From Phycisphaerales bacterium (GTDB lineage: Bacteria; Planctomycetota; Phycisphaerae; Phycisphaerales; UBA1924), in NCBI GenBank assembly GCA_040397805.1, contig JBBAVG010000011.1, positions 2,247 to 66,246 of the forward strand: a stretch of DNA of 64,000 nucleotides, in the 5' to 3' direction. The position numbers and the translations under genes were made by a program. Of the stretch, positions 1-64,000 are shown piece by piece. Each line of letters starts with the position of its first letter. The first letter of the stretch is position 1. Under the pieces are notes generated by a model, which was not told the DNA's origin, did not search any database, and saw only the letters and a list, made by a program, of their open reading frames with translations.

Positions 1-594
1 TGGGGCGAAGGATGCCGGGCGGCCGGACTGCCGGTGCACGACGAGGTGTTGACGCCCGAGCACACGGCCCGCCGCCGCTCGCTGACGCAGGCCTTTCAGC
101 GCGGCGAACTCGAGGAGTCGGCCTTCCTGCACGGCCTGCACGAGGCCAACGACGGCCGCTACACGCCGGACGAACTGACTCGCATCCACGACGCGTGGCT
201 CCTCGACGAGTACGAGGGCGTACGGGCGGTGATCGAGCGGCTCGTCGCGACACCCGGCGTCGAGACGGCCCTCTTGAGCAACACCAACGCGGCGCATTGG
301 CGGCGGCACCTGCCGGGCCCCGGCGGCAGGGCCCCGGACTACCCCACGGCGGGCCTGCTGCGCCACCGGCACGCCAGCCACCTGCTGGGGCTGGCCAAGC
401 CCGACGAGGCGATCTACCTGGCCTTCGAGCGGGCCACCGGGTTCTCGGGCCCCGAGATCCTCTACTTCGACGACCTGGCCGAGAATCTCGCCGCACCGGC
501 GCGTCTGGGCTGGAGGTGCGTGCACGTGGACCACGCCGGCGACACGGCCCGCCAAATCGCGGACTCGCTGAGGACCCTGGGCGTGCACGCCTGA
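1..594 (+). CDS. HAD-superfamily hydrolase, 5-prime truncated by window edge
   Basis: The frame is open from base 1. The C-terminal HAD-like motifs are present (LLSNTN..., FDDLAENL), but the N-terminal DxD motif is missing, so the true start lies upstream of the window. Confidence 0.55.
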   Translation, partial: WGEGCRAAGLPVHDEVLTPEHTARRRSLTQAFQRGELEESAFLHGLHEANDGRYTPDELTRIHDAWLLDEYEGVRAVIERLVATPGVETALLSNTNAAHWRRHLPGPGGRAPDYPTAGLLRHRHASHLLGLAKPDEAIYLAFERATGFSGPEILYFDDLAENLAAPARLGWRCVHVDHAGDTARQIADSLRTLGVHA

Positions 595-673
595 GCGACG
601 CCGCCGAGCGTCGCCGGGCGGCATGGGGCGGGGCGTTCCCTATACTGCGACCCACTTTCGGAGTGCCTCACGC

Positions 674-2221
674 ATGTCGAACGCCGCGCCCAAGTCGATG
701 GATGCCATCATGTCCCTGTGCAAGCGCCGGGGCTTCGTCTACCAGACCTCGGAGATCTACGGGGGCATCAACGGGTTCTGGGATTACGGCCCGCTGGGCG
801 CGCAGCTCAAGAAGAACCTCCGCGACGCCTGGTGGCAGGACGTGGTGATGGGCCCGTGCTGGGGCCGCAAGGGTCCCAACGGCCGGCCCGTGAGCGTGGT
901 GCCGGTGGACACGACGATCATCCAGCATCCCAAGACGTGGGAGGCCTCTGGGCACGTGGCGGGCTTCAACGACCCGATGGTCGACTGCCGCGAGACCAAG
1001 GGTCGCTACCGCTACGACCACGTGCAGGTCTTCGTGCCCGCGTCGGGCGAGCGGGGCGACAAGCCGGTCTTCGCGTACGTGGGCGACACGCCCAGCGAGG
1101 CCAAGCAGCGCAAGAAGGCGGAGAAGACCTTCGGCGAGTTGGCGAGCGTGGCGTTGTCGTCGCTGGCGCAGCCCTGGGACCGCGTCATCGGCCCCGACGC
1201 CGAGAAGCCGGGGACGCTGACCGAGCCCCGTCAGTTCAACCTGATGTTCAAGACGTACGTGGGCGCCACGGCGGGCGAGGACGACAAGGCGTACCTGCGG
1301 CCCGAGACGGCCCAGGGTATCTTCGCCCAGGCCAAGAACGTGTGGGACACCACCCGCGTGAAGATGCCCTTCGGCATCGCGCAGACGGGCAAGAGCTTCC
1401 GCAACGAGGTGACGCCCCGCAACTTCACGTTCCGCAGCCGCGAGTTCGAGCAGATGGAGATCGAGTTCTTCTGCCACGAGTCCGAGGCCCTGGCGTGGTA
1501 CGCCTATTGGCGCGACTGGCGCATGGAGTGGTGGCGGAGCATCGGCCTGGCGGGCGACAACCTCATCCTCCGCGAGCACGACGCCGACGAACTGGCCCAC
1601 TACTCGAAGGCCACCAGCGACGTCGAGTACCGCTTCCCCTTCAGCGCGCCGGGCTATGGCGAACTCGAGGGCATCGCCTACCGAGGCAACTTCGACCTCT
1701 CGCAGCACCAGAAGTTCAGCGGCGTCAAGATGGAGTACAACGACACCGAGCGGGGCGAAGTGCTCCCCAACGGCTCCCGTCGCGGCGAGCGGTACGTGCC
1801 CCACGTCATCGAGCCCTCGGCGGGCCTCGATCGCGGCGTGCTCGCCGTGCTCTGCGAGGCGTACACCAAGGACGAGTCGCGTCCGAGCCCCGAGTTCATG
1901 AAGATCCACCCGCGGCTTGCGCCCATCAAGGCCGCGATCTACCCGCTGGTCGCCAAGGAAGGCATGCCCGAGGTGGCCGAGAAGCTCTTCGAGGAAGTCG
2001 CTCGCCGCTTCGGTCGCCTGGGCTTCATCGAGTTCGACGAGAAGCAGTCGATCGGCAAGCGGTACGCCCGCATGGACGAGGCCGGATGCCCCTTCTGCTT
2101 CACCATCGACGGCGAGACGCTGACCAACCAGACCGTCACGGTGCGCAGCCGCGACACGGGATCGCAGGAGCGGATCGGCATCGACAAGGTCGTCGGGTTC
2201 CTCGCCGAGCAGTTGGGCTGA
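674..2221 (+). CDS. glyQS: glycine--tRNA ligase (class II, homodimeric type)
   Basis: MSNAAPKSMDAIMSLCKRRGFVYQTSEIYGGINGFWDYGPLG and later FRNEVTPRNFTFRSREFEQMEIEFF are hallmark GlyRS motifs. I chose the internal ATG at residue 18 of ORF 623..2221, which has GGAG upstream. Confidence 0.92.
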   Translation: MSNAAPKSMDAIMSLCKRRGFVYQTSEIYGGINGFWDYGPLGAQLKKNLRDAWWQDVVMGPCWGRKGPNGRPVSVVPVDTTIIQHPKTWEASGHVAGFNDPMVDCRETKGRYRYDHVQVFVPASGERGDKPVFAYVGDTPSEAKQRKKAEKTFGELASVALSSLAQPWDRVIGPDAEKPGTLTEPRQFNLMFKTYVGATAGEDDKAYLRPETAQGIFAQAKNVWDTTRVKMPFGIAQTGKSFRNEVTPRNFTFRSREFEQMEIEFFCHESEALAWYAYWRDWRMEWWRSIGLAGDNLILREHDADELAHYSKATSDVEYRFPFSAPGYGELEGIAYRGNFDLSQHQKFSGVKMEYNDTERGEVLPNGSRRGERYVPHVIEPSAGLDRGVLAVLCEAYTKDESRPSPEFMKIHPRLAPIKAAIYPLVAKEGMPEVAEKLFEEVARRFGRLGFIEFDEKQSIGKRYARMDEAGCPFCFTIDGETLTNQTVTVRSRDTGSQERIGIDKVVGFLAEQLG

Positions 2222-2228
2222 GGCACCC

Positions 2229-3152
2229 ATGACGCGTCGCGTGCGCATCACCGACGTTTCGCCCCGGGACGGGCTCCAGAACGAGCCGGGCGTGATCGAC
2301 GTGGCGGCGAAGGTGCGGCTCATGTCGCTCCTGGCCCGGGCGGGCGTCGACGAGATCGAGGTGACGAGTTTCGTGAGCCCCAAGTGGGTGCCGCAGTTGG
2401 GCGATTGCGCGCAGGTGTGCGACGCGCTGGCACCGCTCGTGAACGACCGCTGGCCGATGCTCTCGGCGCTCGTGCCCAACGAGAAGGGCTTCGCCGGAGC
2501 GCTCGACGCCAACCGCCGGGCAGGCCGCACGCTGCTGAGGAAGGTCTCCGTCTTCACGGCCGCCTCCGAGACCTTCTCGCAGCGCAACACCAACGCGAGC
2601 GTCGCCGAGACGATCCGCCGCTTCGAACCCGTCGTGAAGGGGGCGCACGACGCGGGGCTGCTGGTTCGCGGCTACGTCTCGTGCATCGTGGCGTGTCCCT
2701 TCGAGGGGCCCGTGGCCCCCTCCCGCGTGCGAGAGGTGACGGACCTGCTCGCCTCCGTCGGCGTCGACGAACTCGACCTTGGCGACACGATCGGCGCGGG
2801 CACGCCCGAGACCATCAGGAGCGTGCTCGAGGATGTCGGTCGTTCGCATCCGCTCGACGGCGGCTCGCGGCCCGTCACGCTCCACCTCCACGACACCTTC
2901 GGACGCGCCGCCGCGTGCGTGCGCATGGCCCTCGACCTTGGCGTCCGCTCCTTCGACGGGGCGGCAGGCGGGCTGGGCGGCTGTCCCTATGCCACCGTCG
3001 ATGGTCGCCGCGCCCCGGGCAACATCAGCACCGAACTGCTCGTGCGGACCATCCGCGACCACGGCTTCGAGGCCGGCGTCGGCCAGACGGGCATCGACGA
3101 CGCGGCGTTGGCCGAAGCGGGCCGCTTCGCCGCCTCGCTGCGCTCCACGTGA
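2229..3152 (+). CDS. hydroxymethylglutaryl-CoA lyase (HMGL-like aldolase)
   Basis: N-terminus RITDVSPRDGLQNE, and later LHLHDTFG and GLGGCPYA, are typical of the HMG-CoA lyase / DRE-TIM family. Confidence 0.85.
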   Translation: MTRRVRITDVSPRDGLQNEPGVIDVAAKVRLMSLLARAGVDEIEVTSFVSPKWVPQLGDCAQVCDALAPLVNDRWPMLSALVPNEKGFAGALDANRRAGRTLLRKVSVFTAASETFSQRNTNASVAETIRRFEPVVKGAHDAGLLVRGYVSCIVACPFEGPVAPSRVREVTDLLASVGVDELDLGDTIGAGTPETIRSVLEDVGRSHPLDGGSRPVTLHLHDTFGRAAACVRMALDLGVRSFDGAAGGLGGCPYATVDGRRAPGNISTELLVRTIRDHGFEAGVGQTGIDDAALAEAGRFAASLRST

Positions 3153-3180
3153 GGCGCGTGGGGGCGAGAAGCATGGGCCG

Positions 3181-3927
3181 TCAGCGGTCATTCGCGATCG
3201 CCGCCGCCACCGCCCGGGCGATGTCGAGCGACCCCGGCGAATCCGAGTGAATGCACAGCGTCGTGGCGACCACCTTCAGCGTGTCGCCGGAAGGGAGCAT
3301 CACGCCCCCGCCGGTGGCGATCGCTCTGGCTTGAGCCGCGGCACGCGCCGGATCGTCCAGCACCGCGCCCGGGGCCGTACGAGCGAGCAGCGACCCGTCG
3401 GCGTCGTAGCGACGATCGGCGAAGGCCTCGTGCTCCACGCTTCGCCCGGCGGCATCCCAACGCTTGGTGCCCATGGCGTTGGCCAGGCCCACGAGCGAGG
3501 CCGACGCGAGCACGTCCGCCACGCCCTGCATCACGGCGTCGGCGATCTCCGGGCGTCGCATGGCGGCGTGGTAGAGCGCGCCGTGGGGCTTGACGTGCGT
3601 CACCTCCCCCCCACCGTCGCGAGCGATGGCCGCCAACCTTGCGACCTGCTCGGCCACCGATCGTCGAACGGTCCGGGCATCGAGGTCGAGTTCGACGCGG
3701 CCGAAGCGGGCGCGATCCTCGTAGCCCGGGTGCGCGCCGATCCTGGCGCCGCGAGTTTGGCACGCCTCGACGAGCCGCCGCATGGTCGCCTCGCTGCCGG
3801 CGTGCCCCGCGCAGGCGATGTTGGCCGACGTCACCACGTCGAGCAGCGCGAGATCTCGCGCGAGGCCCTCGGGCGACTCGTCCTCGCCCAGGTCGCAGTT
3901 GAGGTCGATGAGCAGCGGTCGTTTCAC
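3181..3927 (-). CDS. pxpA: 5-oxoprolinase subunit A (LamB/YcsF family)
   Basis: VKRPLLIDLNCDLGEDES...ANIACAGHAGS...GAHPGY. The GTG start overlaps the pxpC stop (GTGA). The longer 374-aa ORF N-terminus is Arg/Pro junk. Confidence 0.85.
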   Translation of the reverse strand: MKRPLLIDLNCDLGEDESPEGLARDLALLDVVTSANIACAGHAGSEATMRRLVEACQTRGARIGAHPGYEDRARFGRVELDLDARTVRRSVAEQVARLAAIARDGGGEVTHVKPHGALYHAAMRRPEIADAVMQGVADVLASASLVGLANAMGTKRWDAAGRSVEHEAFADRRYDADGSLLARTAPGAVLDDPARAAAQARAIATGGGVMLPSGDTLKVVATTLCIHSDSPGSLDIARAVAAAIANDR

Positions 3928-4901
3928 GGGAGCCTCAACTCCTTCGCGAGCATGGCTCGGCATGCCGCGTGGGCGCGACGAGCCTCGTCGCGATCGACCC
4001 GGGCGAGTCGCACGACGTCGCCGGGCGCGAGTTGACCGAGCGCGGGAAGGTCGGCGGCGATGACGCACGCCACCACGGGGTAGCCGCCGGTCGTCGGGTG
4101 GTCGACACCGAGGATGATGGGCTCGCCGCCGGGCGTGAGTTCGATCGCCCCGTGGGTCATGCCCGAGCTGGGCACGCGTCCGCTCGCAGCGCCTCGGATC
4201 GCCTCGATGACCGCGGGCGTCGGCTCGAGCCGCACGCCGACGCGGTCGGAGTGCCTCGACACCACCAGCGGCGAGGCCAGCAGGGCCTCCAACGCACCGC
4301 GGCACGCGCCCTCGCCGTCGGGGGTGACCACCACGCGGAGCGTGCCGGGACGAAGCGTCGCCTCAAGCCAGTCGACGAGCGAGGTCGACGCGACGGGAGA
4401 CGAGTTGGATGCCCAAGCGGGGCCGATGTCGAGTTCGTCGCCCGCCCGCAGGGCACGGCCATGGAACCCTCCCATGGCGCACGACAGCAGCGTCGATGCG
4501 CTCCCCAGGCAGGCCGGAACCTGCACGCCCCCGGCGAGGCACAGGTACGCGCGGAGGCCAGGCCGAATGGCCTTGACGACGAGGCGTTCGCCCGGTCGAA
4601 CGTCGAAGGCCGTCCAACGGGGCACGCTTCGCGAGCTGCCGCCCGCGTCCACGAGCAGCGCGTGGTTGGTGGCCCCGGCGAGGCAGCACCGCGTGATGGC
4701 GTCGAACCTCACTTCAACGCCGAGCATGGCCAGCTCGATGGCCGGGGCGGCGGCGGGGTTGCCGAGCAGGGCGTTGCCACACTCAAGGGAAAGGGCATCG
4801 GCCGCCCCGCCTTGCGGCACGCCCGACGCGCCGTGACCGGGCCGGCCCAGATCCTGCACGAGGGACTGCACGCCCGGGACGATGATCGTGGCGCGACTCA
4901 T
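3924..4901 (-). CDS. pxpC: 5-oxoprolinase subunit C (KipA / allophanate hydrolase subunit 2 family)
   Basis: SLVQDLGRPGHGASGVPQGGAADALSLECGNALLGN and C-terminal TTGGYPVVACVIAADLPALGQLAPGD. It has an ATGA overlap with pxpB. Confidence 0.85.
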   Translation of the reverse strand: MSRATIIVPGVQSLVQDLGRPGHGASGVPQGGAADALSLECGNALLGNPAAAPAIELAMLGVEVRFDAITRCCLAGATNHALLVDAGGSSRSVPRWTAFDVRPGERLVVKAIRPGLRAYLCLAGGVQVPACLGSASTLLSCAMGGFHGRALRAGDELDIGPAWASNSSPVASTSLVDWLEATLRPGTLRVVVTPDGEGACRGALEALLASPLVVSRHSDRVGVRLEPTPAVIEAIRGAASGRVPSSGMTHGAIELTPGGEPIILGVDHPTTGGYPVVACVIAADLPALGQLAPGDVVRLARVDRDEARRAHAACRAMLAKELRLP

Positions 4902-5587
4902 GGCACGCCACCAGCAAAGGCGTTGAACTCCGATCGCGACATGAGCGAGAAGCGGACGCTCATGCCCGGCGAGAGGAGCGTCGGGGACTTGCGAGCGGGA
5001 TCGAAGAGGGTGAGGGGCGTTCGACCGATGAGTCGCCAGCCGCCCGGTGAGTCGAAGGGGTAGATGCCGGCGCGGTCGCCCCCGATGCCGACGCTGCCGG
5101 CGGGCACGCGGGTACGGGGCCGCTCGAGGCGCGGGGCGGCGAGGTCGGTGGGCAGGCCCCGGAGGTAGGCGAACCCGGGCATGAAGCCCAGGAAGTCGAC
5201 GGTGAACTCGGCGGCACAGAACCGCTCGAGCAGCACGCGGGGGTCGAGCGAGCGCTCGTTCGCGAGTTCATGCAGGTCCGGGGCGAGGTCGAGGTCGGCG
5301 CAGAAGGGGACGACCTGCACGGGGCCCGGCGGAGGGTCGGGAAGGGCGGCCCACTGGCGAACGAGGGCGTCAAGCCGTTCGGCGAGCAGGTCGTCGTGGG
5401 CGACCTGCGGCCCGAACTCGAGGAGGATCGACTCGGCGCCCGGGACGAGGTCGACCAAGCCCACGGGCGGGTTGGCGGCGAGGTGGCGGAAGAGGCGGCT
5501 CGCGCCACCTGGTTGGGGGACGACTATTTGGACATGCCGCTCCGAGAACCAGCGGGCGTGTGGGGCTTGGGGGGGCGAGGCGGCCAC
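4898..5587 (-). CDS. pxpB: 5-oxoprolinase subunit B (KipI / allophanate hydrolase subunit 1 family)
   Basis: FLGFMPGFAYLRGLP...VPAGSVGIGGDRAGIYPFDSPGGWRLIGRTP. The start is uncertain: an internal GTG near 5587 or the ORF start at 5710. Confidence 0.8.
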   Translation of the reverse strand: MAASPPQAPHARWFSERHVQIVVPQPGGASRLFRHLAANPPVGLVDLVPGAESILLEFGPQVAHDDLLAERLDALVRQWAALPDPPPGPVQVVPFCADLDLAPDLHELANERSLDPRVLLERFCAAEFTVDFLGFMPGFAYLRGLPTDLAAPRLERPRTRVPAGSVGIGGDRAGIYPFDSPGGWRLIGRTPLTLFDPARKSPTLLSPGMSVRFSLMSRSEFNAFAGGVP

Positions 5588-5837
5588 GCGGCGGAGGGTA
5601 GTGGGCCGGGATGGGGGTGTGGGAACCCCGGGGAACCGGGATGGGCGGGATTCAACGCGACGGGGAAATGGAGCCGAACAGAGAGCGGTCCGGCGTGAAC
5701 GACCGGGCACGGGCGTCCGCGGAGGATTCGCGGCGTCGTGGGTTGGCCTCGCGTGTCCCCGATGCTCGTCGGGGGCGGGCCTTCGCTAGATTGGAGTTCG
5801 AGCCGGCGTCGAGCCGGAGACTTCCTTGGAGACACAC

Positions 5838-7019
5838 ATGCATCTTCGCACCGCATCGCTTCTGGTGGCACTGACGGGTCTGGCTTCGACGGCGTTGGGC
5901 ATGCAGCCCGCGAGCCCGCCGGTGGTGGTGCCGCCCAAGCCCGTGGCGCCGGCGGTGGCGCCTTCGGCGGGGGCGAAGATCACGTTCAACCAGCTGACGC
6001 ACGAGTTCGGCGTGATCTCCGACGAGAAGGAGGTCGAGACCAAGTTCCGCTTCACGAACTCGGGCACGTCGGAGCTGGAGATCGCGAACCTGCAGGGTTC
6101 GTGCGGCTGCACGGTGCCCGCGCTCGAGAAGAAGAAGTACGCCCCGGGCGAGAGCGGCGAGATCACGGTTCGCTACAACCCGCACAACCGTCGCGGCAAG
6201 CAGAGCACGAACGTGACGGTGACGACCAACTCGGCGGACTCGCCGCAGGTGGTGCTGAGCGTGAAGTCGGAGGTGAAGCCGACGGTGATGACCGAGCCGC
6301 AGGTGGCGACGCTGGGGCAGGTGCAGCGCGGGGCCGAGGGGAAGACGACGCTGATGATCACGTCGCGGAAGCTCGACCTCGAGGTGACGCAGATCACGCC
6401 CAACGACGCGAAGGTGAACGCGAAGGTGGGCCAGAAGATCGAGACGACGCTCGAGGGCGAGAAGGTCGTGCAGTATCCGGTGGAGATCTCGCTGGCGTCG
6501 GGCGCGGCCGTGGGGCAGGTGCAGACGCAGTGCGTGGTGCGGACGAACGATCCGGCCCGCACGCTGAACTTCATGGTGCTGGGCGAGGTGGTGGGCCAGG
6601 TGAAGGTCGAGCCGCAGCGGGTGACGCTGGGCGGCCTGTCGCCGGGGCAGGACATCAACACGTCGATCCGCATCACGGCGCGTGACGGGAGCAACCTGGA
6701 GGTCGCCTCGGCGACCGAGGCGCCGGCCCTCATGCCCACGCCGTCGAATCCGCAGGGTTCGCCCGGGGCGACGATGTTCGACATCAAGGTGGTCAAGGAC
6801 ACGACGACGACGCCAGCCGCGTGGGTGGTGACGCTGACGGGCAAGGCGCCGTCGGGGCAGGTGTCGACCTTCCGGGGCGACATCGTGCTCAAGACCAACA
6901 TGGCGGGCGAGGAAGAGGTGAAGGTGCCGTATTACGGGTTCATTCGCCAGAAGCCCCAGCCGGTGGCCCCGCAGAACCCCACCGGGCAGCCCAACCCCAG
7001 CTTCCTGGTTCCGGAGTGA
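5838..7019 (+). CDS. secreted DUF1573 domain-containing protein
   Basis: Signal peptide MHLRTASLLVALTGLASTALG, then HEFGVISDEKEVETKFRFTNSGTSELEIANLQGSCGCTVP, which is the DUF1573 signature. More Ig-like beta-rich sequence follows. Confidence 0.75.
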   Translation: MHLRTASLLVALTGLASTALGMQPASPPVVVPPKPVAPAVAPSAGAKITFNQLTHEFGVISDEKEVETKFRFTNSGTSELEIANLQGSCGCTVPALEKKKYAPGESGEITVRYNPHNRRGKQSTNVTVTTNSADSPQVVLSVKSEVKPTVMTEPQVATLGQVQRGAEGKTTLMITSRKLDLEVTQITPNDAKVNAKVGQKIETTLEGEKVVQYPVEISLASGAAVGQVQTQCVVRTNDPARTLNFMVLGEVVGQVKVEPQRVTLGGLSPGQDINTSIRITARDGSNLEVASATEAPALMPTPSNPQGSPGATMFDIKVVKDTTTTPAAWVVTLTGKAPSGQVSTFRGDIVLKTNMAGEEEVKVPYYGFIRQKPQPVAPQNPTGQPNPSFLVPE

Positions 7020-7170
7020 TTCACGCGGCGGTCCTCGACCGCTCCAGGATCGCTCGCGTGGCCGCCGATGGCGGCCAACCATCCTCAGCAACTCCCGTGA
7101 ACGTCCCCGGCGCGATGCGTCGGGGCGTTCTTCCATAGAGATCTCCGACCCTTTCGACGGACGAGCGACC

Positions 7171-7710
7171 TTGCCACTGCACCTTGACCTCCACCGGGCC
7201 TGCACCATCGCCCTTCTGGGCGTGGTCTTCGGCGGCGTGCACTCGCTGACGCGGCCGATCTCCCTCAAGCCCGCCGCCCCCGAGCCGTTGGCGCCGGCGG
7301 GTCTTGCGCCGGATGCCTCCCCCGCTGCCGCGACGAGCGCGACCGCCCCGACGCCCGCGCCTCCGGCGGGCAAGGAAGGCGACATCACGCTGGCGCAAGC
7401 ACGCGTTCTCTACGAGCAGGGCGTGATGTTCGTCGACGCCCGCTCGCTCGCCGAGTTCACGGCCGAGCACGTCGAAGGGGCGGTGCACCTGCCGCTCGAG
7501 TCGCTCGAGGGGGGCTCGCGGCCCGCCGCGCTCGACGTGCTTGATCCTGGAGGCAAAGTGGTGATCTATTGCGGCGGGGGCGACTGCCACGCCTCGCATG
7601 ACGTGGCGATCCGCCTCAACGCCCTGGGCTTTCGCAACTGCTACGTGATGACCGACGGGTTCCCGGGGTGGAAGGCCGCGGGCTATGAAGTGACGGGAGG
7701 TGCGCCATGA
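7171..7710 (+). CDS. membrane-anchored rhodanese-like domain protein
   Basis: N-terminal TM segment, an Ala/Pro linker, then FVDARSLAEFTAEHVEGAVHLP...VVIYCGGGDCHASHDVA..GF..CYVMTDGFPGWKAAG (rhodanese fold). Confidence 0.72.
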   Translation: MPLHLDLHRACTIALLGVVFGGVHSLTRPISLKPAAPEPLAPAGLAPDASPAAATSATAPTPAPPAGKEGDITLAQARVLYEQGVMFVDARSLAEFTAEHVEGAVHLPLESLEGGSRPAALDVLDPGGKVVIYCGGGDCHASHDVAIRLNALGFRNCYVMTDGFPGWKAAGYEVTGGAP

Positions 7711-8186
7711 GCGACATCAAGCCCCCCGCGGCGACGGGACTCGCCGTCGCGATCGTGCGCATCCTGCTGGGCGGACTCTTCATCTTCGCCGGCGTGATCA
7801 AGCTCGGCGACATCCAAGGGTTCGCCTTCTCGGTGAAGGCCTTCGAGATCTTCCCGGCCGAGGCCGAGCACGCCGTGCGGCTCGTGACCTTCGCGGTGCC
7901 TTGGACGGAACTGATCATCGGGGTGATGCTGGTGCTGGGCTACTGGACCCGCGGGGCGGCGTTGCTGCTGGCGGCGATCCTGGCGGGCTTCGTCGCGGGC
8001 ATCGTCTCGGTCCTGGCCCGCGACATGAACGTGACGTGCGGCTGCTTCGGCCGCTTCGAGCGGCCGTGCACGGGCCCCATCGGCGTGTGCCATGTCATTC
8101 GCAACGCGGTGCTGCTGCTGGGCACCCTGTTCGTGGTCTGGAAGGGCCCGGGATCGATGGCGATCGACCGCCAAACGTCCCGCTGA
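7707..8186 (+). CDS. MauE/DoxX family redox-associated membrane protein
   Basis: Four predicted TM helices and a CGCFG motif (NVTCGCFGRFERPC). It has an ATGA overlap with the rhodanese gene. Confidence 0.7.
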   Translation: MSDIKPPAATGLAVAIVRILLGGLFIFAGVIKLGDIQGFAFSVKAFEIFPAEAEHAVRLVTFAVPWTELIIGVMLVLGYWTRGAALLLAAILAGFVAGIVSVLARDMNVTCGCFGRFERPCTGPIGVCHVIRNAVLLLGTLFVVWKGPGSMAIDRQTSR

Positions 8187-8287
8187 GGGCGCGGGCGACG
8201 TGGCGGGCCACCGGGTGACCCGCTAGAATGGAGGCCCACCGTCGCCCGGTCGGGACCTGCCTTGTGGCGGGTCGAACGGCCGGGCCG

Positions 8288-8551
8288 ATGACCAAGACGG
8301 AGCCAGCGATGTCGAAGTTCCAGCGTTTCGGGCCTGCACAGAAGTCCTCGGTCACCACCAAGAGCGGCGCGGGCGTGCTCCACGTCGATTGGAAGGACGT
8401 CGAGAACCTCCGCAAGCTCATGAGCCCGAACGGCAAGATCCTCGGCCGCAAGCGGCTGACGACCTCCGCCCGCGAGCAGCGGATGCTCTCGCAGGCGATC
8501 AAGCGGGCCCGCTTCATGGCCCTGCTGCCGTACACCTCGGCGACGCTGTGA
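8288..8551 (+). CDS. rpsR: 30S ribosomal protein S18
   Basis: DWKDVENLRKLMSPNGKILGRKRLTTSAREQRMLSQAIKRARFMALLPYT is the S18 core. I chose the internal ATG (MTKTEP). Confidence 0.85.
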   Translation: MTKTEPAMSKFQRFGPAQKSSVTTKSGAGVLHVDWKDVENLRKLMSPNGKILGRKRLTTSAREQRMLSQAIKRARFMALLPYTSATL

Positions 8552-8594
8552 GTGTCGACCCCGGTCGGGGTTCCTGATTCCTGTTGCAGTGTGT

Positions 8595-8630
8595 CAACGC
8601 TCGGCGTCATCCGAGCGTTGTTTCATTTCT
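8595..8630 (+). terminator. intrinsic terminator-like hairpin after rpsR
   Basis: Perfect 10-bp inverted repeat caacgctcgg / ccgagcgttg with a 6-nt loop, followed by tttcatttctt. It lies between convergent rpsR and holB. Confidence 0.5.
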
Positions 8631-8700
8631 TGGCCGCGAATCGGTCGCGGGCCGGGTGCCGCCGTGCGCCATGACGTCGGCGGCTGGACAGCGGGCGACC

Positions 8701-9879
8701 TCACGCCCGGAGCGAGAGTTCGCCCGAGAGCTTCTCCATCACGAACTGGGCGCCGACGTTGGCGTCGATCTCGGATTCGGCCTCGCGGAGACGGTCGAAC
8801 ATCGCGAGGATGGGCTCGAGGGTGTCGGGCCCCTTGTTGGCGCGGGCGGTTTCGGCCAGGCGGCGTTGCAGGTGGGTGCCCACGAGGCGGAACATCCATG
8901 CCGCCGCGTCCTTGTTGGCGGCTTCCTTGCTGGCGTTGTCGTGCGAGTCGACCCAGGCCTCGGCCCACTTGCCGATGAGTTCGGCCATGAGCGAGCCCAT
9001 CTCGGGCGAGTACTGGCCCTTCTCGGCGGCGACGAGCATGGGGCCCAGCTGCTTCCACCACGCGTGGATGCCCCCCTCGCGGGCGGCGAGGAAGACGCCG
9101 GGCGCGCCGGCGGCGAGCCGCACGAGAAAGTCCGTCTCCTCGGGCGACACGGGCTCGCCATCGCCCTCGCCCAGCACGGCGGCGGCGGGCGAGCGTTCGA
9201 GCCACGCGTTCATCTCGTGGGTGGCGAGGGGCCCGAAGTAGACGCGTTGCGAGCGGGAGCGGATCGTCGGCAGGAGTTCCTGCTCGGCGGAGGTGACGAG
9301 GATGATGACCACGCCCGGCGGGGGTTCTTCGAGGATCTTGAGCAGGGCGTTCTGCGCGTAGACGTTGAGCAGGTCGGCGTCGTCCACGATGAAGACGCGG
9401 CTGGCGGTCGAGCCGGTCGCCATGGAGGGGCGGAGCGTGGCGTGCTCGACGAGGAACGTGCGGATCACCTCGACGGGGATCGACGTGAGCTTGCGGTCGC
9501 GGACGGTGGGGTCGTCGTGGAACTTGGCGAGTTCCTTCACGATGACGAAGAGGTCGGGGTGGGTGCCGGCCCGGAGTTGCTTGCGGGTGTCGGAGTCGCC
9601 CGGCGAGTCGTGCACGCCCGAGGCGTCGGCCTTGGTGGTCGGGTCGAGCAGGAGGGAGGCGAAGGTGAGGGCGGCGGTGAACTTCCCGACGCCCTTGGGG
9701 CCGTGGAAGATCCACGCGTGGTGGACGCGGCCGGCGGCCATGGCGTGATCGAGTCGTTCCCACGCCGCACGGTGGCCGATGAACTCGCCGCGGCAGAGGG
9801 GCGGGGGCGTAGGGAGAAACTTGTCCGGGTCGGGGCCCGAGACGGCGACTTCCCTGGGTGCCTTGGGTTTCTTTGCCAC
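8701..9879 (-). CDS. holB: DNA polymerase III subunit delta-prime
   Basis: HAWIFHGPKGVGKFTAALTFA (Walker A-like), IVDDADLLNVYAQNALLKILEEPPPGVVIILVT and PTIRSRSQ (sensor). Confidence 0.82.
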   Translation of the reverse strand: MAKKPKAPREVAVSGPDPDKFLPTPPPLCRGEFIGHRAAWERLDHAMAAGRVHHAWIFHGPKGVGKFTAALTFASLLLDPTTKADASGVHDSPGDSDTRKQLRAGTHPDLFVIVKELAKFHDDPTVRDRKLTSIPVEVIRTFLVEHATLRPSMATGSTASRVFIVDDADLLNVYAQNALLKILEEPPPGVVIILVTSAEQELLPTIRSRSQRVYFGPLATHEMNAWLERSPAAAVLGEGDGEPVSPEETDFLVRLAAGAPGVFLAAREGGIHAWWKQLGPMLVAAEKGQYSPEMGSLMAELIGKWAEAWVDSHDNASKEAANKDAAAWMFRLVGTHLQRRLAETARANKGPDTLEPILAMFDRLREAESEIDANVGAQFVMEKLSGELSLRA

Positions 9880-9914
9880 GCCCGGAAGGGTACGCGGCGT
9901 ACGGGGGCGGGCCG

Positions 9915-10925
9915 TCAGAACTCCTTGACGGCGTCACCGGTGATCTTGAGGGCCCGGTTGCCCTTGAACTGGCCGAGGTTGGCGTAGAACTTGCGTTCCC
10001 CTTCGACGCAGACCTCGATGGGCGCCGAGGCCGACTTCTCGGTGACGATGATGTCGCCGATGGAGAGGGCCAAGAGGTCCTTCATGGAGATGGTGGTCGT
10101 GGCGAGCAGGCCGGTGAGCTCGAGGGGGGCGCGGGTCAGGTTCTTCACGAGCTGCAGCTCGGTCTCCCTGGTCTTGGTGCTCTTGGTGACGGCGAACCAG
10201 TTCTGGCTCGAGAGCTCCTCCATCATCGGCTCGATGACGTTATAGGGGATGCAGAGGTTCATGGTGCCCGCGCGGTTGCCGAGCTTGATCTCGAAGGCGA
10301 TGACGACCACGACCTCGTTGGGGGGCACGATCTGCACGAGCTGCGGGTTGCTCTCGGAGGCGCCGATGCGGAACTCGAGCTGCTTGATGCTCGCCCAAGC
10401 CTCGGAGAGGGCCTGAAGGCCGCGACGCGTCACGTTGCTGATGAGGCGGGCCTCGATGAGCGTGAGGGGCCGCTGCGGGATGAAGAGGTCGGAGCTGTCG
10501 CCGCCGAGGAGGCGGTCGATGATGGGGTAGATGATGAGGGGGCTGAGCTCGAGGCACATGTGGCCCTCGAGGCCCTCGGCGTCGACGAGGTTGAAGGAGG
10601 TCGGGTTGGGGAGCCCGGCGGTGAACTCCGAGTAGGTCATCTGCTCGCACGCGGCGACGCGGACCTCGACGATGGTGCGGAGGAAGCCCGACAGGGCCGC
10701 GCCGAAGTTTCGGGCGAAGGACTCGTGGAGCGTCTGGAGCGCCCGCATCTGGTCCTTGCTGACGCGCTCGGGGCGCTTGAAGTCGTACGACTTGATGTCC
10801 GTGTTGTCGGGGTCGCGCTTGACGCGGCCGAAGATCGCCCCCGGCGGCGAGAGTTCCTCCACCTGCGCCGTCTCGACGGCGGCCAGGAGGGCGTCGATCG
10901 AACTTTGGTCCAGAACATCCGACAT
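9915..10925 (-). CDS. fliM: flagellar motor switch protein FliM
   Basis: The 336-aa C-terminal part of ORF 9915..13184 starts at MSDVLDQSSIDALL. It contains YDFKRPERVSKDQMRALQ..HE.FARN and a C-terminal FliN-like domain (DLLALSIGDIIVTEK). Confidence 0.85.
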   Translation of the reverse strand: MSDVLDQSSIDALLAAVETAQVEELSPPGAIFGRVKRDPDNTDIKSYDFKRPERVSKDQMRALQTLHESFARNFGAALSGFLRTIVEVRVAACEQMTYSEFTAGLPNPTSFNLVDAEGLEGHMCLELSPLIIYPIIDRLLGGDSSDLFIPQRPLTLIEARLISNVTRRGLQALSEAWASIKQLEFRIGASESNPQLVQIVPPNEVVVVIAFEIKLGNRAGTMNLCIPYNVIEPMMEELSSQNWFAVTKSTKTRETELQLVKNLTRAPLELTGLLATTTISMKDLLALSIGDIIVTEKSASAPIEVCVEGERKFYANLGQFKGNRALKITGDAVKEF

Positions 10926-11090
10926 GAGGCGGTCGTACTTCCTGCTTGAGTGACCTTCACGGGCGGTCCGGCCCCGCACGGGCGCGGGACGACCCGGTGT
11001 GGTATCGGATGCCCCCCGGGCCCCCCTTGATTTCGGGACCCGCTGCGCAGCGAAGAGAACCCCTGCCGCCCCCACTACCCTTCCGTCGCC

Positions 11091-13064
11091 ATGAGACCAG
11101 TCTCCCTTTCCACGCCTTGGGCCGGTGTCCTGCTTTCGCTTCTGGCCTGCCTGCTGGGACTGGCGACGCCCCCCGCGGCGGCCCAGCCGCCCAAGGTGGT
11201 CTCGGTGTCGTTCGAGGCGGATCGGCCCGCCGCGGCCCCCGGAAGCATCGTGCTGGTGGCGGTGAGGTACACCCACGAGTCGGGGTGGCACATTCACACG
11301 CAGGCCCCGGTGGTCCCCCCCGAGTTGGGTGACTTCGAGCCCTTCCCCACCACGCTGAAGGTGACGCCGGGTCCTGGCGTCGCGGTGGGCACCGTGCAGT
11401 GGCCCGACCCGGTCAAGATCACGGTGAACATGGGCGAGAAGCCGGCGAAGTACGGCGTGCTCGACCATGTGGCGGTGGCGATCGTGCCGGTGAGGATCGC
11501 CGCGGAGGCCACCGGCGAGGTGAGCGTGTCGTTCGCCACCGAGTTCCAGGCGTGCAACGAGGAGACGTGCCTGCCGCCGGACGAGGCCGAGGGAAAGGTG
11601 ACCATTCGGGTCGACGCGGGAGCGGCCGCGTCGCCGGACCTGTCGAAGCCGCCGTTCAGCGAATGGAAGCCCACGACGGTCGAGGCGGCGGCGGGCGAAG
11701 CGGGCGGCACCACGCCCCGCGCCGAGCCGACGCCGGGCGCGAGCGAAGGGCGGCTGGAGTTTCCCTTCTTCGGCTGGAGCTTTTCGATCGACCCACGGGG
11801 CGTGACGGGCATGGCGCTGCTGCTCGCGTTGGCGATCTGCGGGGGCTTCCTGCTCAACGTGATGCCCTGCGTGCTGCCGGTGCTGCCGCTCAAGATCGTG
11901 GCGTTGTCGCAGGCGGCGGGCACGAAGCGTCGCACGCTGCTGCTGGGCTTGGTGATGAGCCTGGGCATCGTCGCCTTCTGGCTGGCGTTGGGCGGCGCCA
12001 TCGCCCTGTCGACGGGGTTCAAGTCGGCCAGCCAGATCATCAGCATGTGGTGGTTCTCGGTGGGCATCGGCGTGCTGATGATCGTGATGTCCCTCTCGCT
12101 GCTGGGCACCTTCTTCAACCTCAACGTGCCGGGATGGGCCTACGCGATCAACCCGCGGCACGACACGCTGCACGGCTCGTTCCTCTTCGGCGTGCTGACG
12201 GCCGTGCTCGCGACGCCGTGCGTCGCGCCGCTGGCGGCCACGGCGATGGGCTGGGCGGCCTTCCAGCCCGCGCCCATCACCATGCTGGTCTTCACGGCCA
12301 TCGGCGCGGGCATGGCGATTCCGTACGTGCTGCTGGCGGCCAATCCGCAGTGGGTGGACAAGGTGCCCCGCGCGGGAGCCGGGAGCGAGTTGATGAAGCA
12401 GACGATGGCGCTGCTGATGCTCGCCGTGGCGTCGTTCTTCATCGGCGTGGGCATCCGCAGCCTGCTGGTCGCCTCGCCGCACCTGGGCGAGACGATCCAC
12501 TGGTGGTTCACGGCGGCCTTCAGCGTGATCGCGTGCGGGTGGCTGATCATCCGGCTGTGGCAGATCAACGCGGGCGCGACGGCGCGAATCGTCTTCACCA
12601 TCGTGGGGCTGATCGTGGGCGGGACGGCGGTGCAGTTCGCCCGCTACCAGACCGACCTGGCCCGCGAGTCGCACGTGCCTTCCGACCAGGGCGCGGCCGC
12701 GAGCGGGCTGTGGAAGCCCTACACGCCCGAGCTCTTCGAGCGGTCGCGGGCGGAGGGGAAGGTCGTGGTGGTCGACTTCACGGCCGAGTGGTGCCTCAAC
12801 TGCAAGGCCTTCGAGATCATCCTCAACGAGGATGAAGTGCAGGCCCAACTGGCCAGGCCCGACGTGGTGGCGATCAAGGCCGACCTGACCTCGCCGACGC
12901 TCCGCGACGGCTCGAGGAACCCGGCGTGGGACTACATGCGCGACCTCAAGGAAGTGGGCCCGCCGGTGCTGGTCATCTACGGCCCGGGCCGCAGCGACTT
13001 CTTCAAGGCCAACTCGTACACCAAGGACGTGGTGCTCCGAGAGATCGCCAAGAGCCGCGGGTGA
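11091..13064 (+). CDS. DsbD-family protein-disulfide reductase (N-terminal periplasmic domain, TM core, C-terminal thioredoxin)
   Basis: Signal peptide, a TM core with FLLNVMPCVLPVLPLK and ATPCVAPL, and a C-terminal VVVDFTAEWCLNCK thioredoxin motif. Confidence 0.8.
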   Translation: MRPVSLSTPWAGVLLSLLACLLGLATPPAAAQPPKVVSVSFEADRPAAAPGSIVLVAVRYTHESGWHIHTQAPVVPPELGDFEPFPTTLKVTPGPGVAVGTVQWPDPVKITVNMGEKPAKYGVLDHVAVAIVPVRIAAEATGEVSVSFATEFQACNEETCLPPDEAEGKVTIRVDAGAAASPDLSKPPFSEWKPTTVEAAAGEAGGTTPRAEPTPGASEGRLEFPFFGWSFSIDPRGVTGMALLLALAICGGFLLNVMPCVLPVLPLKIVALSQAAGTKRRTLLLGLVMSLGIVAFWLALGGAIALSTGFKSASQIISMWWFSVGIGVLMIVMSLSLLGTFFNLNVPGWAYAINPRHDTLHGSFLFGVLTAVLATPCVAPLAATAMGWAAFQPAPITMLVFTAIGAGMAIPYVLLAANPQWVDKVPRAGAGSELMKQTMALLMLAVASFFIGVGIRSLLVASPHLGETIHWWFTAAFSVIACGWLIIRLWQINAGATARIVFTIVGLIVGGTAVQFARYQTDLARESHVPSDQGAAASGLWKPYTPELFERSRAEGKVVVVDFTAEWCLNCKAFEIILNEDEVQAQLARPDVVAIKADLTSPTLRDGSRNPAWDYMRDLKEVGPPVLVIYGPGRSDFFKANSYTKDVVLREIAKSRG

Positions 13065-13137
13065 GGCGTGGATGAGCCGCGGGGTCTGTGGCCCCTCGGC
13101 CCTTCCCCGTCGCCCGGCGCGGTCATACGCTGGGGGC

Positions 13138-13923
13138 ATGCACCTGCTTGCTGGAAAGTCCGGACTCGTGATCGGCGTGGCCAATGAACGCTCCTACGCG
13201 TGGCACATCGCCAAGGCCCTCTCCGACCACGGCGCGACCTGCGCCTTCACCCACCTCCCCGGCGACCGCAACGCCCATCGCGTGAAGCGGTCCCTCACCG
13301 AGATGGGCAAGCCCGACGCCTGGCTCCAGCCCCTCGACGCCTCCAGCGACGCCGACATCGAGGCCGTCTTCGCCAAGTACGGGCAGGACTTCCCCCGCCT
13401 CGACTTCGTCATCCACTCCATCGCCTTCGCCGAGCGAGACCTCCTCCAACCCGGCAAGTTCGTCACCACCCCCAGGGCCCAGTACCTCTCGGCCATCGAC
13501 ATCTCCGCCTACACGCTCGTGGCCTTCGCCCGCGCGGCCAAGCCGCTGATGCAGCGAAACGGCGGCGGCTCCATCCTCAGCATGTCCTACTACGGCGCGG
13601 AGAAGGTCGTCCCGGGCTACAACATCATGGGCGTCGCCAAGGCCGCCCTCGAGTGCACCAACCGCTACCTCGCCAACGAGCTCGGCGCCGATGGCATCCG
13701 CGTCAACTGCATCTCCGGCGGCTACCTCCGCACCCTCGCCAGCTCCGCCGTCGGCGGCACCGAGAAGATGGCCGACGCCGTCTCCGAACACGCTCCCCTC
13801 CGCCGCGGCGTCGAGGGCTCCGATGTCGGCAAGACCGCCGTGTACCTCTGCAGCGACCTCGCCAGCGGCGTTACCGGCGAGACCATCTACGTCGACTGCG
13901 GCGTGAACATCCTGGGCGCCTGA
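13138..13923 (+). CDS. fabI: enoyl-[acyl-carrier-protein] reductase (NADH)
   Basis: LAGKSGLVIGVANERSYAW..., SMSYYGAEKVVPGYNIMGVAKAALE (Tyr/Lys catalytic pair) and IRVNCISGG. Confidence 0.9.
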   Translation: MHLLAGKSGLVIGVANERSYAWHIAKALSDHGATCAFTHLPGDRNAHRVKRSLTEMGKPDAWLQPLDASSDADIEAVFAKYGQDFPRLDFVIHSIAFAERDLLQPGKFVTTPRAQYLSAIDISAYTLVAFARAAKPLMQRNGGGSILSMSYYGAEKVVPGYNIMGVAKAALECTNRYLANELGADGIRVNCISGGYLRTLASSAVGGTEKMADAVSEHAPLRRGVEGSDVGKTAVYLCSDLASGVTGETIYVDCGVNILGA

Positions 13924-13945
13924 CGGCCCCCCGAGTTCATCACGC

Positions 13946-16150
<2,205 letters not shown>

Positions 16151-16186
16151 GGCGGGTCGGGAGGGGGGTTCGGGGTCGAAACGAAC

Positions 16187-16213
16187 GAGGCCCGGCGATG
16201 GGTGCCGGGCCTC
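16187..16213 (-). promoter_or_regulatory. GC-rich hairpin in the thrS 5-prime leader
   Basis: gaggcccggc / gccgggcctc 10-bp stem with a 7-nt loop, about 35 nt upstream of the thrS ATG. On the mRNA strand it is followed by GUUCGUUUCG. Confidence 0.3.
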
Positions 16214-16460
16214 GGGAGGAAACGAAGTTCTACACGCGGCGGGGCCGGCTCGGCCGCGTCATCGGGAGGTGGTGCACGTCGACGTGTCGGGCCGGCTGGT
16301 CATCGGGGACATGATAGCGGCTCGCCTCGCCCGGCGTCGGCCCCGGCCGCCCGGACGCGGCAACTCGGGCCTTTGGCGCGTGGTATCAGACGTGGGCGAC
16401 CCCCTGCCCGGATACACTGGCCCGACCCGTCCGCCATCGACCATTCAGGAGCCCTTCGTC

Positions 16461-17591
16461 ATGCGGTCCCGCTTGCTTTCCGGCGTCCTTGTCGCGGCCC
16501 TCGCCCTGGCGACGGCCACCCCCGTGCTGGCCCAGTCGAAGCCCTTCCCGGACGAGTGGTTCTTCGAGGGCGAGAAGCGGCCCGCCCCGCTCAAGAGCCT
16601 TGAGGGCAAGCCCGCCCCGGAACTCGACATCGCCTCGTGGATCGGCGACGCCACCACCATCAAGGACAGCAAGGGCAAGGTGATCGTGCTCGACTTCTGG
16701 GCCACGTGGTGCGGCCCGTGCATGGCGGCCATCCCCGAGAACATCAAGCTCGTCAACGAGCACAAGGGCGGCGACCTGGTCTTCATCGGCGTGCATGACG
16801 GCAACTCGGGCAGCGACAAGGCCGCCGGCGTCGTCAAGTCGCGGAACATCAACTACCCCATCGCCATCGACAAGAAGCGCAGCCCGCTGAGCGTCACCGC
16901 CGCGGCGTACAAGGTGCAGTTCTGGCCGACCTACGTCGTCATCGACAAGGCGGGCGTCGTCCGCGGGGCGGGGCTCTTCCCCAACCGCGTGGCCGAAGCC
17001 GTGAAGGTGCTGCTGGCCGAACCCGGCCCCAAGGGCGCCGAGGCCGCCGCGGGCGCCGCCGAGTTCCCCGACGAGTCGTACCTCGGGGGCCGCATGCGGT
17101 CCAAGGCGCTGATGGCGATGGAAGGCAAGCCGATGCCCGCGCTCGAGGTCGAGACCTGGGCGGGCGGCACGGCTCCGCCGGCGTCGGCCTTCAAGGACGC
17201 GGTGACGGTGGTGCACTTCACCTCGACGCGGACAGCCGCCCGCAAGGAGCTCGAGGCCTTCGGCGCCGCGGCGGGCGAGTTCGGCTCGCAGGGCGTGACG
17301 TTCGTCGCCGTGTGCGACCCCGTGTCGCACTGGGACAAGATGCAGGAGGCCCTCGCCAAGCTGAAGATCACGACGCCCGCGGCACGCGATGCCGCCGCGA
17401 CGGCCGACGCCGCCGACAAGAACGCGAAGGGACGCACCGCCACGGCCTTCAACGCGACGATGCAGCCCGCGACCTTCGTCATCGACCGCAAGGGCGTGGT
17501 TCGGGCGGCGGGCCTGAAGGCCGGAAGCCTCAAGCCGGTGCTCGAGAAACTGCTGGCCGAGCCCGCGCCGGGCAAGACCCAGGCCAAGTGA
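16461..17591 (+). CDS. secreted TlpA-like thiol-disulfide oxidoreductase with tandem thioredoxin folds
   Basis: Signal peptide MRSRLLSGVLVAALALATATPVLA. The first domain has VIVLDFWATWCGPCM. The second domain has the same fold spacing, but HFTSTRTAA replaces the CXXC. SD-like AGGAG lies upstream. Confidence 0.75.
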   Translation: MRSRLLSGVLVAALALATATPVLAQSKPFPDEWFFEGEKRPAPLKSLEGKPAPELDIASWIGDATTIKDSKGKVIVLDFWATWCGPCMAAIPENIKLVNEHKGGDLVFIGVHDGNSGSDKAAGVVKSRNINYPIAIDKKRSPLSVTAAAYKVQFWPTYVVIDKAGVVRGAGLFPNRVAEAVKVLLAEPGPKGAEAAAGAAEFPDESYLGGRMRSKALMAMEGKPMPALEVETWAGGTAPPASAFKDAVTVVHFTSTRTAARKELEAFGAAAGEFGSQGVTFVAVCDPVSHWDKMQEALAKLKITTPAARDAAATADAADKNAKGRTATAFNATMQPATFVIDRKGVVRAAGLKAGSLKPVLEKLLAEPAPGKTQAK

Positions 17592-17628
17592 CCTTCGTCC
17601 CTTCACCTTCACCGAGCGAGCCACGACC

Positions 17629-18636
17629 TTGACGACGACGATCCGCCTGACCGAGCCGCCTGCGCCCGCGAGTTATCCCAACGCCTTCGCCGAAACCGTG
17701 CGGGCCCACGTGGCCAAGACCGTCGTGGGTCAGGGCCGCGTGGTGGAACGGGTGCTCATCGCGCTGCTCACGGGCGGCCACCTGCTGCTCGAGGGCGTGC
17801 CGGGCATCGCCAAGACGCTGCTCGTGCAGTCGGTGGCCAAGGCCATCGACCTCAAGTTCGGCCGCGTGCAGTTCACGATCGACCTGCTCCCCTCCGACAT
17901 CGTGGGCGCGGAGATCCTCGAGCAGCGCACCGGCGAGTTCCGCGTGCACAAGGGGCCGATCTTCACGAACCTGCTGCTGGCCGACGAGATCAACCGCGCC
18001 AGCCCGAAGGTGCAGTCGGCCTTGCTCGAGGCCATGCAGGAACGCCGCGTGTCGATCGGCGACACCACGCACGACCTGCCCGCCCCCTTCCTCGTCATCG
18101 CCACGCAGAACCCGGTCGAGCAGGCCGGCACCTTCGAGCTCCCCGAGGCGCAGCTCGACCGCTTCATGCTGCGTCACCGCCTGACGTACCCCTCGCCCGT
18201 CGACGAAGCCGAGGTGGTTCGGCGCAGCCTGGCCCTGCGGCTCAAGCGACAGGGCGACGGCGCGGTCCCCATGTCGGCCTTCGACGCCATCGCCAACGAC
18301 CAGCGGCTGCACGCCCGCGACCTCACCGAGGCCATGGCCAAGGTGCAGGACGTGCACGTGAGCGACGTCTTCATCCGCGACTGCGTCGAACTCGTCAACC
18401 TCACGCGTCGCCACAAGGACGTCGAGCTCGGCTGCAGCCCCCGCGCCGCCCTCGCGCTCGTGCATGCCTCGCGAGCGAGAGCGTTCATCCACGGTCGCGA
18501 CTACGCCGTGCCCGAGGACCTCTTCGCCCTCGCGCAAGACGTCGTGCTTCACCGCATCCGCCTCCGCTACGAGGCCGTCGCCGAGGGCCGCCGCCCCGAG
18601 GATGTCCTCGAGTCGCTGCTGGCCGACCTGACCTGA
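17629..18636 (+). CDS. MoxR-family AAA+ ATPase
   Basis: VVGQGRVVERVLIALLTGGHLLLEGVPGIAKT (Walker A), LLADEINRASPKVQSALLEAMQE (Walker B) and ATQNPVEQAGTFELPEAQLDRF. Confidence 0.9.
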   Translation: MTTTIRLTEPPAPASYPNAFAETVRAHVAKTVVGQGRVVERVLIALLTGGHLLLEGVPGIAKTLLVQSVAKAIDLKFGRVQFTIDLLPSDIVGAEILEQRTGEFRVHKGPIFTNLLLADEINRASPKVQSALLEAMQERRVSIGDTTHDLPAPFLVIATQNPVEQAGTFELPEAQLDRFMLRHRLTYPSPVDEAEVVRRSLALRLKRQGDGAVPMSAFDAIANDQRLHARDLTEAMAKVQDVHVSDVFIRDCVELVNLTRRHKDVELGCSPRAALALVHASRARAFIHGRDYAVPEDLFALAQDVVLHRIRLRYEAVAEGRRPEDVLESLLADLT

Positions 18637-18673
18637 ACGACGCCCCATCCCCAACGCTCGATCCCCAGGCCCG

Positions 18674-19594
18674 ATGCCCGCGGCTTCCTCCCCCACCGCT
18701 CCCGACGCCACGACCGCCGCGACCGCGACCACGGGCTCGCCCGTTCATGCCCCCGCTTCGCTCGCCCGAGGCAACTTCGAACTCGTCGTCCGCCGCCTCG
18801 CCGACGACCTGGCCTTCGGCTCCGACGTCTCCCGCTTCGTCGGCGGCGGCCTCGAGTACGCGAGCTCCCGCCTCTACCAACCCGGCGACTCGGTCCGGCA
18901 ACTCGACTGGCGGCTCACCGCCCGTACGGGCAAGCCCTTCGTCAAGGAGTACGAGGCCCTCAAGCGCACGTGCGTGCACATCGTCGTCGACACGTCGGCC
19001 TCCATGGCCGTCGCGTCGACGCCCCTGAGCAAGCACGACATCGCCGTGTGGACCGCCGCGGGCGTCGGCCTGCTCGCCCAGCGTCGCATGAGCCCGGTGG
19101 CCATCATCGGCGCCGGCTCGCGTCACGCACCGATGTCGCCCAGCCTTCGCGCCAGCGACCTCTGGCGGGCGATCGACCCGCTCCGGTCGCCCGCCTGCGA
19201 CGAACCCACCACGCTCGCCGCCCGACTGACTCGCCTGCGGGCCGCCCTCGACCGGACCGCCATGGTGCTCGTGATCAGCGACCTGCACGACCCCGACGCC
19301 ATGAGCGCGCTGCGACAGATGGGCCAGCGTCACGACGTGGCCGTGGTGCACACGGTGGACCCGGCCGAGATCGTGCCCTTCCGCGCCGGCTATTTCCGGG
19401 GCGAAGAGGCCGAGACGGGCCGTTCGTTTCTCGGGCGAGGCTCCGACGCGACGACCGGTCGCGTCGAGCGTGTGCGGACCGACCTCGCGGGTGCGGGCAT
19501 TGCGTCGGTGTGCCTGCGCACGGATGAACCTTTTGTCGCGCCGCTGCGGCGATTCCTCGCCGGCCGTGCCGCCCTGTCGCGGGGGGTGCGATGA
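18674..19594 (+). CDS. DUF58 domain-containing protein
   Basis: YQPGDSVRQLDWRLTARTGKPFVKEYE is the DUF58 signature, followed by a VWA-like VVDTSASM. Confidence 0.85.
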   Translation: MPAASSPTAPDATTAATATTGSPVHAPASLARGNFELVVRRLADDLAFGSDVSRFVGGGLEYASSRLYQPGDSVRQLDWRLTARTGKPFVKEYEALKRTCVHIVVDTSASMAVASTPLSKHDIAVWTAAGVGLLAQRRMSPVAIIGAGSRHAPMSPSLRASDLWRAIDPLRSPACDEPTTLAARLTRLRAALDRTAMVLVISDLHDPDAMSALRQMGQRHDVAVVHTVDPAEIVPFRAGYFRGEEAETGRSFLGRGSDATTGRVERVRTDLAGAGIASVCLRTDEPFVAPLRRFLAGRAALSRGVR

Positions 19595-20427
19595 TGGTCG
19601 CGATGACCTTGCTGCCCGCGTCGTTCCATCTCGCGGCGATCCATCTCGCGGCGGGGCTCGTGGCCGAGCCTTCGGCCGTTGCCCCCCGTGGGCTGGCGTC
19701 GTCGATCACCATCGACCCCATGGGGGCCGCCCTCGTGGCCCGACCCATCGCGTCGGATGAACAGCCGCCCGTCGTCGTGCGCGTCGAGCCGCCGGACGCG
19801 AGCGGCCGCCAGCGGGTGGAGTTCATCGGGTTGGTGGCGGGCGAACACGACCTCCGCCGGTATCTCATGCGGGCCGATGGTGCGGCGGCATCGTCGCTCC
19901 CGCCCGCGATCGTCCGCGTCGAAAGTCGTCTGCCGCCGGGCCACGCCACCGACGTGCTTGGATTGGCGGAGCCGAACCTGACCTTCCGACGCAGCTACGT
20001 GGCCGCGTTGGCGGGCATCGCCGGCGCGTGGGCCCTGGTGCCGGTGGCGGCGTACGTGCGTCGTCGCCTGAACCGTCGCGAATCGGTCCCGCCCCCGCCG
20101 CCGATTCCGGAGCCGACGCTCGCGGAGCGACTGCTGTCGATGCTCGAGTCGTGGGAAGGGTCGGGCAAGGGCCTTGAGCAGAAGGCGTCGCTCGAACTGC
20201 TGGCCCTGCACCATCAGCGGTCGACCGTGGCCGAGCGTCACGAGGCCATCGCCGCGGCGATGATCCGCGCAAGGAGCGACGAACGCACACGCGACGCCAT
20301 CCTCGCGCTCGAGGCGTGGCTGCACGCGAGGTCGACCGATCCGGCTTCGGCACAGGAAGCGGCGTTGGCCCGCCTGCGGGCGATTGTGAGCCGCGAACGT
20401 CCTTCGCGGGAAGGGGCCGCGTCATGA
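19591..20427 (+). CDS. hypothetical membrane protein in Bat-like operon
   Basis: It has an ATGA overlap with DUF58, an N-terminal hydrophobic segment and a central TM (IAGAWALVPVAAYV), followed by a Pro-rich stretch and a helical tail. It occupies the position of the small membrane protein in Bat operons. Confidence 0.5.
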   Translation: MMVAMTLLPASFHLAAIHLAAGLVAEPSAVAPRGLASSITIDPMGAALVARPIASDEQPPVVVRVEPPDASGRQRVEFIGLVAGEHDLRRYLMRADGAAASSLPPAIVRVESRLPPGHATDVLGLAEPNLTFRRSYVAALAGIAGAWALVPVAAYVRRRLNRRESVPPPPPIPEPTLAERLLSMLESWEGSGKGLEQKASLELLALHHQRSTVAERHEAIAAAMIRARSDERTRDAILALEAWLHARSTDPASAQEAALARLRAIVSRERPSREGAAS

Positions 20428-21323
20428 CCTTCACGCATCCGTGGGTGTTGCTGCTGCTGGCCGTGCCGGTGCTGCTGGCGTGGACGGTGGCGGCGAGGGC
20501 GCCGGGCATCACGCTGCCGGTGGACTTCGCCGAGCGTCCGAGGAGGCGGCTGGCGGGGATCGTGCTGGGCGTCGCCGACGCGGTGCCGCTGGCGGCGTTG
20601 TCGCTGGCGATCGTGATGCTGGCGGGGCCGCAGACGCTGCAGCAGACGCGGCGAGAGCGGCAGTTGACGAACATCCAAATCTGCATGGACGTGTCGGGGA
20701 GCATGTCGGGCGATCCGTACCGCCGTGCCGCGGAGGCGATCACGGACTTCACGAAGCGTCGCGAGGGTGACGCCTTCGGATTGATGATCTTCGGGTCGGC
20801 GCAGATGCGGTGGGTGCCGCTGACGCGTGACCTCTCGGCGGTGCGGCAGGCGATGCCCTTCGCGAATCCGGCGAACCAGCCGTCGCACATGGGCGGCACG
20901 ATGATCGGCGCGGCGCTTCGCTACGCGAGGGACCTGTTCGAGGCCGATGCCGCCCCGGGCGACCGGATGATCATCCTGGTCTCGGACGGCGACAGCTTCG
21001 ACCTGGGTGGCGGCACGGACACGGAGATTGCGCAGGAACTGCAGGACGCGGGCATCACGCTGTATCACATCCACGTATCGCAGGACGACATCCCCGACTC
21101 GGTGGTGGAGATCGCGAGGGCCACGGGGGGGCAGGCGCTCGCCGCGGCGGACGAGGGGACGATCCGCCAGGTCTTCGAGCACATCGACCGCATGAAGCCG
21201 GCCGTCTTCAAGCCCGCGGGGACCGCGCCGCTGGACTTCTTCGGGCCCTTCGCGATCGCGGCGGCATGTCTGGCGGCGTTGCATTCGCTGTCGCTGCTGG
21301 GGGCGAGGTACACGCCATGGTGA
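20424..21323 (+). CDS. VWA domain-containing membrane protein (BatA-like)
   Basis: MTFTHPWVLLLLAVPVLLAW N-terminal motif, the MIDAS motif ICMDVSGSMSG, and a C-terminal TM. It has an ATGA overlap with the upstream gene. Confidence 0.8.
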   Translation: MTFTHPWVLLLLAVPVLLAWTVAARAPGITLPVDFAERPRRRLAGIVLGVADAVPLAALSLAIVMLAGPQTLQQTRRERQLTNIQICMDVSGSMSGDPYRRAAEAITDFTKRREGDAFGLMIFGSAQMRWVPLTRDLSAVRQAMPFANPANQPSHMGGTMIGAALRYARDLFEADAAPGDRMIILVSDGDSFDLGGGTDTEIAQELQDAGITLYHIHVSQDDIPDSVVEIARATGGQALAAADEGTIRQVFEHIDRMKPAVFKPAGTAPLDFFGPFAIAAACLAALHSLSLLGARYTPW

Positions 21324-22324
21324 TCGCGTTGGCCATCGCCGCGGGCTGCCTGGCCGTCGCCGTCGTCGGCGAGCGGCTCCACGCCGCCCGCGTGGCCCGC
21401 GTGGCGAGGCTGGCCTTCGGACCCACCGGCGAGCCTGCGGCTTGGACGATGCTCGCGCCGGCGGCGAGGTGCGTGGGCGTCTTCCTGCTGGCGTGGGGAA
21501 GCGTGACGCTGGCGATGCACGACCCGGTGGAGGCGGAGGTGACGCCGGACGCCAAGGCGTCGCGGCAACTGCTGGTGTGCCTCGACGTGTCGCCGAGCAT
21601 GCAGGTGGCCGACGCGGGGCCGGACGCCGAGAAGGTGACCCGTGCCGCGTGGGCGGGGAAGGTGTTCCGGGGGATCCTCGACCGGATCGACATGAAGACC
21701 ACCCGCATCACGCTGGTGGTGTTCTACTCCAAGGCGTTGGTGGTGCTGGAGCAGACGACCGACAAGAACGTCATCGCCAACATGCTCGACGGCCTGCCGA
21801 TGCACGTGGGGTTCGACGCTGGGCCGACGGACATGGCGGCGGGCCTTCGCGAGTGCATGCGACTGGCCAAGCCGTGGGACCGCAAGACGGCCACGCTGGT
21901 GGTCATCGGCGACGGCGACGTGGAGCAGGGCGCGGCGTCGATCGGTTCGCTCGCGTTGCCGCCCTCGATCGCCGACACGATCGTCATCGGCGTGGGCGAC
22001 CCCTCGCGAGCGACGCTGGTGTCGGGCCACTCCTCGCGTCAGGACGCGTGGACGCTCAAGCAGGTGGCGGCGAAGTTCGGGGGCATCTACCACGACGGCA
22101 ACCGCCTGCACCTTCCTTCGTCCGTGCTCGACGGCCTGACGATGCTCTCGCCCCGCAGCGGGTGGACACTTGGCCTTCGCGAGGCCGCGCTGCTGGCGAC
22201 GGCCGTCGGGGCGGCGATGGTGGCGGGCATCGGGCCGCTGCTGGCCGCCTTCGGCACGCCCGGCGGGTTCGCGGCCCAGCGTCGGCGGGTGCGGGGTCGC
22301 GAGGCCCAGGAGGCGGCGACGTGA
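21317..22324 (+). CDS. VWA domain-containing membrane protein (BatB-like)
   Basis: Two N-terminal TM segments, the MIDAS motif VCLDVSPSM, and VVIGDGD. It has an ATGGTGA overlap with the previous gene. Confidence 0.8.
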   Translation: MVIALAIAAGCLAVAVVGERLHAARVARVARLAFGPTGEPAAWTMLAPAARCVGVFLLAWGSVTLAMHDPVEAEVTPDAKASRQLLVCLDVSPSMQVADAGPDAEKVTRAAWAGKVFRGILDRIDMKTTRITLVVFYSKALVVLEQTTDKNVIANMLDGLPMHVGFDAGPTDMAAGLRECMRLAKPWDRKTATLVVIGDGDVEQGAASIGSLALPPSIADTIVIGVGDPSRATLVSGHSSRQDAWTLKQVAAKFGGIYHDGNRLHLPSSVLDGLTMLSPRSGWTLGLREAALLATAVGAAMVAGIGPLLAAFGTPGGFAAQRRRVRGREAQEAAT

Positions 22325-23190
22325 CCAACCGGCGTGCCAATGCGTTCCGTGGTCGCTTGCTCTGGTCGGCGTGGGCGTTGGTGCCCGTGGCGATGGTGGC
22401 CTTCCACTTCGGGCCCGGGCAGGCGGCATGGCAGCGGGAGCGTGCCGCGACGCAGGTGGTCGAAGCGATGCGATTGCACGGCGTGGCGGAAGCGGCCCAG
22501 GACAAGGCCTTCGAAGCGCACCTGGCGACGCTGGCGGCGATGGCGACGGCGACCGGCGACGAGGCGGGCAAGGCGGCGCTCTCGCGGCATCGCGAGGCCG
22601 AAGCCGCGGCTCGAACGGAGGCCGAGGCGGCGTGGGGACGCGTGGCCGAGGCGTTGGCCTCGCCCATCGACGCGCTGAAGCGATCGGACGCGGCTCGCGC
22701 GGATCGCGCACGCTGGCTCCGCGGGCGAGCGCTGGTGCGGGCGGGCCGAATCGAGTCGGGGATCGACGAACTGCAGTCGCTGCTCGACGAGTCGGCGGGA
22801 CGACCGGGCTCCGAATCGCTTGCACGCGACGCGCGGGAGGACCTCGCGACCGGGCAGTACTACAAGGCTCGCCTGCTTCGCCTGAGCGGCGCGCCCGCGG
22901 CGGAGTGGAGGGCGCAGGCGACCAGCGCGAGGCAGCACTTCAGGCTGCTCGCCGAGCGAGCGGTCGCCACCGACCAAGCCGGCGAGGCCGACCTGCAACG
23001 CAACGTCGAACTCGTGCTCAATCTCGAGCAGAGTTCGCTGGAGGACTTGCAGGCCAAGCCCAGGCCCAAGTACGAACCCCCGGGCAACCGCGAGGGAAAC
23101 AGGCCCGGCAAGGGCAAGTCGCCCCGTCCGCCCCGCAAGGGCGACGACCGGGGCGCGGGGGCGGCGGGAGACATCGGTCCGGGGTGGTGA
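22321..23190 (+). CDS. hypothetical TM-anchored helical protein (BatC position)
   Basis: Starts at a GTGA overlap. It has one N-terminal TM (LLWSAWALVPVAMVAF), an Ala/Glu-rich helical body and a Lys/Arg/Pro tail. Confidence 0.5.
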   Translation: MTNRRANAFRGRLLWSAWALVPVAMVAFHFGPGQAAWQRERAATQVVEAMRLHGVAEAAQDKAFEAHLATLAAMATATGDEAGKAALSRHREAEAAARTEAEAAWGRVAEALASPIDALKRSDAARADRARWLRGRALVRAGRIESGIDELQSLLDESAGRPGSESLARDAREDLATGQYYKARLLRLSGAPAAEWRAQATSARQHFRLLAERAVATDQAGEADLQRNVELVLNLEQSSLEDLQAKPRPKYEPPGNREGNRPGKGKSPRPPRKGDDRGAGAAGDIGPGW

Positions 23191-23256
23191 ACGGCTGCAG
23201 GAGCGGCCACACGAGCGGCCAGACTGGCGGCGCACGAACGCGGCAGGAGCACAGGC

Positions 23257-26200
23257 ATGAAGGCGACCAACGACATGACGAACACGAGCGGCACGCGGCG
23301 GGCGACAGGATGGTCGTGCGCGTGCCTCTTGCTGCTGGCGGGGCAGGCGACGGCGCAGCCGGGTGGCCAGCCGCCGATGATCCGGGCCATCCCGATCGTG
23401 CGGATGCCCGCGGCCCAGCCGCCCGAGCCGCCCGAGGAGAGCGCCAAGGCGGGCGACGGCGAGTCGCCGGACGCCCCGGAAGGGGCCGGCAAGCCTGACG
23501 CCCAGAAAGAGGCGAGCGTCGCGCTGCCGCCGGAGGAGGTCGCGGAACTGAAGGCGGCGTGGGAAGCGGCCTCACCGGAGGAGCAGACGGAACTGCGGGC
23601 CTATTACGCCGACCTCGGCGTCGACGTCGACAAGGCGCTGGGGCTTGATGCCGCGAAGGGTGAGGCCCAGGCCCGCGCCATGGAACTGCAGGGCGCGATG
23701 CGGGAGATGGAGTTCGCCCGCACGCCTCAGGCGGTGCTGGCGGCGAGGTCGAAGCTGGCCTTCGGGCAGGTGCCGCAGCCCAACGCGGCGTCGGCGAGCC
23801 CGATGGACGTGGCGAGGTGGGTGCACCTGCAGGCGATGGCGGGCGAGTGGGGCGTGCTGGGCGAGTGGCTGCGTCAGCGTCCGGAGGCCGAGGCGCAGGG
23901 CATCTACTCGACGATCCTGCAGGGCATGAACCGGGGCGACGCGGGGCTCTTGCCCGAGGAGGTGGTGTCGCTCTCGGAAGCCGCACCGGGCGACCTCAAG
24001 CCGTGGCAACTGGCGACGCTCTCGGGCATCCTCAAGAAGAGCGTGTCGCAGGCGGGGACGGCGAAGCTGCTGGCCTTGCTCAAGACGGGCACGAGGTTCT
24101 TCGGCGAGACGACGCCCGAGCATCGGTCCCGCACCGTGGAGTTTCTCGCGGGCGCGGACCTCATGCTCGAGGCGTACGCGTATCTGCCATCGCTGGAAGA
24201 GGCGACGGCGGCGGGCGACGCGGGCGTGCTGATGGTGCACGCGGGGTACAAGATGGCCCTGGCCGAGCGCGAGGCCGAGCGGGCCGAGCGGCTGCGGCTC
24301 GAGGCGTGGGAGCTGTACTCGAAGGTGTCGACGCTCGATCGGGCGGCGGCCAAGACGCGGCGCGAGGCGATCGATCGCGGGCTTTCGCTGCTGACCAGCG
24401 TGCCGCGGGCGAGGATCACGCCGTGGCTGGAGACGCTCTTCGCGGATCAGGCCCTGGGCCCGGCCGCGCTCGAGTTGATGGCGCTGAAGGCGGCGGCGAT
24501 CGGCGATGAGAAACAATCGGAGCAGCAGCGGGCCGAGGCGATCCTGACGCTCAAGGAGGCGGCGGACGTGCTGCTGGCCCGCACGACGGCGGAGAACGAG
24601 TCGCTGCGGGTGCCCTTGCGGATGATGACCGCCGCGCTCTTGACGGAGATGGAGAATGCCGTGAAGGCCAAGGGCCGTCAGCAGGCCCTGACCCGCGAGG
24701 CGCAGGTGCTGCTGCGGGCGGTGCCGGGGCGGCGGTGGCTCGACGCGCTCGAGCCCAGCATGGCGGCACGGGCCGCCAAGGCGTGCATCGCGCTGGCGAC
24801 CGTGGCCGACGAGACGGACATGGCGCTGACCATGCTCGCCGACGCGTCCACGCGGACGCCCGAAGCCGCGGCGGCGATCGCGGACGACTTCCTCACGCAC
24901 TGGCAGTCCCGGCTCAGCCCGGCGGGCGACATGGAGGACGAGCAGCGGCTGTTCTTCTTCTATCGGGAGGCGATCCCCGCGGCCCCACTGACCCGCGGGC
25001 GTCAACGCCGCAACCTCGAGCGGTTGCAGACGGTGATGAGCACGATCGCGGCGACGGGCGTCGATCCGCGGACGCTGCCGTCGATCGCGTCGGCCTTCAA
25101 GGCGTGCCACGGGCGGTCCGAGGTCTTCGAGCGAGACGAGATCGTCCGCATCTTCGGCCCGCTGGAGGCGATGCCCGCGACCACCGCGGTGTCGCTGGCC
25201 GGGACGATGGCGGCGAACCTCAACGGCGACTGGCGGAACCGCGCGGCCCAGCAGGAGACGGGCACCAAGCGGTCCGACAACGAGATCGCGGCGCTCGTGG
25301 ACAAGGGGTACGGCGTCGCGATGGAGTTGGCGGAGGCGGCGTCGGCCCGGGAGCCCAACTCGTGGCGGGTGGCCGCCCTGCGGGCGGGGTTGGCCTTCGA
25401 CCGCATGCAGTTCCGCAACGCGCAGAAGAAGGCCGACGCGGCCTCGCTCAACGACGCGCGGAAGGCGGCCTTCGAGGCCTTCGAGGCCGCGGCGGGGGTG
25501 TACGCCGCGGCGTTGGCGCGAGGCGAGGAGCGGGAGGATGCTCGCGTCTTCACCGTCTGGTTCGGCGCGGCGTTGGGCACGCCCCAGCTCAACTTCGTGA
25601 ACGTGGAGGAACTGCCGACGGAGGGCTCGATCGGCGACGACCAGATCGAGCGGATCCGAAAGGCCATCAACGCGATGGAGCCCGACGCGACCTTTCGCCA
25701 CCTGAGCGACTTCGCCTCGGACGTGAGCGAGGCGGTGATGCGGTCGGACCCCGAGGTCAAGCCGCGGCTGGTCAAGCACGCGCTCCGCATCCTCGGCGAC
25801 CACCCGGCGGGCGCGTCGCTGCGGGCCATGGACGAGCTCTACCGCGACCTGGTGAAGGAGGAGATTCGCCTGCGGCTCACCGTCGACGGGCCCGATCGCA
25901 TCGGCACGGGCCGGCCCTTCGGCGTGCTGGTGTCGCTGCGGTTCACCAACGCGGTCGATCGCGAGACGGGGGGTTTCGCCAAGTACCTGCAGAACAACGT
26001 GTGGGGCCGCGTGGGACGCGACTTCCGCGAGATCAACTATCGCGACCGTTTCCAGAAGGAGATCGAATCGTCGCTGGGCAAGGGCTTCACCATCGAGGCG
26101 GTGGGCTTCTTCGATCCGTTCATGCCCGCTCGTGGCGTGGTGGAACAGGAACAGGGCGGCTGGCTCGAGAAGCCCATGGCCTACGTGGTGCTCAGCCGCA

Positions 26201-27132
26201 AGGAGGCCGCGGTCGATCGCATTCCGCCGGTGACGATGGACATGCAGTTCGACGACCAAAGCGGACCGGTGACGCTGGCGTTGCCGTCGAACGCCGTGCC
26301 CGTGGCCACCGGCGAGGACCACCCGCAGCGACCCACGCTTGAGACCAAGGTGGAGCAGGTGATCGACGTGCGCAACGCCCGCACTGGCGACAAGGGGGGC
26401 GCAATCACCATGGAGGTCCGTATCCGGGGCAAGGGCGTGGTGCCCGACCTCCGCGACGCGCTGGAAGGCATCGATACCGCCATCGCCGGCTACGAGATCG
26501 GCGACAAGGGCATCGAGACCCGGCCCATCCAGGTCCTGCAGGAAGGCACGGTGTCGAGCGACCGTTTCTTCTTCAGCCGTCCGCAGGCGCCCAAGGGGGG
26601 CTACCCCGAACCCGACGACACGGGCATGTACCGCCTTGACATCGAACGCTCGTGGCTCGTGACCTACACCCCCACCGGCGGCGCTCGCGCCGACGCCTTC
26701 ACCGTGCCGACGCTCAAGGCGGGCGTGGCGGCCGGCGCCGAGGCTCGCCACTACACCGACATGGACCTCCTGCCGGTCGAGGGGGGCGTGGTGCCCGTGC
26801 AGCACCGCTGGACGACCGGGGGCCTGGTGGCAACGGGGCTGGGCGTGGTCGTGTTGGCGGGCGTGGCGGCGTGGGCCGTGCGACGCCGCGGCACGGCGAG
26901 CTCGCCCGCGACGGGGGCCACGCTGGTGCCCGATCGCGTCACGCCGCTGAGCGTGGTGACGGCGCTTCGGCTGCTCCGCGAGACGCGTCGCGACCTCGAC
27001 TCGGCGACGCTCAAGGCGTTGACGGAGGAAATCACGTCGTTGGAGCGGATGCACTTCGGCCCCGGCGCGGCGGGAGGCACGGGCGACCTGGACACGGTGC
27101 TGGAGCGGTGGCGAGGGCGACTGGGAGGGTGA
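23257..27132 (+). CDS. 1291-aa secreted, C-terminally membrane-anchored protein (long helical N-half, BatD-like beta-rich C-half)
   Basis: Signal peptide (WSCACLLLLAGQATAQ). About 840 aa are helical. Beta-rich units then begin at LRLTVDGPDRIGTGRPFGVLVSLRFTN. There is a TM helix (GGLVATGLGVVVLAGVAAWAV RRRG) near the C-terminus. The BatD similarity is my recollection, not a search result. Confidence 0.6.
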   Translation: MKATNDMTNTSGTRRATGWSCACLLLLAGQATAQPGGQPPMIRAIPIVRMPAAQPPEPPEESAKAGDGESPDAPEGAGKPDAQKEASVALPPEEVAELKAAWEAASPEEQTELRAYYADLGVDVDKALGLDAAKGEAQARAMELQGAMREMEFARTPQAVLAARSKLAFGQVPQPNAASASPMDVARWVHLQAMAGEWGVLGEWLRQRPEAEAQGIYSTILQGMNRGDAGLLPEEVVSLSEAAPGDLKPWQLATLSGILKKSVSQAGTAKLLALLKTGTRFFGETTPEHRSRTVEFLAGADLMLEAYAYLPSLEEATAAGDAGVLMVHAGYKMALAEREAERAERLRLEAWELYSKVSTLDRAAAKTRREAIDRGLSLLTSVPRARITPWLETLFADQALGPAALELMALKAAAIGDEKQSEQQRAEAILTLKEAADVLLARTTAENESLRVPLRMMTAALLTEMENAVKAKGRQQALTREAQVLLRAVPGRRWLDALEPSMAARAAKACIALATVADETDMALTMLADASTRTPEAAAAIADDFLTHWQSRLSPAGDMEDEQRLFFFYREAIPAAPLTRGRQRRNLERLQTVMSTIAATGVDPRTLPSIASAFKACHGRSEVFERDEIVRIFGPLEAMPATTAVSLAGTMAANLNGDWRNRAAQQETGTKRSDNEIAALVDKGYGVAMELAEAASAREPNSWRVAALRAGLAFDRMQFRNAQKKADAASLNDARKAAFEAFEAAAGVYAAALARGEEREDARVFTVWFGAALGTPQLNFVNVEELPTEGSIGDDQIERIRKAINAMEPDATFRHLSDFASDVSEAVMRSDPEVKPRLVKHALRILGDHPAGASLRAMDELYRDLVKEEIRLRLTVDGPDRIGTGRPFGVLVSLRFTNAVDRETGGFAKYLQNNVWGRVGRDFREINYRDRFQKEIESSLGKGFTIEAVGFFDPFMPARGVVEQEQGGWLEKPMAYVVLSRKEAAVDRIPPVTMDMQFDDQSGPVTLALPSNAVPVATGEDHPQRPTLETKVEQVIDVRNARTGDKGGAITMEVRIRGKGVVPDLRDALEGIDTAIAGYEIGDKGIETRPIQVLQEGTVSSDRFFFSRPQAPKGGYPEPDDTGMYRLDIERSWLVTYTPTGGARADAFTVPTLKAGVAAGAEARHYTDMDLLPVEGGVVPVQHRWTTGGLVATGLGVVVLAGVAAWAVRRRGTASSPATGATLVPDRVTPLSVVTALRLLRETRRDLDSATLKALTEEITSLERMHFGPGAAGGTGDLDTVLERWRGRLGG

Positions 27133-27159
27133 GGCGGGACGCCGCGTCGATTCGTCGCG

Positions 27160-27327
27160 TCAGCAGCCGCCCGCTTCCCAGTACAGGAAGAAGGTCGTGA
27201 CGTCCTCGCCGTCGATGCCGCCGTCGGCGTTGACGTCGGCGATCATCTCGCCTGCTTCCCACGCGGCAAAGAAGGTGGTCATGTCGTCGCCGTCGACGCC
27301 GCCGTCCTGGTTGAAGTCGGCGGGGCA
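27160..27327 (-). repeat. coding repeat: 55-aa Cys..Cys twin-loop dockerin-like module, copy 1
   Basis: Shares the DNA and protein pattern with the copies at 32072, 44129, 48249 and 50007 (tcagcagccgcccgc...gccgtcga.gccgccgtc). Confidence 0.8.
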
Positions 27328-28137
27328 TTGGCCCGCGGCTTCGCCGTTGAGGATGAAGGCGACATCCTGGGGCACCGCCACGGAGAGCATGGACTTGCCG
27401 GGGTCGACGACGGGCACCCACGCGTCGACGAGTCCGTCGGGCACGAGGGCCATGGCGTTGTCGTCGGCGTGCGAGCGCGACCCGGCTCGCGTCACGGGGA
27501 CGATCCAGGCCTGCATCGACGGATCGACGCACTGCACCTGCACGTCGAGCCAGTAGGTGGCGGGCATGTACGTGTACCCGCCCAGGTCGAGGTCGAGGGC
27601 CCAGATTCGCCGCGAGGCGTCCGGGGGCGTCACGAAGTTCGTCGGCGCCAGCGGGCGTGTGCTGAAGATCCGGATGGCGGTGGTCGGGGCGGCGGCGAGC
27701 AGCCGATTCCGCACGGCGTCGCCGTAGAAGACGTGTGTCTCGGCGGCGGCGGGGTTGGCGTCCCACAAGCGGAGCGTCGCGCCGGAGAAGGGCGAAGCGC
27801 CCGAGGGCACCGCGCCGTTGACGTACACGAAGATCGTGACGGAGGAGAGTCGCCAGCCGTGCTCGTGAGTGATGGTGAAGTCGTCGGCGACGCGGAAGGA
27901 GCCGCCGATGGCGCCGGGGTCGGGAGAGACGTTGAGCCCGGCGAGCAGGTTGACGTCGCCGGGCGAACTGGCGACCTCGGCGTAGACGCGTCCGGCGGGC
28001 GCGGGCGTGCCGGCGAAGGCGTGCGAGGCCACGGCGAACGCGGGCGTCGCGGGATCGTCGCTTTGGTTGCTCCAGATGGGCTGGGCGAGGGCGACCGGCG
28101 CGAGCGCCGCGAGGAGGATGGAGGCGACCGGGCTCAT
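27160..28137 (-). CDS. secreted protein of unknown function with C-terminal GC-type dockerin-like module
   Basis: Signal peptide MSPVASILLAALAPVALAQP. It ends CPADFNQDGGVDGDDMTTFFAAWEAGEMIADVNADGGIDGEDVTTFFLYWEAGGC. It has an ATGA overlap with the DUF1501 gene. Confidence 0.75.
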   Translation of the reverse strand: MSPVASILLAALAPVALAQPIWSNQSDDPATPAFAVASHAFAGTPAPAGRVYAEVASSPGDVNLLAGLNVSPDPGAIGGSFRVADDFTITHEHGWRLSSVTIFVYVNGAVPSGASPFSGATLRLWDANPAAAETHVFYGDAVRNRLLAAAPTTAIRIFSTRPLAPTNFVTPPDASRRIWALDLDLGGYTYMPATYWLDVQVQCVDPSMQAWIVPVTRAGSRSHADDNAMALVPDGLVDAWVPVVDPGKSMLSVAVPQDVAFILNGEAAGQCPADFNQDGGVDGDDMTTFFAAWEAGEMIADVNADGGIDGEDVTTFFLYWEAGGC

Positions 28138-29426
28138 GCCAACACCCCGCGGTGGACGGGCGCGTAGCCGGGGAAGATGGAGGCGATGTTCGGATTGCCC
28201 AGACGCTGCTCGATGATCTCGGCCAGCACGTCGCGGTAGTCGATGGTGACTTGCAGGTCGGCGTAGTCGTAGAGGTTCTCGGTGGCGAGGCCCTGCCAGT
28301 GGCGGAGCACGCGGCCGCCGCCGACGGCGGGGCCCATGAGCATCATGGCGTTGCCGTGGCCGTGGTCGGTGCCCAGGCTGCCGTTCTCGAAGACGCGGCG
28401 GCCGAACTCGGAGACCACGGCGACGATGTAGCCGGGGCTGGAGCCGGCGGACATGTCCTGGTGGAAGGCGGCGAGCGCGGAGGAGAGGCGGTTCATGAGC
28501 ACGGCCATCGTGCCGCTGACGGGCCCCTGCGCCGAGTGGGTGTCCCACCCTTGCACGTCGATGGCGACGGCTTCGACGCCGATCTGCGCCTTGATGAGGG
28601 CGGCGGAGGTCTTGAGGGCGTAGCCCAGCGACTCGGCGGCGTTGTACTGCGCGCCGTTGGCGGGCTGGTAGGTCGAGAAGCCGATCTGGTCGAGCAGGCC
28701 GACGGTGGCGAGGGTGGTCGAGGCGGTGGCGCGGAGCGGGTCGGCGACGGTGGCGTACATGTCGCGGAGCGCGTTGGTGCGGGCCGTCTTGGTGGCGGGG
28801 TTGCCCAGGAGCCCGAAGTTGGCAAGGTCGGGAATGGGGAGCGTGTGGGGGCCACCCTCGAGCACGCGTTGGAGGCCGGTGCTGATGCCCACGGCCCGCA
28901 ACATGGCGGCCGGGTCGGCGGGCGCGACGCTCGCGAGGTGGCGACCGAGCCAGCCGGTGAGGGAGGTGTCGCTGGAGACCTGCCCCACTTCCATGAACCG
29001 CTGGGCGTCGAAGTGCGAGCGGGACGGATCGGGCGAGCCGCAGGCGTGGACGAAGAGCAGGTCGCCCGCGAGGTAGGCGGGCAGAAGGGCCGACATCGCG
29101 GGGGAGAGCCCGAAGAAGCCGTCGAGGTCGATGCAGCGAGCGGCCGCGCCGCTGTCGGGGCGAGGAATGGCCAGCGACGGCCGCGCGAGGTAGTAGTCGT
29201 CGTCGCCCCAGGGAACGCACATCGAGAGCCCGTCGGCTGCGCCGCGGAGGTAGATCCACACGATGGTGTCGCGGAGCGTGGAGCGATAGTCGCGGGCCAC
29301 GGCCACGCGGGGCAGCCATGAGGTCAGGGCGGCCAGACCGGCGAGCGAGCCCGCGCCGGCCTGCAGGAACCCGCGCCGGGACAACTCGGCGTATTCGGGG
29401 CAGCATTTCGCGGGGATGGGTTCCAT
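28134..29426 (-). CDS. DUF1501 domain-containing protein (sulfatase/alkaline-phosphatase-like) with Tat signal
   Basis: LSRRGFLQAGAGSLAGLAAL twin-arginine signal and SEFGRRVFENGSLGTDHGHGNAMMLMG, the DUF1501 C-terminal signature. Confidence 0.85.
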   Translation of the reverse strand: MEPIPAKCCPEYAELSRRGFLQAGAGSLAGLAALTSWLPRVAVARDYRSTLRDTIVWIYLRGAADGLSMCVPWGDDDYYLARPSLAIPRPDSGAAARCIDLDGFFGLSPAMSALLPAYLAGDLLFVHACGSPDPSRSHFDAQRFMEVGQVSSDTSLTGWLGRHLASVAPADPAAMLRAVGISTGLQRVLEGGPHTLPIPDLANFGLLGNPATKTARTNALRDMYATVADPLRATASTTLATVGLLDQIGFSTYQPANGAQYNAAESLGYALKTSAALIKAQIGVEAVAIDVQGWDTHSAQGPVSGTMAVLMNRLSSALAAFHQDMSAGSSPGYIVAVVSEFGRRVFENGSLGTDHGHGNAMMLMGPAVGGGRVLRHWQGLATENLYDYADLQVTIDYRDVLAEIIEQRLGNPNIASIFPGYAPVHRGVLA

Positions 29427-29449
29427 GGGAAGGTCCGGGGCGGAAGCGT

Positions 29450-30910
29450 TCAATACCACTGGAAGGCGGGGGAGGCCGCCGCGAGGCCCAAGGCCTCGGC
29501 GCGGACCGAGGCGGACGACGGATCGATCGCGAGATAGTCTCGCACGCGGTTGCGTTCGAAGGGGGGCATCTCGTGGCCGAACATGGCGGCGTCGATCCGC
29601 GAGGCCATCTGCTCGGCGGTCGAGAGCCCCGCGAAGAACGCGGCGGGATCCGGCGTGATGCCGGAGATCGCGTTGTTCATCATCTGTGCGGCGAAGTTCC
29701 ACCGAGGCAGCGCGAGGCCCGACCAGAAGTCGACGCGGTCGGGATATCCGTCGGGGTTGGGCCAGTTGAAGTTGAGGTGGCCCGCGATGCGGAGTTGGGC
29801 TCGCATGCCGCCGGTGGAGACGATCTGGCTGCCCGTGGCGCGAATGGCCGACGCGTACAGGTGGAAAGGACGCTTGAACCGGGGCGTCGCCACCGCCATG
29901 TGCTGCGGCGCGAGGATGCAACGCATGACCTCGCGAATGTCGCCGTCGGTGGCCGTGAAGCGGGCCGCGGCCGCTCTGGTCACCGACTCGGGCACGCCCT
30001 CGCCAAGGAATCTCCGACAGAGCTTGCGGCTCACGAACCGGGCGGTGCTCGGATGGTCGGCGAGGATTCGCAACACCGTCAGGCCGTCGTTGACGCCGCC
30101 GCCCGCGGGGATGTCATGCCCGAGCACTCGCTTGGCGCTGTTGTCGTGCAGGGAGGCGTTGAACCGGAAGATGCCCGCGAGCGACCCGGCGGTGTCGGGG
30201 GTGAACTGCCAACCGGTGAAGCAGCGGGCCACCTCTCCCACGTCCGCCTCGGTGTACCCGCCGTCGACGCCGATGGTGTGGAGTTCCATCAGTTCTCGCG
30301 AGTAGTTGAGGTTGGGGTTGCCCGCGATCGACAGGTGATTGTCGAGGAAGTAGAGCATTGCGGGGCTCATGGCCGACGCCGCGAGCAGGTCGCCGAACTT
30401 CCCCAGGGCGTTGGACCTGACCACCTCACGGTCGTCGACGATCTTCAGCCACGCGCACGCGTCCTTGTTGACGTCGATGTTGAAGTGGTCGGTCCAGAAG
30501 TCGACCATCCGCTCGAAGAGCTGACGACGCGAATAGACCGCGCGGAGGATCGCCGCCTCGATGAGTTCGTTGACGACTTGCGCCGATGGCTGCCGGTAGA
30601 TCTCCCAGAAGTTCTTCGTCAGCGACGTGAGGGGCGCGATGCGAGCCAGGCATGACGCGTCGTCGACCGACTCGGGGTTGAGTTGCTGTTCGAGGTATCC
30701 GGCATAGCCCAGCGACGCGGCCGACGCGAGTTCGGGCGCGCTGATGCCGAAGGTGAGTCGCTTCACCAGCCGCACGAGCAGGGCGGATGGATCGACATCG
30801 CCCATGGCGCTGACCGGTCCTGCAACGGTGTCTGCCTTGGCGGCGACGGCGATCGTCGAAAGCACTCCGGCGAGCATGGCGCGTCGCGAGGCGCGAGGCG
30901 ACCGGGCCAT
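29450..30910 (-). CDS. DUF1800 domain-containing protein
   Basis: RRAMLAGVLSTIAVAA signal-like N-terminus, LERMVDFWTDHFN and MLYFLDNHLS, typical DUF1800 motifs. It sits directly upstream of DUF1501, the canonical pairing. Confidence 0.8.
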   Translation of the reverse strand: MARSPRASRRAMLAGVLSTIAVAAKADTVAGPVSAMGDVDPSALLVRLVKRLTFGISAPELASAASLGYAGYLEQQLNPESVDDASCLARIAPLTSLTKNFWEIYRQPSAQVVNELIEAAILRAVYSRRQLFERMVDFWTDHFNIDVNKDACAWLKIVDDREVVRSNALGKFGDLLAASAMSPAMLYFLDNHLSIAGNPNLNYSRELMELHTIGVDGGYTEADVGEVARCFTGWQFTPDTAGSLAGIFRFNASLHDNSAKRVLGHDIPAGGGVNDGLTVLRILADHPSTARFVSRKLCRRFLGEGVPESVTRAAAARFTATDGDIREVMRCILAPQHMAVATPRFKRPFHLYASAIRATGSQIVSTGGMRAQLRIAGHLNFNWPNPDGYPDRVDFWSGLALPRWNFAAQMMNNAISGITPDPAAFFAGLSTAEQMASRIDAAMFGHEMPPFERNRVRDYLAIDPSSASVRAEALGLAAASPAFQWY

Positions 30911-31192
30911 GGCATCACGAATCGGGTCGTCGCCCGGATGGATGGATGTGGCCTCGTCGCCGGCTTGCTGATCCACGCCGCCTGTCCTCTCTGCTCCCTG
31001 CACACGCGAACGAACCCGCCGACCCGGACGCCAATCGCGACACGCGATCCGGCCAAGGGCCGAACGCGATCGTCGCACGGCACGACCGAGCCGCTGCCTG
31101 AGCGTACAGGAACGCAGGGTAGGGTGCAAGGCAAATCAAGGCCTTGCGTTCATGAAATGGCGGATAACCCCGGGGAGAGGCCCGGGAGCCCG

Positions 31193-31930
31193 TCAGCGGC
31201 GTCGACGCCAGGCCGCCGCCAGCCCGAGGACCGCGAGCGTGGCCGGGGAGGGGATGGGCGTGTAGGTCACGACCAGCGAGGGTCGATTGGCGGCCGTGGG
31301 GTTGTTGCGAGAGTCGATCCGCTTGGCGCTGCCGCTGACCGTCTCGTTGCCGATGATGGCCCAGCCGAAGTTCGAGGATGGATCGTCAACCCACGACTGC
31401 ACGTCCCGGATCAGGCCCGCGCCGGAGAAGGTGTAGAAGCCGACTCCCACCAGCTGCTGGCCCGCCGACGGAGCGGCATCGAAGTCGCCGCCCAAGTTCG
31501 ACCATGGCACCGCCCCGAAGAAGGCGTGCGTCCAGGTGGCGTCGCCGGGTTCGGCGGGCGATCCGCCGCCGCCGCCGGACTGTCCGTTGGAGTTGCTCTG
31601 CCCCTCGCCCCAGTTGGCCAGCATGCGATGCAGGACGGTGCGCTCGGTGGCGGTGATGGTCCGCGAAACGCGGATCGTGAAACTGACGTTCGTGATCGTG
31701 GAGCCGGCCGGAATCGCCGAGAGGTCGAAGGCGATCAGCCCCCTTCGCAGACCGCCGATGGCGGTCATGCCGGAGTAGAGATACGAGCCCTGCCCGTTGC
31801 TGATGCCGCCGGACACGTTCTCGAACAGGGTGTTGTCCTTGGAAGCGCCGAGCGTGACGACTTCCGCGGCGGCGACCGAACAGCAGACGACGAGGGCGGA
31901 CGCGCAGGTCCGAAGACGAAGGGTGGGCAT
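31193..31930 (-). CDS. PEP-CTERM-sorted secreted protein with DNRLRE-like N-domain
   Basis: Signal peptide. ASKDNTLFEN...GLRRGLIAFDLSAIPAGSTITNVSF resembles the DNRLRE domain. The C-terminus is PIPSPATLAVLGLAAAWRRRR (a PEP-like motif, a TM helix and an Arg cluster). Confidence 0.7.
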   Translation of the reverse strand: MPTLRLRTCASALVVCCSVAAAEVVTLGASKDNTLFENVSGGISNGQGSYLYSGMTAIGGLRRGLIAFDLSAIPAGSTITNVSFTIRVSRTITATERTVLHRMLANWGEGQSNSNGQSGGGGGSPAEPGDATWTHAFFGAVPWSNLGGDFDAAPSAGQQLVGVGFYTFSGAGLIRDVQSWVDDPSSNFGWAIIGNETVSGSAKRIDSRNNPTAANRPSLVVTYTPIPSPATLAVLGLAAAWRRRR

Positions 31931-32071
31931 GACGACTCCCGGCCATGGAGTTCCCGCGCGCGGCCACGCGAAACACCTGTGAAGCCGTAGGGAATATGCC
32001 ACCTGAAACGGAAAAAACGAGGGGAATCGGGCAAATGGCTTCAGATAACCTGCCATCGCCCTTGCGGAGGC

Positions 32072-32239
32072 TCAGCAGCCGCCCGCCTGCCAGATGACGA
32101 AGAACGCCTCCACGTCGCCGCCGTCGACGCCGCCGTCGTGGTTGACGTCGGCGCCGACCTCGGCCGCTTCCCACGCGAGGAAGAACGCGCCCACGTCGAG
32201 GCCGTCCACCCCGCCGTCCTGGTTGAAGTCGGCGGGGCA
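32072..32239 (-). repeat. coding repeat: 55-aa Cys..Cys twin-loop dockerin-like module, copy 2
   Basis: Same module at the C-terminus of the S8 peptidase. Confidence 0.8.
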
Positions 32240-33658
32240 GGTCGACTGGAAGGCCGCGAAGGCGTCGACCATGCCGTAGCCGCGGACGAAGAGTGCGTCG
32301 GGCGCCGCGGCGTCGGAGGCCGTGGAGCAGAGCGCCGCCCGCATCTGGTCGACCGTCCACCACGGGTTGGCCTGCACCAGGCACGCGACGGCGGCGGCCA
32401 CCAGGGGCGTGGAGAGCGACGTGCCGCTCGCGCCGGCGTACGTGTCGACGGTGTCGGGGTGGACGGTGGCGGTGCCCACGCCCCGGGCGAGCAGTTCGGG
32501 CTTGAGGCGGCCGTCGGCGGTGGGTCCGTCGGAGGAGAAACCCGCGATGACGCCCGCCGAATCGGCCGCGCCGCAGGAGATGACCCGCAGGCCGTCGGCG
32601 GGGGCGATGATGCTCGCCGTGGCCGGATCGGCGTCGTGCCCGTCGTTGCCCGCGGCGGTGCAGCAGTGCAGGCCGTTCTCGGCGGCGATGTTGACGGCGA
32701 TGGTCGTCACGGCGGTCTGGCCGTCGAGGTCCTCGCGGGTGTACCAATCGATGTAGCCGAGCGAGGAGGTGGCGACGTCACCGCCGCGAGCCTCGATGAA
32801 CTCGATGCCGGCGGCGTAGAAGTCCTCCTCGATGGGCGTCTCGCTCGCGACATTCTCCGTCTTGCAGAGGATGACGGAGGCGTCGTACGCGCCGCCGACG
32901 AGTTGGTCGGGCAGGTACGACGAGATGCACCCCAGGATGAGCGTGCCGTGCGAGTGCTGGCCCGCGGGATCTCCCGCCTCGGGCCCCGTCTGGTCGTCGG
33001 CGTTGATGAAGTCGCGTTCGGCGATGACGTGCAGCGGACGCGCCGGGTTGTTGAACGACTGGTGGACGCGGTTGAAGCCGGTGTCGAGGATGCCGATGAC
33101 GACGCCGCGGCCGGTGTACCCGCGGACGTGCATGGCCTGAAGGTTGATCTGCGCGAGTTGTGCCGAACTACGGCCGTAGAAGTCCCGCGGCACGTGGTGC
33201 GACCGATCCTCGGGCACCGCGTCCTCGCAGACCTGGGCCTCCGCGCAGCGTCGGCCACGAGCGACGGGCCGCACCTCGCGGACGCCCGGGAGCGAGCGAA
33301 TCGCCTCGACCTGCTCGGGCGTGGCCTCCACGCTCAGGGCGTTGAGCCATCGCGATTCGGTACGGACGCGGGCCAGCGCGGCCACCGCGACCCGGGGGCG
33401 TTCGTCGAGCGGAAGGTCCCGAACGTCGAGCAACCCCGGCGTGGTGCGCCGCAGGCGACGGCGTTCCAGCATGCGGGCGTCCGCCGCGTCCTCGGCTCGA
33501 CGCAACGCGACGTCGAGTGCCGCGGGATCGGACTGGGCCGCACGAGGTTGCAGGAAGACCCAGGTGGGCGTCGCCGGTTGGGACGCGCCGGCCACGGCGA
33601 CGAGGGAGAACGACGTGAGCAGGCCGATCAGACGGGCACGAGTGACGACAACGGACAT
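32072..33658 (-). CDS. secreted S8 (subtilisin-family) serine peptidase with C-terminal GC-type dockerin-like module
   Basis: Catalytic triad contexts GILDTGF (Asp), HGTLILG (His) and GTSLSTPLVAAA (Ser). It has a signal peptide and a propeptide-like N-region. It ends CPADFNQDGGVDGLDVGAFFLAWEAAEVGADVNHDGGVDGGDVEAFFVIWQAGGC. Confidence 0.87.
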   Translation of the reverse strand: MSVVVTRARLIGLLTSFSLVAVAGASQPATPTWVFLQPRAAQSDPAALDVALRRAEDAADARMLERRRLRRTTPGLLDVRDLPLDERPRVAVAALARVRTESRWLNALSVEATPEQVEAIRSLPGVREVRPVARGRRCAEAQVCEDAVPEDRSHHVPRDFYGRSSAQLAQINLQAMHVRGYTGRGVVIGILDTGFNRVHQSFNNPARPLHVIAERDFINADDQTGPEAGDPAGQHSHGTLILGCISSYLPDQLVGGAYDASVILCKTENVASETPIEEDFYAAGIEFIEARGGDVATSSLGYIDWYTREDLDGQTAVTTIAVNIAAENGLHCCTAAGNDGHDADPATASIIAPADGLRVISCGAADSAGVIAGFSSDGPTADGRLKPELLARGVGTATVHPDTVDTYAGASGTSLSTPLVAAAVACLVQANPWWTVDQMRAALCSTASDAAAPDALFVRGYGMVDAFAAFQSTCPADFNQDGGVDGLDVGAFFLAWEAAEVGADVNHDGGVDGGDVEAFFVIWQAGGC

Positions 33659-34000
33659 CAGGCCTTCCTTTCTTGGCGTTGCCGCCGATTCCCCCGCCAC
33701 CGATCGAGGATACACCACCGTTCGCTCGTCCCCCCCGCTCCGTTCCACGCATTCCCCCGATGAAGGTTACCGGGCGTGCGAATCCTGCTATCATCGCGCT
33801 GAACGGTCGAGTCCGGCCGCCCGAGTTCATGCCTCGCGGCCGTTCGTGCGATACACACGGACGCGCGGCGGCGTCCGCGGCCTCCGCTTGACCGGGACGG
33901 CGGGCGCCCTTGACGGAAACGGCGGCTTCACCAGGTCCATGATCGACCGACCTGCTCCGCGGCCGCGGGGCTGGACAGCAGGAAACGGCGATCAGGACTC

Positions 34001-35953
34001 ATGTGCGGCATCACTGGCATCATTCATCTTGACGGCGGCGGCGTGGACGCCGTCGCGCTTCGTCGCATGACCGACGTGGCCCGCCACCGGGGGCCCGATG
34101 ACCAGGGCTTCCGGCTCTTCTCGCTCGCGACGGGCGAGACGGCGGCGTACGACCCGACGCGGGGCGTGCCACCGGGACGATTCACCGGCGGGTTCGGCTT
34201 CAACCGACTGAGCATCCTCGACCTCTCGCCCCGCGGCCACCAGCCGATGGCCAACGAGGACGGCACGGTCTTCATCGCCTTCAACGGCGAGGTGTACAAC
34301 GCCTTCGACCACCGTCCCGCCCTCGAGGCCGCGGGACACCGGTTCCGCAGCGCGACCGACACGGAGGTGATTCTCCACCTCTACGAGGAGCACGGGATCG
34401 AGGGGTGCCTCGATCGGCTCAACGGCATGTTCGCCTTCGCGATCGCGGACCTGCGTCGCGGCGAGGTGCACCTGGCTCGCGACCACCTGGGCATCAAGCC
34501 CCTGTATCACGCGCGGCACGCGGGCATGCTCCTCTTCGCCTCCGAGGCCAAGAGCATCATGGCCTACCCGGGCTTCCCGCGCGAACTCGATCCGGCGATG
34601 CTCGACGAGCACCTGCTCTTCCGCTACAACGCGGGGGACGGGTTTCTCGCCAAGGGGATCTGCCAGGTGCGTCCGGGATTCCGGCTCCGCGTGGACGCGT
34701 CGGGCGCGACGAGCGTGCACCGTCACTACACGATTCCCGACGTGACCCCCGATGCCGCGGGCGCGGACGATCGCTTCGAGGCGGCCTTCGAGAAGAGCGT
34801 CAAGAGCCAACTCATCAGCGACGTGAAGCTCGGCTGCCAGCTCTCTGGAGGCATCGACTCCTCGATGGTGACGAGCATCGCGAGGGAACGCTTCGAACAG
34901 GACCTCGACGCCTTCTCGATCATCTTCGACGACGCCTCGGTGAGCGAGGAGCCGTGGATGCGGATCGCGGCGACCAAGACCCGCACGTCGCTCCACGCGG
35001 CCACGCTGACCTTCGACTACTTCATCGATCACCTCCGCGAGGCGACGTGGCACTACGACACGCCGCTGAACCTGGGCAACGCGGTGGGTCTCTTCCTGCT
35101 CGCGCAGGAGGCCCGCAAGCGGGTGACGGTGCTGCTCAGCGGCGACGGCGCGGACGAGTTGCTGGGCGGCTATCCGCGGTTCTTCATGGCGGCGATCCGT
35201 CCGGGCGTGCTGGGGGCCCTGCCGTTGCTCAGGCACCTGCCGGGGCTGGGCCCCAAACTGGTGCGGAACTTCGACTCGCCGCCGGGGCTCGACCGCGAGG
35301 CGTGGTTCATCAAGTACAGCTCGTCGATGCGCGACGCGCAGGCGTTGCTGCTGCGGCCCGACGCGGACCTCGCCGCGCCGCTCGAGCGGCGTCGGGCGAT
35401 CTTCCGCGAGGGTCGCTCGACGTTCCTCGACGACTGCTGCAAGTACGACATGCAGACCTTCATGGTCGAGCTGCTCATCCGCCAGGACAAGATGATGATG
35501 GCGCACTCGGTCGAGAACCGCGTGCCCTTCCTCGACCGCGACGTGGTGGAGGCCGCGAGGCGACTGCCCCTGTCGCGACGCATTTCGGGCAGCCCCCTGC
35601 GTCCGAATCCGATGGAACGGGGCACGAAGATCATCCTGAAGGAGATGGCCGAACGTCGCTTCGGTCGCGAGTTCGTCCGTCGCCGCAAGTCCGGCTTCGG
35701 CCTGCCGCTGCTCGACTACTTCCGCCACCCGCGCTTCGAGGCCCTGCTCAACGATTCGCTGATTCCCGGAATCGCCGCCCGCGGCTGGATCGACCCTCGC
35801 GCTGTCCGCGACTGGCACGCCCGCATCCGCGACCATCGCGACGCGACGCTGACCGAGGCGATGTGGACGGTCGTCTCCCTCGAGACCTGGGCGCAGGAAT
35901 GCCTCGACAAGGCGCCCGAGGTTCGCACGCCCCGGGCCCTGCGGCCTCAGTGA
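34001..35953 (+). CDS. asnB: asparagine synthase (glutamine-hydrolysing)
   Basis: MCGITGI N-terminal nucleophile Cys, SGGIDSS PP-loop, and a 650-aa length. Confidence 0.9.
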   Translation: MCGITGIIHLDGGGVDAVALRRMTDVARHRGPDDQGFRLFSLATGETAAYDPTRGVPPGRFTGGFGFNRLSILDLSPRGHQPMANEDGTVFIAFNGEVYNAFDHRPALEAAGHRFRSATDTEVILHLYEEHGIEGCLDRLNGMFAFAIADLRRGEVHLARDHLGIKPLYHARHAGMLLFASEAKSIMAYPGFPRELDPAMLDEHLLFRYNAGDGFLAKGICQVRPGFRLRVDASGATSVHRHYTIPDVTPDAAGADDRFEAAFEKSVKSQLISDVKLGCQLSGGIDSSMVTSIARERFEQDLDAFSIIFDDASVSEEPWMRIAATKTRTSLHAATLTFDYFIDHLREATWHYDTPLNLGNAVGLFLLAQEARKRVTVLLSGDGADELLGGYPRFFMAAIRPGVLGALPLLRHLPGLGPKLVRNFDSPPGLDREAWFIKYSSSMRDAQALLLRPDADLAAPLERRRAIFREGRSTFLDDCCKYDMQTFMVELLIRQDKMMMAHSVENRVPFLDRDVVEAARRLPLSRRISGSPLRPNPMERGTKIILKEMAERRFGREFVRRRKSGFGLPLLDYFRHPRFEALLNDSLIPGIAARGWIDPRAVRDWHARIRDHRDATLTEAMWTVVSLETWAQECLDKAPEVRTPRALRPQ

Positions 35954-36453
35954 CCGGCACGCTCGCCCGCCGCCAACTGCACCGCGTGGGGCAGCACGTC
36001 GGCGATGGCCTCGAGCATCTCGGCAGCCCCCGCGGGCGACCCCGGCAGCGTGACGACGAGCGTGCGGCCCGCGACGCCCGCCACCGCGCGAGAAAGGAAC
36101 GCCTTGGGGTGCACGGCCCCGCACCGAGCGCGGGCCAACTCCATCAGGTTGGGCGCGGGCCGGTCGATGACGCGCATCGCGGCCTCGGGCGTGAGGTCGC
36201 GGGGCGAAAAACCCGTGCCCCCGGTGACGGCGACGAGGTGAAGCCCAAGCGTCGGATCGCACCACAGCCGCAGCACGCCCTCGACGGGTTCGATGCCGTC
36301 GGGCACGAGGGCCCGCTCCACGACCGTGGCGCCGAGCCGCTGCACCAGCGTCGCCTCGACGCGCGGACCCGAGGCGTCGACGGCTTTGCCCGCGGCGCAC
36401 CGGTCCGACACCGTGAGCACCGCGGCGCGAATGACGAAGGGCGCTTCGCTCAC
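35947..36453 (-). CDS. moaB: MogA/MoaB family molybdenum cofactor biosynthesis protein
   Basis: AAVLTVSDRCAAG...LVAVTGGTGFSPRDLTPEA...VVTLPGSPAGA. The GTG start overlaps the moaC stop (GTGA). Confidence 0.8.
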   Translation of the reverse strand: MSEAPFVIRAAVLTVSDRCAAGKAVDASGPRVEATLVQRLGATVVERALVPDGIEPVEGVLRLWCDPTLGLHLVAVTGGTGFSPRDLTPEAAMRVIDRPAPNLMELARARCGAVHPKAFLSRAVAGVAGRTLVVTLPGSPAGAAEMLEAIADVLPHAVQLAAGERAGH

Positions 36454-36947
36454 GGCACGCGATCCTTCGCGACGTACTCGCCGCCGCGTCCCCCCCGCTT
36501 CTCCAGCACGCGCAGGCCGCGGACGACCATGGCCTTGTCGACGGCCTTGCCCATGTCGATGACGGTCAACGCCGCCACGCCCGCGGCGACCAGGGCCTCC
36601 ATCTCGACGCCCGTCCGCGAATGGGTCGACGCGGTGGCCACGATCCGCACGTGATGCGACGCGGCGTCGGCGGGCGTGACGGCGGCCTGCACGTCGACGA
36701 CGTCGAGGGGCAGGGAATGGCACAGGGGGATGAGCTCGTCGGTGCGTTTGGCGGCCTGGATGCCCGCGAGGCGCGCGACGGCGAGCAGGTCGCCCTTGGC
36801 GAGCGCGTTGTCGCGGATGGCGGCCGCCAGTTCCCCGGACACGTCGACGAAGGCCTCGGCCACCGCGACGCGTCGCGTCACGGGCTTGTCGCCCACGTCG
36901 ACCATGGAGGCCGCGCCGGAGGCGTCGATGTGCGAGAGCTTCGACAT
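36450..36947 (-). CDS. moaC: cyclic pyranopterin monophosphate synthase
   Basis: MSKLSHIDASGAASMVDVGDKPVT...AKGDLLAVARLAGIQAAKRTDELIPLCHSLPL...TGVEMEAL. This is the last 165 aa of ORF 36450..40211. Confidence 0.9.
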   Translation of the reverse strand: MSKLSHIDASGAASMVDVGDKPVTRRVAVAEAFVDVSGELAAAIRDNALAKGDLLAVARLAGIQAAKRTDELIPLCHSLPLDVVDVQAAVTPADAASHHVRIVATASTHSRTGVEMEALVAAGVAALTVIDMGKAVDKAMVVRGLRVLEKRGGRGGEYVAKDRVP

Positions 36948-36970
36948 GGGATCGTCGGGAACGGGCTCGC

Positions 36971-39967
<2,997 letters not shown>

Positions 39968-40183
39968 GGCTGTGTCCGGGAGGCCAGGGGGAGGTTCGTA
40001 CCGGGCGACTCGCGTGCGGGTGAAATCGGGCCTCGCGGGGGTCGCGGGGCCCGGGCGGAAATGGTAGCGAGTCGCCTTCGAACCGGTCGGACGGCCGGGG
40101 CTTGGCCGAACAGGGGGAACGCGGGGCCGTCCCGGGCGTAGGAGGAGGGACTGCGGGCCCCACCTGCCCATCTTCACTACCAT

Positions 40184-42301
40184 GTGATGCTCCTTTCGCC
40201 GCCCATTCCACGAGGATTTCCCTTGAGCCGACACACCCTCCCCCGCTGGGCCTCCTTCCTGCCCGTCGCCGCCCTGGCCTTGGCCGGGCATGCCGCCGCC
40301 CCCCTGCTGCTCGAACCGGCCTCGCCAGGGGCGGTGACCGTGCCCGCCACCGAGGAGGAGGCCAAGTCGCTGGCCGCCTCGTACCGAAGCCACATCACCA
40401 CCATCGCCAACCCCTTCTTCGAGGGCCGGGCCCCCGGCACCGACGGCAATCGCCTTGCCGCCCAGTACCTCGAGTTCCAACTCCGGCGGCTGGGCATGGA
40501 GCCGGCCTTCCCCACCGAGACCAAGGACGCCGACGGCAAGGTGACCCAGAGCCGCCCGCGGTCGAACTACCGGCAGGTCTTCACCGCCCCGCCCTCGCTG
40601 CGTCCCGGCGATTCCACCAAGATCACCTCGCAGGCGGCCTCGTTCGAGGCCAGCGGCACGACCACCGACCTCAAGGCCGACGTCGACTACAAGGTGCTCG
40701 GCTATTCGGGCAGCGGCGACGTCACGGGCGAACTCGCCTTCGTCGGCTACGCCACCCGCAACGAGGACAAGGGGTACGACACCTTCTTCGGCGGCGCGAA
40801 GGTCGAGGGCAAGATCGCCATCGTGCTCCGCTTCGAGCCCATGGACGAGCAGGGCAAGAGCCGCTGGGGCGCGGCCGGCGCGTGGACGCCCGCGGCGGCC
40901 CTCGACTCCAAGCTGCGCGTGGTCGAGCGTGCCGGCGCGGCGGCGATCATCCTCGTCAACCCGCCCGGCGCGGACGACCCCCGGGTGAACAAGCTCGAAG
41001 GCCTCGAACTCAGCGGCTCACGGGGCAACTCGAGCAAGGTGCCCGTGATCATGATGTCGCAGGACGCCGCCGACCGGCTGGTGAAGGCCGCCGACGAATC
41101 GGGCCGCGACCTCAAGACCCTGCGTGAATGGGCCGACGCGCTGCCGAAGGAGACGGCGGGCATCGTCGCGTTGCCCAAGGCCAAGGCGACGGTGAAGGTG
41201 GCCGTGGAACGCGTGCCCCTCATGACCGACAACGTCGGCGGCATCCTCCCCGGCAAGGGCTCGCTCGCCGACGAGTACATCGTCATCGGCAGCCACTACG
41301 ACCACGTGGGCTACGGCTACTTCGGCTCTCGCGACCCCGACCCCAGGGGCAAGATCCACGCCGGCGCGGACGACAACGGCAGCGGCACGTCCGGCGCGCT
41401 CATCATCGCCGAGCGGTTCGCCAGGGCCTACGCCGCCCTTCCCGAGGGGGCTCAGGCCCGCTCGATCCTCTTCCTCTGGTTCAGCGCGGAGGAGTCGGGC
41501 CTGGTGGGCTCGAAGTACTACGTCAAGCACCCGGTCTCGCCCATCGAGAAGCACGCGATGATGATCAACCTCGACATGATCGGCCGCCTGCGCGAGGGCC
41601 GGATGGAACTCGGCGGCGTCGGCACGGCCGAGGGCTTCCAGGAGTGGCTGCAGCCCTACATCGAGTCGTCCGGCATGACCATCAAGCAGACCAAGAGCGG
41701 CTTTGGCCCCTCCGACCACGCCTCGTTCACGGGCGTGAAGGTGCCCACGCTCTTCTTCTTCACGCAACTTCACAAGGAATACCACACGCCGCTCGACGTG
41801 GTGGACACCATCAACTTCGACGGCGCGGTGCAGGTGACGGACCTGGCCTTCCGCATCGCCTTCGACGCCGCCCGACGGCCCGAGGCGTTCGTCTTCTCCA
41901 CGGGAGAGCCCAAGACCGAGCCGGCCGCGGAGGAAAAAAAGGACGAGGCCAAGAAGGACGAGCCCGTGCAGGAGAACCGCCCCGGCAACGTCGGCGGCGT
42001 CTCGGTGGGCGTTCGGTTTGGCATCGCCCCGGGCGACTACGCGGGCGAGGAGCCGGGCGTGCTCGTGGGCGAGGTCTTCCCCGACCTGCCCGCCGCCAAG
42101 GCGGGGCTCAAGGAGGGCGACCTCATGACCAAGTGGAACGACACGGCGCTCAAGGACGTGGCCGGGTGGATGCCGCTCCTTTCGAAGGCCAAGCCGGGCG
42201 ACGTGGTGAAGATCACGTACCGCCGCAAGGTCGAGGGCGAGATGAAGGAGTTCACGACCGACTGCACGCTCGTGGCCCGCGCGCCCCGTCCGCAGCAGTG
42301 A
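40184..42301 (+). CDS. secreted M28-family aminopeptidase with PA domain and C-terminal PDZ domain
   Basis: Signal peptide, [10 protein letters not shown]...[19 protein letters not shown] and [14 protein letters not shown] (M28 zinc ligand contexts), then [29 protein letters not shown] (PDZ). Confidence 0.8.
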
Positions 42302-42332
42302 ATCATCGCGGCGACACGCTCAACGGCTGCGC

Positions 42333-43316
42333 ATGACCAACGGCATGAACGGCATCAACAGCGTCAACACCCTCTCGCTCCCCGACCTGTACGCGAGGTT
42401 CGAGGCCACCGGCCTGATCCGGCGGCTGCTCGAGCTCGCTCACGACGAGGACATGGGCATCCCGCGCCCGTCGTCGGCGCCGGGCCGCGACACGGTGCGG
42501 AGCGACGGCGACATCACCTCGGAGTGCTGCATCGACGTGGCCCGCATCGGCGAGGCCAAGGTGGTGGCGAGGGCCCCGGGCATGATCGCCGGACTGGCGG
42601 CGTTGCCCGAACTCATGCGGCTCTTCGCCCCCAGCTCGAACGTCGAGGTGCATGCCACCGACGGCCAGGAGGCGGCCGCCATGACCACGCTGGCGACGCT
42701 GCGCGGGCCGCTCGACGAACTGCTGGGGCTGGAGCGAACGCTCCTGAACCTGCTGGGACGCCTTTCAGGCATCGCCACCCGCACGCGGGCCTTCGCGAAG
42801 GCGATGGAGCCCTCGTGCCGGGCCCGCCTCTACGACACCCGCAAGACGACGCCGGGCCTCCGCGTGCTCGAGAAGTACGCCGTCCGCTGCGGCGGGGGAT
42901 TCTGCCACCGCATCGGCCTCTTCGACGCCGTGCTCATCAAGGACAACCACGTCGCGGGGGTCGGCGTCAAGGAGTTGCCCCGGTTCATCCAGCGTGCCGC
43001 CACGCTGGCGAGGGTGAAGGGCCATCCGTCGTTCGTCGAGGTGGAGGTGGACACGCTCGAGCAGTACGAGGCGTTGCTCACGCTGCCGCCGGGCGTCGTC
43101 GACATCATCCTGCTCGACAACATGTCGTGCGAGCGGATGAGCCACGCGGCGAAGCGACGCGACGAGCTCAACCCCTCGCTCGAACTCGAGGCCTCGGGGG
43201 GCATCACGCTCGAGACCATCAACGCGATCTCCCGCACCGGCGTCGACCGCATCAGCGTGGGCGGGCTCACGCACTCTGCGACCGTGCTCGACGTGGCGAT
43301 GGACGTCGACGGATGA
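42333..43316 (+). CDS. nadC: nicotinate-nucleotide diphosphorylase (carboxylating)
   Basis: ERTLLNLLGRLSGIATRT..., YDTRKTTPGLRVLEKYAVRCGGG.CHR.GLFDAVLIKDNH, and LDNM...EASGGI. Confidence 0.9.
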   Translation: MTNGMNGINSVNTLSLPDLYARFEATGLIRRLLELAHDEDMGIPRPSSAPGRDTVRSDGDITSECCIDVARIGEAKVVARAPGMIAGLAALPELMRLFAPSSNVEVHATDGQEAAAMTTLATLRGPLDELLGLERTLLNLLGRLSGIATRTRAFAKAMEPSCRARLYDTRKTTPGLRVLEKYAVRCGGGFCHRIGLFDAVLIKDNHVAGVGVKELPRFIQRAATLARVKGHPSFVEVEVDTLEQYEALLTLPPGVVDIILLDNMSCERMSHAAKRRDELNPSLELEASGGITLETINAISRTGVDRISVGGLTHSATVLDVAMDVDG

Positions 43317-43326
43317 CCCGCGGGGC

Positions 43327-44115
43327 GTGCCGGCCATGAAGCGTCTTGACGGTCGACTCTCGATGTGGCCCGCGAGTTTCGGAGCCGCCCCATCGCTTCG
43401 TCTTCTGGCGCAGACCCCTTCCACGCAGGATGTGGCTCGCCGGTGGCGAGGGCCGACGCCCTTGGCCGTGCTCGCCGCGAGGCAAACCGCCGGACGCGGA
43501 CGCCTTGGGCGACGCTGGGTCGACGACCAGGGTCTGGGCGTGGCCCTCACGCTGGTCCTTTCCGACCGCGACGTCGACACGACGTGTCTATCGCTGGCCT
43601 GCGGCATCGCCGCCCTCGACGCCATCGCCGCCGTCCTCGGGGCACGGACCCCGCCGCTGGGTCTGCGGTGGCCCAACGACCTGATGCTCGTCGACGCGGC
43701 GGGATGCGGCGTCCGCAAGCTGGGTGGCGTGCTGATCGAGCGTTCCGAGGGCCGCGTGCTGGCCGGCATCGGCATCAACGTGCACCAACAGCCGACGGAC
43801 TTCCCGCCGCACCTTCGCGACCTCGCCACGTCGCTGGCGTGCCTGCACATCGCATGTTCGCGTCCGCGGCTGGCGGGCGAAGTGGCCCGGGCGGCGATCG
43901 CGTGGGTGAAGCGGCCCTGTGAGCAGGTCGTGGAGCGGTGGAAGCGTCACGACGCGTTGCGTGGCGTGGCGACGGCCTTCGAGTCCGGGGGGAGGCGCGT
44001 GGAGGGCGTGGTGGAGCGGATCGAGCCGCTGGAGTTCATCGAACTTCGCACGGCTCACGGGCTCGAGCGGCTGTCGGCCGCGACCGCGGTTCGCGGCGAA
44101 GCGTCGAGGAGCTGA
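43327..44115 (+). CDS. birA: biotin--[acetyl-CoA-carboxylase] ligase (no HTH domain)
   Basis: ARQTAGRGRLGRRW (GRGRxGRxW motif), LRWPNDLML and KLGGVLIE. Confidence 0.82.
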   Translation: MPAMKRLDGRLSMWPASFGAAPSLRLLAQTPSTQDVARRWRGPTPLAVLAARQTAGRGRLGRRWVDDQGLGVALTLVLSDRDVDTTCLSLACGIAALDAIAAVLGARTPPLGLRWPNDLMLVDAAGCGVRKLGGVLIERSEGRVLAGIGINVHQQPTDFPPHLRDLATSLACLHIACSRPRLAGEVARAAIAWVKRPCEQVVERWKRHDALRGVATAFESGGRRVEGVVERIEPLEFIELRTAHGLERLSAATAVRGEASRS

Positions 44116-44128
44116 GCTCACGCGTCGA

Positions 44129-44296
44129 TCAGCAGCCGCCCGCTTCCCAGAGCGTGAAGAACTCCTGCACGTCGCCGCCGTCGATGCCGCCGTCTTCGTT
44201 CACGTCCGCGGCGCCGTCGCCCGCTTCCCACGCGACGAAGAAGGCTTCGATGTCGCCACCGTCGATGCCGCCGTCGCCGTTGAAGTCCGCGGCACA
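44129..44296 (-). repeat. coding repeat: 55-aa Cys..Cys twin-loop dockerin-like module, copy 3
   Basis: Same module at the C-terminus of propeller paralog 1. Confidence 0.8.
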
Positions 44297-45652
44297 GAAC
44301 GCCACCGTGCGATACGCCCTCACGAGGGTGTCGGTGCTGGTCATCACGAGCGTGCCGTCGGTGCCGAGCACGGGACCGCCCTGGTTGAGGTTGCCGTCGA
44401 TGGGCGCCTCCCACCGGAGGGTGAGATCGGGGTTGAAGGAGTAGAGGCGTCCGCCGTTGAAGCCGCCCGCGGTGCCGTTGGAGAGGTAGATGACGCCGCG
44501 GGCGTCGACGGCCATGTGGACCTGCATGTAGTCGCCGGTGATGGGCGTGGGGTAGGTGGCGATGACCGAGCCGGTGGCGGGATCGAGACGTTGCAGCGTG
44601 CCGGAGGCCTCGAAGTCCTGGGTGCCGGTCCAAGACATGCTGTAGATGGAGCCGTCGGGGCCGACGCCCCAGCGGGAGAACTCGCCGCCGCCGCCGGAGG
44701 AGGTCCGCCAGTTCTGGGTGATGGCGGTGCCCGTGTCGGTGAAGGAGTAGAGGAAGTCGTTGTTCACGTTGAAGTTCTGCGAATACGGCAGATACAGACG
44801 ACCATCGGTGCCGACGTAGAGGCCGTTGTGCAGGAGCACGCCTCCGAGCAGGGGTCCGCGGTAAAGGAAGGCGCCGGTCGTGGCGTCGAACTTGCGGATG
44901 GCCACGCGATTGCCGGACCCGTTGATGAGGTCGACGGTGTAGACGGCGTTGCCGTTGATGACGACGCCGGTGGTGTTGCCCACCTGCTCGACGCGAGCGG
45001 TCCGCCAGACGAGCAGGCCGGTCTGGGCGTCGATGCGTTCGATCCATCGCCACGAGGGCAAGATGAGGTCGCCGTCATCGGCGAAGACCGCGCCGGTGTA
45101 GGGGCCGGCGAGGATCTGGTAGCGGGGCACGTCCGTGCCGCCCGCCGTGTGCCACAGCACCGCGCCGGTCGCCGCGTCGAGGCAATAGAGCGGGGCGTCG
45201 ACGCTCCCGCCGTTGCCCGAGCGACTGGCGAAGAGTCGGCCGTTCTTGACGCCGGCGATCCACGTGGTCCAGTCGCCCGCCTCGAAGGGCAGATCGGCGG
45301 TCCAGAGGACCGCGCCGGTGTCGAGGTCCATCGCGTAGATCGTGGCGTCGTCGGGCGGCGGGTTGTTCTGCGGGAATGCGGTCTGTCGCACCATGAAGAC
45401 GCGGCGGCCCTCGATGACGGGGTTCCACGCGATGTAGCTGAAGGGGCCGCCCTCCCAGAGCAGATCGGAGGCACCGATGCCGTCAGGTCCGTTGACGTTG
45501 ACCAGTCCGTTCATGCGGCCGTTGCCGCCGAGGTTGGACCAGTCTTGCGTCTGCGCCTGAGCCTGGCCCGCCGAGAAGCCCGCCGAGAAGCCGGCCACGG
45601 CGACACACAAGGCACACCACCGCCACGCCATGCTTCGCAAATGGAACATCAT
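44129..45652 (-). CDS. secreted PQQ-like beta-propeller repeat protein with C-terminal GC-type dockerin-like module (paralog 1)
   Basis: Signal peptide MMFHLRSMAWRWCALCVAVAG. Repeated ...YAMDLDTGAVLW / YCLDAATGAVLW / IDAQTGLLVW blades. It ends CAADFNGDGGIDGGDIEAFFVAWEAGDGAADVNEDGGIDGGDVQEFFTLWEAGGC. Confidence 0.8.
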   Translation of the reverse strand: MMFHLRSMAWRWCALCVAVAGFSAGFSAGQAQAQTQDWSNLGGNGRMNGLVNVNGPDGIGASDLLWEGGPFSYIAWNPVIEGRRVFMVRQTAFPQNNPPPDDATIYAMDLDTGAVLWTADLPFEAGDWTTWIAGVKNGRLFASRSGNGGSVDAPLYCLDAATGAVLWHTAGGTDVPRYQILAGPYTGAVFADDGDLILPSWRWIERIDAQTGLLVWRTARVEQVGNTTGVVINGNAVYTVDLINGSGNRVAIRKFDATTGAFLYRGPLLGGVLLHNGLYVGTDGRLYLPYSQNFNVNNDFLYSFTDTGTAITQNWRTSSGGGGEFSRWGVGPDGSIYSMSWTGTQDFEASGTLQRLDPATGSVIATYPTPITGDYMQVHMAVDARGVIYLSNGTAGGFNGGRLYSFNPDLTLRWEAPIDGNLNQGGPVLGTDGTLVMTSTDTLVRAYRTVAFCAADFNGDGGIDGGDIEAFFVAWEAGDGAADVNEDGGIDGGDVQEFFTLWEAGGC

Positions 45653-45766
45653 GAACGAACTCCTGAATCGACCTCGCCGCAGCGACGTCGGACGCCGCGA
45701 TTCCGTCCCCGTTTCGCCAAAAGACACGGCCCGGCGGTCAGGCCGGGCCGTGCGATGAAGGTTGGA

Positions 45767-46699
45767 TCAGCGGCGCCGGCGACAGGTCGCCGCGGCGGCC
45801 AGTCCGAGCAACGCGAGCGAGCCGGGCGAAGGAATGGTGTATCCCTGCCAGCCGTTCCGCGCGTTGTCGTACACGAACAGTTGGTCGTTGGCGACGCTCA
45901 CGCCGCCGTAGAACTGCGGCACGTCGATGTCGAGATCCCACGAGTCCACGTACGAACCGTCGACGCGGAACCGCATCGCCTTGTTGATCGGCGCGTAGGC
46001 GGTGGCCACGAGGTAATCGTTCACGGCGTCGTACCCGAGGCCGAACCACGTCGTGGGCGGGCTTCCGGCCGCGGCCGTGTCGAGCGTGACGTTGCCGATC
46101 AGCGACCCGTCGACGCGGCTGACGACGTTGAGGACGTTGGTGTTGCTGAAGGAGTAGAGACGGTTCCTCGCGGAGTCGTACACCGGCATGGTCTGGGTGC
46201 CGCGGAGGCCGGGAAGCGACGGGAGCACCATCGTCGTCGAACCGGTCACCTGGCCCGCCGCATCCAACGGCACGGCGAAGAGGCCCTGCGGACGCCCGCC
46301 AACGGCCCCGATCCCGCCGTCACGCGCCCGCAACGTGAGCACCTCGAGCTGACCGGTGTTCGGGTTGTAGTTCACCGATCGAAGGTCGTGCTCGACCTCG
46401 AAGAAGGCCTGCACCTCGGAACCGGCCTCCGAGAAGACGTACAACTTCGAATAGAAGGAATCGCCATCACCGGACCCGGAACCGGCGGCGTAGTACTGCC
46501 GGAAGCCCGGATGCCACGTCACGTTCATTCCCGCCGAAGGCGTGATCGAGGTCTGAAGGAAGGTGGTCCGCTGGGCCACCCCGGCCTCTGCCTGATGGGA
46601 GACACCAAGCACCCCCGCCGCCATCACCGTGGCGACGACCAACGTTCCAAGTTCAGAAACAGCAGTCTTCACGTGGGCTCTCCTCATGCAGGTCCTCAA
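45767..46699 (-). CDS. PEP-CTERM-sorted secreted beta-rich protein
   Basis: Signal peptide (LGTLVVATVMAAGVLGVSHQAEA), a beta-propeller-like body, and the C-terminus TIPSPGSLALLGLAAAATCRRRR. Confidence 0.68.
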   Translation of the reverse strand: MRTCMRRAHVKTAVSELGTLVVATVMAAGVLGVSHQAEAGVAQRTTFLQTSITPSAGMNVTWHPGFRQYYAAGSGSGDGDSFYSKLYVFSEAGSEVQAFFEVEHDLRSVNYNPNTGQLEVLTLRARDGGIGAVGGRPQGLFAVPLDAAGQVTGSTTMVLPSLPGLRGTQTMPVYDSARNRLYSFSNTNVLNVVSRVDGSLIGNVTLDTAAAGSPPTTWFGLGYDAVNDYLVATAYAPINKAMRFRVDGSYVDSWDLDIDVPQFYGGVSVANDQLFVYDNARNGWQGYTIPSPGSLALLGLAAAATCRRRR

Positions 46700-46736
46700 G
46701 CCGCCGCGGTATCCGCCGCTCGCCGCTCGAGGCCGC

Positions 46737-46815
46737 TTTTATTACAACCTACCGACATCCATCACCAGTTGCAAGTACTTTTAGAAGTGATTCCAAAAGT
46801 TTTGCCTATTCAGCG
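46737..46815. promoter_or_regulatory. AT-rich divergent intergenic island with 6-bp inverted repeat ACTTTT-N12-AAAAGT
   Basis: ttttattacaacctaccgacatccatcaccagttgcaagtacttttagaagtgattccaaaagttttgcctatt stands out against the G/C-dominated flanks. It lies between divergent genes starting at 46699 (-) and 46885 (+). Confidence 0.4.
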
Positions 46816-46884
46816 ATGATGCGACGATACTCGCGGGGCGAGATTGGCGTCCCCGTGTATCATGCGATCAATCCAAGATGACGA

Positions 46885-48153
46885 ATGATCGACGACACAC
46901 CTGACAAACACCGCTCGTCTGCAGGGGGCACCCTGCATACCCGCTTCGAGCTCGACGCCACCGCCGTCGGTCGTCAACTGCACGGCGCCATGTCGGCACT
47001 GCTTGCGGAGGCCTGCGGCGGAGTCCCGATTCGGACCGGAACGGAGTTGAGCGCGGCCCTGGGGATCGACGTCAACCTCGCGTGGAAGGTGCTGAAGATC
47101 TGCCGCCCCGCGGCGGGCGCTTCGACGTTGCTTCGCCTTCCCGGCGATGGAGCCCTTCGCATTCTTCTGGCGGCGGCCGAGGGCAAGGGCGTGTCGACGT
47201 CGGCGGTCGACCGAGTTCGCCTCGCCTTCGAGGCCTACGACCGACTCGTGCTCACGCACGCCGGAAGCCGCTTGTCGCTCGATTCGCTGCTTGCGAATCT
47301 CGCGGGCGACGAGCAACCCATCGACCTGGCGACGCGACGCGCGGCCTTTCGCGCCAACGCGGCGGTGCTGGGCGTGCAGGCCTCCGTGCAGACGGCCGCC
47401 TACTTCTTCTGGCCGGAAACGATCGACGGCGTCGCCTCCTCGGGCATGGCGATCGTCCGCGGCATGAGCCAGTTCCGTCGCTTGCGGCCGGACGTGTCGT
47501 GGGTGATCGGTCGCGGACGACGGACCGACCATCAAGCCCGCCTCTACGGACACCCATTCCCCATGCCGCTCGACACGGAGACGGCGGAGCGTCACGGGGG
47601 CGTTCCGCTGGTTCAGTTCCTGTCGTCATGGGAGTTGCCGCCGGTTCGGAGGACGATCTCCCCCGACGGCATGGCGATCGACCGCATCGTCGGCGGGCCG
47701 GTGGGGCTGCAGGGTTCGCAGTCGTTCTTTCTCGCCGAGACGATGCGTCCGGGACTCGGGCGGCGGAACGACCCTTCGAACCCGACGCTCCGCCTGGTGG
47801 TCTCGTCGCATACGCCGTGCGAAACGCTGGTCTTCGACGCGCTGTTCCACAAGGACCTGCCGCCGCTGGGACCGCCCCGCGTGATCACGGCGAGCGAACT
47901 TGGCGGCGACTCGCTGGGCTACACGGCGGTGGAGGATCGCGTGACGCTGAATCTCGGCGCCGAGGTCGAGGATCACGGCCCGGGACTCGACACGCTGCAC
48001 ATCGCCGAACTGCCTCGCTATCCCGAACTGCTCGGATCGGTGTGCGAGCGACTCGCCGTGAACCCGGCGGACCTGCACGCGTGGCGGGTGCGGATCGCCT
48101 TTCCGCCCATCCCATGCGGCGTGCTGATCGAGCGAGACATGAACCCGGCGTGA
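46885..48153 (+). CDS. hypothetical cytoplasmic protein, possible N-terminal helix-turn-helix
   Basis: A 422-aa ORF with coding-like G/C-rich third positions and no signal peptide or TM. TGTELSAALGIDVNLAWKVLK has an HTH-like pattern. I recognise no family. Confidence 0.6.
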   Translation: MIDDTPDKHRSSAGGTLHTRFELDATAVGRQLHGAMSALLAEACGGVPIRTGTELSAALGIDVNLAWKVLKICRPAAGASTLLRLPGDGALRILLAAAEGKGVSTSAVDRVRLAFEAYDRLVLTHAGSRLSLDSLLANLAGDEQPIDLATRRAAFRANAAVLGVQASVQTAAYFFWPETIDGVASSGMAIVRGMSQFRRLRPDVSWVIGRGRRTDHQARLYGHPFPMPLDTETAERHGGVPLVQFLSSWELPPVRRTISPDGMAIDRIVGGPVGLQGSQSFFLAETMRPGLGRRNDPSNPTLRLVVSSHTPCETLVFDALFHKDLPPLGPPRVITASELGGDSLGYTAVEDRVTLNLGAEVEDHGPGLDTLHIAELPRYPELLGSVCERLAVNPADLHAWRVRIAFPPIPCGVLIERDMNPA

Positions 48154-48191
48154 CCACCGCCGTCACTCGCGGCGACAAGGCCCTCCCGTTC

Positions 48192-48228
48192 GCGACTGCG
48201 CCGTCGACACCGTCGCCGGCGCAGTCGC
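48192..48228. terminator. 11-bp perfect inverted repeat between convergent genes
   Basis: gcgactgcgcc ...15 nt... ggcgcagtcgc, between the stop at 48153 (+) and the stop at 48249 (-). There is no U-tract. Confidence 0.35.
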
Positions 48229-48248
48229 GACAGTCGAGCGTTCGCCCC

Positions 48249-48416
48249 TCAGCAGCTGCCGGCTTCCCAGAGGATGAAGAAGGCCTGCACGTCACCTCCG
48301 TCGACGCCGCCATCCTGATTGACGTCCGCGGCGGGATCGCCGGTCTGCCAGACGAGGAAGAAGGCCTCGACGTCCGCGCCGTCGATGCCGCCGTCGCCGT
48401 TGAAGTCGGCGGGACA
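48249..48416 (-). repeat. coding repeat: 55-aa Cys..Cys twin-loop dockerin-like module, copy 4
   Basis: Same module at the C-terminus of propeller paralog 2. Confidence 0.8.
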
Positions 48417-49754
48417 GGAGCCCGTGGTGCGGTACGCGCGGACGAGGGTGTCGGTGCTGGCGATCACGAGCGTGCCGTCGGTGCCGAGCACCGGGGCGCC
48501 CTGGTTGAGGTTGCCGTCGATGGGGGTTTCCCAGCGGAGGGTGAGATCGGGGTTGAAGGAGTAGAGGCGTCCGCCGTTGAAGCCGCCGGCGGTGCCGTTG
48601 GAGAGGTAGATGACGCCGCGGGCGTCGACGGCCATGTGGACCTGCATGTAGTCGCCGGTGATGGGCGTGGGACAGGTGGCGATGACCGAGCCGGTGGCGG
48701 GATCGATCCGCTGCAGCGTGCCGGAGGCCTCGAAGTCCTCGGTGCCGGTGAAGGACATGCTGTAGATGGAGCCGTCAGGGCCGACGCCCCAGCGGGAGAA
48801 CTCGCCGCCGCCGCCGGAGGAAGTGCGCCAGTTCTGGGTGATGGCCGAGCCCGTGTCGGTGAAGGAGTAGAGGAAGTCGTTGGCGACGTTGAAGTTCTGG
48901 GTGAAGGGAAGGTAGAGGCGGCCGTCGGTGCCGATGTAGAGCCCGTTGTGGAGAAAGCCGCCGGAGAGCGGCTCGGACTGGTACATGGGCGTGCCGGTGG
49001 TGGCGTTGATCTTGCGGACGACGATGCGAAGTCCGGACGCGCTGTCGGCGGTGTAGACGGCGTCGCCTTCGATCACCGCGCCGGTGGTGTTGCCCACCTG
49101 CTCGACGCGCGCGGTGCGCCAGAGGAGTTGGCCGGTCACGGCGTCGATGCGTTCGATCCAACGCCACGAGGGCACGATGATGTCGCCATCGTCGGCGAAG
49201 ACCGCGCCCGTGTAGGGGCCGGCGAGGATCTGATAGCGGGGCACGCTCGTGCCTCCAGCCGTGTGCCAGAGCACCGCGCCCGTCGCCGCATCGAGGCAGT
49301 AGAGGGGCGCGTCGACGCTGCCCCCGTCGCCGGATCGGCTGGCGAAGAGTCGGCCATTCTTGACGCCGGCGATCCACGTCGTCCAGTCGCCGTTCTCGAA
49401 GGGCAGGTCGGCGGTCCAGAGCACCGCGCCGGTGTCGAGGTCCATCGCGTAGATCGTCGCGTCGTCGGGCGGCGGATCGTTCTGTGGGAAGGCGGTCTGG
49501 CGCACCATGAAGACGCGGCGGCCCTCGATGACGGGGTTCCACGCGATGTAGCTGAAGGGGCCGCCCTCCCAGAGCAGGTCGGAGGCGCCGACGCCGTCGG
49601 GTCCGTTGACGTTCACCAGTCCGTTCATGCGGCCGTTGCCGCCGAGGTTGGACCAGTCCTGCGTCTGTCCACCGGCGTGTCCGACCGCGATCGCGACCGA
49701 GGCGAGGAACCAGACGACCGACGCGGAACGCCGCACCTGCAGACTCGACTTCAT
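48249..49754 (-). CDS. secreted PQQ-like beta-propeller repeat protein with C-terminal GC-type dockerin-like module (paralog 2)
   Basis: Signal peptide MKSSLQVRRSASVVWFLASVAIAVG. The mature region is collinear with 44129..45553. It ends CPADFNGDGGIDGADVEAFFLVWQTGDPAADVNQDGGVDGGDVQAFFILWEAGSC. Confidence 0.8.
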   Translation of the reverse strand: MKSSLQVRRSASVVWFLASVAIAVGHAGGQTQDWSNLGGNGRMNGLVNVNGPDGVGASDLLWEGGPFSYIAWNPVIEGRRVFMVRQTAFPQNDPPPDDATIYAMDLDTGAVLWTADLPFENGDWTTWIAGVKNGRLFASRSGDGGSVDAPLYCLDAATGAVLWHTAGGTSVPRYQILAGPYTGAVFADDGDIIVPSWRWIERIDAVTGQLLWRTARVEQVGNTTGAVIEGDAVYTADSASGLRIVVRKINATTGTPMYQSEPLSGGFLHNGLYIGTDGRLYLPFTQNFNVANDFLYSFTDTGSAITQNWRTSSGGGGEFSRWGVGPDGSIYSMSFTGTEDFEASGTLQRIDPATGSVIATCPTPITGDYMQVHMAVDARGVIYLSNGTAGGFNGGRLYSFNPDLTLRWETPIDGNLNQGAPVLGTDGTLVIASTDTLVRAYRTTGSCPADFNGDGGIDGADVEAFFLVWQTGDPAADVNQDGGVDGGDVQAFFILWEAGSC

Positions 49755-50006
49755 GACTGGACTCCGTTGGTTGAGCGATCCACGTTCGACGGACCCGTCG
49801 CCTCGTCGCACACGTCGCCCAACACCTTGTAGCGTCCCCGGTCCGACGACGGTTGCAGCCGACCGCTCATTCGAGTCCGCGACGTCGTGATCGTCGCCCT
49901 CGCGGATTCGCGATCGACCATCTGATGCGTCATTTATCAGACAACCGCCCAGGCGATCTCCGCGTCGCCGTCCGTTGCCGGCGTGGAGTGCCGCACCGAC
50001 GGGGCC

Positions 50007-50174
50007 TCAACAACCACCGGCCTCCCAGAGCGCGAAGAAGGCTTCGGCATCCGCACCGTCGACCCCGCCGTCGGCGTTGACGTCGGCGTCGGCGTCGCCC
50101 GCCTCCCACGCGGCGAAGAAGGCCCCGACGTCACTGCCGTCGACACCGCCGTCCTCGTTGAAGTCGGCCTTGCA
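50007..50174 (-). repeat. coding repeat: 55-aa Cys..Cys twin-loop dockerin-like module, copy 5
   Basis: Same module at the C-terminus of the 258-aa protein. Confidence 0.8.
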
Positions 50175-50783
50175 GGCGGGCACGACCTCGATGCGGAAGT
50201 TGTCGAAGTCGGTGATGGACGCGAACGCGCCGCCGGGCGTTGCGCTGCTGGTGAAGAAGCCGAAGCGGATGGGCTGGCCTTGGGCGGAGAACTCGGGGAT
50301 TCCAGGTTGGCCGTCGACGCGGGAGAACTCATCCCCGCGGACGGAGAGCACCTCGAGGCGGACCCATGAACCCGAGTTGCCCATGTACCGCATGCCAGTG
50401 CGGTAGACGACCTGTCCCTGCTTGATGGCAAGCGTCACGCCTTCGCCGATGCCCAGACCGTCGATGTGGCGCACGTCCAGCCACATCGAGACCGAGCCGA
50501 TGGCGCCTTGCGTGCCGGGCTCGTAGCGGGTGGCGGCGGTGTTGCCGAAGCGGTGGAAGCCGTTGACGGTGGACCCGGCCCGTGCGTTGACCGCGCTGGT
50601 CACCCTCCGGGCGTTGCCTGGGTTTCCGGTGGGCGACGTGACGGCCGACACGCTGCCGCCATCACCCGACACGGACGGCTCGATCACCCACGTTCCGGAG
50701 GCGAACTCGCCGTCCTGATACACCACCTGTCCGCACGCGACCGAACACGTCGCCGCGATCGATGCCAGCATCACGCTCCTCAT
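50007..50783 (-). CDS. small secreted protein of unknown function with C-terminal GC-type dockerin-like module
   Basis: Short signal peptide MRSVMLASIAATCSVACGQ and a beta-rich body of about 180 aa. It ends CKADFNEDGGVDGSDVGAFFAAWEAGDADADVNADGGVDGADAEAFFALWEAGGC. Confidence 0.7.
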   Translation of the reverse strand: MRSVMLASIAATCSVACGQVVYQDGEFASGTWVIEPSVSGDGGSVSAVTSPTGNPGNARRVTSAVNARAGSTVNGFHRFGNTAATRYEPGTQGAIGSVSMWLDVRHIDGLGIGEGVTLAIKQGQVVYRTGMRYMGNSGSWVRLEVLSVRGDEFSRVDGQPGIPEFSAQGQPIRFGFFTSSATPGGAFASITDFDNFRIEVVPACKADFNEDGGVDGSDVGAFFAAWEAGDADADVNADGGVDGADAEAFFALWEAGGC

Positions 50784-50868
50784 GACGGCTCCTCCCGCGT
50801 CCGACATACCGGACACGACTGAATGATAGCTGTAGGTCGGCCGAAACCCGACACGGCTTGGGCCCTGG

Positions 50869-51822
50869 TCAGGTCCCAGAACCATCCTTCGGTTCCTGTG
50901 ACGCGTTCTGGTCCGGCATGGACCGCCCTTCGCCCTCGGCAGGCGTGGGACCCGTGGCCGCCGCGGGACGCTCCGCGCCAAGATACGTGAAGGCGAACTC
51001 GGCGATGGCATCGGCGGCGTCCGTGGCCGTCTTCTCGAGCGAATCGACCCGCATGCGGCCGAACTCGAGTTGAAGGGCGTTCACGCCAGCCTCGCTCGCC
51101 GCCCCGTATCGCTCGGTGATCCACCCGCCCGCGAAGAACCGCTCCCGAAGCGGCATGGCGGGCCTCTCCTGCTCCGACGCGGGTTGGGGCCGCAGCGGCG
51201 GTTCGACGACGTAGCCCTTGGCCGCGAGCAGGCCGAAGACGCTTCGAGGGCCGTCGATCACGTCGGGGCCATGCTCGGTCACGAGGTGGGCCATCGCCGA
51301 GCCCTGTCTGGTGCCGCGGACGATCGCCTCGGGCATGCGGGCCTGGCCGTGCACGTCGACCAGCAGCACGCGAACGCCGAAGGTCGCCCGCGACCGATCG
51401 ACGGCGGCGAGGAGCGCGTCGTGGTAGGCGTCGTAGCACGCCTTGGCCGCGTCGCTCGCATAGGCCTCGTCGTCAGGCTCTGGCTCGGGCGCGCGGTTGC
51501 AGTCGGCGTCCTTGCGCGAGAAGTGCGCCACCACGAACGACGGGCGGCGGCCCATCCGCTCGGTGAGCCGCTGCGACATGAGCAGCGCCAACTGGGCCGT
51601 GTTGGTGTCGAGCACCTTCACGCCCTTGGTCCGCTCGACGGCGCCGGGGATGCGCACCCGCCCGCCGTGGGGCGCTGAGATGATGACGGGCGCGTCGCCG
51701 AGTTGCGTTGTGATGAGCGAACCTGGCGGCGAGAGGTCGGGCCCGCGGCCCTTCGCAGGGCACGGGGCGGCGACGCAGAGCGTCAGGAGCAGCGTGAGCA
51801 GCCGGCGTCGCGCGATCATCAT
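50869..51822 (-). CDS. N-formylglutamate amidohydrolase-family protein with signal peptide
   Basis: MMIARRRLLTLLLTLCVAAPCPA signal, ISAPHGG and LLVDVHGQ motifs of the FGase (PF05013-like) fold. Confidence 0.68.
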   Translation of the reverse strand: MMIARRRLLTLLLTLCVAAPCPAKGRGPDLSPPGSLITTQLGDAPVIISAPHGGRVRIPGAVERTKGVKVLDTNTAQLALLMSQRLTERMGRRPSFVVAHFSRKDADCNRAPEPEPDDEAYASDAAKACYDAYHDALLAAVDRSRATFGVRVLLVDVHGQARMPEAIVRGTRQGSAMAHLVTEHGPDVIDGPRSVFGLLAAKGYVVEPPLRPQPASEQERPAMPLRERFFAGGWITERYGAASEAGVNALQLEFGRMRVDSLEKTATDAADAIAEFAFTYLGAERPAAATGPTPAEGEGRSMPDQNASQEPKDGSGT

Positions 51823-51831
51823 GCCGATCCT

Positions 51832-52203
51832 TCAAGGGCCCGTGTCGTCCTCGCCGGCGTAGATCGCGCCGGAGGTGGAGGTTTCCCAGAGCTCGACACG
51901 GGCGAGCCCGGGCAGGCGGCCACGGAGCCGCTGCCAGAACCAGCGGCAGATGCCCTCGGAGGTCGAGATGCCCATGCCCTCGATGTCGTTGAGGAACCGG
52001 TGGTCGAGTTGATCGACCAAGGGCCCGCACGCCTGCTTGATGTCGTCGAAGTCGATGACCCACCCCATCACGGGATCGACGGGCCCTCGAACGTAGACGC
52101 GAAGGCGGTAGGAATGGCCGTGCACACGCCGGCACTTGTGCCCTTCGGGCAGGTGCGACAACTGGTGCGCCGCCTCGAACCGAAACTCCTTGAAGACCTC
52201 CAC
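51832..52203 (-). CDS. queD: 6-carboxytetrahydropterin synthase
   Basis: [26 protein letters not shown] (CxxxHGH zinc site) and [10 protein letters not shown]. Start chosen at GTG (VEVFKEF) to give about 123 aa; upstream alternatives exist. Confidence 0.85.
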
Positions 52204-52301
52204 GGCACGCTCCTGGACACGGTGCCCCCCTGCCGCCGACACGCGTGAGGCCCAGTATATCATGGGCCCCGCCGCACCACCCCCGTGCCAAGGCCCCACG
52301 C

Positions 52302-53060
52302 ATGAACGATCCACGCCATGCCGCAGAACGAGCCCCCGCGGGGACCCCGCACGTGCCGGACACGTCGGCGGTCGTGCTCCTCTCGGGGGGGCTCGACAGC
52401 GCGACCGTGCTGGCGATGGCGCGGGCCTCGGGCATGACGTGCCATACCTTGGCCTTCGATTACGGGCAGCGTCACCGGCACGAGTTGACCGCCGCGACGC
52501 GCGTGGCGGCCGCGCTGGGCGCGGCGACGCACCGGACGATGCGGATCGACCTTCGCGACATCGGGGGTTCGGCCCTGACGGCGGCGATCGACGTGCCCAA
52601 GCACCGCTCGGCGTCGGCGATGGCCGCGGATATCCCGATCACGTACGTGCCCAGCCGCAACATCATCTTCCTGTCGATGGCCTCGGCGCTCGCCGAGGTG
52701 CTGGGCGCGGGGGCGATCTTCCTGGGGGTCAACGCCATCGACTACTCGGGATACCCCGACTGTCGCCCGGAGTTCATCGAGGCCTTCCAGCGCGTGCTGC
52801 ACGTGGGCACCAAGGCCGGCGCGGAAGGCAGGCCCATCCGCATCCACGCGCCGATCCTGCACATGACCAAGGCCCGGATCATCCGCGAGGGCACGCGCTT
52901 GGGCGTCGACTACGGCCTGACGCACTCGTGCTACGACCCCGTCGACCTGGGCGGCGGCGACGTGCTCGCCTGCGGGGCGTGCGATTCGTGCCAACTCAGG
53001 CGTGAAGGGTTCGCCGCCGCGGGCGTGCCGGACCCCACCCGCTACGCGCCCTCGCACTGA
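52302..53060 (+). CDS. queC: 7-cyano-7-deazaguanine synthase
   Basis: [16 protein letters not shown]-loop and a C-terminal [10 protein letters not shown] zinc cluster. It is divergent from queD. Confidence 0.9.
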
Positions 53061-53076
53061 GGCCCCGCGAGGAAAC

Positions 53077-54057
53077 TCACGCCTCGTCGCGTCCGGCTCG
53101 CCATCGATCAATCGCGACCGCGACGACGATGATGGGGCCCACGATCATCTCCTGGGCGTAACTCGGCAGCCCGGCCGCCGCACACCGGTTGTCGAGAAGG
53201 CTCATGAGCACCGCGCCGCAGAGCGTGCCGACGATGGAGACGCGACCGCCCGCGAGCGACGCGCCGCCGATGACCGCCGCGGCGATGGCCTTGAGTTCGA
53301 GTCCGACCTGGATCGTCGGATCGCCCGAGCCCCCGAGCCTCGCGAACTGGATGATGGCGGCCAGCCCCGCGCACGCGCCCGCGAGGGCGTAGACGAGCAC
53401 CTTGGTGCGGGCGACGGGCACGCCGCAGCGGATGGCGGCCTCCTCGTTGCTGCCGATGGCGATGGCGTGCCGCCCGGCGACCGTCCGCCGCAGGAAGAGA
53501 GACCCCGCCGCCGCGAGCAGCATGGCCATCCACGCGGCGGGCGCCAGCAGCAGCCACGCCGGGCGAGGCTCGATCGTCACCCACGACGCGAGCCACCCCG
53601 GCTTGGCGTACACGGGACTGCTCTCGCTGACGTACTTGGCGAGGCCGCGGACGAACCCGAGCGTGCCGAGCGTGACGATGAAGGCGGGCAGGCGGAGGGC
53701 CGCGACGAGCAGGCCGTTGCACGCGCCGCACGCCGCCCCCGTCGCGGCGGCCGCGAGGATCGCCAAGGCGGGCGCCAGCGCGTCGTCCGCGGCACGCGGG
53801 AGCATGACCTTGGCCGCCACCACGGTGCAGAGCGCGACGCACGACCCCACCGAGAGATCGAGCCCGCCCATGGCGATCACGAGCGTGGCGCCGAGCGCGG
53901 CGACGGCGACGATGCTGGACTGCAGGAGCACGGTGCGAAGGTCGAGCAGCGAGAAGGGCGAGCCGCCCCCGAGCAGCGCGAGGATGACGCCCGCCGCGAC
54001 GAGCATCGCCGCGTAGCGCAGCCAAGGGAGCGAGTGAGCGTTGCGTCGCACGACCAT
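53077..54057 (-). CDS. ABC transporter permease, RbsC/AraH-like (BPD_transp_2 type)
   Basis: About 10 TM segments, ...LGATLVIAMGGLDLSVGS... and GGASLAGGRVSIVGTLCGAVLM, typical of sugar ABC permeases. Confidence 0.8.
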   Translation of the reverse strand: MVVRRNAHSLPWLRYAAMLVAAGVILALLGGGSPFSLLDLRTVLLQSSIVAVAALGATLVIAMGGLDLSVGSCVALCTVVAAKVMLPRAADDALAPALAILAAAATGAACGACNGLLVAALRLPAFIVTLGTLGFVRGLAKYVSESSPVYAKPGWLASWVTIEPRPAWLLLAPAAWMAMLLAAAGSLFLRRTVAGRHAIAIGSNEEAAIRCGVPVARTKVLVYALAGACAGLAAIIQFARLGGSGDPTIQVGLELKAIAAAVIGGASLAGGRVSIVGTLCGAVLMSLLDNRCAAAGLPSYAQEMIVGPIIVVAVAIDRWRAGRDEA

Positions 54058-54099
54058 CGACGGCCAGAGGGTACGCGCGGAGCGAAAGACCGCCCTTGG

Positions 54100-57000
54100 T
54101 CAGCGTCCGGAGAGGAGCATCAGGTCGGCGCCGACGGCCTCGAGCACGGCATCCTGCACTTCGGGGGCATCGCCTGGCATGAGCCGCTGCACGGCGGCGC
54201 GGCGAATGCGACCGACTTCGCCGGGCGAAAGACCGGCGGCCGCCGCACGGTCGGCGAACGTTCGCACGCCCCCGAGCGCGTCAAGCGCCAGGCGATCGGC
54301 CTCGCCCGCGTCGGCGACCAAACTCTCGAGGTGACGGCGGAACCCCTCGCCCGTGGCGGCGTCGCCCGCCTTAGCGACATAGCCCACCCATGCCGCCCCC
54401 ACTGCGGCGGCAAGCCGCTCCGAACGGTCGGCGGGCAGCGGCGAGCCGGCGAGCAGGGCCGCCTTCGCCTCGGCGGGCGCGTCGAACCAGAGCGAGCAAT
54501 AGGCGTCGAGCAGCGACGCGAGCGCGGGGCCCGAGAGTCGCTCGGCCGTCACGCCCAGAGGCATGGCGTCGCGGTCGTCCACGAGCGACACGTCCTGCAC
54601 GAACGTCGAGCGGGAGAGGAACTGCACGAGCTGGGCGCGGTCGACGGGCCGCACCTCGAGCCCCGCGGCGGCCAGCGGGAGCGGCGCGGCGAGCGTGGGC
54701 GTGACGCCCGGCGTCGTCGCGGTCATGGCCGTGCCACCACCGATGGCGGCCGGAACAGGCGGCGGCACGGCGGTGGTCACCGTGGTGGAGCTCCGCTGCG
54801 CCACGAGGTCGAGCGGCAGCAGCCGCGTATTGGTGCCCGGCGCGTTGAACATCGCCTGAGTGATGAGCTGGCGGCTGCCGTCGGGCGCGACGTGCAACCC
54901 AACGATCTGCCCCTCGAGCCCCGCGCCTTGGCGGATGTTGTCGGTGGCGATGGCGGCGGCGCCGGCGGGCGTGGCGTTGCCCCCGCCGGTGATGACGAAG
55001 TCGACGCCGGACTTGGCGACAAAGTCGACGAGGAACTCGGGGCGCGTGACGTACGCGCCGCCGGAACGCTGATTGGTCGCCACGGCGTTGACGGCGGGGT
55101 TCTTGGAGAGTCCGTTGATCGCGACCGAACCGGCCGTCACCCTGATCGACCCCGTGGAAGAGATGTCGGAGAGGATCGCGGGTCGGTTGCCGGCGCGAAG
55201 ATCGAGCGACCCGAAGACGGTGAGCTTCTGGCCCTTGCCCATCGTGAAGCCGCCCGCGGCGAAACTCGGCCCGTTGACGCCGATCACGAAGGTGGTTGCG
55301 CCGTTGAACATGCCCGTCTGGGGCACGATGCGACCCGAGGCGTCGAACCCGTCGCCCACCGCGAAGACCGCGGTGGCCACCGAGGGCGACGCGCCGAGGT
55401 CGGCGCCGAGCGTCAGGCGGCCCAGGGCGTTGGTCGAACCGATGGAGCCGGCGAAACGCAAGGGCGTGACGGTGACGTCGCCCGCAGTGTCGCCGTTGGC
55501 GACGAGGTCGGTGGCGTCGCCGTTCGAGGCGATCTTGGCGACGGCCGCGGAACGCAGGGCGAGGGTGCGGCCGGTGGTGTCGGAGGAATCGATGGTGCCG
55601 CGGAAGAAGAGCGTGCCTTGGCCGCCGTCGATGATCGAGTTGCCGGTGAGTTGGACGGGACCGCCGAAGACGATTCCTCGCTGCACCGTGATGGCGTCGC
55701 CCACCAGCGTGGTGCGGTTGTTGTTGTTCGCGTTGACGAGCAGGCGACCCAAGGCTCCGGTCGAGCCCACCGGGCCGCCGAAGGTGACGGTGCTGGTGGT
55801 GGTCGCCGTGAGGTTCGCACCGGCCGTGGCGGCATCGAGCGAGCGGGCGAAGGAGAGCGACGCGGCATCGAAGGCGGTGTTGCCGCCAATGACGACGGGA
55901 TCGAGGAAGGACGTCTGCCCGGTGGTCCGCACCGAGCCGCCGTTGACGGCCGTCGTGCCGCCCGCGTCGGTCTCGAGGTTGCTCAGGGCGTTGGTGTCGC
56001 CGACGGCGCGGGCGAAGGTGGTCACGCCGGCGGTGTTGACGATGAGCGAGCGGGCGGTCGCTCCGAGCGTGTTGACGCGGCCGCCGAAGGTGACGGGGGC
56101 GTTGACGGCCGAGATGGTGGCGTTGGCGGCGAGGGACAGGTCGTCCTGGAAACTCACGCCTGCCCCGCTGAGCGTGCTGACGATGTTGCCGGAGATGGTG
56201 GTCGGCGCGGGCGTGAGCGAGTCGAGGCGGCGGAACCGCACGGCCTGGGCCGCGACGCTGGCGACCGAGGCGGACCCGAAGGCGTCGAAGTCGCCGCCCG
56301 CGACGATGTTGGCGAGCGTGGCGGAACCGCGATAGGTCTGCGAACCCACGGTGGTGACGTTGGTGAGCGAGATGGTGCCCGCGGTGATGTCGATCGACTC
56401 GAGGTTGCTCAGGACGCCCGTGTCGCCCGCGATGCTCACGGCCGACCCGCCGCTCACGACCAATCGCCGCGTGACGCCCTGCGAATCGACGCGGGCGGCG
56501 AAGGCGACGCCGTTGCCGGTCAGCGTCGTGTCGGCGTCGAGCAGGGCGTTCTCGCCGTAGGACTGTGCGCCGGTGGTGGTGACGTTGCCGCCGATCACCA
56601 CGCTGCCTCCCGCGTCGGTGGTGAGCGACGCCAACGCCAGCGAGCCGGGAACGCCGTCGATCACGCCCCCCACCACGCCGCCGAACCGCGTCTGGCCCGA
56701 GGCGTTGACGGTGAGCGATCGCACGGAGGTGTCGCTGTTGACGCGACGGTCGAAGTTGACGTCGGAGGCGAAGAGGCGGGTGTCGTCGGCCGTGAGGCGG
56801 ATGTCGTCGAGGTAGGTCTGCGCGCCGGTGGTGCGGACGGTCGCGGGCAGGAAGGTGACGCCGGTGGCGTTGGTCGTGAGCGACGCCAAGGGGGTGATGC
56901 CGCCGATGGTGGCGGCAAAGACGGTGTTGGCGGTCGCGCCGCCCGTGTTGACCGTCAGGGCGCGTGATTGTCCGGCGTCGGAATCGACGGTGGAGCGGAA

Positions 57001-60000
57001 GGCGATGCTGCCGCCCGACTCGACGGTGGTGTTCGCGCCCAACTGCATGGCGTCGCCGAAGGTGATGTCGCCCGCGACGCGGACCGTGCCCCCGTTGAGC
57101 GTGAGCGACCCGCCGTCGTCGGTGACAAGCGTGCCCAGGCGGCCCGCGCCCGTGTCGTCGCCGCCGACCGCGCCGACCAGGGAGGTGACGGGCGAGTTGA
57201 TGGTCAGCGAGCGGGCAAAAGTCGCGGCTGACTGCACCGTCGACGCGAAGGTGACGGACGTGGTGCCGGTGACGGTGGTGTCGGCCTCGAGCGTGACGGG
57301 ACCGGAAAAGAGCACCGAGGTGCCGCTGATCACGGCGGCCGTGCCGCCCACGGAGGGATCGTCGCGGAGGGTGGTCGTGCCGCCGAGCGTGACCGCGCCG
57401 AGCGACCGCACCGAGGCGACGTTGACGCTCGTGCCGCTGGCGGCCAGCGAGGCAAGGGCAACATCGCCGCCGATCGCGCCGGCGACGTCGACCGTGCCAG
57501 CGGGGGCCGAGAGCGTGAGCGATCGTTCCGAACCTGACGCGAGGGAATCGACGCGGCCGCCGATCGTGACATCGCCGCCGGTGGCGGTGATGGCGGCGTT
57601 CGAGCCGACGCGAACGTCGCCGGTCGTCGTCACGCCGCCCGTGTCGGCGAGCAGGTTGCCCGCGAGCGTCGTGGGACCGGCGTAGGACTGTCCGCCCGCG
57701 GTGTGGACGGCCTGCAGCGAGATCGAGCCGCCGGTGATGGAGAGCGTGCGGACCAGCCGGTTCGACGCGCTGCCTGATGGGCCTGCGAGCGACACCGCGC
57801 CCGCCCCGGCGTTCACCACCAGATCGCGATTGGACGTGGTGTCGTCGGCGTCGACGCCCGCGCCGAAGGTCACCGCGCCGCCGGCGGTGCCGATGGTGAC
57901 GCTGTCGGTCAGCGTGACGCCCCGAACGAAGGACACGGCATCGCCCGTGGTGGTGATGCCGGCCGCGAGGGCCGTGGCGCCCGTGGCGGCGGCGTTCTGC
58001 GTGAACGCGCCGTCGAGCGCGAGTCCCGCGCCGTCGATCGTGAGGAGGCCGGAGTTGTTGACCGTCATCGCCCCGTCCGCCGAGGTCGTGACGCCCCCGA
58101 CCAGCGTGATCGTCCGGCCCGTGAGGCCCACCGGACCGGCCGCGCGGATGGCGGCGAGGGTGGCGATATCCGAGGCGACCATGGTGAAGGCCTCGAGCGC
58201 GGTCGTCCCCCCCACCGAGCCGCCCAAGGTCACCAGACCGTCGCTGCCCGCCACGCCCGACGATCCGGCGCGCAGGGTGAGCGACTCGGCGCCCGCGGTG
58301 GTGGCGTCGATGGCGCCCGTGACCGCGATCGAGCCCACGTCGGCCCCGCCCGTCACCGCGCCCGCGGCGGTGGTGTCGAAGGTGACGTCGGCGGTCAGTC
58401 GCACGGACGACGCCAGCGTGATGTCGCCGCCGGACGTGACGATGTCGCCGCCCGCGACGTACGTCCCCGTCGCCGTGGCGTTGATGCCCGCAGGGGCGAC
58501 GAGCCGGCCCGCGGCGATGTCCCCGCTCGCGGCCGCCAACGTCAGCGACTTGCCCGCCTTGAGCGTCGCGTCGCCCATCGTGATCGAGGACCCTCGAAGC
58601 GAGAGCGACCAATCGCGGTCGAGCCCTGCGCCGGAGAGGTCGAACGCGTTGGCCTGCAACGCGCCGGCGTCCGCGCCGGTGCGGCCGATGACGACCGCGC
58701 CCGTGCTTGCCAGTCGCCCGAGTTCGGCGGCGTCGAGCGAGAAGGCGCCCGACGCGCCCGCGAGGCCGACGCCGATGCCCGCGGCCGACGGCGTGAGCGT
58801 GATGCCCGCCTGGCCGGTGATCGTCGCGCCCACGTCGAGCGTCGCGGCGGTGATCGCGACCGCGTTGCTGCCGGCGTCGAGCGAGGCCGCGTTGGCCACG
58901 CCGCCCGTGTGCGTCAGCGTGATGCCGCCCGTCGCCGTCACCGCCGCGGCGGAATCGAACCGAACGCCGCTGGAGGCGAACGCGCCGCCGTTGGTGTTGA
59001 TCGTCGCGTCGACGGAAACATCGCCCGCCGCGGCGTTGGCGTCGTTGGGATCGGTGTTGGCGCGGAGCGTCACGTTGAGCTGCCCGCTCGTGGCGACGAT
59101 CGAGTTGGAGACGATGATGTCGTTGGCGGCCTCGAGCGTGAGCGTGGCGGAGCCGGTGCCGGCGCTCTTGAGAATCGAATCCTGGACGGTGATGTTGCCC
59201 TGCTGGGTTCCCAGCGGATCAGCGGTGGTGATGGTGATGTTGGTGTCGGCGTTGAGGGCGGCCTGGATGGTGTCGCGGTTGACGTTGGCGTTGTCGATCG
59301 TGGGGTTGAAGACGCCCCCCGTGATCACGCCGTCGTCGAGGCCGCTGGCGGTGATGGTGACGTCGCGGGGGTCGATGAGCCACGACCCGGCGCGGCCGCG
59401 CGGGGCGGCGGCGGTGATCTCGCGGCTCGAGAGGTCGAGCTGGCCCTTGCTGGAGGTCTCGATGAAGCCGCCGTCACCGCCGCGGACGCCGCCCTTGGCG
59501 GAGATGTCGCCGTAGACGCGGCTGGCCTGATCGGACCAGACGACGACGCTGCCGCCATTTCCCCGCTCGGTGGCGTCGGCCCTGATGACGCTGTCGCGGC
59601 TGACGTACGCCACGTCGGCGCGGGGCAGGTCGCCCCGGCCCTGGATGTCGCCGCCGACGCGAACCTCGCCGCCGCCGCGGGTTCCCGAGGCGTCGATCGA
59701 GGCGGCGAAGAGGCCGACCTTCTCGCCGAGCACCTCGACGCGGCCGCCGCGGCCCGGGCCGCCCGCGCCGCCGCCACGCACGGCGGCGGCGTCGAGCGTT
59801 CCCTCGACGTGCACCTCGCCGCTCGACGCGGCCACCCTGATGTCGCGGCCGCGGACCGTGCCGCCGACCCGCATGGCCATGGAATAGACGTCACCGGCGG
59901 CCATGGCGACGACGCCGGACGAGGCGTCGATGGAGCCGGTGGTGGAGACGGCCGGACCGGCCGCGTCGTCGGCGCGTCCCTCGACGCGGACGTGGATGCC

Positions 60001-60681
60001 CCCGTCGCGGCGACCGATCATGACGTCCTCGCCGGCGGCCATCACGACCGCGCCTTGAGGCGCATCGATGCTGCCCGCGTTGCCGACGCTGCGACCGAGC
60101 AGGCCCACGAAGTCGGCGGTGATGGAACCCTCGTTGACGACGCGGCCCGAGAGATCGGTGAAGCGATCGAGGCCGCGGACGAAGTCGGAATCGCTCATGC
60201 GGCCCGCGGCGGCGTAGAGGCCCGCGACATCGACCCTCGCGGTGGCGCCGAAGAGGACGCCCGAGGGGTTGACGATGTAGACGCGGCCGTTGGCCAGGAG
60301 CGAGCCGTCGATGCGGGTGGGCTGGGCGGACTGGACGCGGTTGAGGACGCGGGCGGCGGCGTCGGGCTGCTGGAAGCGGACGGTCTCGCCCCTCGCGATG
60401 TCGAAGGAGCGGTAGTCGATGATGCTGTTGCGACCGGCGCGAATGACGGTTTCCGCACCGTTGCGGGTGATGGTGACGTCGCCACGGACCACGCGGGGGG
60501 CTTCGGGGCCGGCGACGGCGGCGGAGGCGAGCAGGGCGACGAGCACGCCCGCGACCGCGCCGGGCGCAAGCAGCGAGCGTCCGCCGCGGGCGCACGCCTC
60601 GGCGACGGCGGCGAGGTCGCTCGCGGTGCGGGGCGAGGCGGCGGCGGGAGTGGGCCTTGCGACAAAGTGTGCCATGGTCAC
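54100..60681 (-). CDS. two-partner secretion exoprotein (TpsA, filamentous haemagglutinin family)
   Basis: The N-terminal TPS domain has VVRGDVTITRNGAETVIRAGRNSIIDYRSFDIARGETVRFQQP...VLNRV...IDGSLLANGRVYIVNPSGVLFG. About 1700 aa of Gly/Thr/Ala beta-helix repeats follow. Confidence 0.87.
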   Translation of the reverse strand: MTMAHFVARPTPAAASPRTASDLAAVAEACARGGRSLLAPGAVAGVLVALLASAAVAGPEAPRVVRGDVTITRNGAETVIRAGRNSIIDYRSFDIARGETVRFQQPDAAARVLNRVQSAQPTRIDGSLLANGRVYIVNPSGVLFGATARVDVAGLYAAAGRMSDSDFVRGLDRFTDLSGRVVNEGSITADFVGLLGRSVGNAGSIDAPQGAVVMAAGEDVMIGRRDGGIHVRVEGRADDAAGPAVSTTGSIDASSGVVAMAAGDVYSMAMRVGGTVRGRDIRVAASSGEVHVEGTLDAAAVRGGGAGGPGRGGRVEVLGEKVGLFAASIDASGTRGGGEVRVGGDIQGRGDLPRADVAYVSRDSVIRADATERGNGGSVVVWSDQASRVYGDISAKGGVRGGDGGFIETSSKGQLDLSSREITAAAPRGRAGSWLIDPRDVTITASGLDDGVITGGVFNPTIDNANVNRDTIQAALNADTNITITTADPLGTQQGNITVQDSILKSAGTGSATLTLEAANDIIVSNSIVATSGQLNVTLRANTDPNDANAAAGDVSVDATINTNGGAFASSGVRFDSAAAVTATGGITLTHTGGVANAASLDAGSNAVAITAATLDVGATITGQAGITLTPSAAGIGVGLAGASGAFSLDAAELGRLASTGAVVIGRTGADAGALQANAFDLSGAGLDRDWSLSLRGSSITMGDATLKAGKSLTLAAASGDIAAGRLVAPAGINATATGTYVAGGDIVTSGGDITLASSVRLTADVTFDTTAAGAVTGGADVGSIAVTGAIDATTAGAESLTLRAGSSGVAGSDGLVTLGGSVGGTTALEAFTMVASDIATLAAIRAAGPVGLTGRTITLVGGVTTSADGAMTVNNSGLLTIDGAGLALDGAFTQNAAATGATALAAGITTTGDAVSFVRGVTLTDSVTIGTAGGAVTFGAGVDADDTTSNRDLVVNAGAGAVSLAGPSGSASNRLVRTLSITGGSISLQAVHTAGGQSYAGPTTLAGNLLADTGGVTTTGDVRVGSNAAITATGGDVTIGGRVDSLASGSERSLTLSAPAGTVDVAGAIGGDVALASLAASGTSVNVASVRSLGAVTLGGTTTLRDDPSVGGTAAVISGTSVLFSGPVTLEADTTVTGTTSVTFASTVQSAATFARSLTINSPVTSLVGAVGGDDTGAGRLGTLVTDDGGSLTLNGGTVRVAGDITFGDAMQLGANTTVESGGSIAFRSTVDSDAGQSRALTVNTGGATANTVFAATIGGITPLASLTTNATGVTFLPATVRTTGAQTYLDDIRLTADDTRLFASDVNFDRRVNSDTSVRSLTVNASGQTRFGGVVGGVIDGVPGSLALASLTTDAGGSVVIGGNVTTTGAQSYGENALLDADTTLTGNGVAFAARVDSQGVTRRLVVSGGSAVSIAGDTGVLSNLESIDITAGTISLTNVTTVGSQTYRGSATLANIVAGGDFDAFGSASVASVAAQAVRFRRLDSLTPAPTTISGNIVSTLSGAGVSFQDDLSLAANATISAVNAPVTFGGRVNTLGATARSLIVNTAGVTTFARAVGDTNALSNLETDAGGTTAVNGGSVRTTGQTSFLDPVVIGGNTAFDAASLSFARSLDAATAGANLTATTTSTVTFGGPVGSTGALGRLLVNANNNNRTTLVGDAITVQRGIVFGGPVQLTGNSIIDGGQGTLFFRGTIDSSDTTGRTLALRSAAVAKIASNGDATDLVANGDTAGDVTVTPLRFAGSIGSTNALGRLTLGADLGASPSVATAVFAVGDGFDASGRIVPQTGMFNGATTFVIGVNGPSFAAGGFTMGKGQKLTVFGSLDLRAGNRPAILSDISSTGSIRVTAGSVAINGLSKNPAVNAVATNQRSGGAYVTRPEFLVDFVAKSGVDFVITGGGNATPAGAAAIATDNIRQGAGLEGQIVGLHVAPDGSRQLITQAMFNAPGTNTRLLPLDLVAQRSSTTVTTAVPPPVPAAIGGGTAMTATTPGVTPTLAAPLPLAAAGLEVRPVDRAQLVQFLSRSTFVQDVSLVDDRDAMPLGVTAERLSGPALASLLDAYCSLWFDAPAEAKAALLAGSPLPADRSERLAAAVGAAWVGYVAKAGDAATGEGFRRHLESLVADAGEADRLALDALGGVRTFADRAAAAGLSPGEVGRIRRAAVQRLMPGDAPEVQDAVLEAVGADLMLLSGR

Positions 60682-60741
60682 GAATCCTCGGCTCGCACGG
60701 ATCGCCGCGTCACTCGAAGGACGCGGCGCGGACGAACGGTG

Positions 60742-62946
60742 TCAATAGGAGACGGTCAGCAGGAAGTGCAGGCGGGAACTGCCGGAGGAGACCTCTCGCT
60801 CGCTCGAGCCGAGCTGCTCGGGCCCGGCGTCCTTGAGGGCCATGCCCCAGTCGATCCGTGCGCTCACGTTGCGACGGAAGAGCAGGTCGACGCCCACGCC
60901 CGCGCCGATGAGCGTGTCGGGCAGTTCGCCCGCGAGCTTTTCCGACTGGTTCACGCTGGCGATGTCGAAGAAGCCCTTGAAGACCAGATCCCAGTCGGCG
61001 CGGCCGAACTCGTGCTGCGGGGTCCAGCGGAAGTCGCGGCCGACCCACGTGGGCATCGCCGTGTCGCCCATGGTGCCCGGTCGGCCGGGCGAGAGGGCGT
61101 TGGGCAGGTGGAAGCGGTACTCGAGCGACCCGATGAAGACGTTGTCGCCCGCGGCGAGCGACTCGGGGTAGCCGCGGACGGAGAAGAACCCGCCCGCGAC
61201 CTCCTCCTCGGTGGGGATGAGGCGATTGTCGAAGGAGAACTGACCTCGGCCGCTGAGGGACAGCTCGTGGGCCAGCGACGTGAGGCCCTTGCCGTCGGCG
61301 CCGCTGAACCACCCGAGATTGTTGAACAGGGGTTCGAGGTAGAAGCTGTGCCCGGCCTGCATGCGGAGCACGGTGAAGGACTGGTCGACGCCGGGGCGGC
61401 CGAGCGACTCCTTCTCGACCTTGTCGAGATCATCGGCGTTCCACGAGACGGTGGCGGCGGCGTAGAGGATCGAATCGTCGCGCACCCGTTCGGAAGCCAG
61501 GCCCACGTACGGGGTCAGGAAGCTGTCGCTGCCCTCCTGGGCGAGCGCGGTGTTCTCGACGTCGATCGACTGCCACTTGAGGCCGGTGACCAGGTCGAGG
61601 AAGAAGTCGCGTCGCTGCCAGATGGTGGTGACGACGTCGGCGCCCGCCGACGCGTTCTCGCCGCTGAAGGTCTCGCCCGCGAAGCCGACGTCGGAGGCGT
61701 CGTACTGCGACCACGACCCGAAGCCGCGGGCTCGGACGCGATCGGAGAGGACGGGGAAGGAATAGTCGACGTTGACGGCGTGGGAGCGGTCGAAGCCCGC
61801 GGTGACGTAGTCGAGACGCAGGATGTCGTCGCGGCGGGTGAGTTGGTTGTGGACGAACCCGAATCGCTCCCGCCACTCGCTGGTCTGCTTGGTGCCGGTG
61901 TTGGAGAGTTCGGCGTACGCCGTCCAGGGCTTGTTCTCGGCGACGAGGTAGTCGAGCGTGACCTCGTCGGGCTTGGCGCCGGGAGCCACGGCGGCCTCGA
62001 CCCGGCGGCCCGGGTGGCGGTTGAGGCGGGCGAGGTGATCGTCGACGAGATCGCGACGGACGAGGTCGTTGGCGGCCACGGGGCTCTGGACGCGAATGCG
62101 TTCGTGCACGCGGTCGGGGTTGTTCACGGCGGGCGTCGTTCCCGCCTCGATGTCCTTGGCGAGTCGCTCGCCGGAGGCGACGGTGCGAACCTCGCTCACG
62201 CGGCCGGTCCAGACGACCAGCCGCAGGTCGCCGGTGGCGCCCTGGCGGAGGTCGTCACCGGTCTGCATGGAGATCTGATCCTCGGCGGGGCGGGCGAAGA
62301 CGGAGATGAAGCCGCGGCGATTGAGTTCGGCGGCGACCGCGCGGCACACCTCGCCGATGGCGCTGGCGTGGAACTGCGCCCCCGCGCCCGCGCCCAGGTC
62401 GCGAAGACGGAAGGTGGCGGTGGGCACGCCCGAGCGGGGCAGGGGCCTGCCCATGACGTCGGCGAGGGGTTGGCCCGCGCCGGAGAGTTCCCGCGACGAG
62501 ACGTAGCCCTGCGGGAGCACGCCCAGGGTGACCTCCGCGTCCAGGAGTTCATCGGCGGAGGGCTGTCCTTCGCCGGGGGTTCGCCATTCGATGATGAAGC
62601 GGGAGACGGCGTAGACGCGGCCGTCGGCGGGTACGGCGCGGCCGGGGGAGGACGCGCTGCCGGGGGATGTCTCGCGGGTCGATGCGGCTGGGGCAACCGC
62701 CTCGGGCGACGCGGGACGTGCGGGGGGCGGCGTCTGTCGCGGCGCGGAGCGGGGCCCGACGGGACGCGGAGCGTTGATGTCGAAGGGCGGCTCGGTGGCA
62801 TGGCCGCCGGTCGCGAACCCGACGACGGCGAGGAGGCACGCGACGACCGAGCGTGGCGTTCGCGCGGGGGCGAACGCGAGCGTGGCTCCGCGAGGACGGG
62901 CGTGCTCGGCGGGCATGGAGGTTCGCCGACGTGAGGGTGTCGTCAT
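60742..62946 (-). CDS. ShlB/FhaC/HecB-family TpsB outer-membrane transporter
   Basis: POTRA-like region (LRLVVWTGRVSEVR, LARLNRHPGRRVEAAVAPG...VTLDYLVAENKPW), NTGTKQTSEWR, and a C-terminal beta-barrel ending ...SRLHFLLTVSY. It lies immediately upstream of tpsA. The start is uncertain (62946, 62916 or 63030). Confidence 0.82.
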   Translation of the reverse strand: MTTPSRRRTSMPAEHARPRGATLAFAPARTPRSVVACLLAVVGFATGGHATEPPFDINAPRPVGPRSAPRQTPPPARPASPEAVAPAASTRETSPGSASSPGRAVPADGRVYAVSRFIIEWRTPGEGQPSADELLDAEVTLGVLPQGYVSSRELSGAGQPLADVMGRPLPRSGVPTATFRLRDLGAGAGAQFHASAIGEVCRAVAAELNRRGFISVFARPAEDQISMQTGDDLRQGATGDLRLVVWTGRVSEVRTVASGERLAKDIEAGTTPAVNNPDRVHERIRVQSPVAANDLVRRDLVDDHLARLNRHPGRRVEAAVAPGAKPDEVTLDYLVAENKPWTAYAELSNTGTKQTSEWRERFGFVHNQLTRRDDILRLDYVTAGFDRSHAVNVDYSFPVLSDRVRARGFGSWSQYDASDVGFAGETFSGENASAGADVVTTIWQRRDFFLDLVTGLKWQSIDVENTALAQEGSDSFLTPYVGLASERVRDDSILYAAATVSWNADDLDKVEKESLGRPGVDQSFTVLRMQAGHSFYLEPLFNNLGWFSGADGKGLTSLAHELSLSGRGQFSFDNRLIPTEEEVAGGFFSVRGYPESLAAGDNVFIGSLEYRFHLPNALSPGRPGTMGDTAMPTWVGRDFRWTPQHEFGRADWDLVFKGFFDIASVNQSEKLAGELPDTLIGAGVGVDLLFRRNVSARIDWGMALKDAGPEQLGSSEREVSSGSSRLHFLLTVSY

Positions 62947-63189
62947 CCGCGTGTCCTGAAGGCGGTTCGCCGAGCCGTCCGGGGTCGTGACATGAGCCTC
63001 GGATCGCGGGGAAGTTAGGGATAGGTTCACCGAGCAGTCAAGCCGCGGCGACGCAATCGGGACCGCCTCGTCTTCACGTCAACTGGAGTTCAAGGCCGGG
63101 CCCCGAACGGACGCCGACACGTGGAGCGTCGACCCGAGCGAGATCCGGACGCTACCCTTGCGTCAAATCCAGATCAGGGAGTCACGACC

Positions 63190-63450
63190 ATGTGCGCCGC
63201 CACCGCGAAGAAGCCAACCGCCAAGAACGCCGAGAAGTCCGGTTCGAACCCCAAGAACGTCGTCGTGTCGGCGGTGGCCGCCGTGGCGATCGTCGGCGCG
63301 GCGGTGATGCTGTACATGTATTATCGCCCGGCGCCGCCGCCCGAGCCCACCGCCGTCACCGAGACGACGGCCGAGGAGCAGCAGGAGTTCCAGCAGCAGC
63401 AGGAGCGGCGTCAGAAGTTCGAGAAGAAGCTCGCGCCGGCCGGCGCGTGA
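63190..63450 (+). CDS. small single-pass membrane protein, hypothetical
   Basis: GGGAG lies 8 nt upstream of the ATG. It has a Lys-rich N-terminus, a TM helix (VVVSAVAAVAIVGAAVMLYMYY), a Pro-rich stretch and a Gln/Glu-rich tail. Confidence 0.45.
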   Translation: MCAATAKKPTAKNAEKSGSNPKNVVVSAVAAVAIVGAAVMLYMYYRPAPPPEPTAVTETTAEEQQEFQQQQERRQKFEKKLAPAGA

Positions 63451-63487
63451 ATGCCGCGAGCGCCGACCTCGCTCGCCCCCTCGTCTC

Positions 63488-64000
63488 GTGATCAAGTACC
63501 TGGGCTCCAAGCGGGTGCTGCTTCCACGGCTGCTCGAGCTGGTGGGAGTCCCGTCGGGCTCGTGCACGGTGCTGGACCTCTTCTCCGGCACCTCGCGGGT
63601 GGGGCACGCGCTCAAGCGAGCGGGATGGCGGGTCGTCGCCAACGACCACAACGCCTATGCGCACGCCTTGGGCACCTGCTACGTGCAGGCCGACGCCTCG
63701 CGATGGCTCCGAGAGGCGACGATGCTCGTGGCGGAGTTCAACGCCCTGCCCGGCAGGCCGGGCTACTTCACGAGCACCTTCTGCGAGGAGGCGAGATTCT
63801 TCATGCCCCGCAACGGGGCGCGGGTCGACGCCGTCCGCGAGGCCATCGCCCGCAAGGGCCTGCCCCGCGAACTCGAGGCGATCATGCTCGTGTCGCTGAT
63901 GGAGGCGGCCGACCGCGTCGACTCGACCACGGGTCTGCAGATGGCGTACTTGAAGCAGTGGGCGCCCCGCGCCCGCAACGACCTGTCGCTCCGCGTGCCG
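63488..64000 (+). CDS. DNA adenine methyltransferase (D12/Dam class), 3-prime truncated by window edge
   Basis: My own translation from the GTG at about 63488 gives VIKYLGSKRVLLPRLLELV...VLDLFSGTSRVGHALKRAGWRVVANDHN. The frame stays open to base 64000. KYxGSKR plus FxGxG is the N-terminal signature of D12-class N6-adenine methylases. It is not in the supplied ORF track because no stop is reached. Confidence 0.7.
   Translation, partial: MIKYLGSKRVLLPRLLELVGVPSGSCTVLDLFSGTSRVGHALKRAGWRVVANDHNAYAHALGTCYVQADASRWLREATMLVAEFNALPGRPGYFTSTFCEEARFFMPRNGARVDAVREAIARKGLPRELEAIMLVSLMEAADRVDSTTGLQMAYLKQWAPRARNDLSLRVP

Follow-up and report, generated by a model that had tools for sequence, protein, structure and literature searches.

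A compact GC-type dockerin module with a conserved cysteine pair at the C-terminus of five secreted proteins from an uncultured Phycisphaerales bacterium

The type I dockerins of cellulosomes (Pfam PF00404; Xyn10B and CelS of C. thermocellum; PDB 1OHZ, 2CCL and 1DAQ) consist of duplicated loop-helix F-hands with Asp/Asn ligands at positions 1, 3, 5, 9 and 12, show an internal two-fold sequence symmetry, are located at the C-terminus of secreted proteins and are strongly conserved over many different enzymes of one organism. Slutzki et al. (2013, PMC3821032) report that in every intact dockerin structure a residue at the C-terminal end is clasped to one of the last three residues before loop 1, and that this clasp keeps the domain stable in the form that has bound Ca2+ and can bind cohesin. 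The clasps described there are non-covalent (stacking, hydrophobic or electrostatic), with cysteine or disulfide nowhere mentioned, and in a 2025 cellulosome review the two occurrences of "disulfide" among the passages listed concern engineered systems only. For members of the Phycisphaerae (Nemodlikiaceae), a "planctosome" was hypothesised in which cohesin and dockerin assemble peptidases (M12B reprolysin-like, P-domain and LTD proteins) instead of cellulases, a purely bioinformatic model built on Pfam-detectable cohesin and dockerin domains in a few proteins of a different family (Andrei et al. 2019, PMC6461901). The "GC-type dockerin domain-anchored protein" family (NCBIfam NF041540, dockerin_GC) is catalogued in databases without a published function. 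A full-text literature search for the family name found no paper, in agreement with the original prediction, which named no experimentally defined receptor or function.

A 64 kb stretch of DNA from an uncultured bacterium of the Phycisphaerales (Planctomycetota), referred to here as the window, was searched for such modules. A six-frame motif scan found 10 DxNxDGxxDxxD loops, five times two, all on the minus strand, and in all five ORFs the second loop was followed 13 residues downstream by a Cys and the stop codon. Exactly five ORFs of the window, all on the minus strand, thus terminate in a 55-aa twin-loop module bounded by two Cys and followed by the stop, the stop codons starting at 27160, 32072, 44129, 48249 and 50007 (gene E, the last of the five, has its start codon at 50783). 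When a profile built from the tails was run against the six-frame translation of the 64 kb, exactly five matches were obtained (E 5e-33 to 6e-30) and the sixth-ranked match had an E-value of 3.6, which excludes chance. All five gene models were identical, residue for residue, to proteins independently called on a 68,895-nt NCBI contig. The earlier observation of five shared tails was therefore confirmed, with the tail sequences exactly as quoted there.

Each module was located by motif scan, translation and tail profile, comprises 55 aa plus the stop and lies on the minus strand, as do the genes. Gene A (27160..28137) encodes a secreted protein of 325 aa with a signal peptide, a passenger of about 250 aa for which the Pfam scan gave no match, and a GC-type dockerin tail, CPADFNQDGGVDGDDMTTFFAAWEAGEMIADVNADGGIDGEDVTTFFLYWEAGGC, at 27160..27327 (36.0 bits against NF041540). 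Gene B (32072..33658) encodes an S8 subtilase of 528 aa (Pfam Peptidase_S8, 1.2e-39) with a signal peptide and the module at 32072..32239 (31.9 bits); its ortholog in a related locus (L001) is 81% identical and keeps the tail. Genes C (44129..45652) and D (48249..49754) encode paralogous PQQ_2/BamB-like beta-propellers, C of 507 aa with a signal peptide (Pfam PQQ_2, 5e-12; module at 44129..44296, 31.6 bits) and D of 501 aa (2e-13; module at 48249..48416, 38.3 bits). Gene E (50007..50783), the immediate upstream neighbour of D and co-oriented with it, encodes a secreted protein of 258 aa with a signal peptide, a passenger of about 185 aa, also without a match in the Pfam scan, and the module at 50007..50174 (35.8 bits). 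A hydrophobic signal-like N-terminus was seen in the translations of all five proteins, and in each there is hardly any flexible linker between passenger and module. Consistent with the description of the carriers as unrelated or paralogous, C and D share 83% identity over 502 aa, and the tail is the sole similarity of A, B and E to other carriers in the window.

All five tails passed the curated NF041540 cut-off of 29 bits (31.6-38.3 bits), and GenBank MAGs contain copies with 90% identity or more that already bear the name "GC-type dockerin domain-anchored protein", for example MFZ4431422.1 in the cluster of A and MFZ4429502.1 in that of E, the exact E sequence being on record. Judged by sequence, the five proteins are members of this catalogued family, and the family name suggested earlier was right. 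The modules of the window are typical in being C-terminal, ending in Gly-Cys and scoring above the cut-off, but they exceed it only narrowly and cover only 53 of the 67 profile positions, whereas variants with longer, degenerate loops score much higher (P0381, 87.8 bits; P0370, 59.5 bits). The subtype carried by the window is therefore a compact one, and its Ca2+ loops are fully canonical.

The features listed above for type I dockerins recur in this subtype. The Ca-ligand positions 1, 3, 5, 9 and 12 correspond to D4, N6, D8, D12 and D15 in loop 1 and to D31, N33, D35, D39 and D42 in loop 2, all invariant or near-invariant in both loops (150-151 of 151 canonical modules), and within each tail the first and second half share 62-75% identity. 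The best sequence matches in the PDB were dockerins (4fl4, E 3.7e-4; also 8ajy, 6kg9 and 1daq). An AlphaFold2 model of the D module (a construct of 60 aa; pLDDT 91.8) showed two helices, residues 18-28 and 45-57, each after a loop, and the top seven Foldseek matches of this predicted fold in the PDB were all dockerins (2y3n_B, 2vn5_D, 2ccl_B, 2mte, 3kcp, 2ozn_B and 3ul4_B; TM 0.51-0.58), against TM values of just 0.2-0.3 for EF-hand proteins; the Foldseek E-values were 0.5 or higher and not significant because the domain is tiny. However, the module differs from an ordinary type I dockerin. None of the five tails reached the Pfam Dockerin_1 gathering score of 22.9, the best and only signal being that of the C module (14.7 bits). 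The repeat period is 27 aa, with two 22-residue segments separated by only 5 residues, so the usual inter-repeat helix is absent. Where type I dockerins have an aromatic, proline or ionic clasp, the module has a Cys-Cys pair; the passengers are peptidases, adhesin-like and binding proteins instead of cellulases, and the host is a diderm planctomycete. The dockerin or EF-hand likeness noticed earlier thus stands, and the module is best described as a compact dockerin variant with both Ca2+ loop motifs intact and a predicted dockerin-like fold.

The reading that we prefer, with a probability of roughly 55%, is that the module is a dockerin-like, Ca2+-folded and Cys-clasped address label which docks secreted proteins to a shared envelope receptor. 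Each carrier would be exported by its N-terminal Sec signal peptide, after which two Ca2+ would be bound and the last 55 residues would fold into a compact pair of loop-helix F-hands. Under the oxidising conditions of the periplasm or exterior, a disulfide between the C-terminal Cys and the Cys located three residues ahead of loop 1 would lock both ends together, and the folded tag would then dock diverse proteins (peptidases, Ig-repeat adhesin-like proteins, propellers and lectin-like domains) non-covalently to the shared receptor, in a manner functionally interchangeable with PEP-CTERM-type anchors. Surface display in a diderm cell would need an outer-membrane route; the carriers might instead stay periplasmic.

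The behaviour of the module outside the window was surveyed in 1.22 Mb of related Phycisphaerales loci, which contained 200 modules. The module ended within 5 residues of the stop codon in 191 of these 200, and lay within 3 residues of the C-terminus in 136 of the 145 best representative proteins, a strictly C-terminal position with few exceptions. A signal-peptide-like start was found for 101/107 carriers compared with 233/393 control ORFs (p = 9e-14), and at least four of the six carriers failing this test show a visible signal peptide, which bears out the expectation that carriers are exported. The passengers of 108 carriers include Ig arrays, FG-GAP, LTD, CotH, PKD, S8/M10/M36/M12B peptidases and propellers, with 62 Pfam families matched in a scan of 84 carriers alone. 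These bacteria place the GC-type module on very many, and a large share, of their secreted proteins. Tails of unrelated carriers share 62-76% protein identity and yet differ at synonymous sites, so that it is selection that keeps them similar, as it would if all of them had one partner in common. Cys-rich proteins with multiple modules were also seen (L021:17323-19020, P0122, P0123 and P0126).

For the Cys pair, 233 parsed modules from the Phycisphaerales loci and the representative proteins were compared. Both Cys were kept in 229 of them, the first lying 3 residues ahead of the loop-1 Asp in 225, so the pair is conserved well beyond the window. The statement that the last residue is Cys holds for the five proteins and for the majority of the family (167/233) but is not absolute, the Cys being penultimate in 63/233; about a quarter of the members carry one arbitrary residue beyond it, which is optional and variable (GCG, GCN, GCF, GCD and others). 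The two Cys occupy exactly the sites that are clasped in dockerin structures, where the described contacts are non-covalent (PMC3821032). By analogy, the GC-type module would use a disulfide clasp instead. The same residues could also form intermolecular disulfides, in which case there is no internal clasp and carriers are joined through the tag, by covalent bonds, with one another or with an envelope protein that bears Cys. Such linkage would suit a Cys at or beside a free C-terminus, the extra Cys found just upstream of the module in about 40% of family members (as CxxC or CPxC), and the Cys-rich multi-module proteins, which could be hubs. We regard it as very unlikely, since the two Cys nearly always co-occur, are placed where dockerin structures bring the two sites together, and are the only Cys in the tail region of the five window proteins, which favours an internal pair. 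The extra upstream Cys indicate that the disulfide pattern may exceed a single clasp. In keeping with a disulfide clasp, the window has a gene for a DsbD-type thiol:disulfide protein (11031-13064).

Independent of any cohesin, the idea of an interchangeable anchoring or sorting tag is supported by passenger domains that occur with either of two tails. Homologs of the passenger of A end either in Cys-bounded dockerin-like tails or in tails of PEP-CTERM/IPTL-like type, which have a transmembrane helix plus a cluster of Arg; the DNRLRE domain and the DUF4394/DUF6923 passengers were likewise found with both tail types, and two PEP-CTERM-like proteins adjoin GC-dockerin genes in the window. Both tags are C-terminal, on signal-peptide proteins with very diverse passengers. 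However, in PEP-CTERM a short motif precedes the transmembrane helix and the Arg residues, and a membrane enzyme (exosortase) processes it, while the GC-type module lacks any transmembrane segment and forms a soluble, folded domain with Ca2+ loops. This exchange, together with the C-terminal placement and the very high conservation across unrelated passengers, would also fit an export or sorting signal, in which an outer-membrane translocation or processing machine reads the folded domain, as with the T9SS C-terminal domain, before the tag is removed or the terminal Cys is covalently attached; the carriers would be Sec substrates of a diderm, for which the surface needs a further step. Nevertheless, we consider this unlikely. 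The tail lacks both a transmembrane helix and a basic cluster that could keep the C-terminus beside a membrane-bound sortase-like enzyme, its predicted fold and intact Ca2+ loops match a binding module, and the optional, arbitrary residue after the terminal Cys argues against a precise motif for cleavage or recognition at the end. Furthermore, no candidate export or sorting machinery recurs among the neighbours of carriers in the related loci, where the recurrent genes encode an ECF sigma factor, a Ser/Thr kinase and an unknown cytoplasmic protein.

An address label would require a receptor, which would be encoded elsewhere. As stated in the original prediction, no cohesin-like partner was seen in the window, none of the scanned ORFs matching Pfam Cohesin; likewise no cohesin was found among the families listed (top 25 per scan) for the 108 carriers or in 16 PEP-CTERM-like neighbours, and an HMM from three clostridial cohesins, a narrow and underpowered profile, gave no match in 1.28 Mb. 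The bacteria of the planctosome model (PMC6461901) belong to the same class, and its domain types recur among the carriers here, with LTD (4 carriers), Reprolysin, P_proprotein and S8/M10/M36 peptidases, but that model concerns a few proteins of a different family, and here the GC-type variant sits on a large share of secreted proteins with no cohesin in the sequences scanned. These searches, taken with the cohesin-contact positions 10 and 11, which are Gly plus a small residue (G13 with A/S/G at 14; G40 with A/S/G at 41) and offer no obviously specific protein-recognition surface, would agree with a module that has no dedicated receptor protein and either tethers its carrier in a Ca2+-dependent manner to polysaccharide, peptidoglycan or capsule, or just shields the C-terminus of extracellular proteins as a cap stabilised by Ca2+ and a disulfide. 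Dockerin-like modules without cohesins are reportedly widespread, a view ascribed to Peer et al. in 2009. Such a role nevertheless seems improbable: a pure stabiliser would not need exposed positions to be so uniformly conserved across hundreds of paralogs and several genomes, nor would it be expected to change places with signals for membrane anchoring on shared passenger domains, and we know of no dockerin that binds carbohydrate.

The interpretation put forward originally is partly supported as a whole; the part that took the local density of carriers as the mark of a surface-display or assembly system did not hold. The flanks of carrier genes in related loci contain an additional module roughly every 10 kb, a frequency of similar order to that of the window (five per 64 kb), and the five genes are not a dedicated locus, their density being roughly the genomic background. 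Housekeeping genes lie between them, namely those for asparagine synthase, GcvP, NadC and a biotin/lipoate ligase-family (BirA-like) protein, and QueC is encoded just beyond gene E.

When the window (G+C content 70%) was scanned in six frames, ten matches to the loop motif were found, in pairs on five minus-strand ORFs, and each loop pair was followed by W-[EQ]-A-G-[GS]-C and then by the stop codon, so that all five proteins end in GGC or GSC. These ORFs are gene A (27160-28137), gene B encoding an S8 subtilase (32072-33658), genes C (44129-45652) and D (48249-49754) encoding PQQ_2/BamB-like propellers, and gene E (50007-50783). These gene models were picked by eye, and the products matched independent NCBI protein calls on the 68,895-nt contig from the first through the last residue. 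Searched with a profile HMM of the five tails, the six translated frames of the window gave matches to A-E only (E 5e-33 to 6e-30; next best E = 3.6), and all five carriers have a hydrophobic signal-like N-terminus. C and D are paralogs with 83% identity, and A, B and E resemble the others in the tail alone. The original prediction that five otherwise unrelated or paralogous proteins share a Cys-bounded twin-loop tail was thus confirmed by the motif scan, the tail HMM and the translations, which read as it had quoted them. The family name it gave was also correct. All five proteins exceeded the curated cut-off of 29 bits of the NCBIfam model NF041540, "GC-type dockerin domain-anchored protein" (A 36.0, B 31.9, C 31.6, D 38.3, E 35.8), and this name is borne in GenBank by proteins that cluster with them at 90% identity (MFZ4431422.1 and MFZ4429502.1, from Phycisphaerales MAGs); cluster members of B and D are named S8 peptidase and PQQ-like propeller. 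The family is already catalogued as NF041540, and the five window proteins are correctly recognised members of it and not a new kind of system. No paper mentioning the family was found in a literature search. Relatives in which the loops are longer and degenerate score much higher on this model (87.8 bits for the representative protein P0381), and the window form is therefore a peripheral subtype with canonical loops. The gathering score of Pfam Dockerin_1 (PF00404), 22.9, was not reached by any of the five: C alone gave a match (14.7 bits, E 0.037), A, B, D and E had none at E <= 0.1, and E <= 0.001 was obtained in 4 of 84 related carriers.

The carrier architecture was taken from fetched Phycisphaerales loci and an exhaustive search of representative proteins; a word-indexed search gave only fragments shorter than 100 aa. 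Against 1.84 billion representative proteins the tail profile gave 5,908 matches at E <= 1e-3 and 1,420 at E <= 1e-10. In GTDB species genomes more than 388 module copies were confirmed, the best 80 of which came from nine assemblies, all of them Phycisphaerales, Phycisphaerae or Planctomycetota MAGs. One of these (L001) shares synteny with the window, and its subtilase B ortholog is 81% identical and keeps the tail. The module had been expected to be always strictly C-terminal; this held for 191 of the 200 distinct modules in 1.22 Mb of loci, which end at most 5 residues before the stop, and for 136 of the 145 best representative matches, which end at most 3 residues from the C-terminus, and it failed for the remainder. 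The main proteins that depart from the pattern of a single C-terminal module are P0122, P0123, P0126 and L021:17323-19020 (+), each with a signal peptide, a beta-rich N-terminal domain of ~170 aa, one GC-type module and 4-6 further Cys-rich dockerin-like repeats finishing in GPxCxPCP. P0122 reaches 140 bits on NF041540 across 7 stretches. These hub-like proteins are conserved and could be adaptors. A further protein, P0121 (2,148 aa, from a low-G+C organism), carries 16-17 tandem classical dockerin-like repeats mid-protein, lacks a C-terminal Cys and is not related to the GC-type architecture.

Carriers were expected to be exported, and this was supported in the loci: 101 of 107 complete carrier ORFs had a signal-peptide-like start by a heuristic with a high background, which 59% of the controls (233/393) also passed (Fisher p = 9e-14). 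In most of the six failing carriers a signal peptide was evident by inspection. A set of metagenomic representatives (80/126 passing) was set aside for the genomic-locus ORFs and their controls because many of its proteins were 5'-truncated or wrongly started. In Pfam scans of 108 carriers, Ig_3/I-set arrays were found in 19, and the other passengers included FG-GAP, lamin-tail, CotH, PKD, galactose-binding-like and Laminin_G_3 domains, beta-helices, several kinds of propeller, and S8, M10, M36 and M12B peptidases; glycoside hydrolases were nearly absent among the families listed. The local density of carriers in the window had been read as a hint of a surface-display or assembly system; that it marks a dedicated locus was not supported. 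After removal of the 76 seed modules, about one further module per 10 kb was found in the flanks of the related loci, a density similar to the 5 per 64 kb in the window, and housekeeping genes are interspersed among and around A-E (asparagine synthase, GcvP, an M28 peptidase, NadC and a BirA-like protein of the biotin/lipoate ligase family, with QueC just past E). The density therefore reflects genome-wide abundance, and a dedicated gene cluster was rejected. A DUF1501/DUF1800 gene pair typical of planctomycetes also lies between A and B (28137-29447 and 29450-31135, both on the minus strand).

The predicted likeness of the loops to those of dockerins was upheld. The Ca2+-ligand residues D4, N6, D8, D12, D15 and D31, N33, D35, D39, D42 are invariant or near-invariant, and when the tail profile was compared with PDB sequences, dockerins came first (4fl4, E 3.7e-4; also 8ajy, 6kg9 and 1daq). 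An AlphaFold2 model of the D tail (125 aligned sequences, pLDDT 91.8) consists of two loop-helix units by DSSP. Its seven best Foldseek matches in the PDB were all dockerins (TM 0.51-0.58, rmsd 2.4-4.0 A), with E values of at least 0.5 that are not significant for this 60-aa query, while EF-hand proteins gave a TM of only 0.2-0.3. The entering helix before loop 1 is absent in the model, which thus does not form a canonical EF-hand pair of the calmodulin or S100 type, and Pfam EF-hand_7 scored 14.9 bits, under its gathering score of 30. Like type I dockerins (PF00404), the module has two segments of ~22 residues with D/N at positions 1, 3, 5, 9 and 12 followed by a helix. However, it lacks the linker of about 8-18 residues, usually with a short helix, that separates the segments in type I dockerins: only ~5 residues lie between them, with merely a 3-residue helical turn. 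The two loops are 15 residues apart in 232 of 233 modules, the repeat period is 27 aa, and PDB dockerins carry a 6-residue insertion when aligned to the module. Taken together, the dockerin-first matches, the model, the retained ligands, the 27-residue period and the missing middle helix indicate a compact dockerin variant in which the predicted Ca2+-ligand positions are kept in both loops.

The invariance claimed for the two Cys was partly sustained. The first Cys stands 3 residues ahead of the loop-1 Asp in 225 of 233 modules, and both occur together in 229, so the pair is conserved well beyond the window; a Cys as the very last residue is not universal, being final in 167 and penultimate in 63 (230/233 together). 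It has been reported that intact dockerin structures all show an "intramolecular clasp" between one of the three residues before loop 1 and a C-terminal residue, which stabilises the Ca2+-bound, cohesin-binding form (Slutzki et al. 2013, PMC3821032). Since the conserved Cys occupy these clasp positions, a disulfide between them would be, by analogy, a covalent form of the dockerin clasp. A natural disulfide clasp in a dockerin is not described in that paper, nor in the disulfide passages that a term search brought up in a 2025 review. Alternatively, the terminal Cys might form intermolecular disulfide links, but the near-perfect co-occurrence of the two Cys and their fit to the clasp geometry make this quite improbable. 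In ~40% of the modules from loci and representatives, 1-3 extra Cys occur just ahead of the clasp Cys, within the 15 residues before loop 1 (for example CACLACPA, CTPCPA and CPPCPA); the five window tails have none.

The tails of unrelated carriers are 62-76% identical in protein and 71-81% in DNA sequence, with many synonymous differences. Between C and D, identity in the tail (76%) does not exceed that of the remainder (83%). On both grounds, recent duplication and gene conversion were rejected as causes of tail likeness; purifying selection and not recent copying keeps the tail constant, and such constancy would be expected if one partner meets all tails. The most telling result is that some passengers are shared with another class of anchor. 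Homologs of passenger A in other lineages (28-43% identity) have one of two kinds of ending: dockerin-like twin repeats bounded by Cys, in many variants, or PEP-CTERM/IPTL-like tails (e.g. VPEPAS...RRRKK and IPTLGP...RRRRA). DNRLRE domains bear a PEP-CTERM-like tail in the window and L001 and GC-dockerin tails in two other loci (L022 and L029), and DUF4394/DUF6923 passengers are found with either kind. Such "choice-of-anchor" behaviour supports the view that the module would be an exchangeable device for anchoring or sorting, placed at the C-terminus. Two window proteins with PEP-CTERM-like tails adjoin carriers: the secreted DNRLRE-domain protein directly downstream of subtilase B (31193-32071, minus strand; tail ...PIPSPATLAVLGLAAAWRRRR) and a secreted protein directly upstream of propeller C (45767-46699, minus strand; tail ...IPSPGSLALLGLAAAATCRRRR), for whose tail the MYXO-CTERM model TIGR03382 gives 16.8 bits. 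Fifteen more [IV]PAPG...RRRR tails were found in related loci. A second C-terminal sorting system thus lies alongside the GC-dockerin genes. In PEP-CTERM and MYXO-CTERM signals, a short motif is combined with a transmembrane helix and with a basic cluster at the C-terminus, whereas the tails of A-E have neither a hydrophobic stretch nor an Arg cluster. The module itself might be an export or processing signal, but the tail has no transmembrane segment and the residue after the last Cys is arbitrary and optional, which leaves this explanation unlikely.

The most probable explanation (about 0.55) is that the module is a dockerin-like tag: carriers would leave through Sec, and the Ca2+-loaded, disulfide-clasped tag would dock them to a shared putative envelope receptor. 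That the module instead tethers its carrier to a non-protein ligand, or is a plain stabiliser, seems doubtful. The original prediction that no cohesin-like partner is visible in the window was consistent with the Pfam scans, in which no cohesin match was listed for ~30 window ORFs, the 108 carriers or 16 PEP-CTERM-like neighbours. For aligned sets these scans listed the 25 most frequent families, so a single cohesin match could be hidden. A local HMM of three C. thermocellum CipA cohesins, too narrow for distant cohesins, gave no match in 1.28 Mb (best E = 6.7). The closest published concept to the GC-type tag system is the "planctosome" of Nemodlikiaceae (Phycisphaerae), in which cohesin and dockerin modules were proposed on bioinformatic grounds to assemble peptidases (PMC6461901); LTD, reprolysin, P-domain and other peptidase passengers are seen again among GC-dockerin carriers. 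Furthermore, Limihaloglobus sulfuriphilus (Phycisphaerae) has been reported to encode two-cohesin scaffoldins (PMC11557425). By analogy with these two cases, a cohesin partner for the GC-type tag is plausible. A more tentative possibility is a cohesin-independent, Phycisphaerae-specific envelope docking system, disulfide-locked and Ca2+-dependent, with perhaps hundreds of tagged proteins per genome and a new kind of receptor, for which a glycan, a protein other than a cohesin, or the Cys-rich hub proteins with their several dockerin-like repeats would be candidates. If real, such a system would be the planctomycete equivalent of display by cellulosomes or S-layers, and its main cargo would be peptidases and adhesin-like proteins.

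The family is of interest for the question of its receptor and for the share of the secretome that is tagged. With ~1 carrier per 10 kb in the flanks examined, a large part of the Phycisphaerales secretome is tagged; carriers made up 142 of the 943 ORFs of the fetched loci, a share biased upward since the loci were centred on carriers. The receptor of the tag would organise much of the presentation of peptidases, binding proteins and adhesin-like fibres by abundant aquatic planctomycetes, and its discovery would test the planctosome idea, which is so far purely bioinformatic. At 55 aa and with a predicted covalent clasp, the module might also serve protein engineering as a tiny docking part. 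Beyond the catalogue entry, the analysis makes incremental additions: where the two Cys lie relative to the clasp, how compact the module is, a census of passengers, the swapping of anchors between tail types, and the regulatory neighbours that recur.

Among these neighbours is u422 (46885-48153, plus strand), a member of a ~420-aa family with neither a signal peptide nor a Pfam or NCBIfam match. Further copies were found at L036:1-822, L036:13907-15130, L052:3-875, L052:11014-12288, L057:6155-7543, L061:5150-6406 and L076:7480-8775, and in all eight cases a GC-dockerin carrier gene is 61-171 bp away, the passengers of these carriers being unrelated. The family has merely 19 unnamed homolog clusters. 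Its AlphaFold2 model (pLDDT 71.9) has a helical N-terminal and a beta-rich C-terminal domain and no meaningful fold match in the PDB (TM <= 0.2). Since it has no signal peptide, u422 was rejected as a receptor candidate, but it might act as a dedicated regulator. Genes for an ECF sigma factor (PF07638) and a Ser/Thr protein kinase also recur as pairs beside carriers, often divergently transcribed (L007, L043, L047, L055, L058 and L060, e.g. L060:6964-7665 and L060:4206-6956), with 9 sigma and 14 kinase ORFs of the carrier-adjacent kind in 1.2 Mb. These sigma-kinase pairs suggest that single carriers have a dedicated control of their own that responds to signals. An apparent 19-member carrier-adjacent "family" was an artefact of antisense ORFs over the GC-rich module. 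Elsewhere in the window, a DsbD-type thiol:disulfide interchange protein (11031-13064, plus strand; DsbD_N, DsbD_TM and thioredoxin-like domains) shows periplasmic disulfide-handling machinery, which is relevant to the predicted Cys clasp, and a two-partner secretion pair on the minus strand comprises a 2,213-aa TPS-domain, filamentous-haemagglutinin-like exoprotein (54100-60741) and a ShlB/FhaC-type transporter (60742-63078).

Follow-up and report, generated by a model that had tools for sequence, protein, structure and literature searches.

Two propeller-dockerin genes of a Phycisphaerales bacterium: probable old paralogs, patchily homogenised by recombination, with one remodelled blade

Introduction

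The 64,000-nucleotide stretch of DNA analysed here (the window; Phycisphaerales bacterium, GCA_040397805.1, JBBAVG010000011.1:2247-66246) harbors two similar genes, A and B, each encoding a secreted β-propeller with a C-terminal dockerin. An earlier note on this DNA described them as a recent duplication with swapped signal peptides and one hypervariable patch, and named divergence in ligand specificity, localized gene conversion, diversifying selection and a diversity-generating (DGR-type) mechanism as possible causes. The locus raises the question of how two genes can share long runs of identical DNA and at the same time differ sharply in one short stretch.

Results

Organization of the locus

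Gene A (44129..45652, minus strand) encodes 507 residues and is identified by its open reading frame and by PF13360 and NF041540 matches. Gene B (48249..49754, minus strand), a stand-alone paralog of 501 residues, is identified in the same way and additionally by synteny and an AF2 model. Both lie in longer open frames on the minus strand (44129..45727 and 48249..49811), in which ATG codons at 45652 and 49754 are the likely starts. A and B are separated by two unrelated genes. Gene X (46885..48153, 422 residues) is on the plus strand, opposite to A, Y and B, and belongs to a conserved module; profile searches against Pfam and NCBIfam gave no family match for it. Gene Y (45767..46687, minus strand) encodes a secreted protein of about 300 residues whose PEP-CTERM/MYXO-CTERM-like C-terminal tail matches PF07589 and TIGR03382 weakly. 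A terminator-like hairpin with a T-rich tail (45727..45745, minus strand) lies between Y and A. The conserved left neighbour of B is gene C (50007..50783, minus strand), which encodes a secreted protein of 258 residues with a GC-type dockerin (NF041540, 35.9 bits) and shares 99.6% amino acid identity with its orthologue in the L005 genome. A GC-type dockerin tail is found on five proteins of the window whose N-terminal domains are unrelated; one of these domains is an S8 subtilase.

Domains and fold

A and B match the PQQ_2 profile PF13360 with 46.4 and 50.9 bits (cut-off 27.6) and show a repeated A-x-D-x-x-T-G-x-x-x-W blade motif. The C-terminal tails match NF041540, the NCBIfam model for GC-type dockerin domain-anchored proteins of Phycisphaerae/Planctomycetota, with 31.6 bits in A (residues 453-505 of 507) and 38.3 bits in B (residues 447-499 of 501; cut-off 29). 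Two Cys-bracketed calcium-loop repeats can be read in the sequence (CxADFNGDGGIDGxD...DVNxDGGxDGGD...C). As in the family, a Cys precedes the first loop, a helix comes after each of two D-x-N-x-D-G-G-x-D-G-x-D repeats (residues 459-470 and 486-498 in the AF2 model of B), and a Cys ends the protein. Domain-wise nothing in A or B is unusual for NF041540, and only the C-terminus of the window's B departs from it, ending in AGSC where B orthologues, as well as A, end in GGC.

The AF2 model of B has a pLDDT of 91.3 and a pTM of 0.87. Its top Foldseek matches are all eight-bladed PQQ-like propellers (E 1e-13 to 5e-16, TM 0.5-0.8), and the fold resembles that of BamB/YxaL-type propellers (PDB 7dxn, YxaL; 3q7m, BamB; 6l8a, tetrathionate hydrolase). 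Unlike these, A and B are secreted with a dockerin tail, and they share only 11-22% sequence identity with any solved structure. Scores against the BamB equivalog NF008351 (about 17 bits, cut-off 423) and the PQQ-dependent alcohol dehydrogenase family TIGR03075 (19.5-20 bits, cut-off 480) are far under the cut-offs, so the proteins are neither BamB nor quinoprotein enzymes; neither signal peptide carries a lipobox Cys. A and B are probably binding propellers tethered to the cell surface via the dockerin.

Comparison of A and B

Homology between the two genes, as defined by blastn, runs from the mature N-terminus (QTQDWSNL; 45553 in A, 49667 in B) to the stop codons (44129 and 48249) and ends there on both sides, with 87.6-87.7% nucleotide identity over 1,427 nt. 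The collinearity and the two-residue indel reported in the earlier note are confirmed, and its patch boundaries are exact: 44831..44965 in A (minus strand, residues 230-274) and 48951..49079 in B (minus strand, residues 226-268). The long identical runs are also borne out: they measure 83, 77 and 53 nt and are longer than chance (longest-run permutation mean 43, p=0.0024; five longest runs summed, p<1e-4).

The patch shows 49% amino acid and 67% nucleotide identity and contains a two-codon (6-nt) indel. Differences are uneven along the gene, with pN at 0.318 in the patch vs 0.02-0.05 in the remaining propeller (permutation p<0.0002), in agreement with the earlier description of paralogs that share a conserved scaffold and differ in one blade. 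That description allowed two exceptions to the similarity, the signal peptides and the patch. Both hold, and a third was overlooked: the dockerin tails (44129-44305 and 48249-48425) share only 72% amino acid and 79% nucleotide identity (pN 0.14).

The signal peptides are indeed unrelated, with 39% nucleotide identity between the two regions. That of A (45554..45652, minus strand) has only 49% nucleotide identity to the signal peptide of A in the sister lineage L005, and that of B is kept in B orthologues (95% nucleotide identity). N-termini are unlike between almost all members of the propeller family. There is thus no sign of a swap; homology simply does not extend into the 5' ends. No frameshift or stop was found in any propeller copy.

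Relatives and age of the pair

Syntenic loci with both copies occur in L001/2/3, L005 and L008/9. In L005, A and B are about 82% identical overall (82, 82, 67, 84, 87 and 77% by segment), and their pS is even along the gene at 0.30-0.50 (p=0.28), as expected of an unexchanged pair. A recent tandem duplicate is not supported: the pS of the window's pair is 0.15-0.44 and uneven, two unrelated genes lie in between, and sister lineages hold the pair at pS 0.3-0.5 in every segment. A and B are old paralogs.

A propeller gene lies beside X and Y, in the same position as A, in L001, L005, L008, L010 and L012. X-Y-propeller sets also occur in other genomic contexts in distant genomes (L010/L011, L012 and the P0007 contig). 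Orthologues of Y adjoin the propeller in L005, L008, L010 and L012 (52-99% amino acid identity), and those of X are found in the same four and in the P0007 contig (62-99%). In trees of the patch and dockerin segments, A falls with the module propellers of distant genomes, and it is best read as the X-Y-propeller module's own propeller. L007 and L013 have a single gene between C and the biotin/lipoate ligase gene; this gene is the B orthologue, and in L013 it is B-type throughout and not a B/A deletion chimera.

Mosaic structure of gene A

Gene A is a mosaic. Among 264 informative sites, 83 runs are observed vs 133 +/- 8 expected (p<1e-4), and four clear segments emerge. Tract 1 (45077..45551, minus strand), which covers the N-terminal blades, is B-type rather than sister-lineage A-type at 72 of 86 informative sites in an HMM segmentation. 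Its nucleotide identity is 90-94% to B vs 80-84% to the A gene of L005, with the N1 segment at 93-94% and 80%. Tract 2 (44313..44569, minus strand), in the last blades, is B-like at 23 of 29 sites and has a pS to B of 0.15. Between them, the block 44570..45052 (minus strand) takes in the patch with roughly 90 nt on its upstream and 260 nt on its downstream side and has escaped homogenisation with B; 66 of its 85 informative sites are A-like, and it has 92-95% nucleotide identity to the A gene of L005. The A-type, GC-type dockerin tail (44129..44305, minus strand; NF041540) is 91% identical in amino acids to that of L005. Of the identical runs, those of 77 and 44 nt fall inside tract 1, and those of 83 and 53 nt (44551-44415) inside tract 2.

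The pS between A and B varies two- to threefold between tracts, from 0.15-0.19 to 0.29-0.44 (p=0.013). Affinity switches, lowered pS in tracts and over-long identical runs, the hallmarks of gene conversion between paralogs, are all present, and the localized conversion proposed in the earlier note is part of the explanation. In a tree of the patch and the mid1 segment, A groups with the A gene of L005 and the module propellers, and an AU test rejects its placement with B/S genes (p=0.004); in the dockerin tree it groups with the L010 module propeller (support 89/97). In the N-terminal half, A groups with S/B genes (support 85/91), and monophyly of A with its L005 counterpart is not rejected there (AU, p=0.11-0.15). 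Sixteen of the 23 amino acid differences in that half are autapomorphies of the L005 gene.

The stretch in which the window and L005 diverge, 48100-44900, is contiguous and takes in X and Y, with 63-85% nucleotide identity vs 95-99% in the flanks; this contiguity suggests replacement of a whole allele. The N-terminal half of A has a pS of 0.15-0.22 to every B-type gene, and the window/L005 split lies at 0.03-0.09. The divergence of this half from B-types is thus older than that split, which excludes conversion in situ after it. Against the L013 gene, the pS of A is 0.15-0.19 in the N-terminal half and 0.39-0.46 in patch and dockerin.

Gene B carries a smaller mosaic stretch (49163..49356, minus strand), where the B genes of the window, L008 and L005 differ in clusters and part of the sequence matches A of the window. 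These sites also vary in Logan contigs.

The remodelled blade

The patch corresponds to one complete propeller blade, blade 4. Mapped on the AF2 model of B, it spans four regular strands (226-229, 232-240, 243-250 and 256-259) and the following loop, with pLDDT 90-98. Changes between A and B include radical ones in the loops as well as conservative ones in the strands. All scaffold residues of the blade are kept in B (G-AVY, D, RK, ATTG, Y, GG-LHNG). A has the family-consensus form, with 98% amino acid identity to the A gene of L005 and 74-82% identity to ten further members of the family, and B the derived one: B-derived states occupy 16 of the 46 patch columns vs 14 of 407 elsewhere (OR 15, p=5e-10), and A-derived changes are not enriched in the patch.

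Replacements in the patch accumulated in a burst on the B lineage. Between B and the L007 gene, pS is flat at 0.19-0.28 (p=0.75; patch 0.24, equal to the flanks), and pN is 0.234 in the patch vs 0.02-0.08 elsewhere. On the polarised B branch, the patch has 16 nonsynonymous and 5 synonymous changes (omega about 1.2) vs 15 and 23 in the rest of the gene (omega 0.22; Fisher p=0.013). The excess of the patch omega over 1 lacks significance (binomial p=0.48) and does not amount to evidence of positive selection.

From the L007 gene through the L013 gene to B, the patch changes step by step, and A-like and B-like states alternate between individual sites instead of forming runs. Scoring of the patch region only, across 5.8 billion proteins, found B-like patches in the B-type cluster (P0005) alone; the closest patch elsewhere in the family has 68% identity. 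The fully derived form occurs only in two-copy loci, and single-copy loci have consensus-like or intermediate patches. The pS between B and the L013 gene, 0.26-0.30 in the N2 segment and patch vs 0.09 at the gene ends, leaves room for a recombinational origin of the central part of B.

Stability of the patch

The patch is not hypervariable. Among thirteen B-type proteins, drawn from independent metagenomes, a single patch residue differs, and 17 A-type proteins vary at only three patch columns. Other parts of B vary; the 14/43 variable columns stem almost wholly from the intermediate P0133. Contigs of four freshwater metagenome runs show 0-3 patch differences, and 0 for the B patch, although contigs may mask rare variants. 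Across relatives and metagenomes the patch takes two stable, paralog-specific forms, besides evolutionary intermediates, with no population variability seen in these proteins and contigs.

Nor does the locus have the features of a DGR. No template repeat was found in the 64-kb window, where both patches match only the other paralog in a sensitive blastn search and a repeat scan agrees. There is no adenine bias, with 8 of 42 patch differences from A and all twelve substitution types present. No reverse transcriptase occurs among the genes within about 8 kb in the window and six syntenic loci. The lack of nearby template and reverse transcriptase, the lack of adenine bias and the stability across metagenomes all but rule out the patch as a DGR target.

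Discussion

We consider it probable, at roughly 75%, that A and B are old paralogs that were patchily homogenised by recombination, and that one blade was remodelled in B. Both would belong to a family of secreted propeller-dockerins, eight-bladed and of PQQ_2 type (BamB/YxaL-like), that is spread across the Phycisphaerales. B would be the resident gene at the site flanked by gene C and the biotin/lipoate ligase gene, and A would have arrived in a three-gene module of X (about 420 residues, opposite strand), Y (about 300 residues) and the propeller-dockerin. Their true divergence would be about 82% nucleotide identity with pS 0.3-0.5. In the window lineage, tracts 45551-45077 and 44569-44313 of A would have taken B-type sequence, by gene conversion between neighbouring paralogs or by import of an already exchanged allele, leaving out the signal peptides, the patch with its surrounding block, and the dockerin. 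This exchange would have raised overall identity to 88% and created the long identical runs. Separately, blade 4 of the B lineage underwent its burst of replacements at family-conserved positions, with normal synonymous divergence, and has been fixed since. The remodelling of one blade falls within the ordinary evolution of paralogs and does not make the locus a hypervariable system; it may have altered the binding surface, by sub- or neofunctionalisation after the second copy came. Of the earlier interpretation, the conserved scaffold with one diverged blade and the conversion are retained, and the recent origin, the swap, the hypervariability and the DGR are not.

A recent tandem duplication, followed by exchange of signal peptides and by diversifying selection on the patch, would account for 88% identity, the long identical runs and a patch pN/pS near 1. 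It is nevertheless very improbable: sister genomes with 95-99% identical flanks hold the pair at 82% and pS 0.3-0.5 throughout, patch pS (0.35-0.46) equals the old A/B background, A and B lie in different clades for patch and dockerin, and the two intervening module genes accompany A in distant genomes. Family-wide variation of N-termini likewise speaks against the exchange. We regard as rather unlikely a history in which the window lineage underwent no conversion and the L005-type sister acquired its divergent X-Y-A(5') block from some relative outside the sample. The uneven A/B pS and over-long runs argue against this import, as do the homogeneous pS of the L005 pair and the contrast between N-terminal half and patch and dockerin in the comparison with the L013 gene; the contiguity of the divergent block with X and Y, the 16 L005-specific differences and the AU result in the N-terminal half are what it would explain. 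Even then, A/B histories would be segment-specific and the duplication not recent.

For the blade itself, it is possible, though doubtful, that constraint on a redundant B blade was relaxed once a second copy was available, with no new specificity. An omega indistinguishable from 1 and the restriction of the fully derived patch to two-copy loci fit this idea, but the blade keeps its scaffold residues and its regular, confidently modelled strands, the patch has been near-fixed since the burst as other parts of B vary, and the copies are free of frameshifts and stops. Pasting of the B patch by recombination from a divergent family member, be it a third paralog or a foreign allele, seems quite improbable: the locus is demonstrably recombinogenic and pS to the L013 gene is raised in N2 and patch, but the search of 5.8 billion proteins yielded only the B-type cluster itself, other family patches reach 68% identity at best, patch pS to the L007 gene equals that of the flanks, and the steps from the L007 gene to B are interleaved site by site. 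The chance that a DGR or other targeted hypermutation acts on the patch is close to nil; it would explain the local concentration of differences and nothing else, against the single patch copy per paralog in 64 kb, substitutions from all four bases, neighbouring genes of other identities and near-identical patches in independent metagenomes. Finally, the X-Y-propeller island and B might form a recombination-driven variable surface locus of a Phycisphaerales population widespread in freshwater, with three haplotypes on a 95-99% identical backbone (one module-less, two module alleles 63-85% identical) and blade 4 positively selected to a new binding specificity after the module propeller came. 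We give this unlikely reading little weight; if true, blade 4 would be the specificity determinant of a dockerin-tethered receptor family, possibly under phage or grazer pressure.

Old paralogs with patchy homogenisation have counterparts among known systems. Gene conversion can make bacterial paralogs evolve in concert, as in the case of tufA and tufB in enterobacteria. A and B resemble such pairs in their near-identity tracts on one replicon, sharp changes in affinity and lower synonymous divergence in tracts, but differ in that homogenisation is partial and old (pS 0.15-0.2 in tracts) and that whole-allele replacement of the X-Y-A island among close relatives is superimposed on it. With DGR variable proteins they share a clustering of amino acid differences within one short part of a gene for a surface protein; here, however, this part is a whole propeller blade and not a C-type-lectin or Ig-like variable region. 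A cohesin/dockerin 'planctosome' has been proposed, as a hypothetical model, for freshwater Phycisphaerae (Andrei et al. 2019, PMC6461901). It concerns other proteins and families, but the window likewise comes from a freshwater planctomycete lineage with dockerin-bearing secreted proteins, peptidases included, which suggests a complex assembled at the cell surface.

Homology between propellers A and B

The two propeller proteins are encoded by minus-strand ORFs with likely ATG starts, A at 44129-45652 (507 residues) and B at 48249-49754 (501 residues). As defined by blastn, their homology runs from the mature N-terminus (QTQDWSNL, at 45553 in A and 49667 in B) to the stop codon, with 87.7% identity over 1427 nt; blastn found none past either end, and at the junctions, which we checked for insertion scars, it just stops at the stop codon. 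An earlier note had described the pair as a recent duplication with unrelated signal peptides and one hypervariable patch. The observation is real and was well described, but its headline interpretation is wrong. The signal peptides are indeed unrelated (39% nucleotide identity), and the patch lies where it had been placed, at 44831-44965 in A and 48951-49079 in B. It retains 49% amino acid and 67% nucleotide identity and harbors a two-codon indel. In sliding windows of 30 codons, nucleotide identity is 63-69% in the patch versus 86-99% elsewhere in the propeller, so the differences are concentrated. Nonsynonymous divergence (pN) reaches 0.318 in the patch, whereas the remaining segments of the propeller have values of 0.02-0.05 (permutation p<0.0002). 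To the two exceptions already described, the signal peptides and the patch, the dockerin tail must be added, with 72% amino acid and 79% nucleotide identity and a pN of 0.14.

Age of the pair and the X-Y-propeller module

Loci of the closest relatives were obtained as contigs recovered from other samples. L001-L003 and L005 share the layout of the window, C - B - X - Y - A - biotin/lipoate ligase - QRPTase - M28 peptidase, with flanks 95-99% identical to it. C (50007-50783, minus strand) is a 258-residue dockerin protein, X (46885-48153) comprises 422 residues on the opposite strand, and Y (45767-46687, minus strand) comprises about 300 residues with a PEP-CTERM-like tail. In these genomes A and B are 82, 82, 67, 84, 87 and 77% identical across six segments, and synonymous divergence (pS) is similarly high in every one (0.30-0.50, heterogeneity p=0.28). 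This is the real age of A and B; the paralogs are old. Two other loci, L007 (flanks about 82% identical) and L013 (94-96%), have one gene between C and the ligase, without X or Y. This single gene is of B type in its signal peptide (L013), most of its propeller and its dockerin. A deletion chimera joining the 5' part of B to the 3' part of A is ruled out, as both genes have the B-type dockerin and L013 has the B-type signal peptide. Their A-like states are scattered site by site and form no runs.

The X-Y-propeller trio (44129-48153 in the window, X on the opposite strand) also occurs in more distant genomes, in unrelated genomic contexts: L010/L011 (L010:5084-9524), L012 (5467-9545) and the P0007 contig. 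The distant X and Y proteins are 62-66% and 52-59% identical, respectively, to those of the window. X (about 420 residues) has no family match, and Y is a secreted protein whose PEP-CTERM/MYXO-CTERM-like tail reads ...PSPxSLALLGLAA..RRRR. The recurrence of the trio in distant genomes, together with the single B-type gene elsewhere, identifies A as the propeller of a three-gene module placed beside the resident B. The pair is thus not a tandem duplicate, and the proposal of a recent duplication is contradicted both by the divergence in the sister genomes and by the single-gene loci.

The stretch from X and Y into the 5' half of A (44900-48170) is 63-85% identical between the window and L005, versus 95-99% in the flanks. 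At the protein level, X is 77%, Y 78% and C 99.6% identical. Together with the absence of the module from L013, this pattern suggests a flexible island that exists in three or more haplotypes. At 45727-45745 (minus strand), 21 nt past the Y stop and 74 nt before the A ATG, lies a GC-rich hairpin trailed by TGTCTTTTGG. Owing to this position, A may be transcribed separately from Y. Translation of a GTG-extended A ORF up to 45727 is unlikely. Further along, a two-partner secretion pair occupies 54100-63030 (minus strand), with a ShlB/FhaC-type transporter (PF03865) followed by a 2193-residue exoprotein that contains a TPS domain (PF05860).

Mosaic structure of A

Using the sites at which A and B of the sister lineage (L005 type) differ, we scored which type the A gene of the window matched. 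It is B-like at 45551-45077 (72 of 86 informative sites), A-like at 45052-44570 (66 of 85), B-like again at 44569-44313 (23 of 29) and A-like at 44309-44138 (32 of 39), with 83 affinity runs versus 133 +/- 8 expected (p<1e-4). In agreement with this, pS between the window's A and B is 0.15-0.19 in segments N1 and mid2 and 0.29-0.44 elsewhere (p=0.013). Inside the two B-like tracts lie the longest stretches of identical sequence (83, 77 and 53 nt), whose length is beyond chance (p=0.0024). In a tree of the patch and mid1, A groups with its L005 counterpart and the module propellers of L010 and L012, and the AU test rejects a tree with A inside the clade of B and the single-copy gene of L007, S_L007 (p=0.004). 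The tree of the N-half places A with S_L007 and B (support 85/91). Homogenisation between A and B has been segmental. B itself contains a micro-mosaic at 49163-49356, where the B genes of the window, of L008 (same population) and of L005 show 31 variable sites clustered within some 200 nt, the rest of B being 96-99% identical among the three. Part of this region in the window matches A and S_L007, and the same sites are polymorphic in metagenome contigs.

Four observations keep any direction or timing assigned to the exchange tentative. Among the N-half amino acid differences, 16 of 23 are unique to the sister-lineage A, and monophyly of A in this half is not rejected at either the protein or the DNA level (AU p=0.11-0.15). 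The region of low identity between the window and L005 also continues from A through X and Y, and the B-like tracts of A lie at pS 0.15-0.22 from all B-type genes, a distance that predates the split of the window from L005. Most economically, the paralogs A and B would first have exchanged sequence, and whole island alleles would then have passed between related strains. Whichever variant holds, the segments of A differ in history and the similarity to B gives no date for a duplication. The unhomogenised block of A measures 480 nt, about 3.5 times the patch length. The patch may have been spared for a selective or a mechanical cause, the latter being possible because its low identity and indel make it a poor recombination substrate.

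Divergence of blade 4 in the B lineage

The patch corresponds to one complete blade of the B model, the fourth, with strands 226-229, 232-240, 243-250 and 256-259 and the loop to the next blade. The fourth copy of the recurring A-x-D-x-x-T-G motif falls within it, and its modeled pLDDT is 90-98. The A form is near the family consensus (74-82% identity to ten other members, 98% to A of L005), whereas the B form, apart from its own orthologues, shares 45-68% identity with any other sequence compared. Polarised with outgroups, changes on the B lineage affect 16 of 46 patch columns versus 14 of 407 in the rest (odds ratio 15, p=5e-10), and many of those in the patch fall at positions constant in 9-10 of 10 outgroups; the A lineage showed no enrichment in the patch. 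Without the B type, family entropy is 0.94 in the patch versus 0.82, and the patch is thus not unusually variable. Between B and S_L007, pS does not vary significantly from segment to segment (0.19-0.28, p=0.75) and pN is 0.234 in the patch versus 0.02-0.08 elsewhere. The changes include conservative swaps within strands (V/I/A/L/F/M) as well as radical replacements in loops or at turns, among them N>E, N>D, N>L, D>N, F>P, G>S, P>E/A and L>P. If the topology is that of a typical propeller, the B-C loop, which is shortened, and the D-A loop, which is heavily altered, should share one face. The two-residue gap is not specific to B, as S_L007, the L013 gene and the L012 module propeller share it, and the patches form a ladder from the consensus and A through S_L007 and L013 to B.

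The patch had been called hypervariable, a description that fails at the population level: 13 B-type proteins from many metagenomes vary at one patch residue (E/A), and 17 A-type proteins at three columns. In Logan contigs from four freshwater runs, which can hide rare variants, we counted 0 differences in the B-patch contig and 0-3 in the A-patch contig. Logan joints at dockerin repeats, with sides shorter than 40 nt and an origin in the many dockerin genes of these metagenomes, were excluded as evidence for single-copy haplotypes. A diversity-generating retroelement, the mechanism for which a search for template-like repeats had been suggested, is rejected on the grounds of this stability, of the lack of a second copy of either patch in the 64-kb window and of substitutions that originate from all four bases. 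The genes neighboring A and B all have identities other than a reverse transcriptase. One blade diverged on one lineage and remained fixed afterwards.

What drove this divergence can be weighed on the polarised B branch, which carries 16 nonsynonymous and 5 synonymous changes in the patch (omega about 1.2) and 15 and 23, respectively, in the rest of the propeller (omega 0.22; Fisher p=0.013 versus the patch). The patch value is not significantly above 1 and pairwise dN/dS is 0.6-1.0, so that positive selection is not detected; relaxed constraint on blade 4 is the main alternative to a change of function. Recombination may have contributed, since pS between B and L013 is 0.26-0.30 in N2 and the patch versus 0.09 at the gene ends; patch-only scoring against 5.8 billion proteins, however, returned the B-type cluster only and no donor. 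The fully derived patch occurs in two-copy loci only, an association that counts as a single event, as these loci probably stem from one ancestor. We infer that the blade-4 change altered a putative binding surface once a second propeller was available.

The propeller-dockerin family and related folds

Both proteins score above the curated cut-offs for Pfam PQQ_2 (BamB-like propeller) and NCBIfam NF041540 (GC-type dockerin), and far under those for BamB itself and PQQ dehydrogenases. Sec-type signal peptides on both, with a canonical AQA|Q cleavage site in A, suggest that they are secreted, and they would be tethered via the dockerin as putative binding modules, not enzymes. Five GC-type dockerin tails are present in the 64 kb, all on the minus strand and on unrelated mature domains: a 325-residue protein without known identity (27153-27329), an S8 subtilase (32065-32241), A (44122-44298), B (48242-48418) and C (50000-50176). 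Their DNA is 75-77% identical mutually. The B C-terminus reads ...WEAGSC (48249-48260), in contrast to the ...AGGC of A and of the B orthologues, after whose Gly-Cys end the domain is named. A literature search for the term "GC-type dockerin" returned nothing. Three A-type alleles from other samples (P0141-P0143) have a third dockerin variant, 76-81% identical to the A tails of the window and L005; among alleles, then, the dockerin too is either exchanged or evolving fast. Hundreds of family members occur in metagenome bins of Phycisphaerales and Planctomycetota. The closest named records to the window's organism are Phycisphaerales/Planctomycetota MAGs, and the organism occurs commonly in metagenomes of lakes, fresh water, wastewater and aquaculture.

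A and B represent ordinary paralog evolution in an uncharacterised surface-protein family, by partial gene conversion or allelic recombination and divergence of one blade, and alter no general concept. They caution that high identity between neighboring paralogs does not date a duplication, as sister genomes show the pair to be old and partly homogenised. They also offer a clear example from nature of a single blade altered in one paralog of a presumed surface-tethered propeller, with intermediates kept in relatives, and they point to blade 4 as the place to seek ligand or partner specificity in this large planctomycete family. The X-Y-propeller-dockerin module, conserved yet polymorphic for insertion and alleles among near-identical genomes, may be the more interesting object.

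We modeled B with AlphaFold2 using 91 homologues (pLDDT 91.3). Its nearest solved folds are eight-bladed PQQ-like propellers, including tetrathionate hydrolase, YxaL, BamB and methanol dehydrogenases, at 11-22% identity. In the model, the two D-x-N-x-D-G loops of the tail are each followed by a helix, a predicted arrangement that resembles a dockerin.
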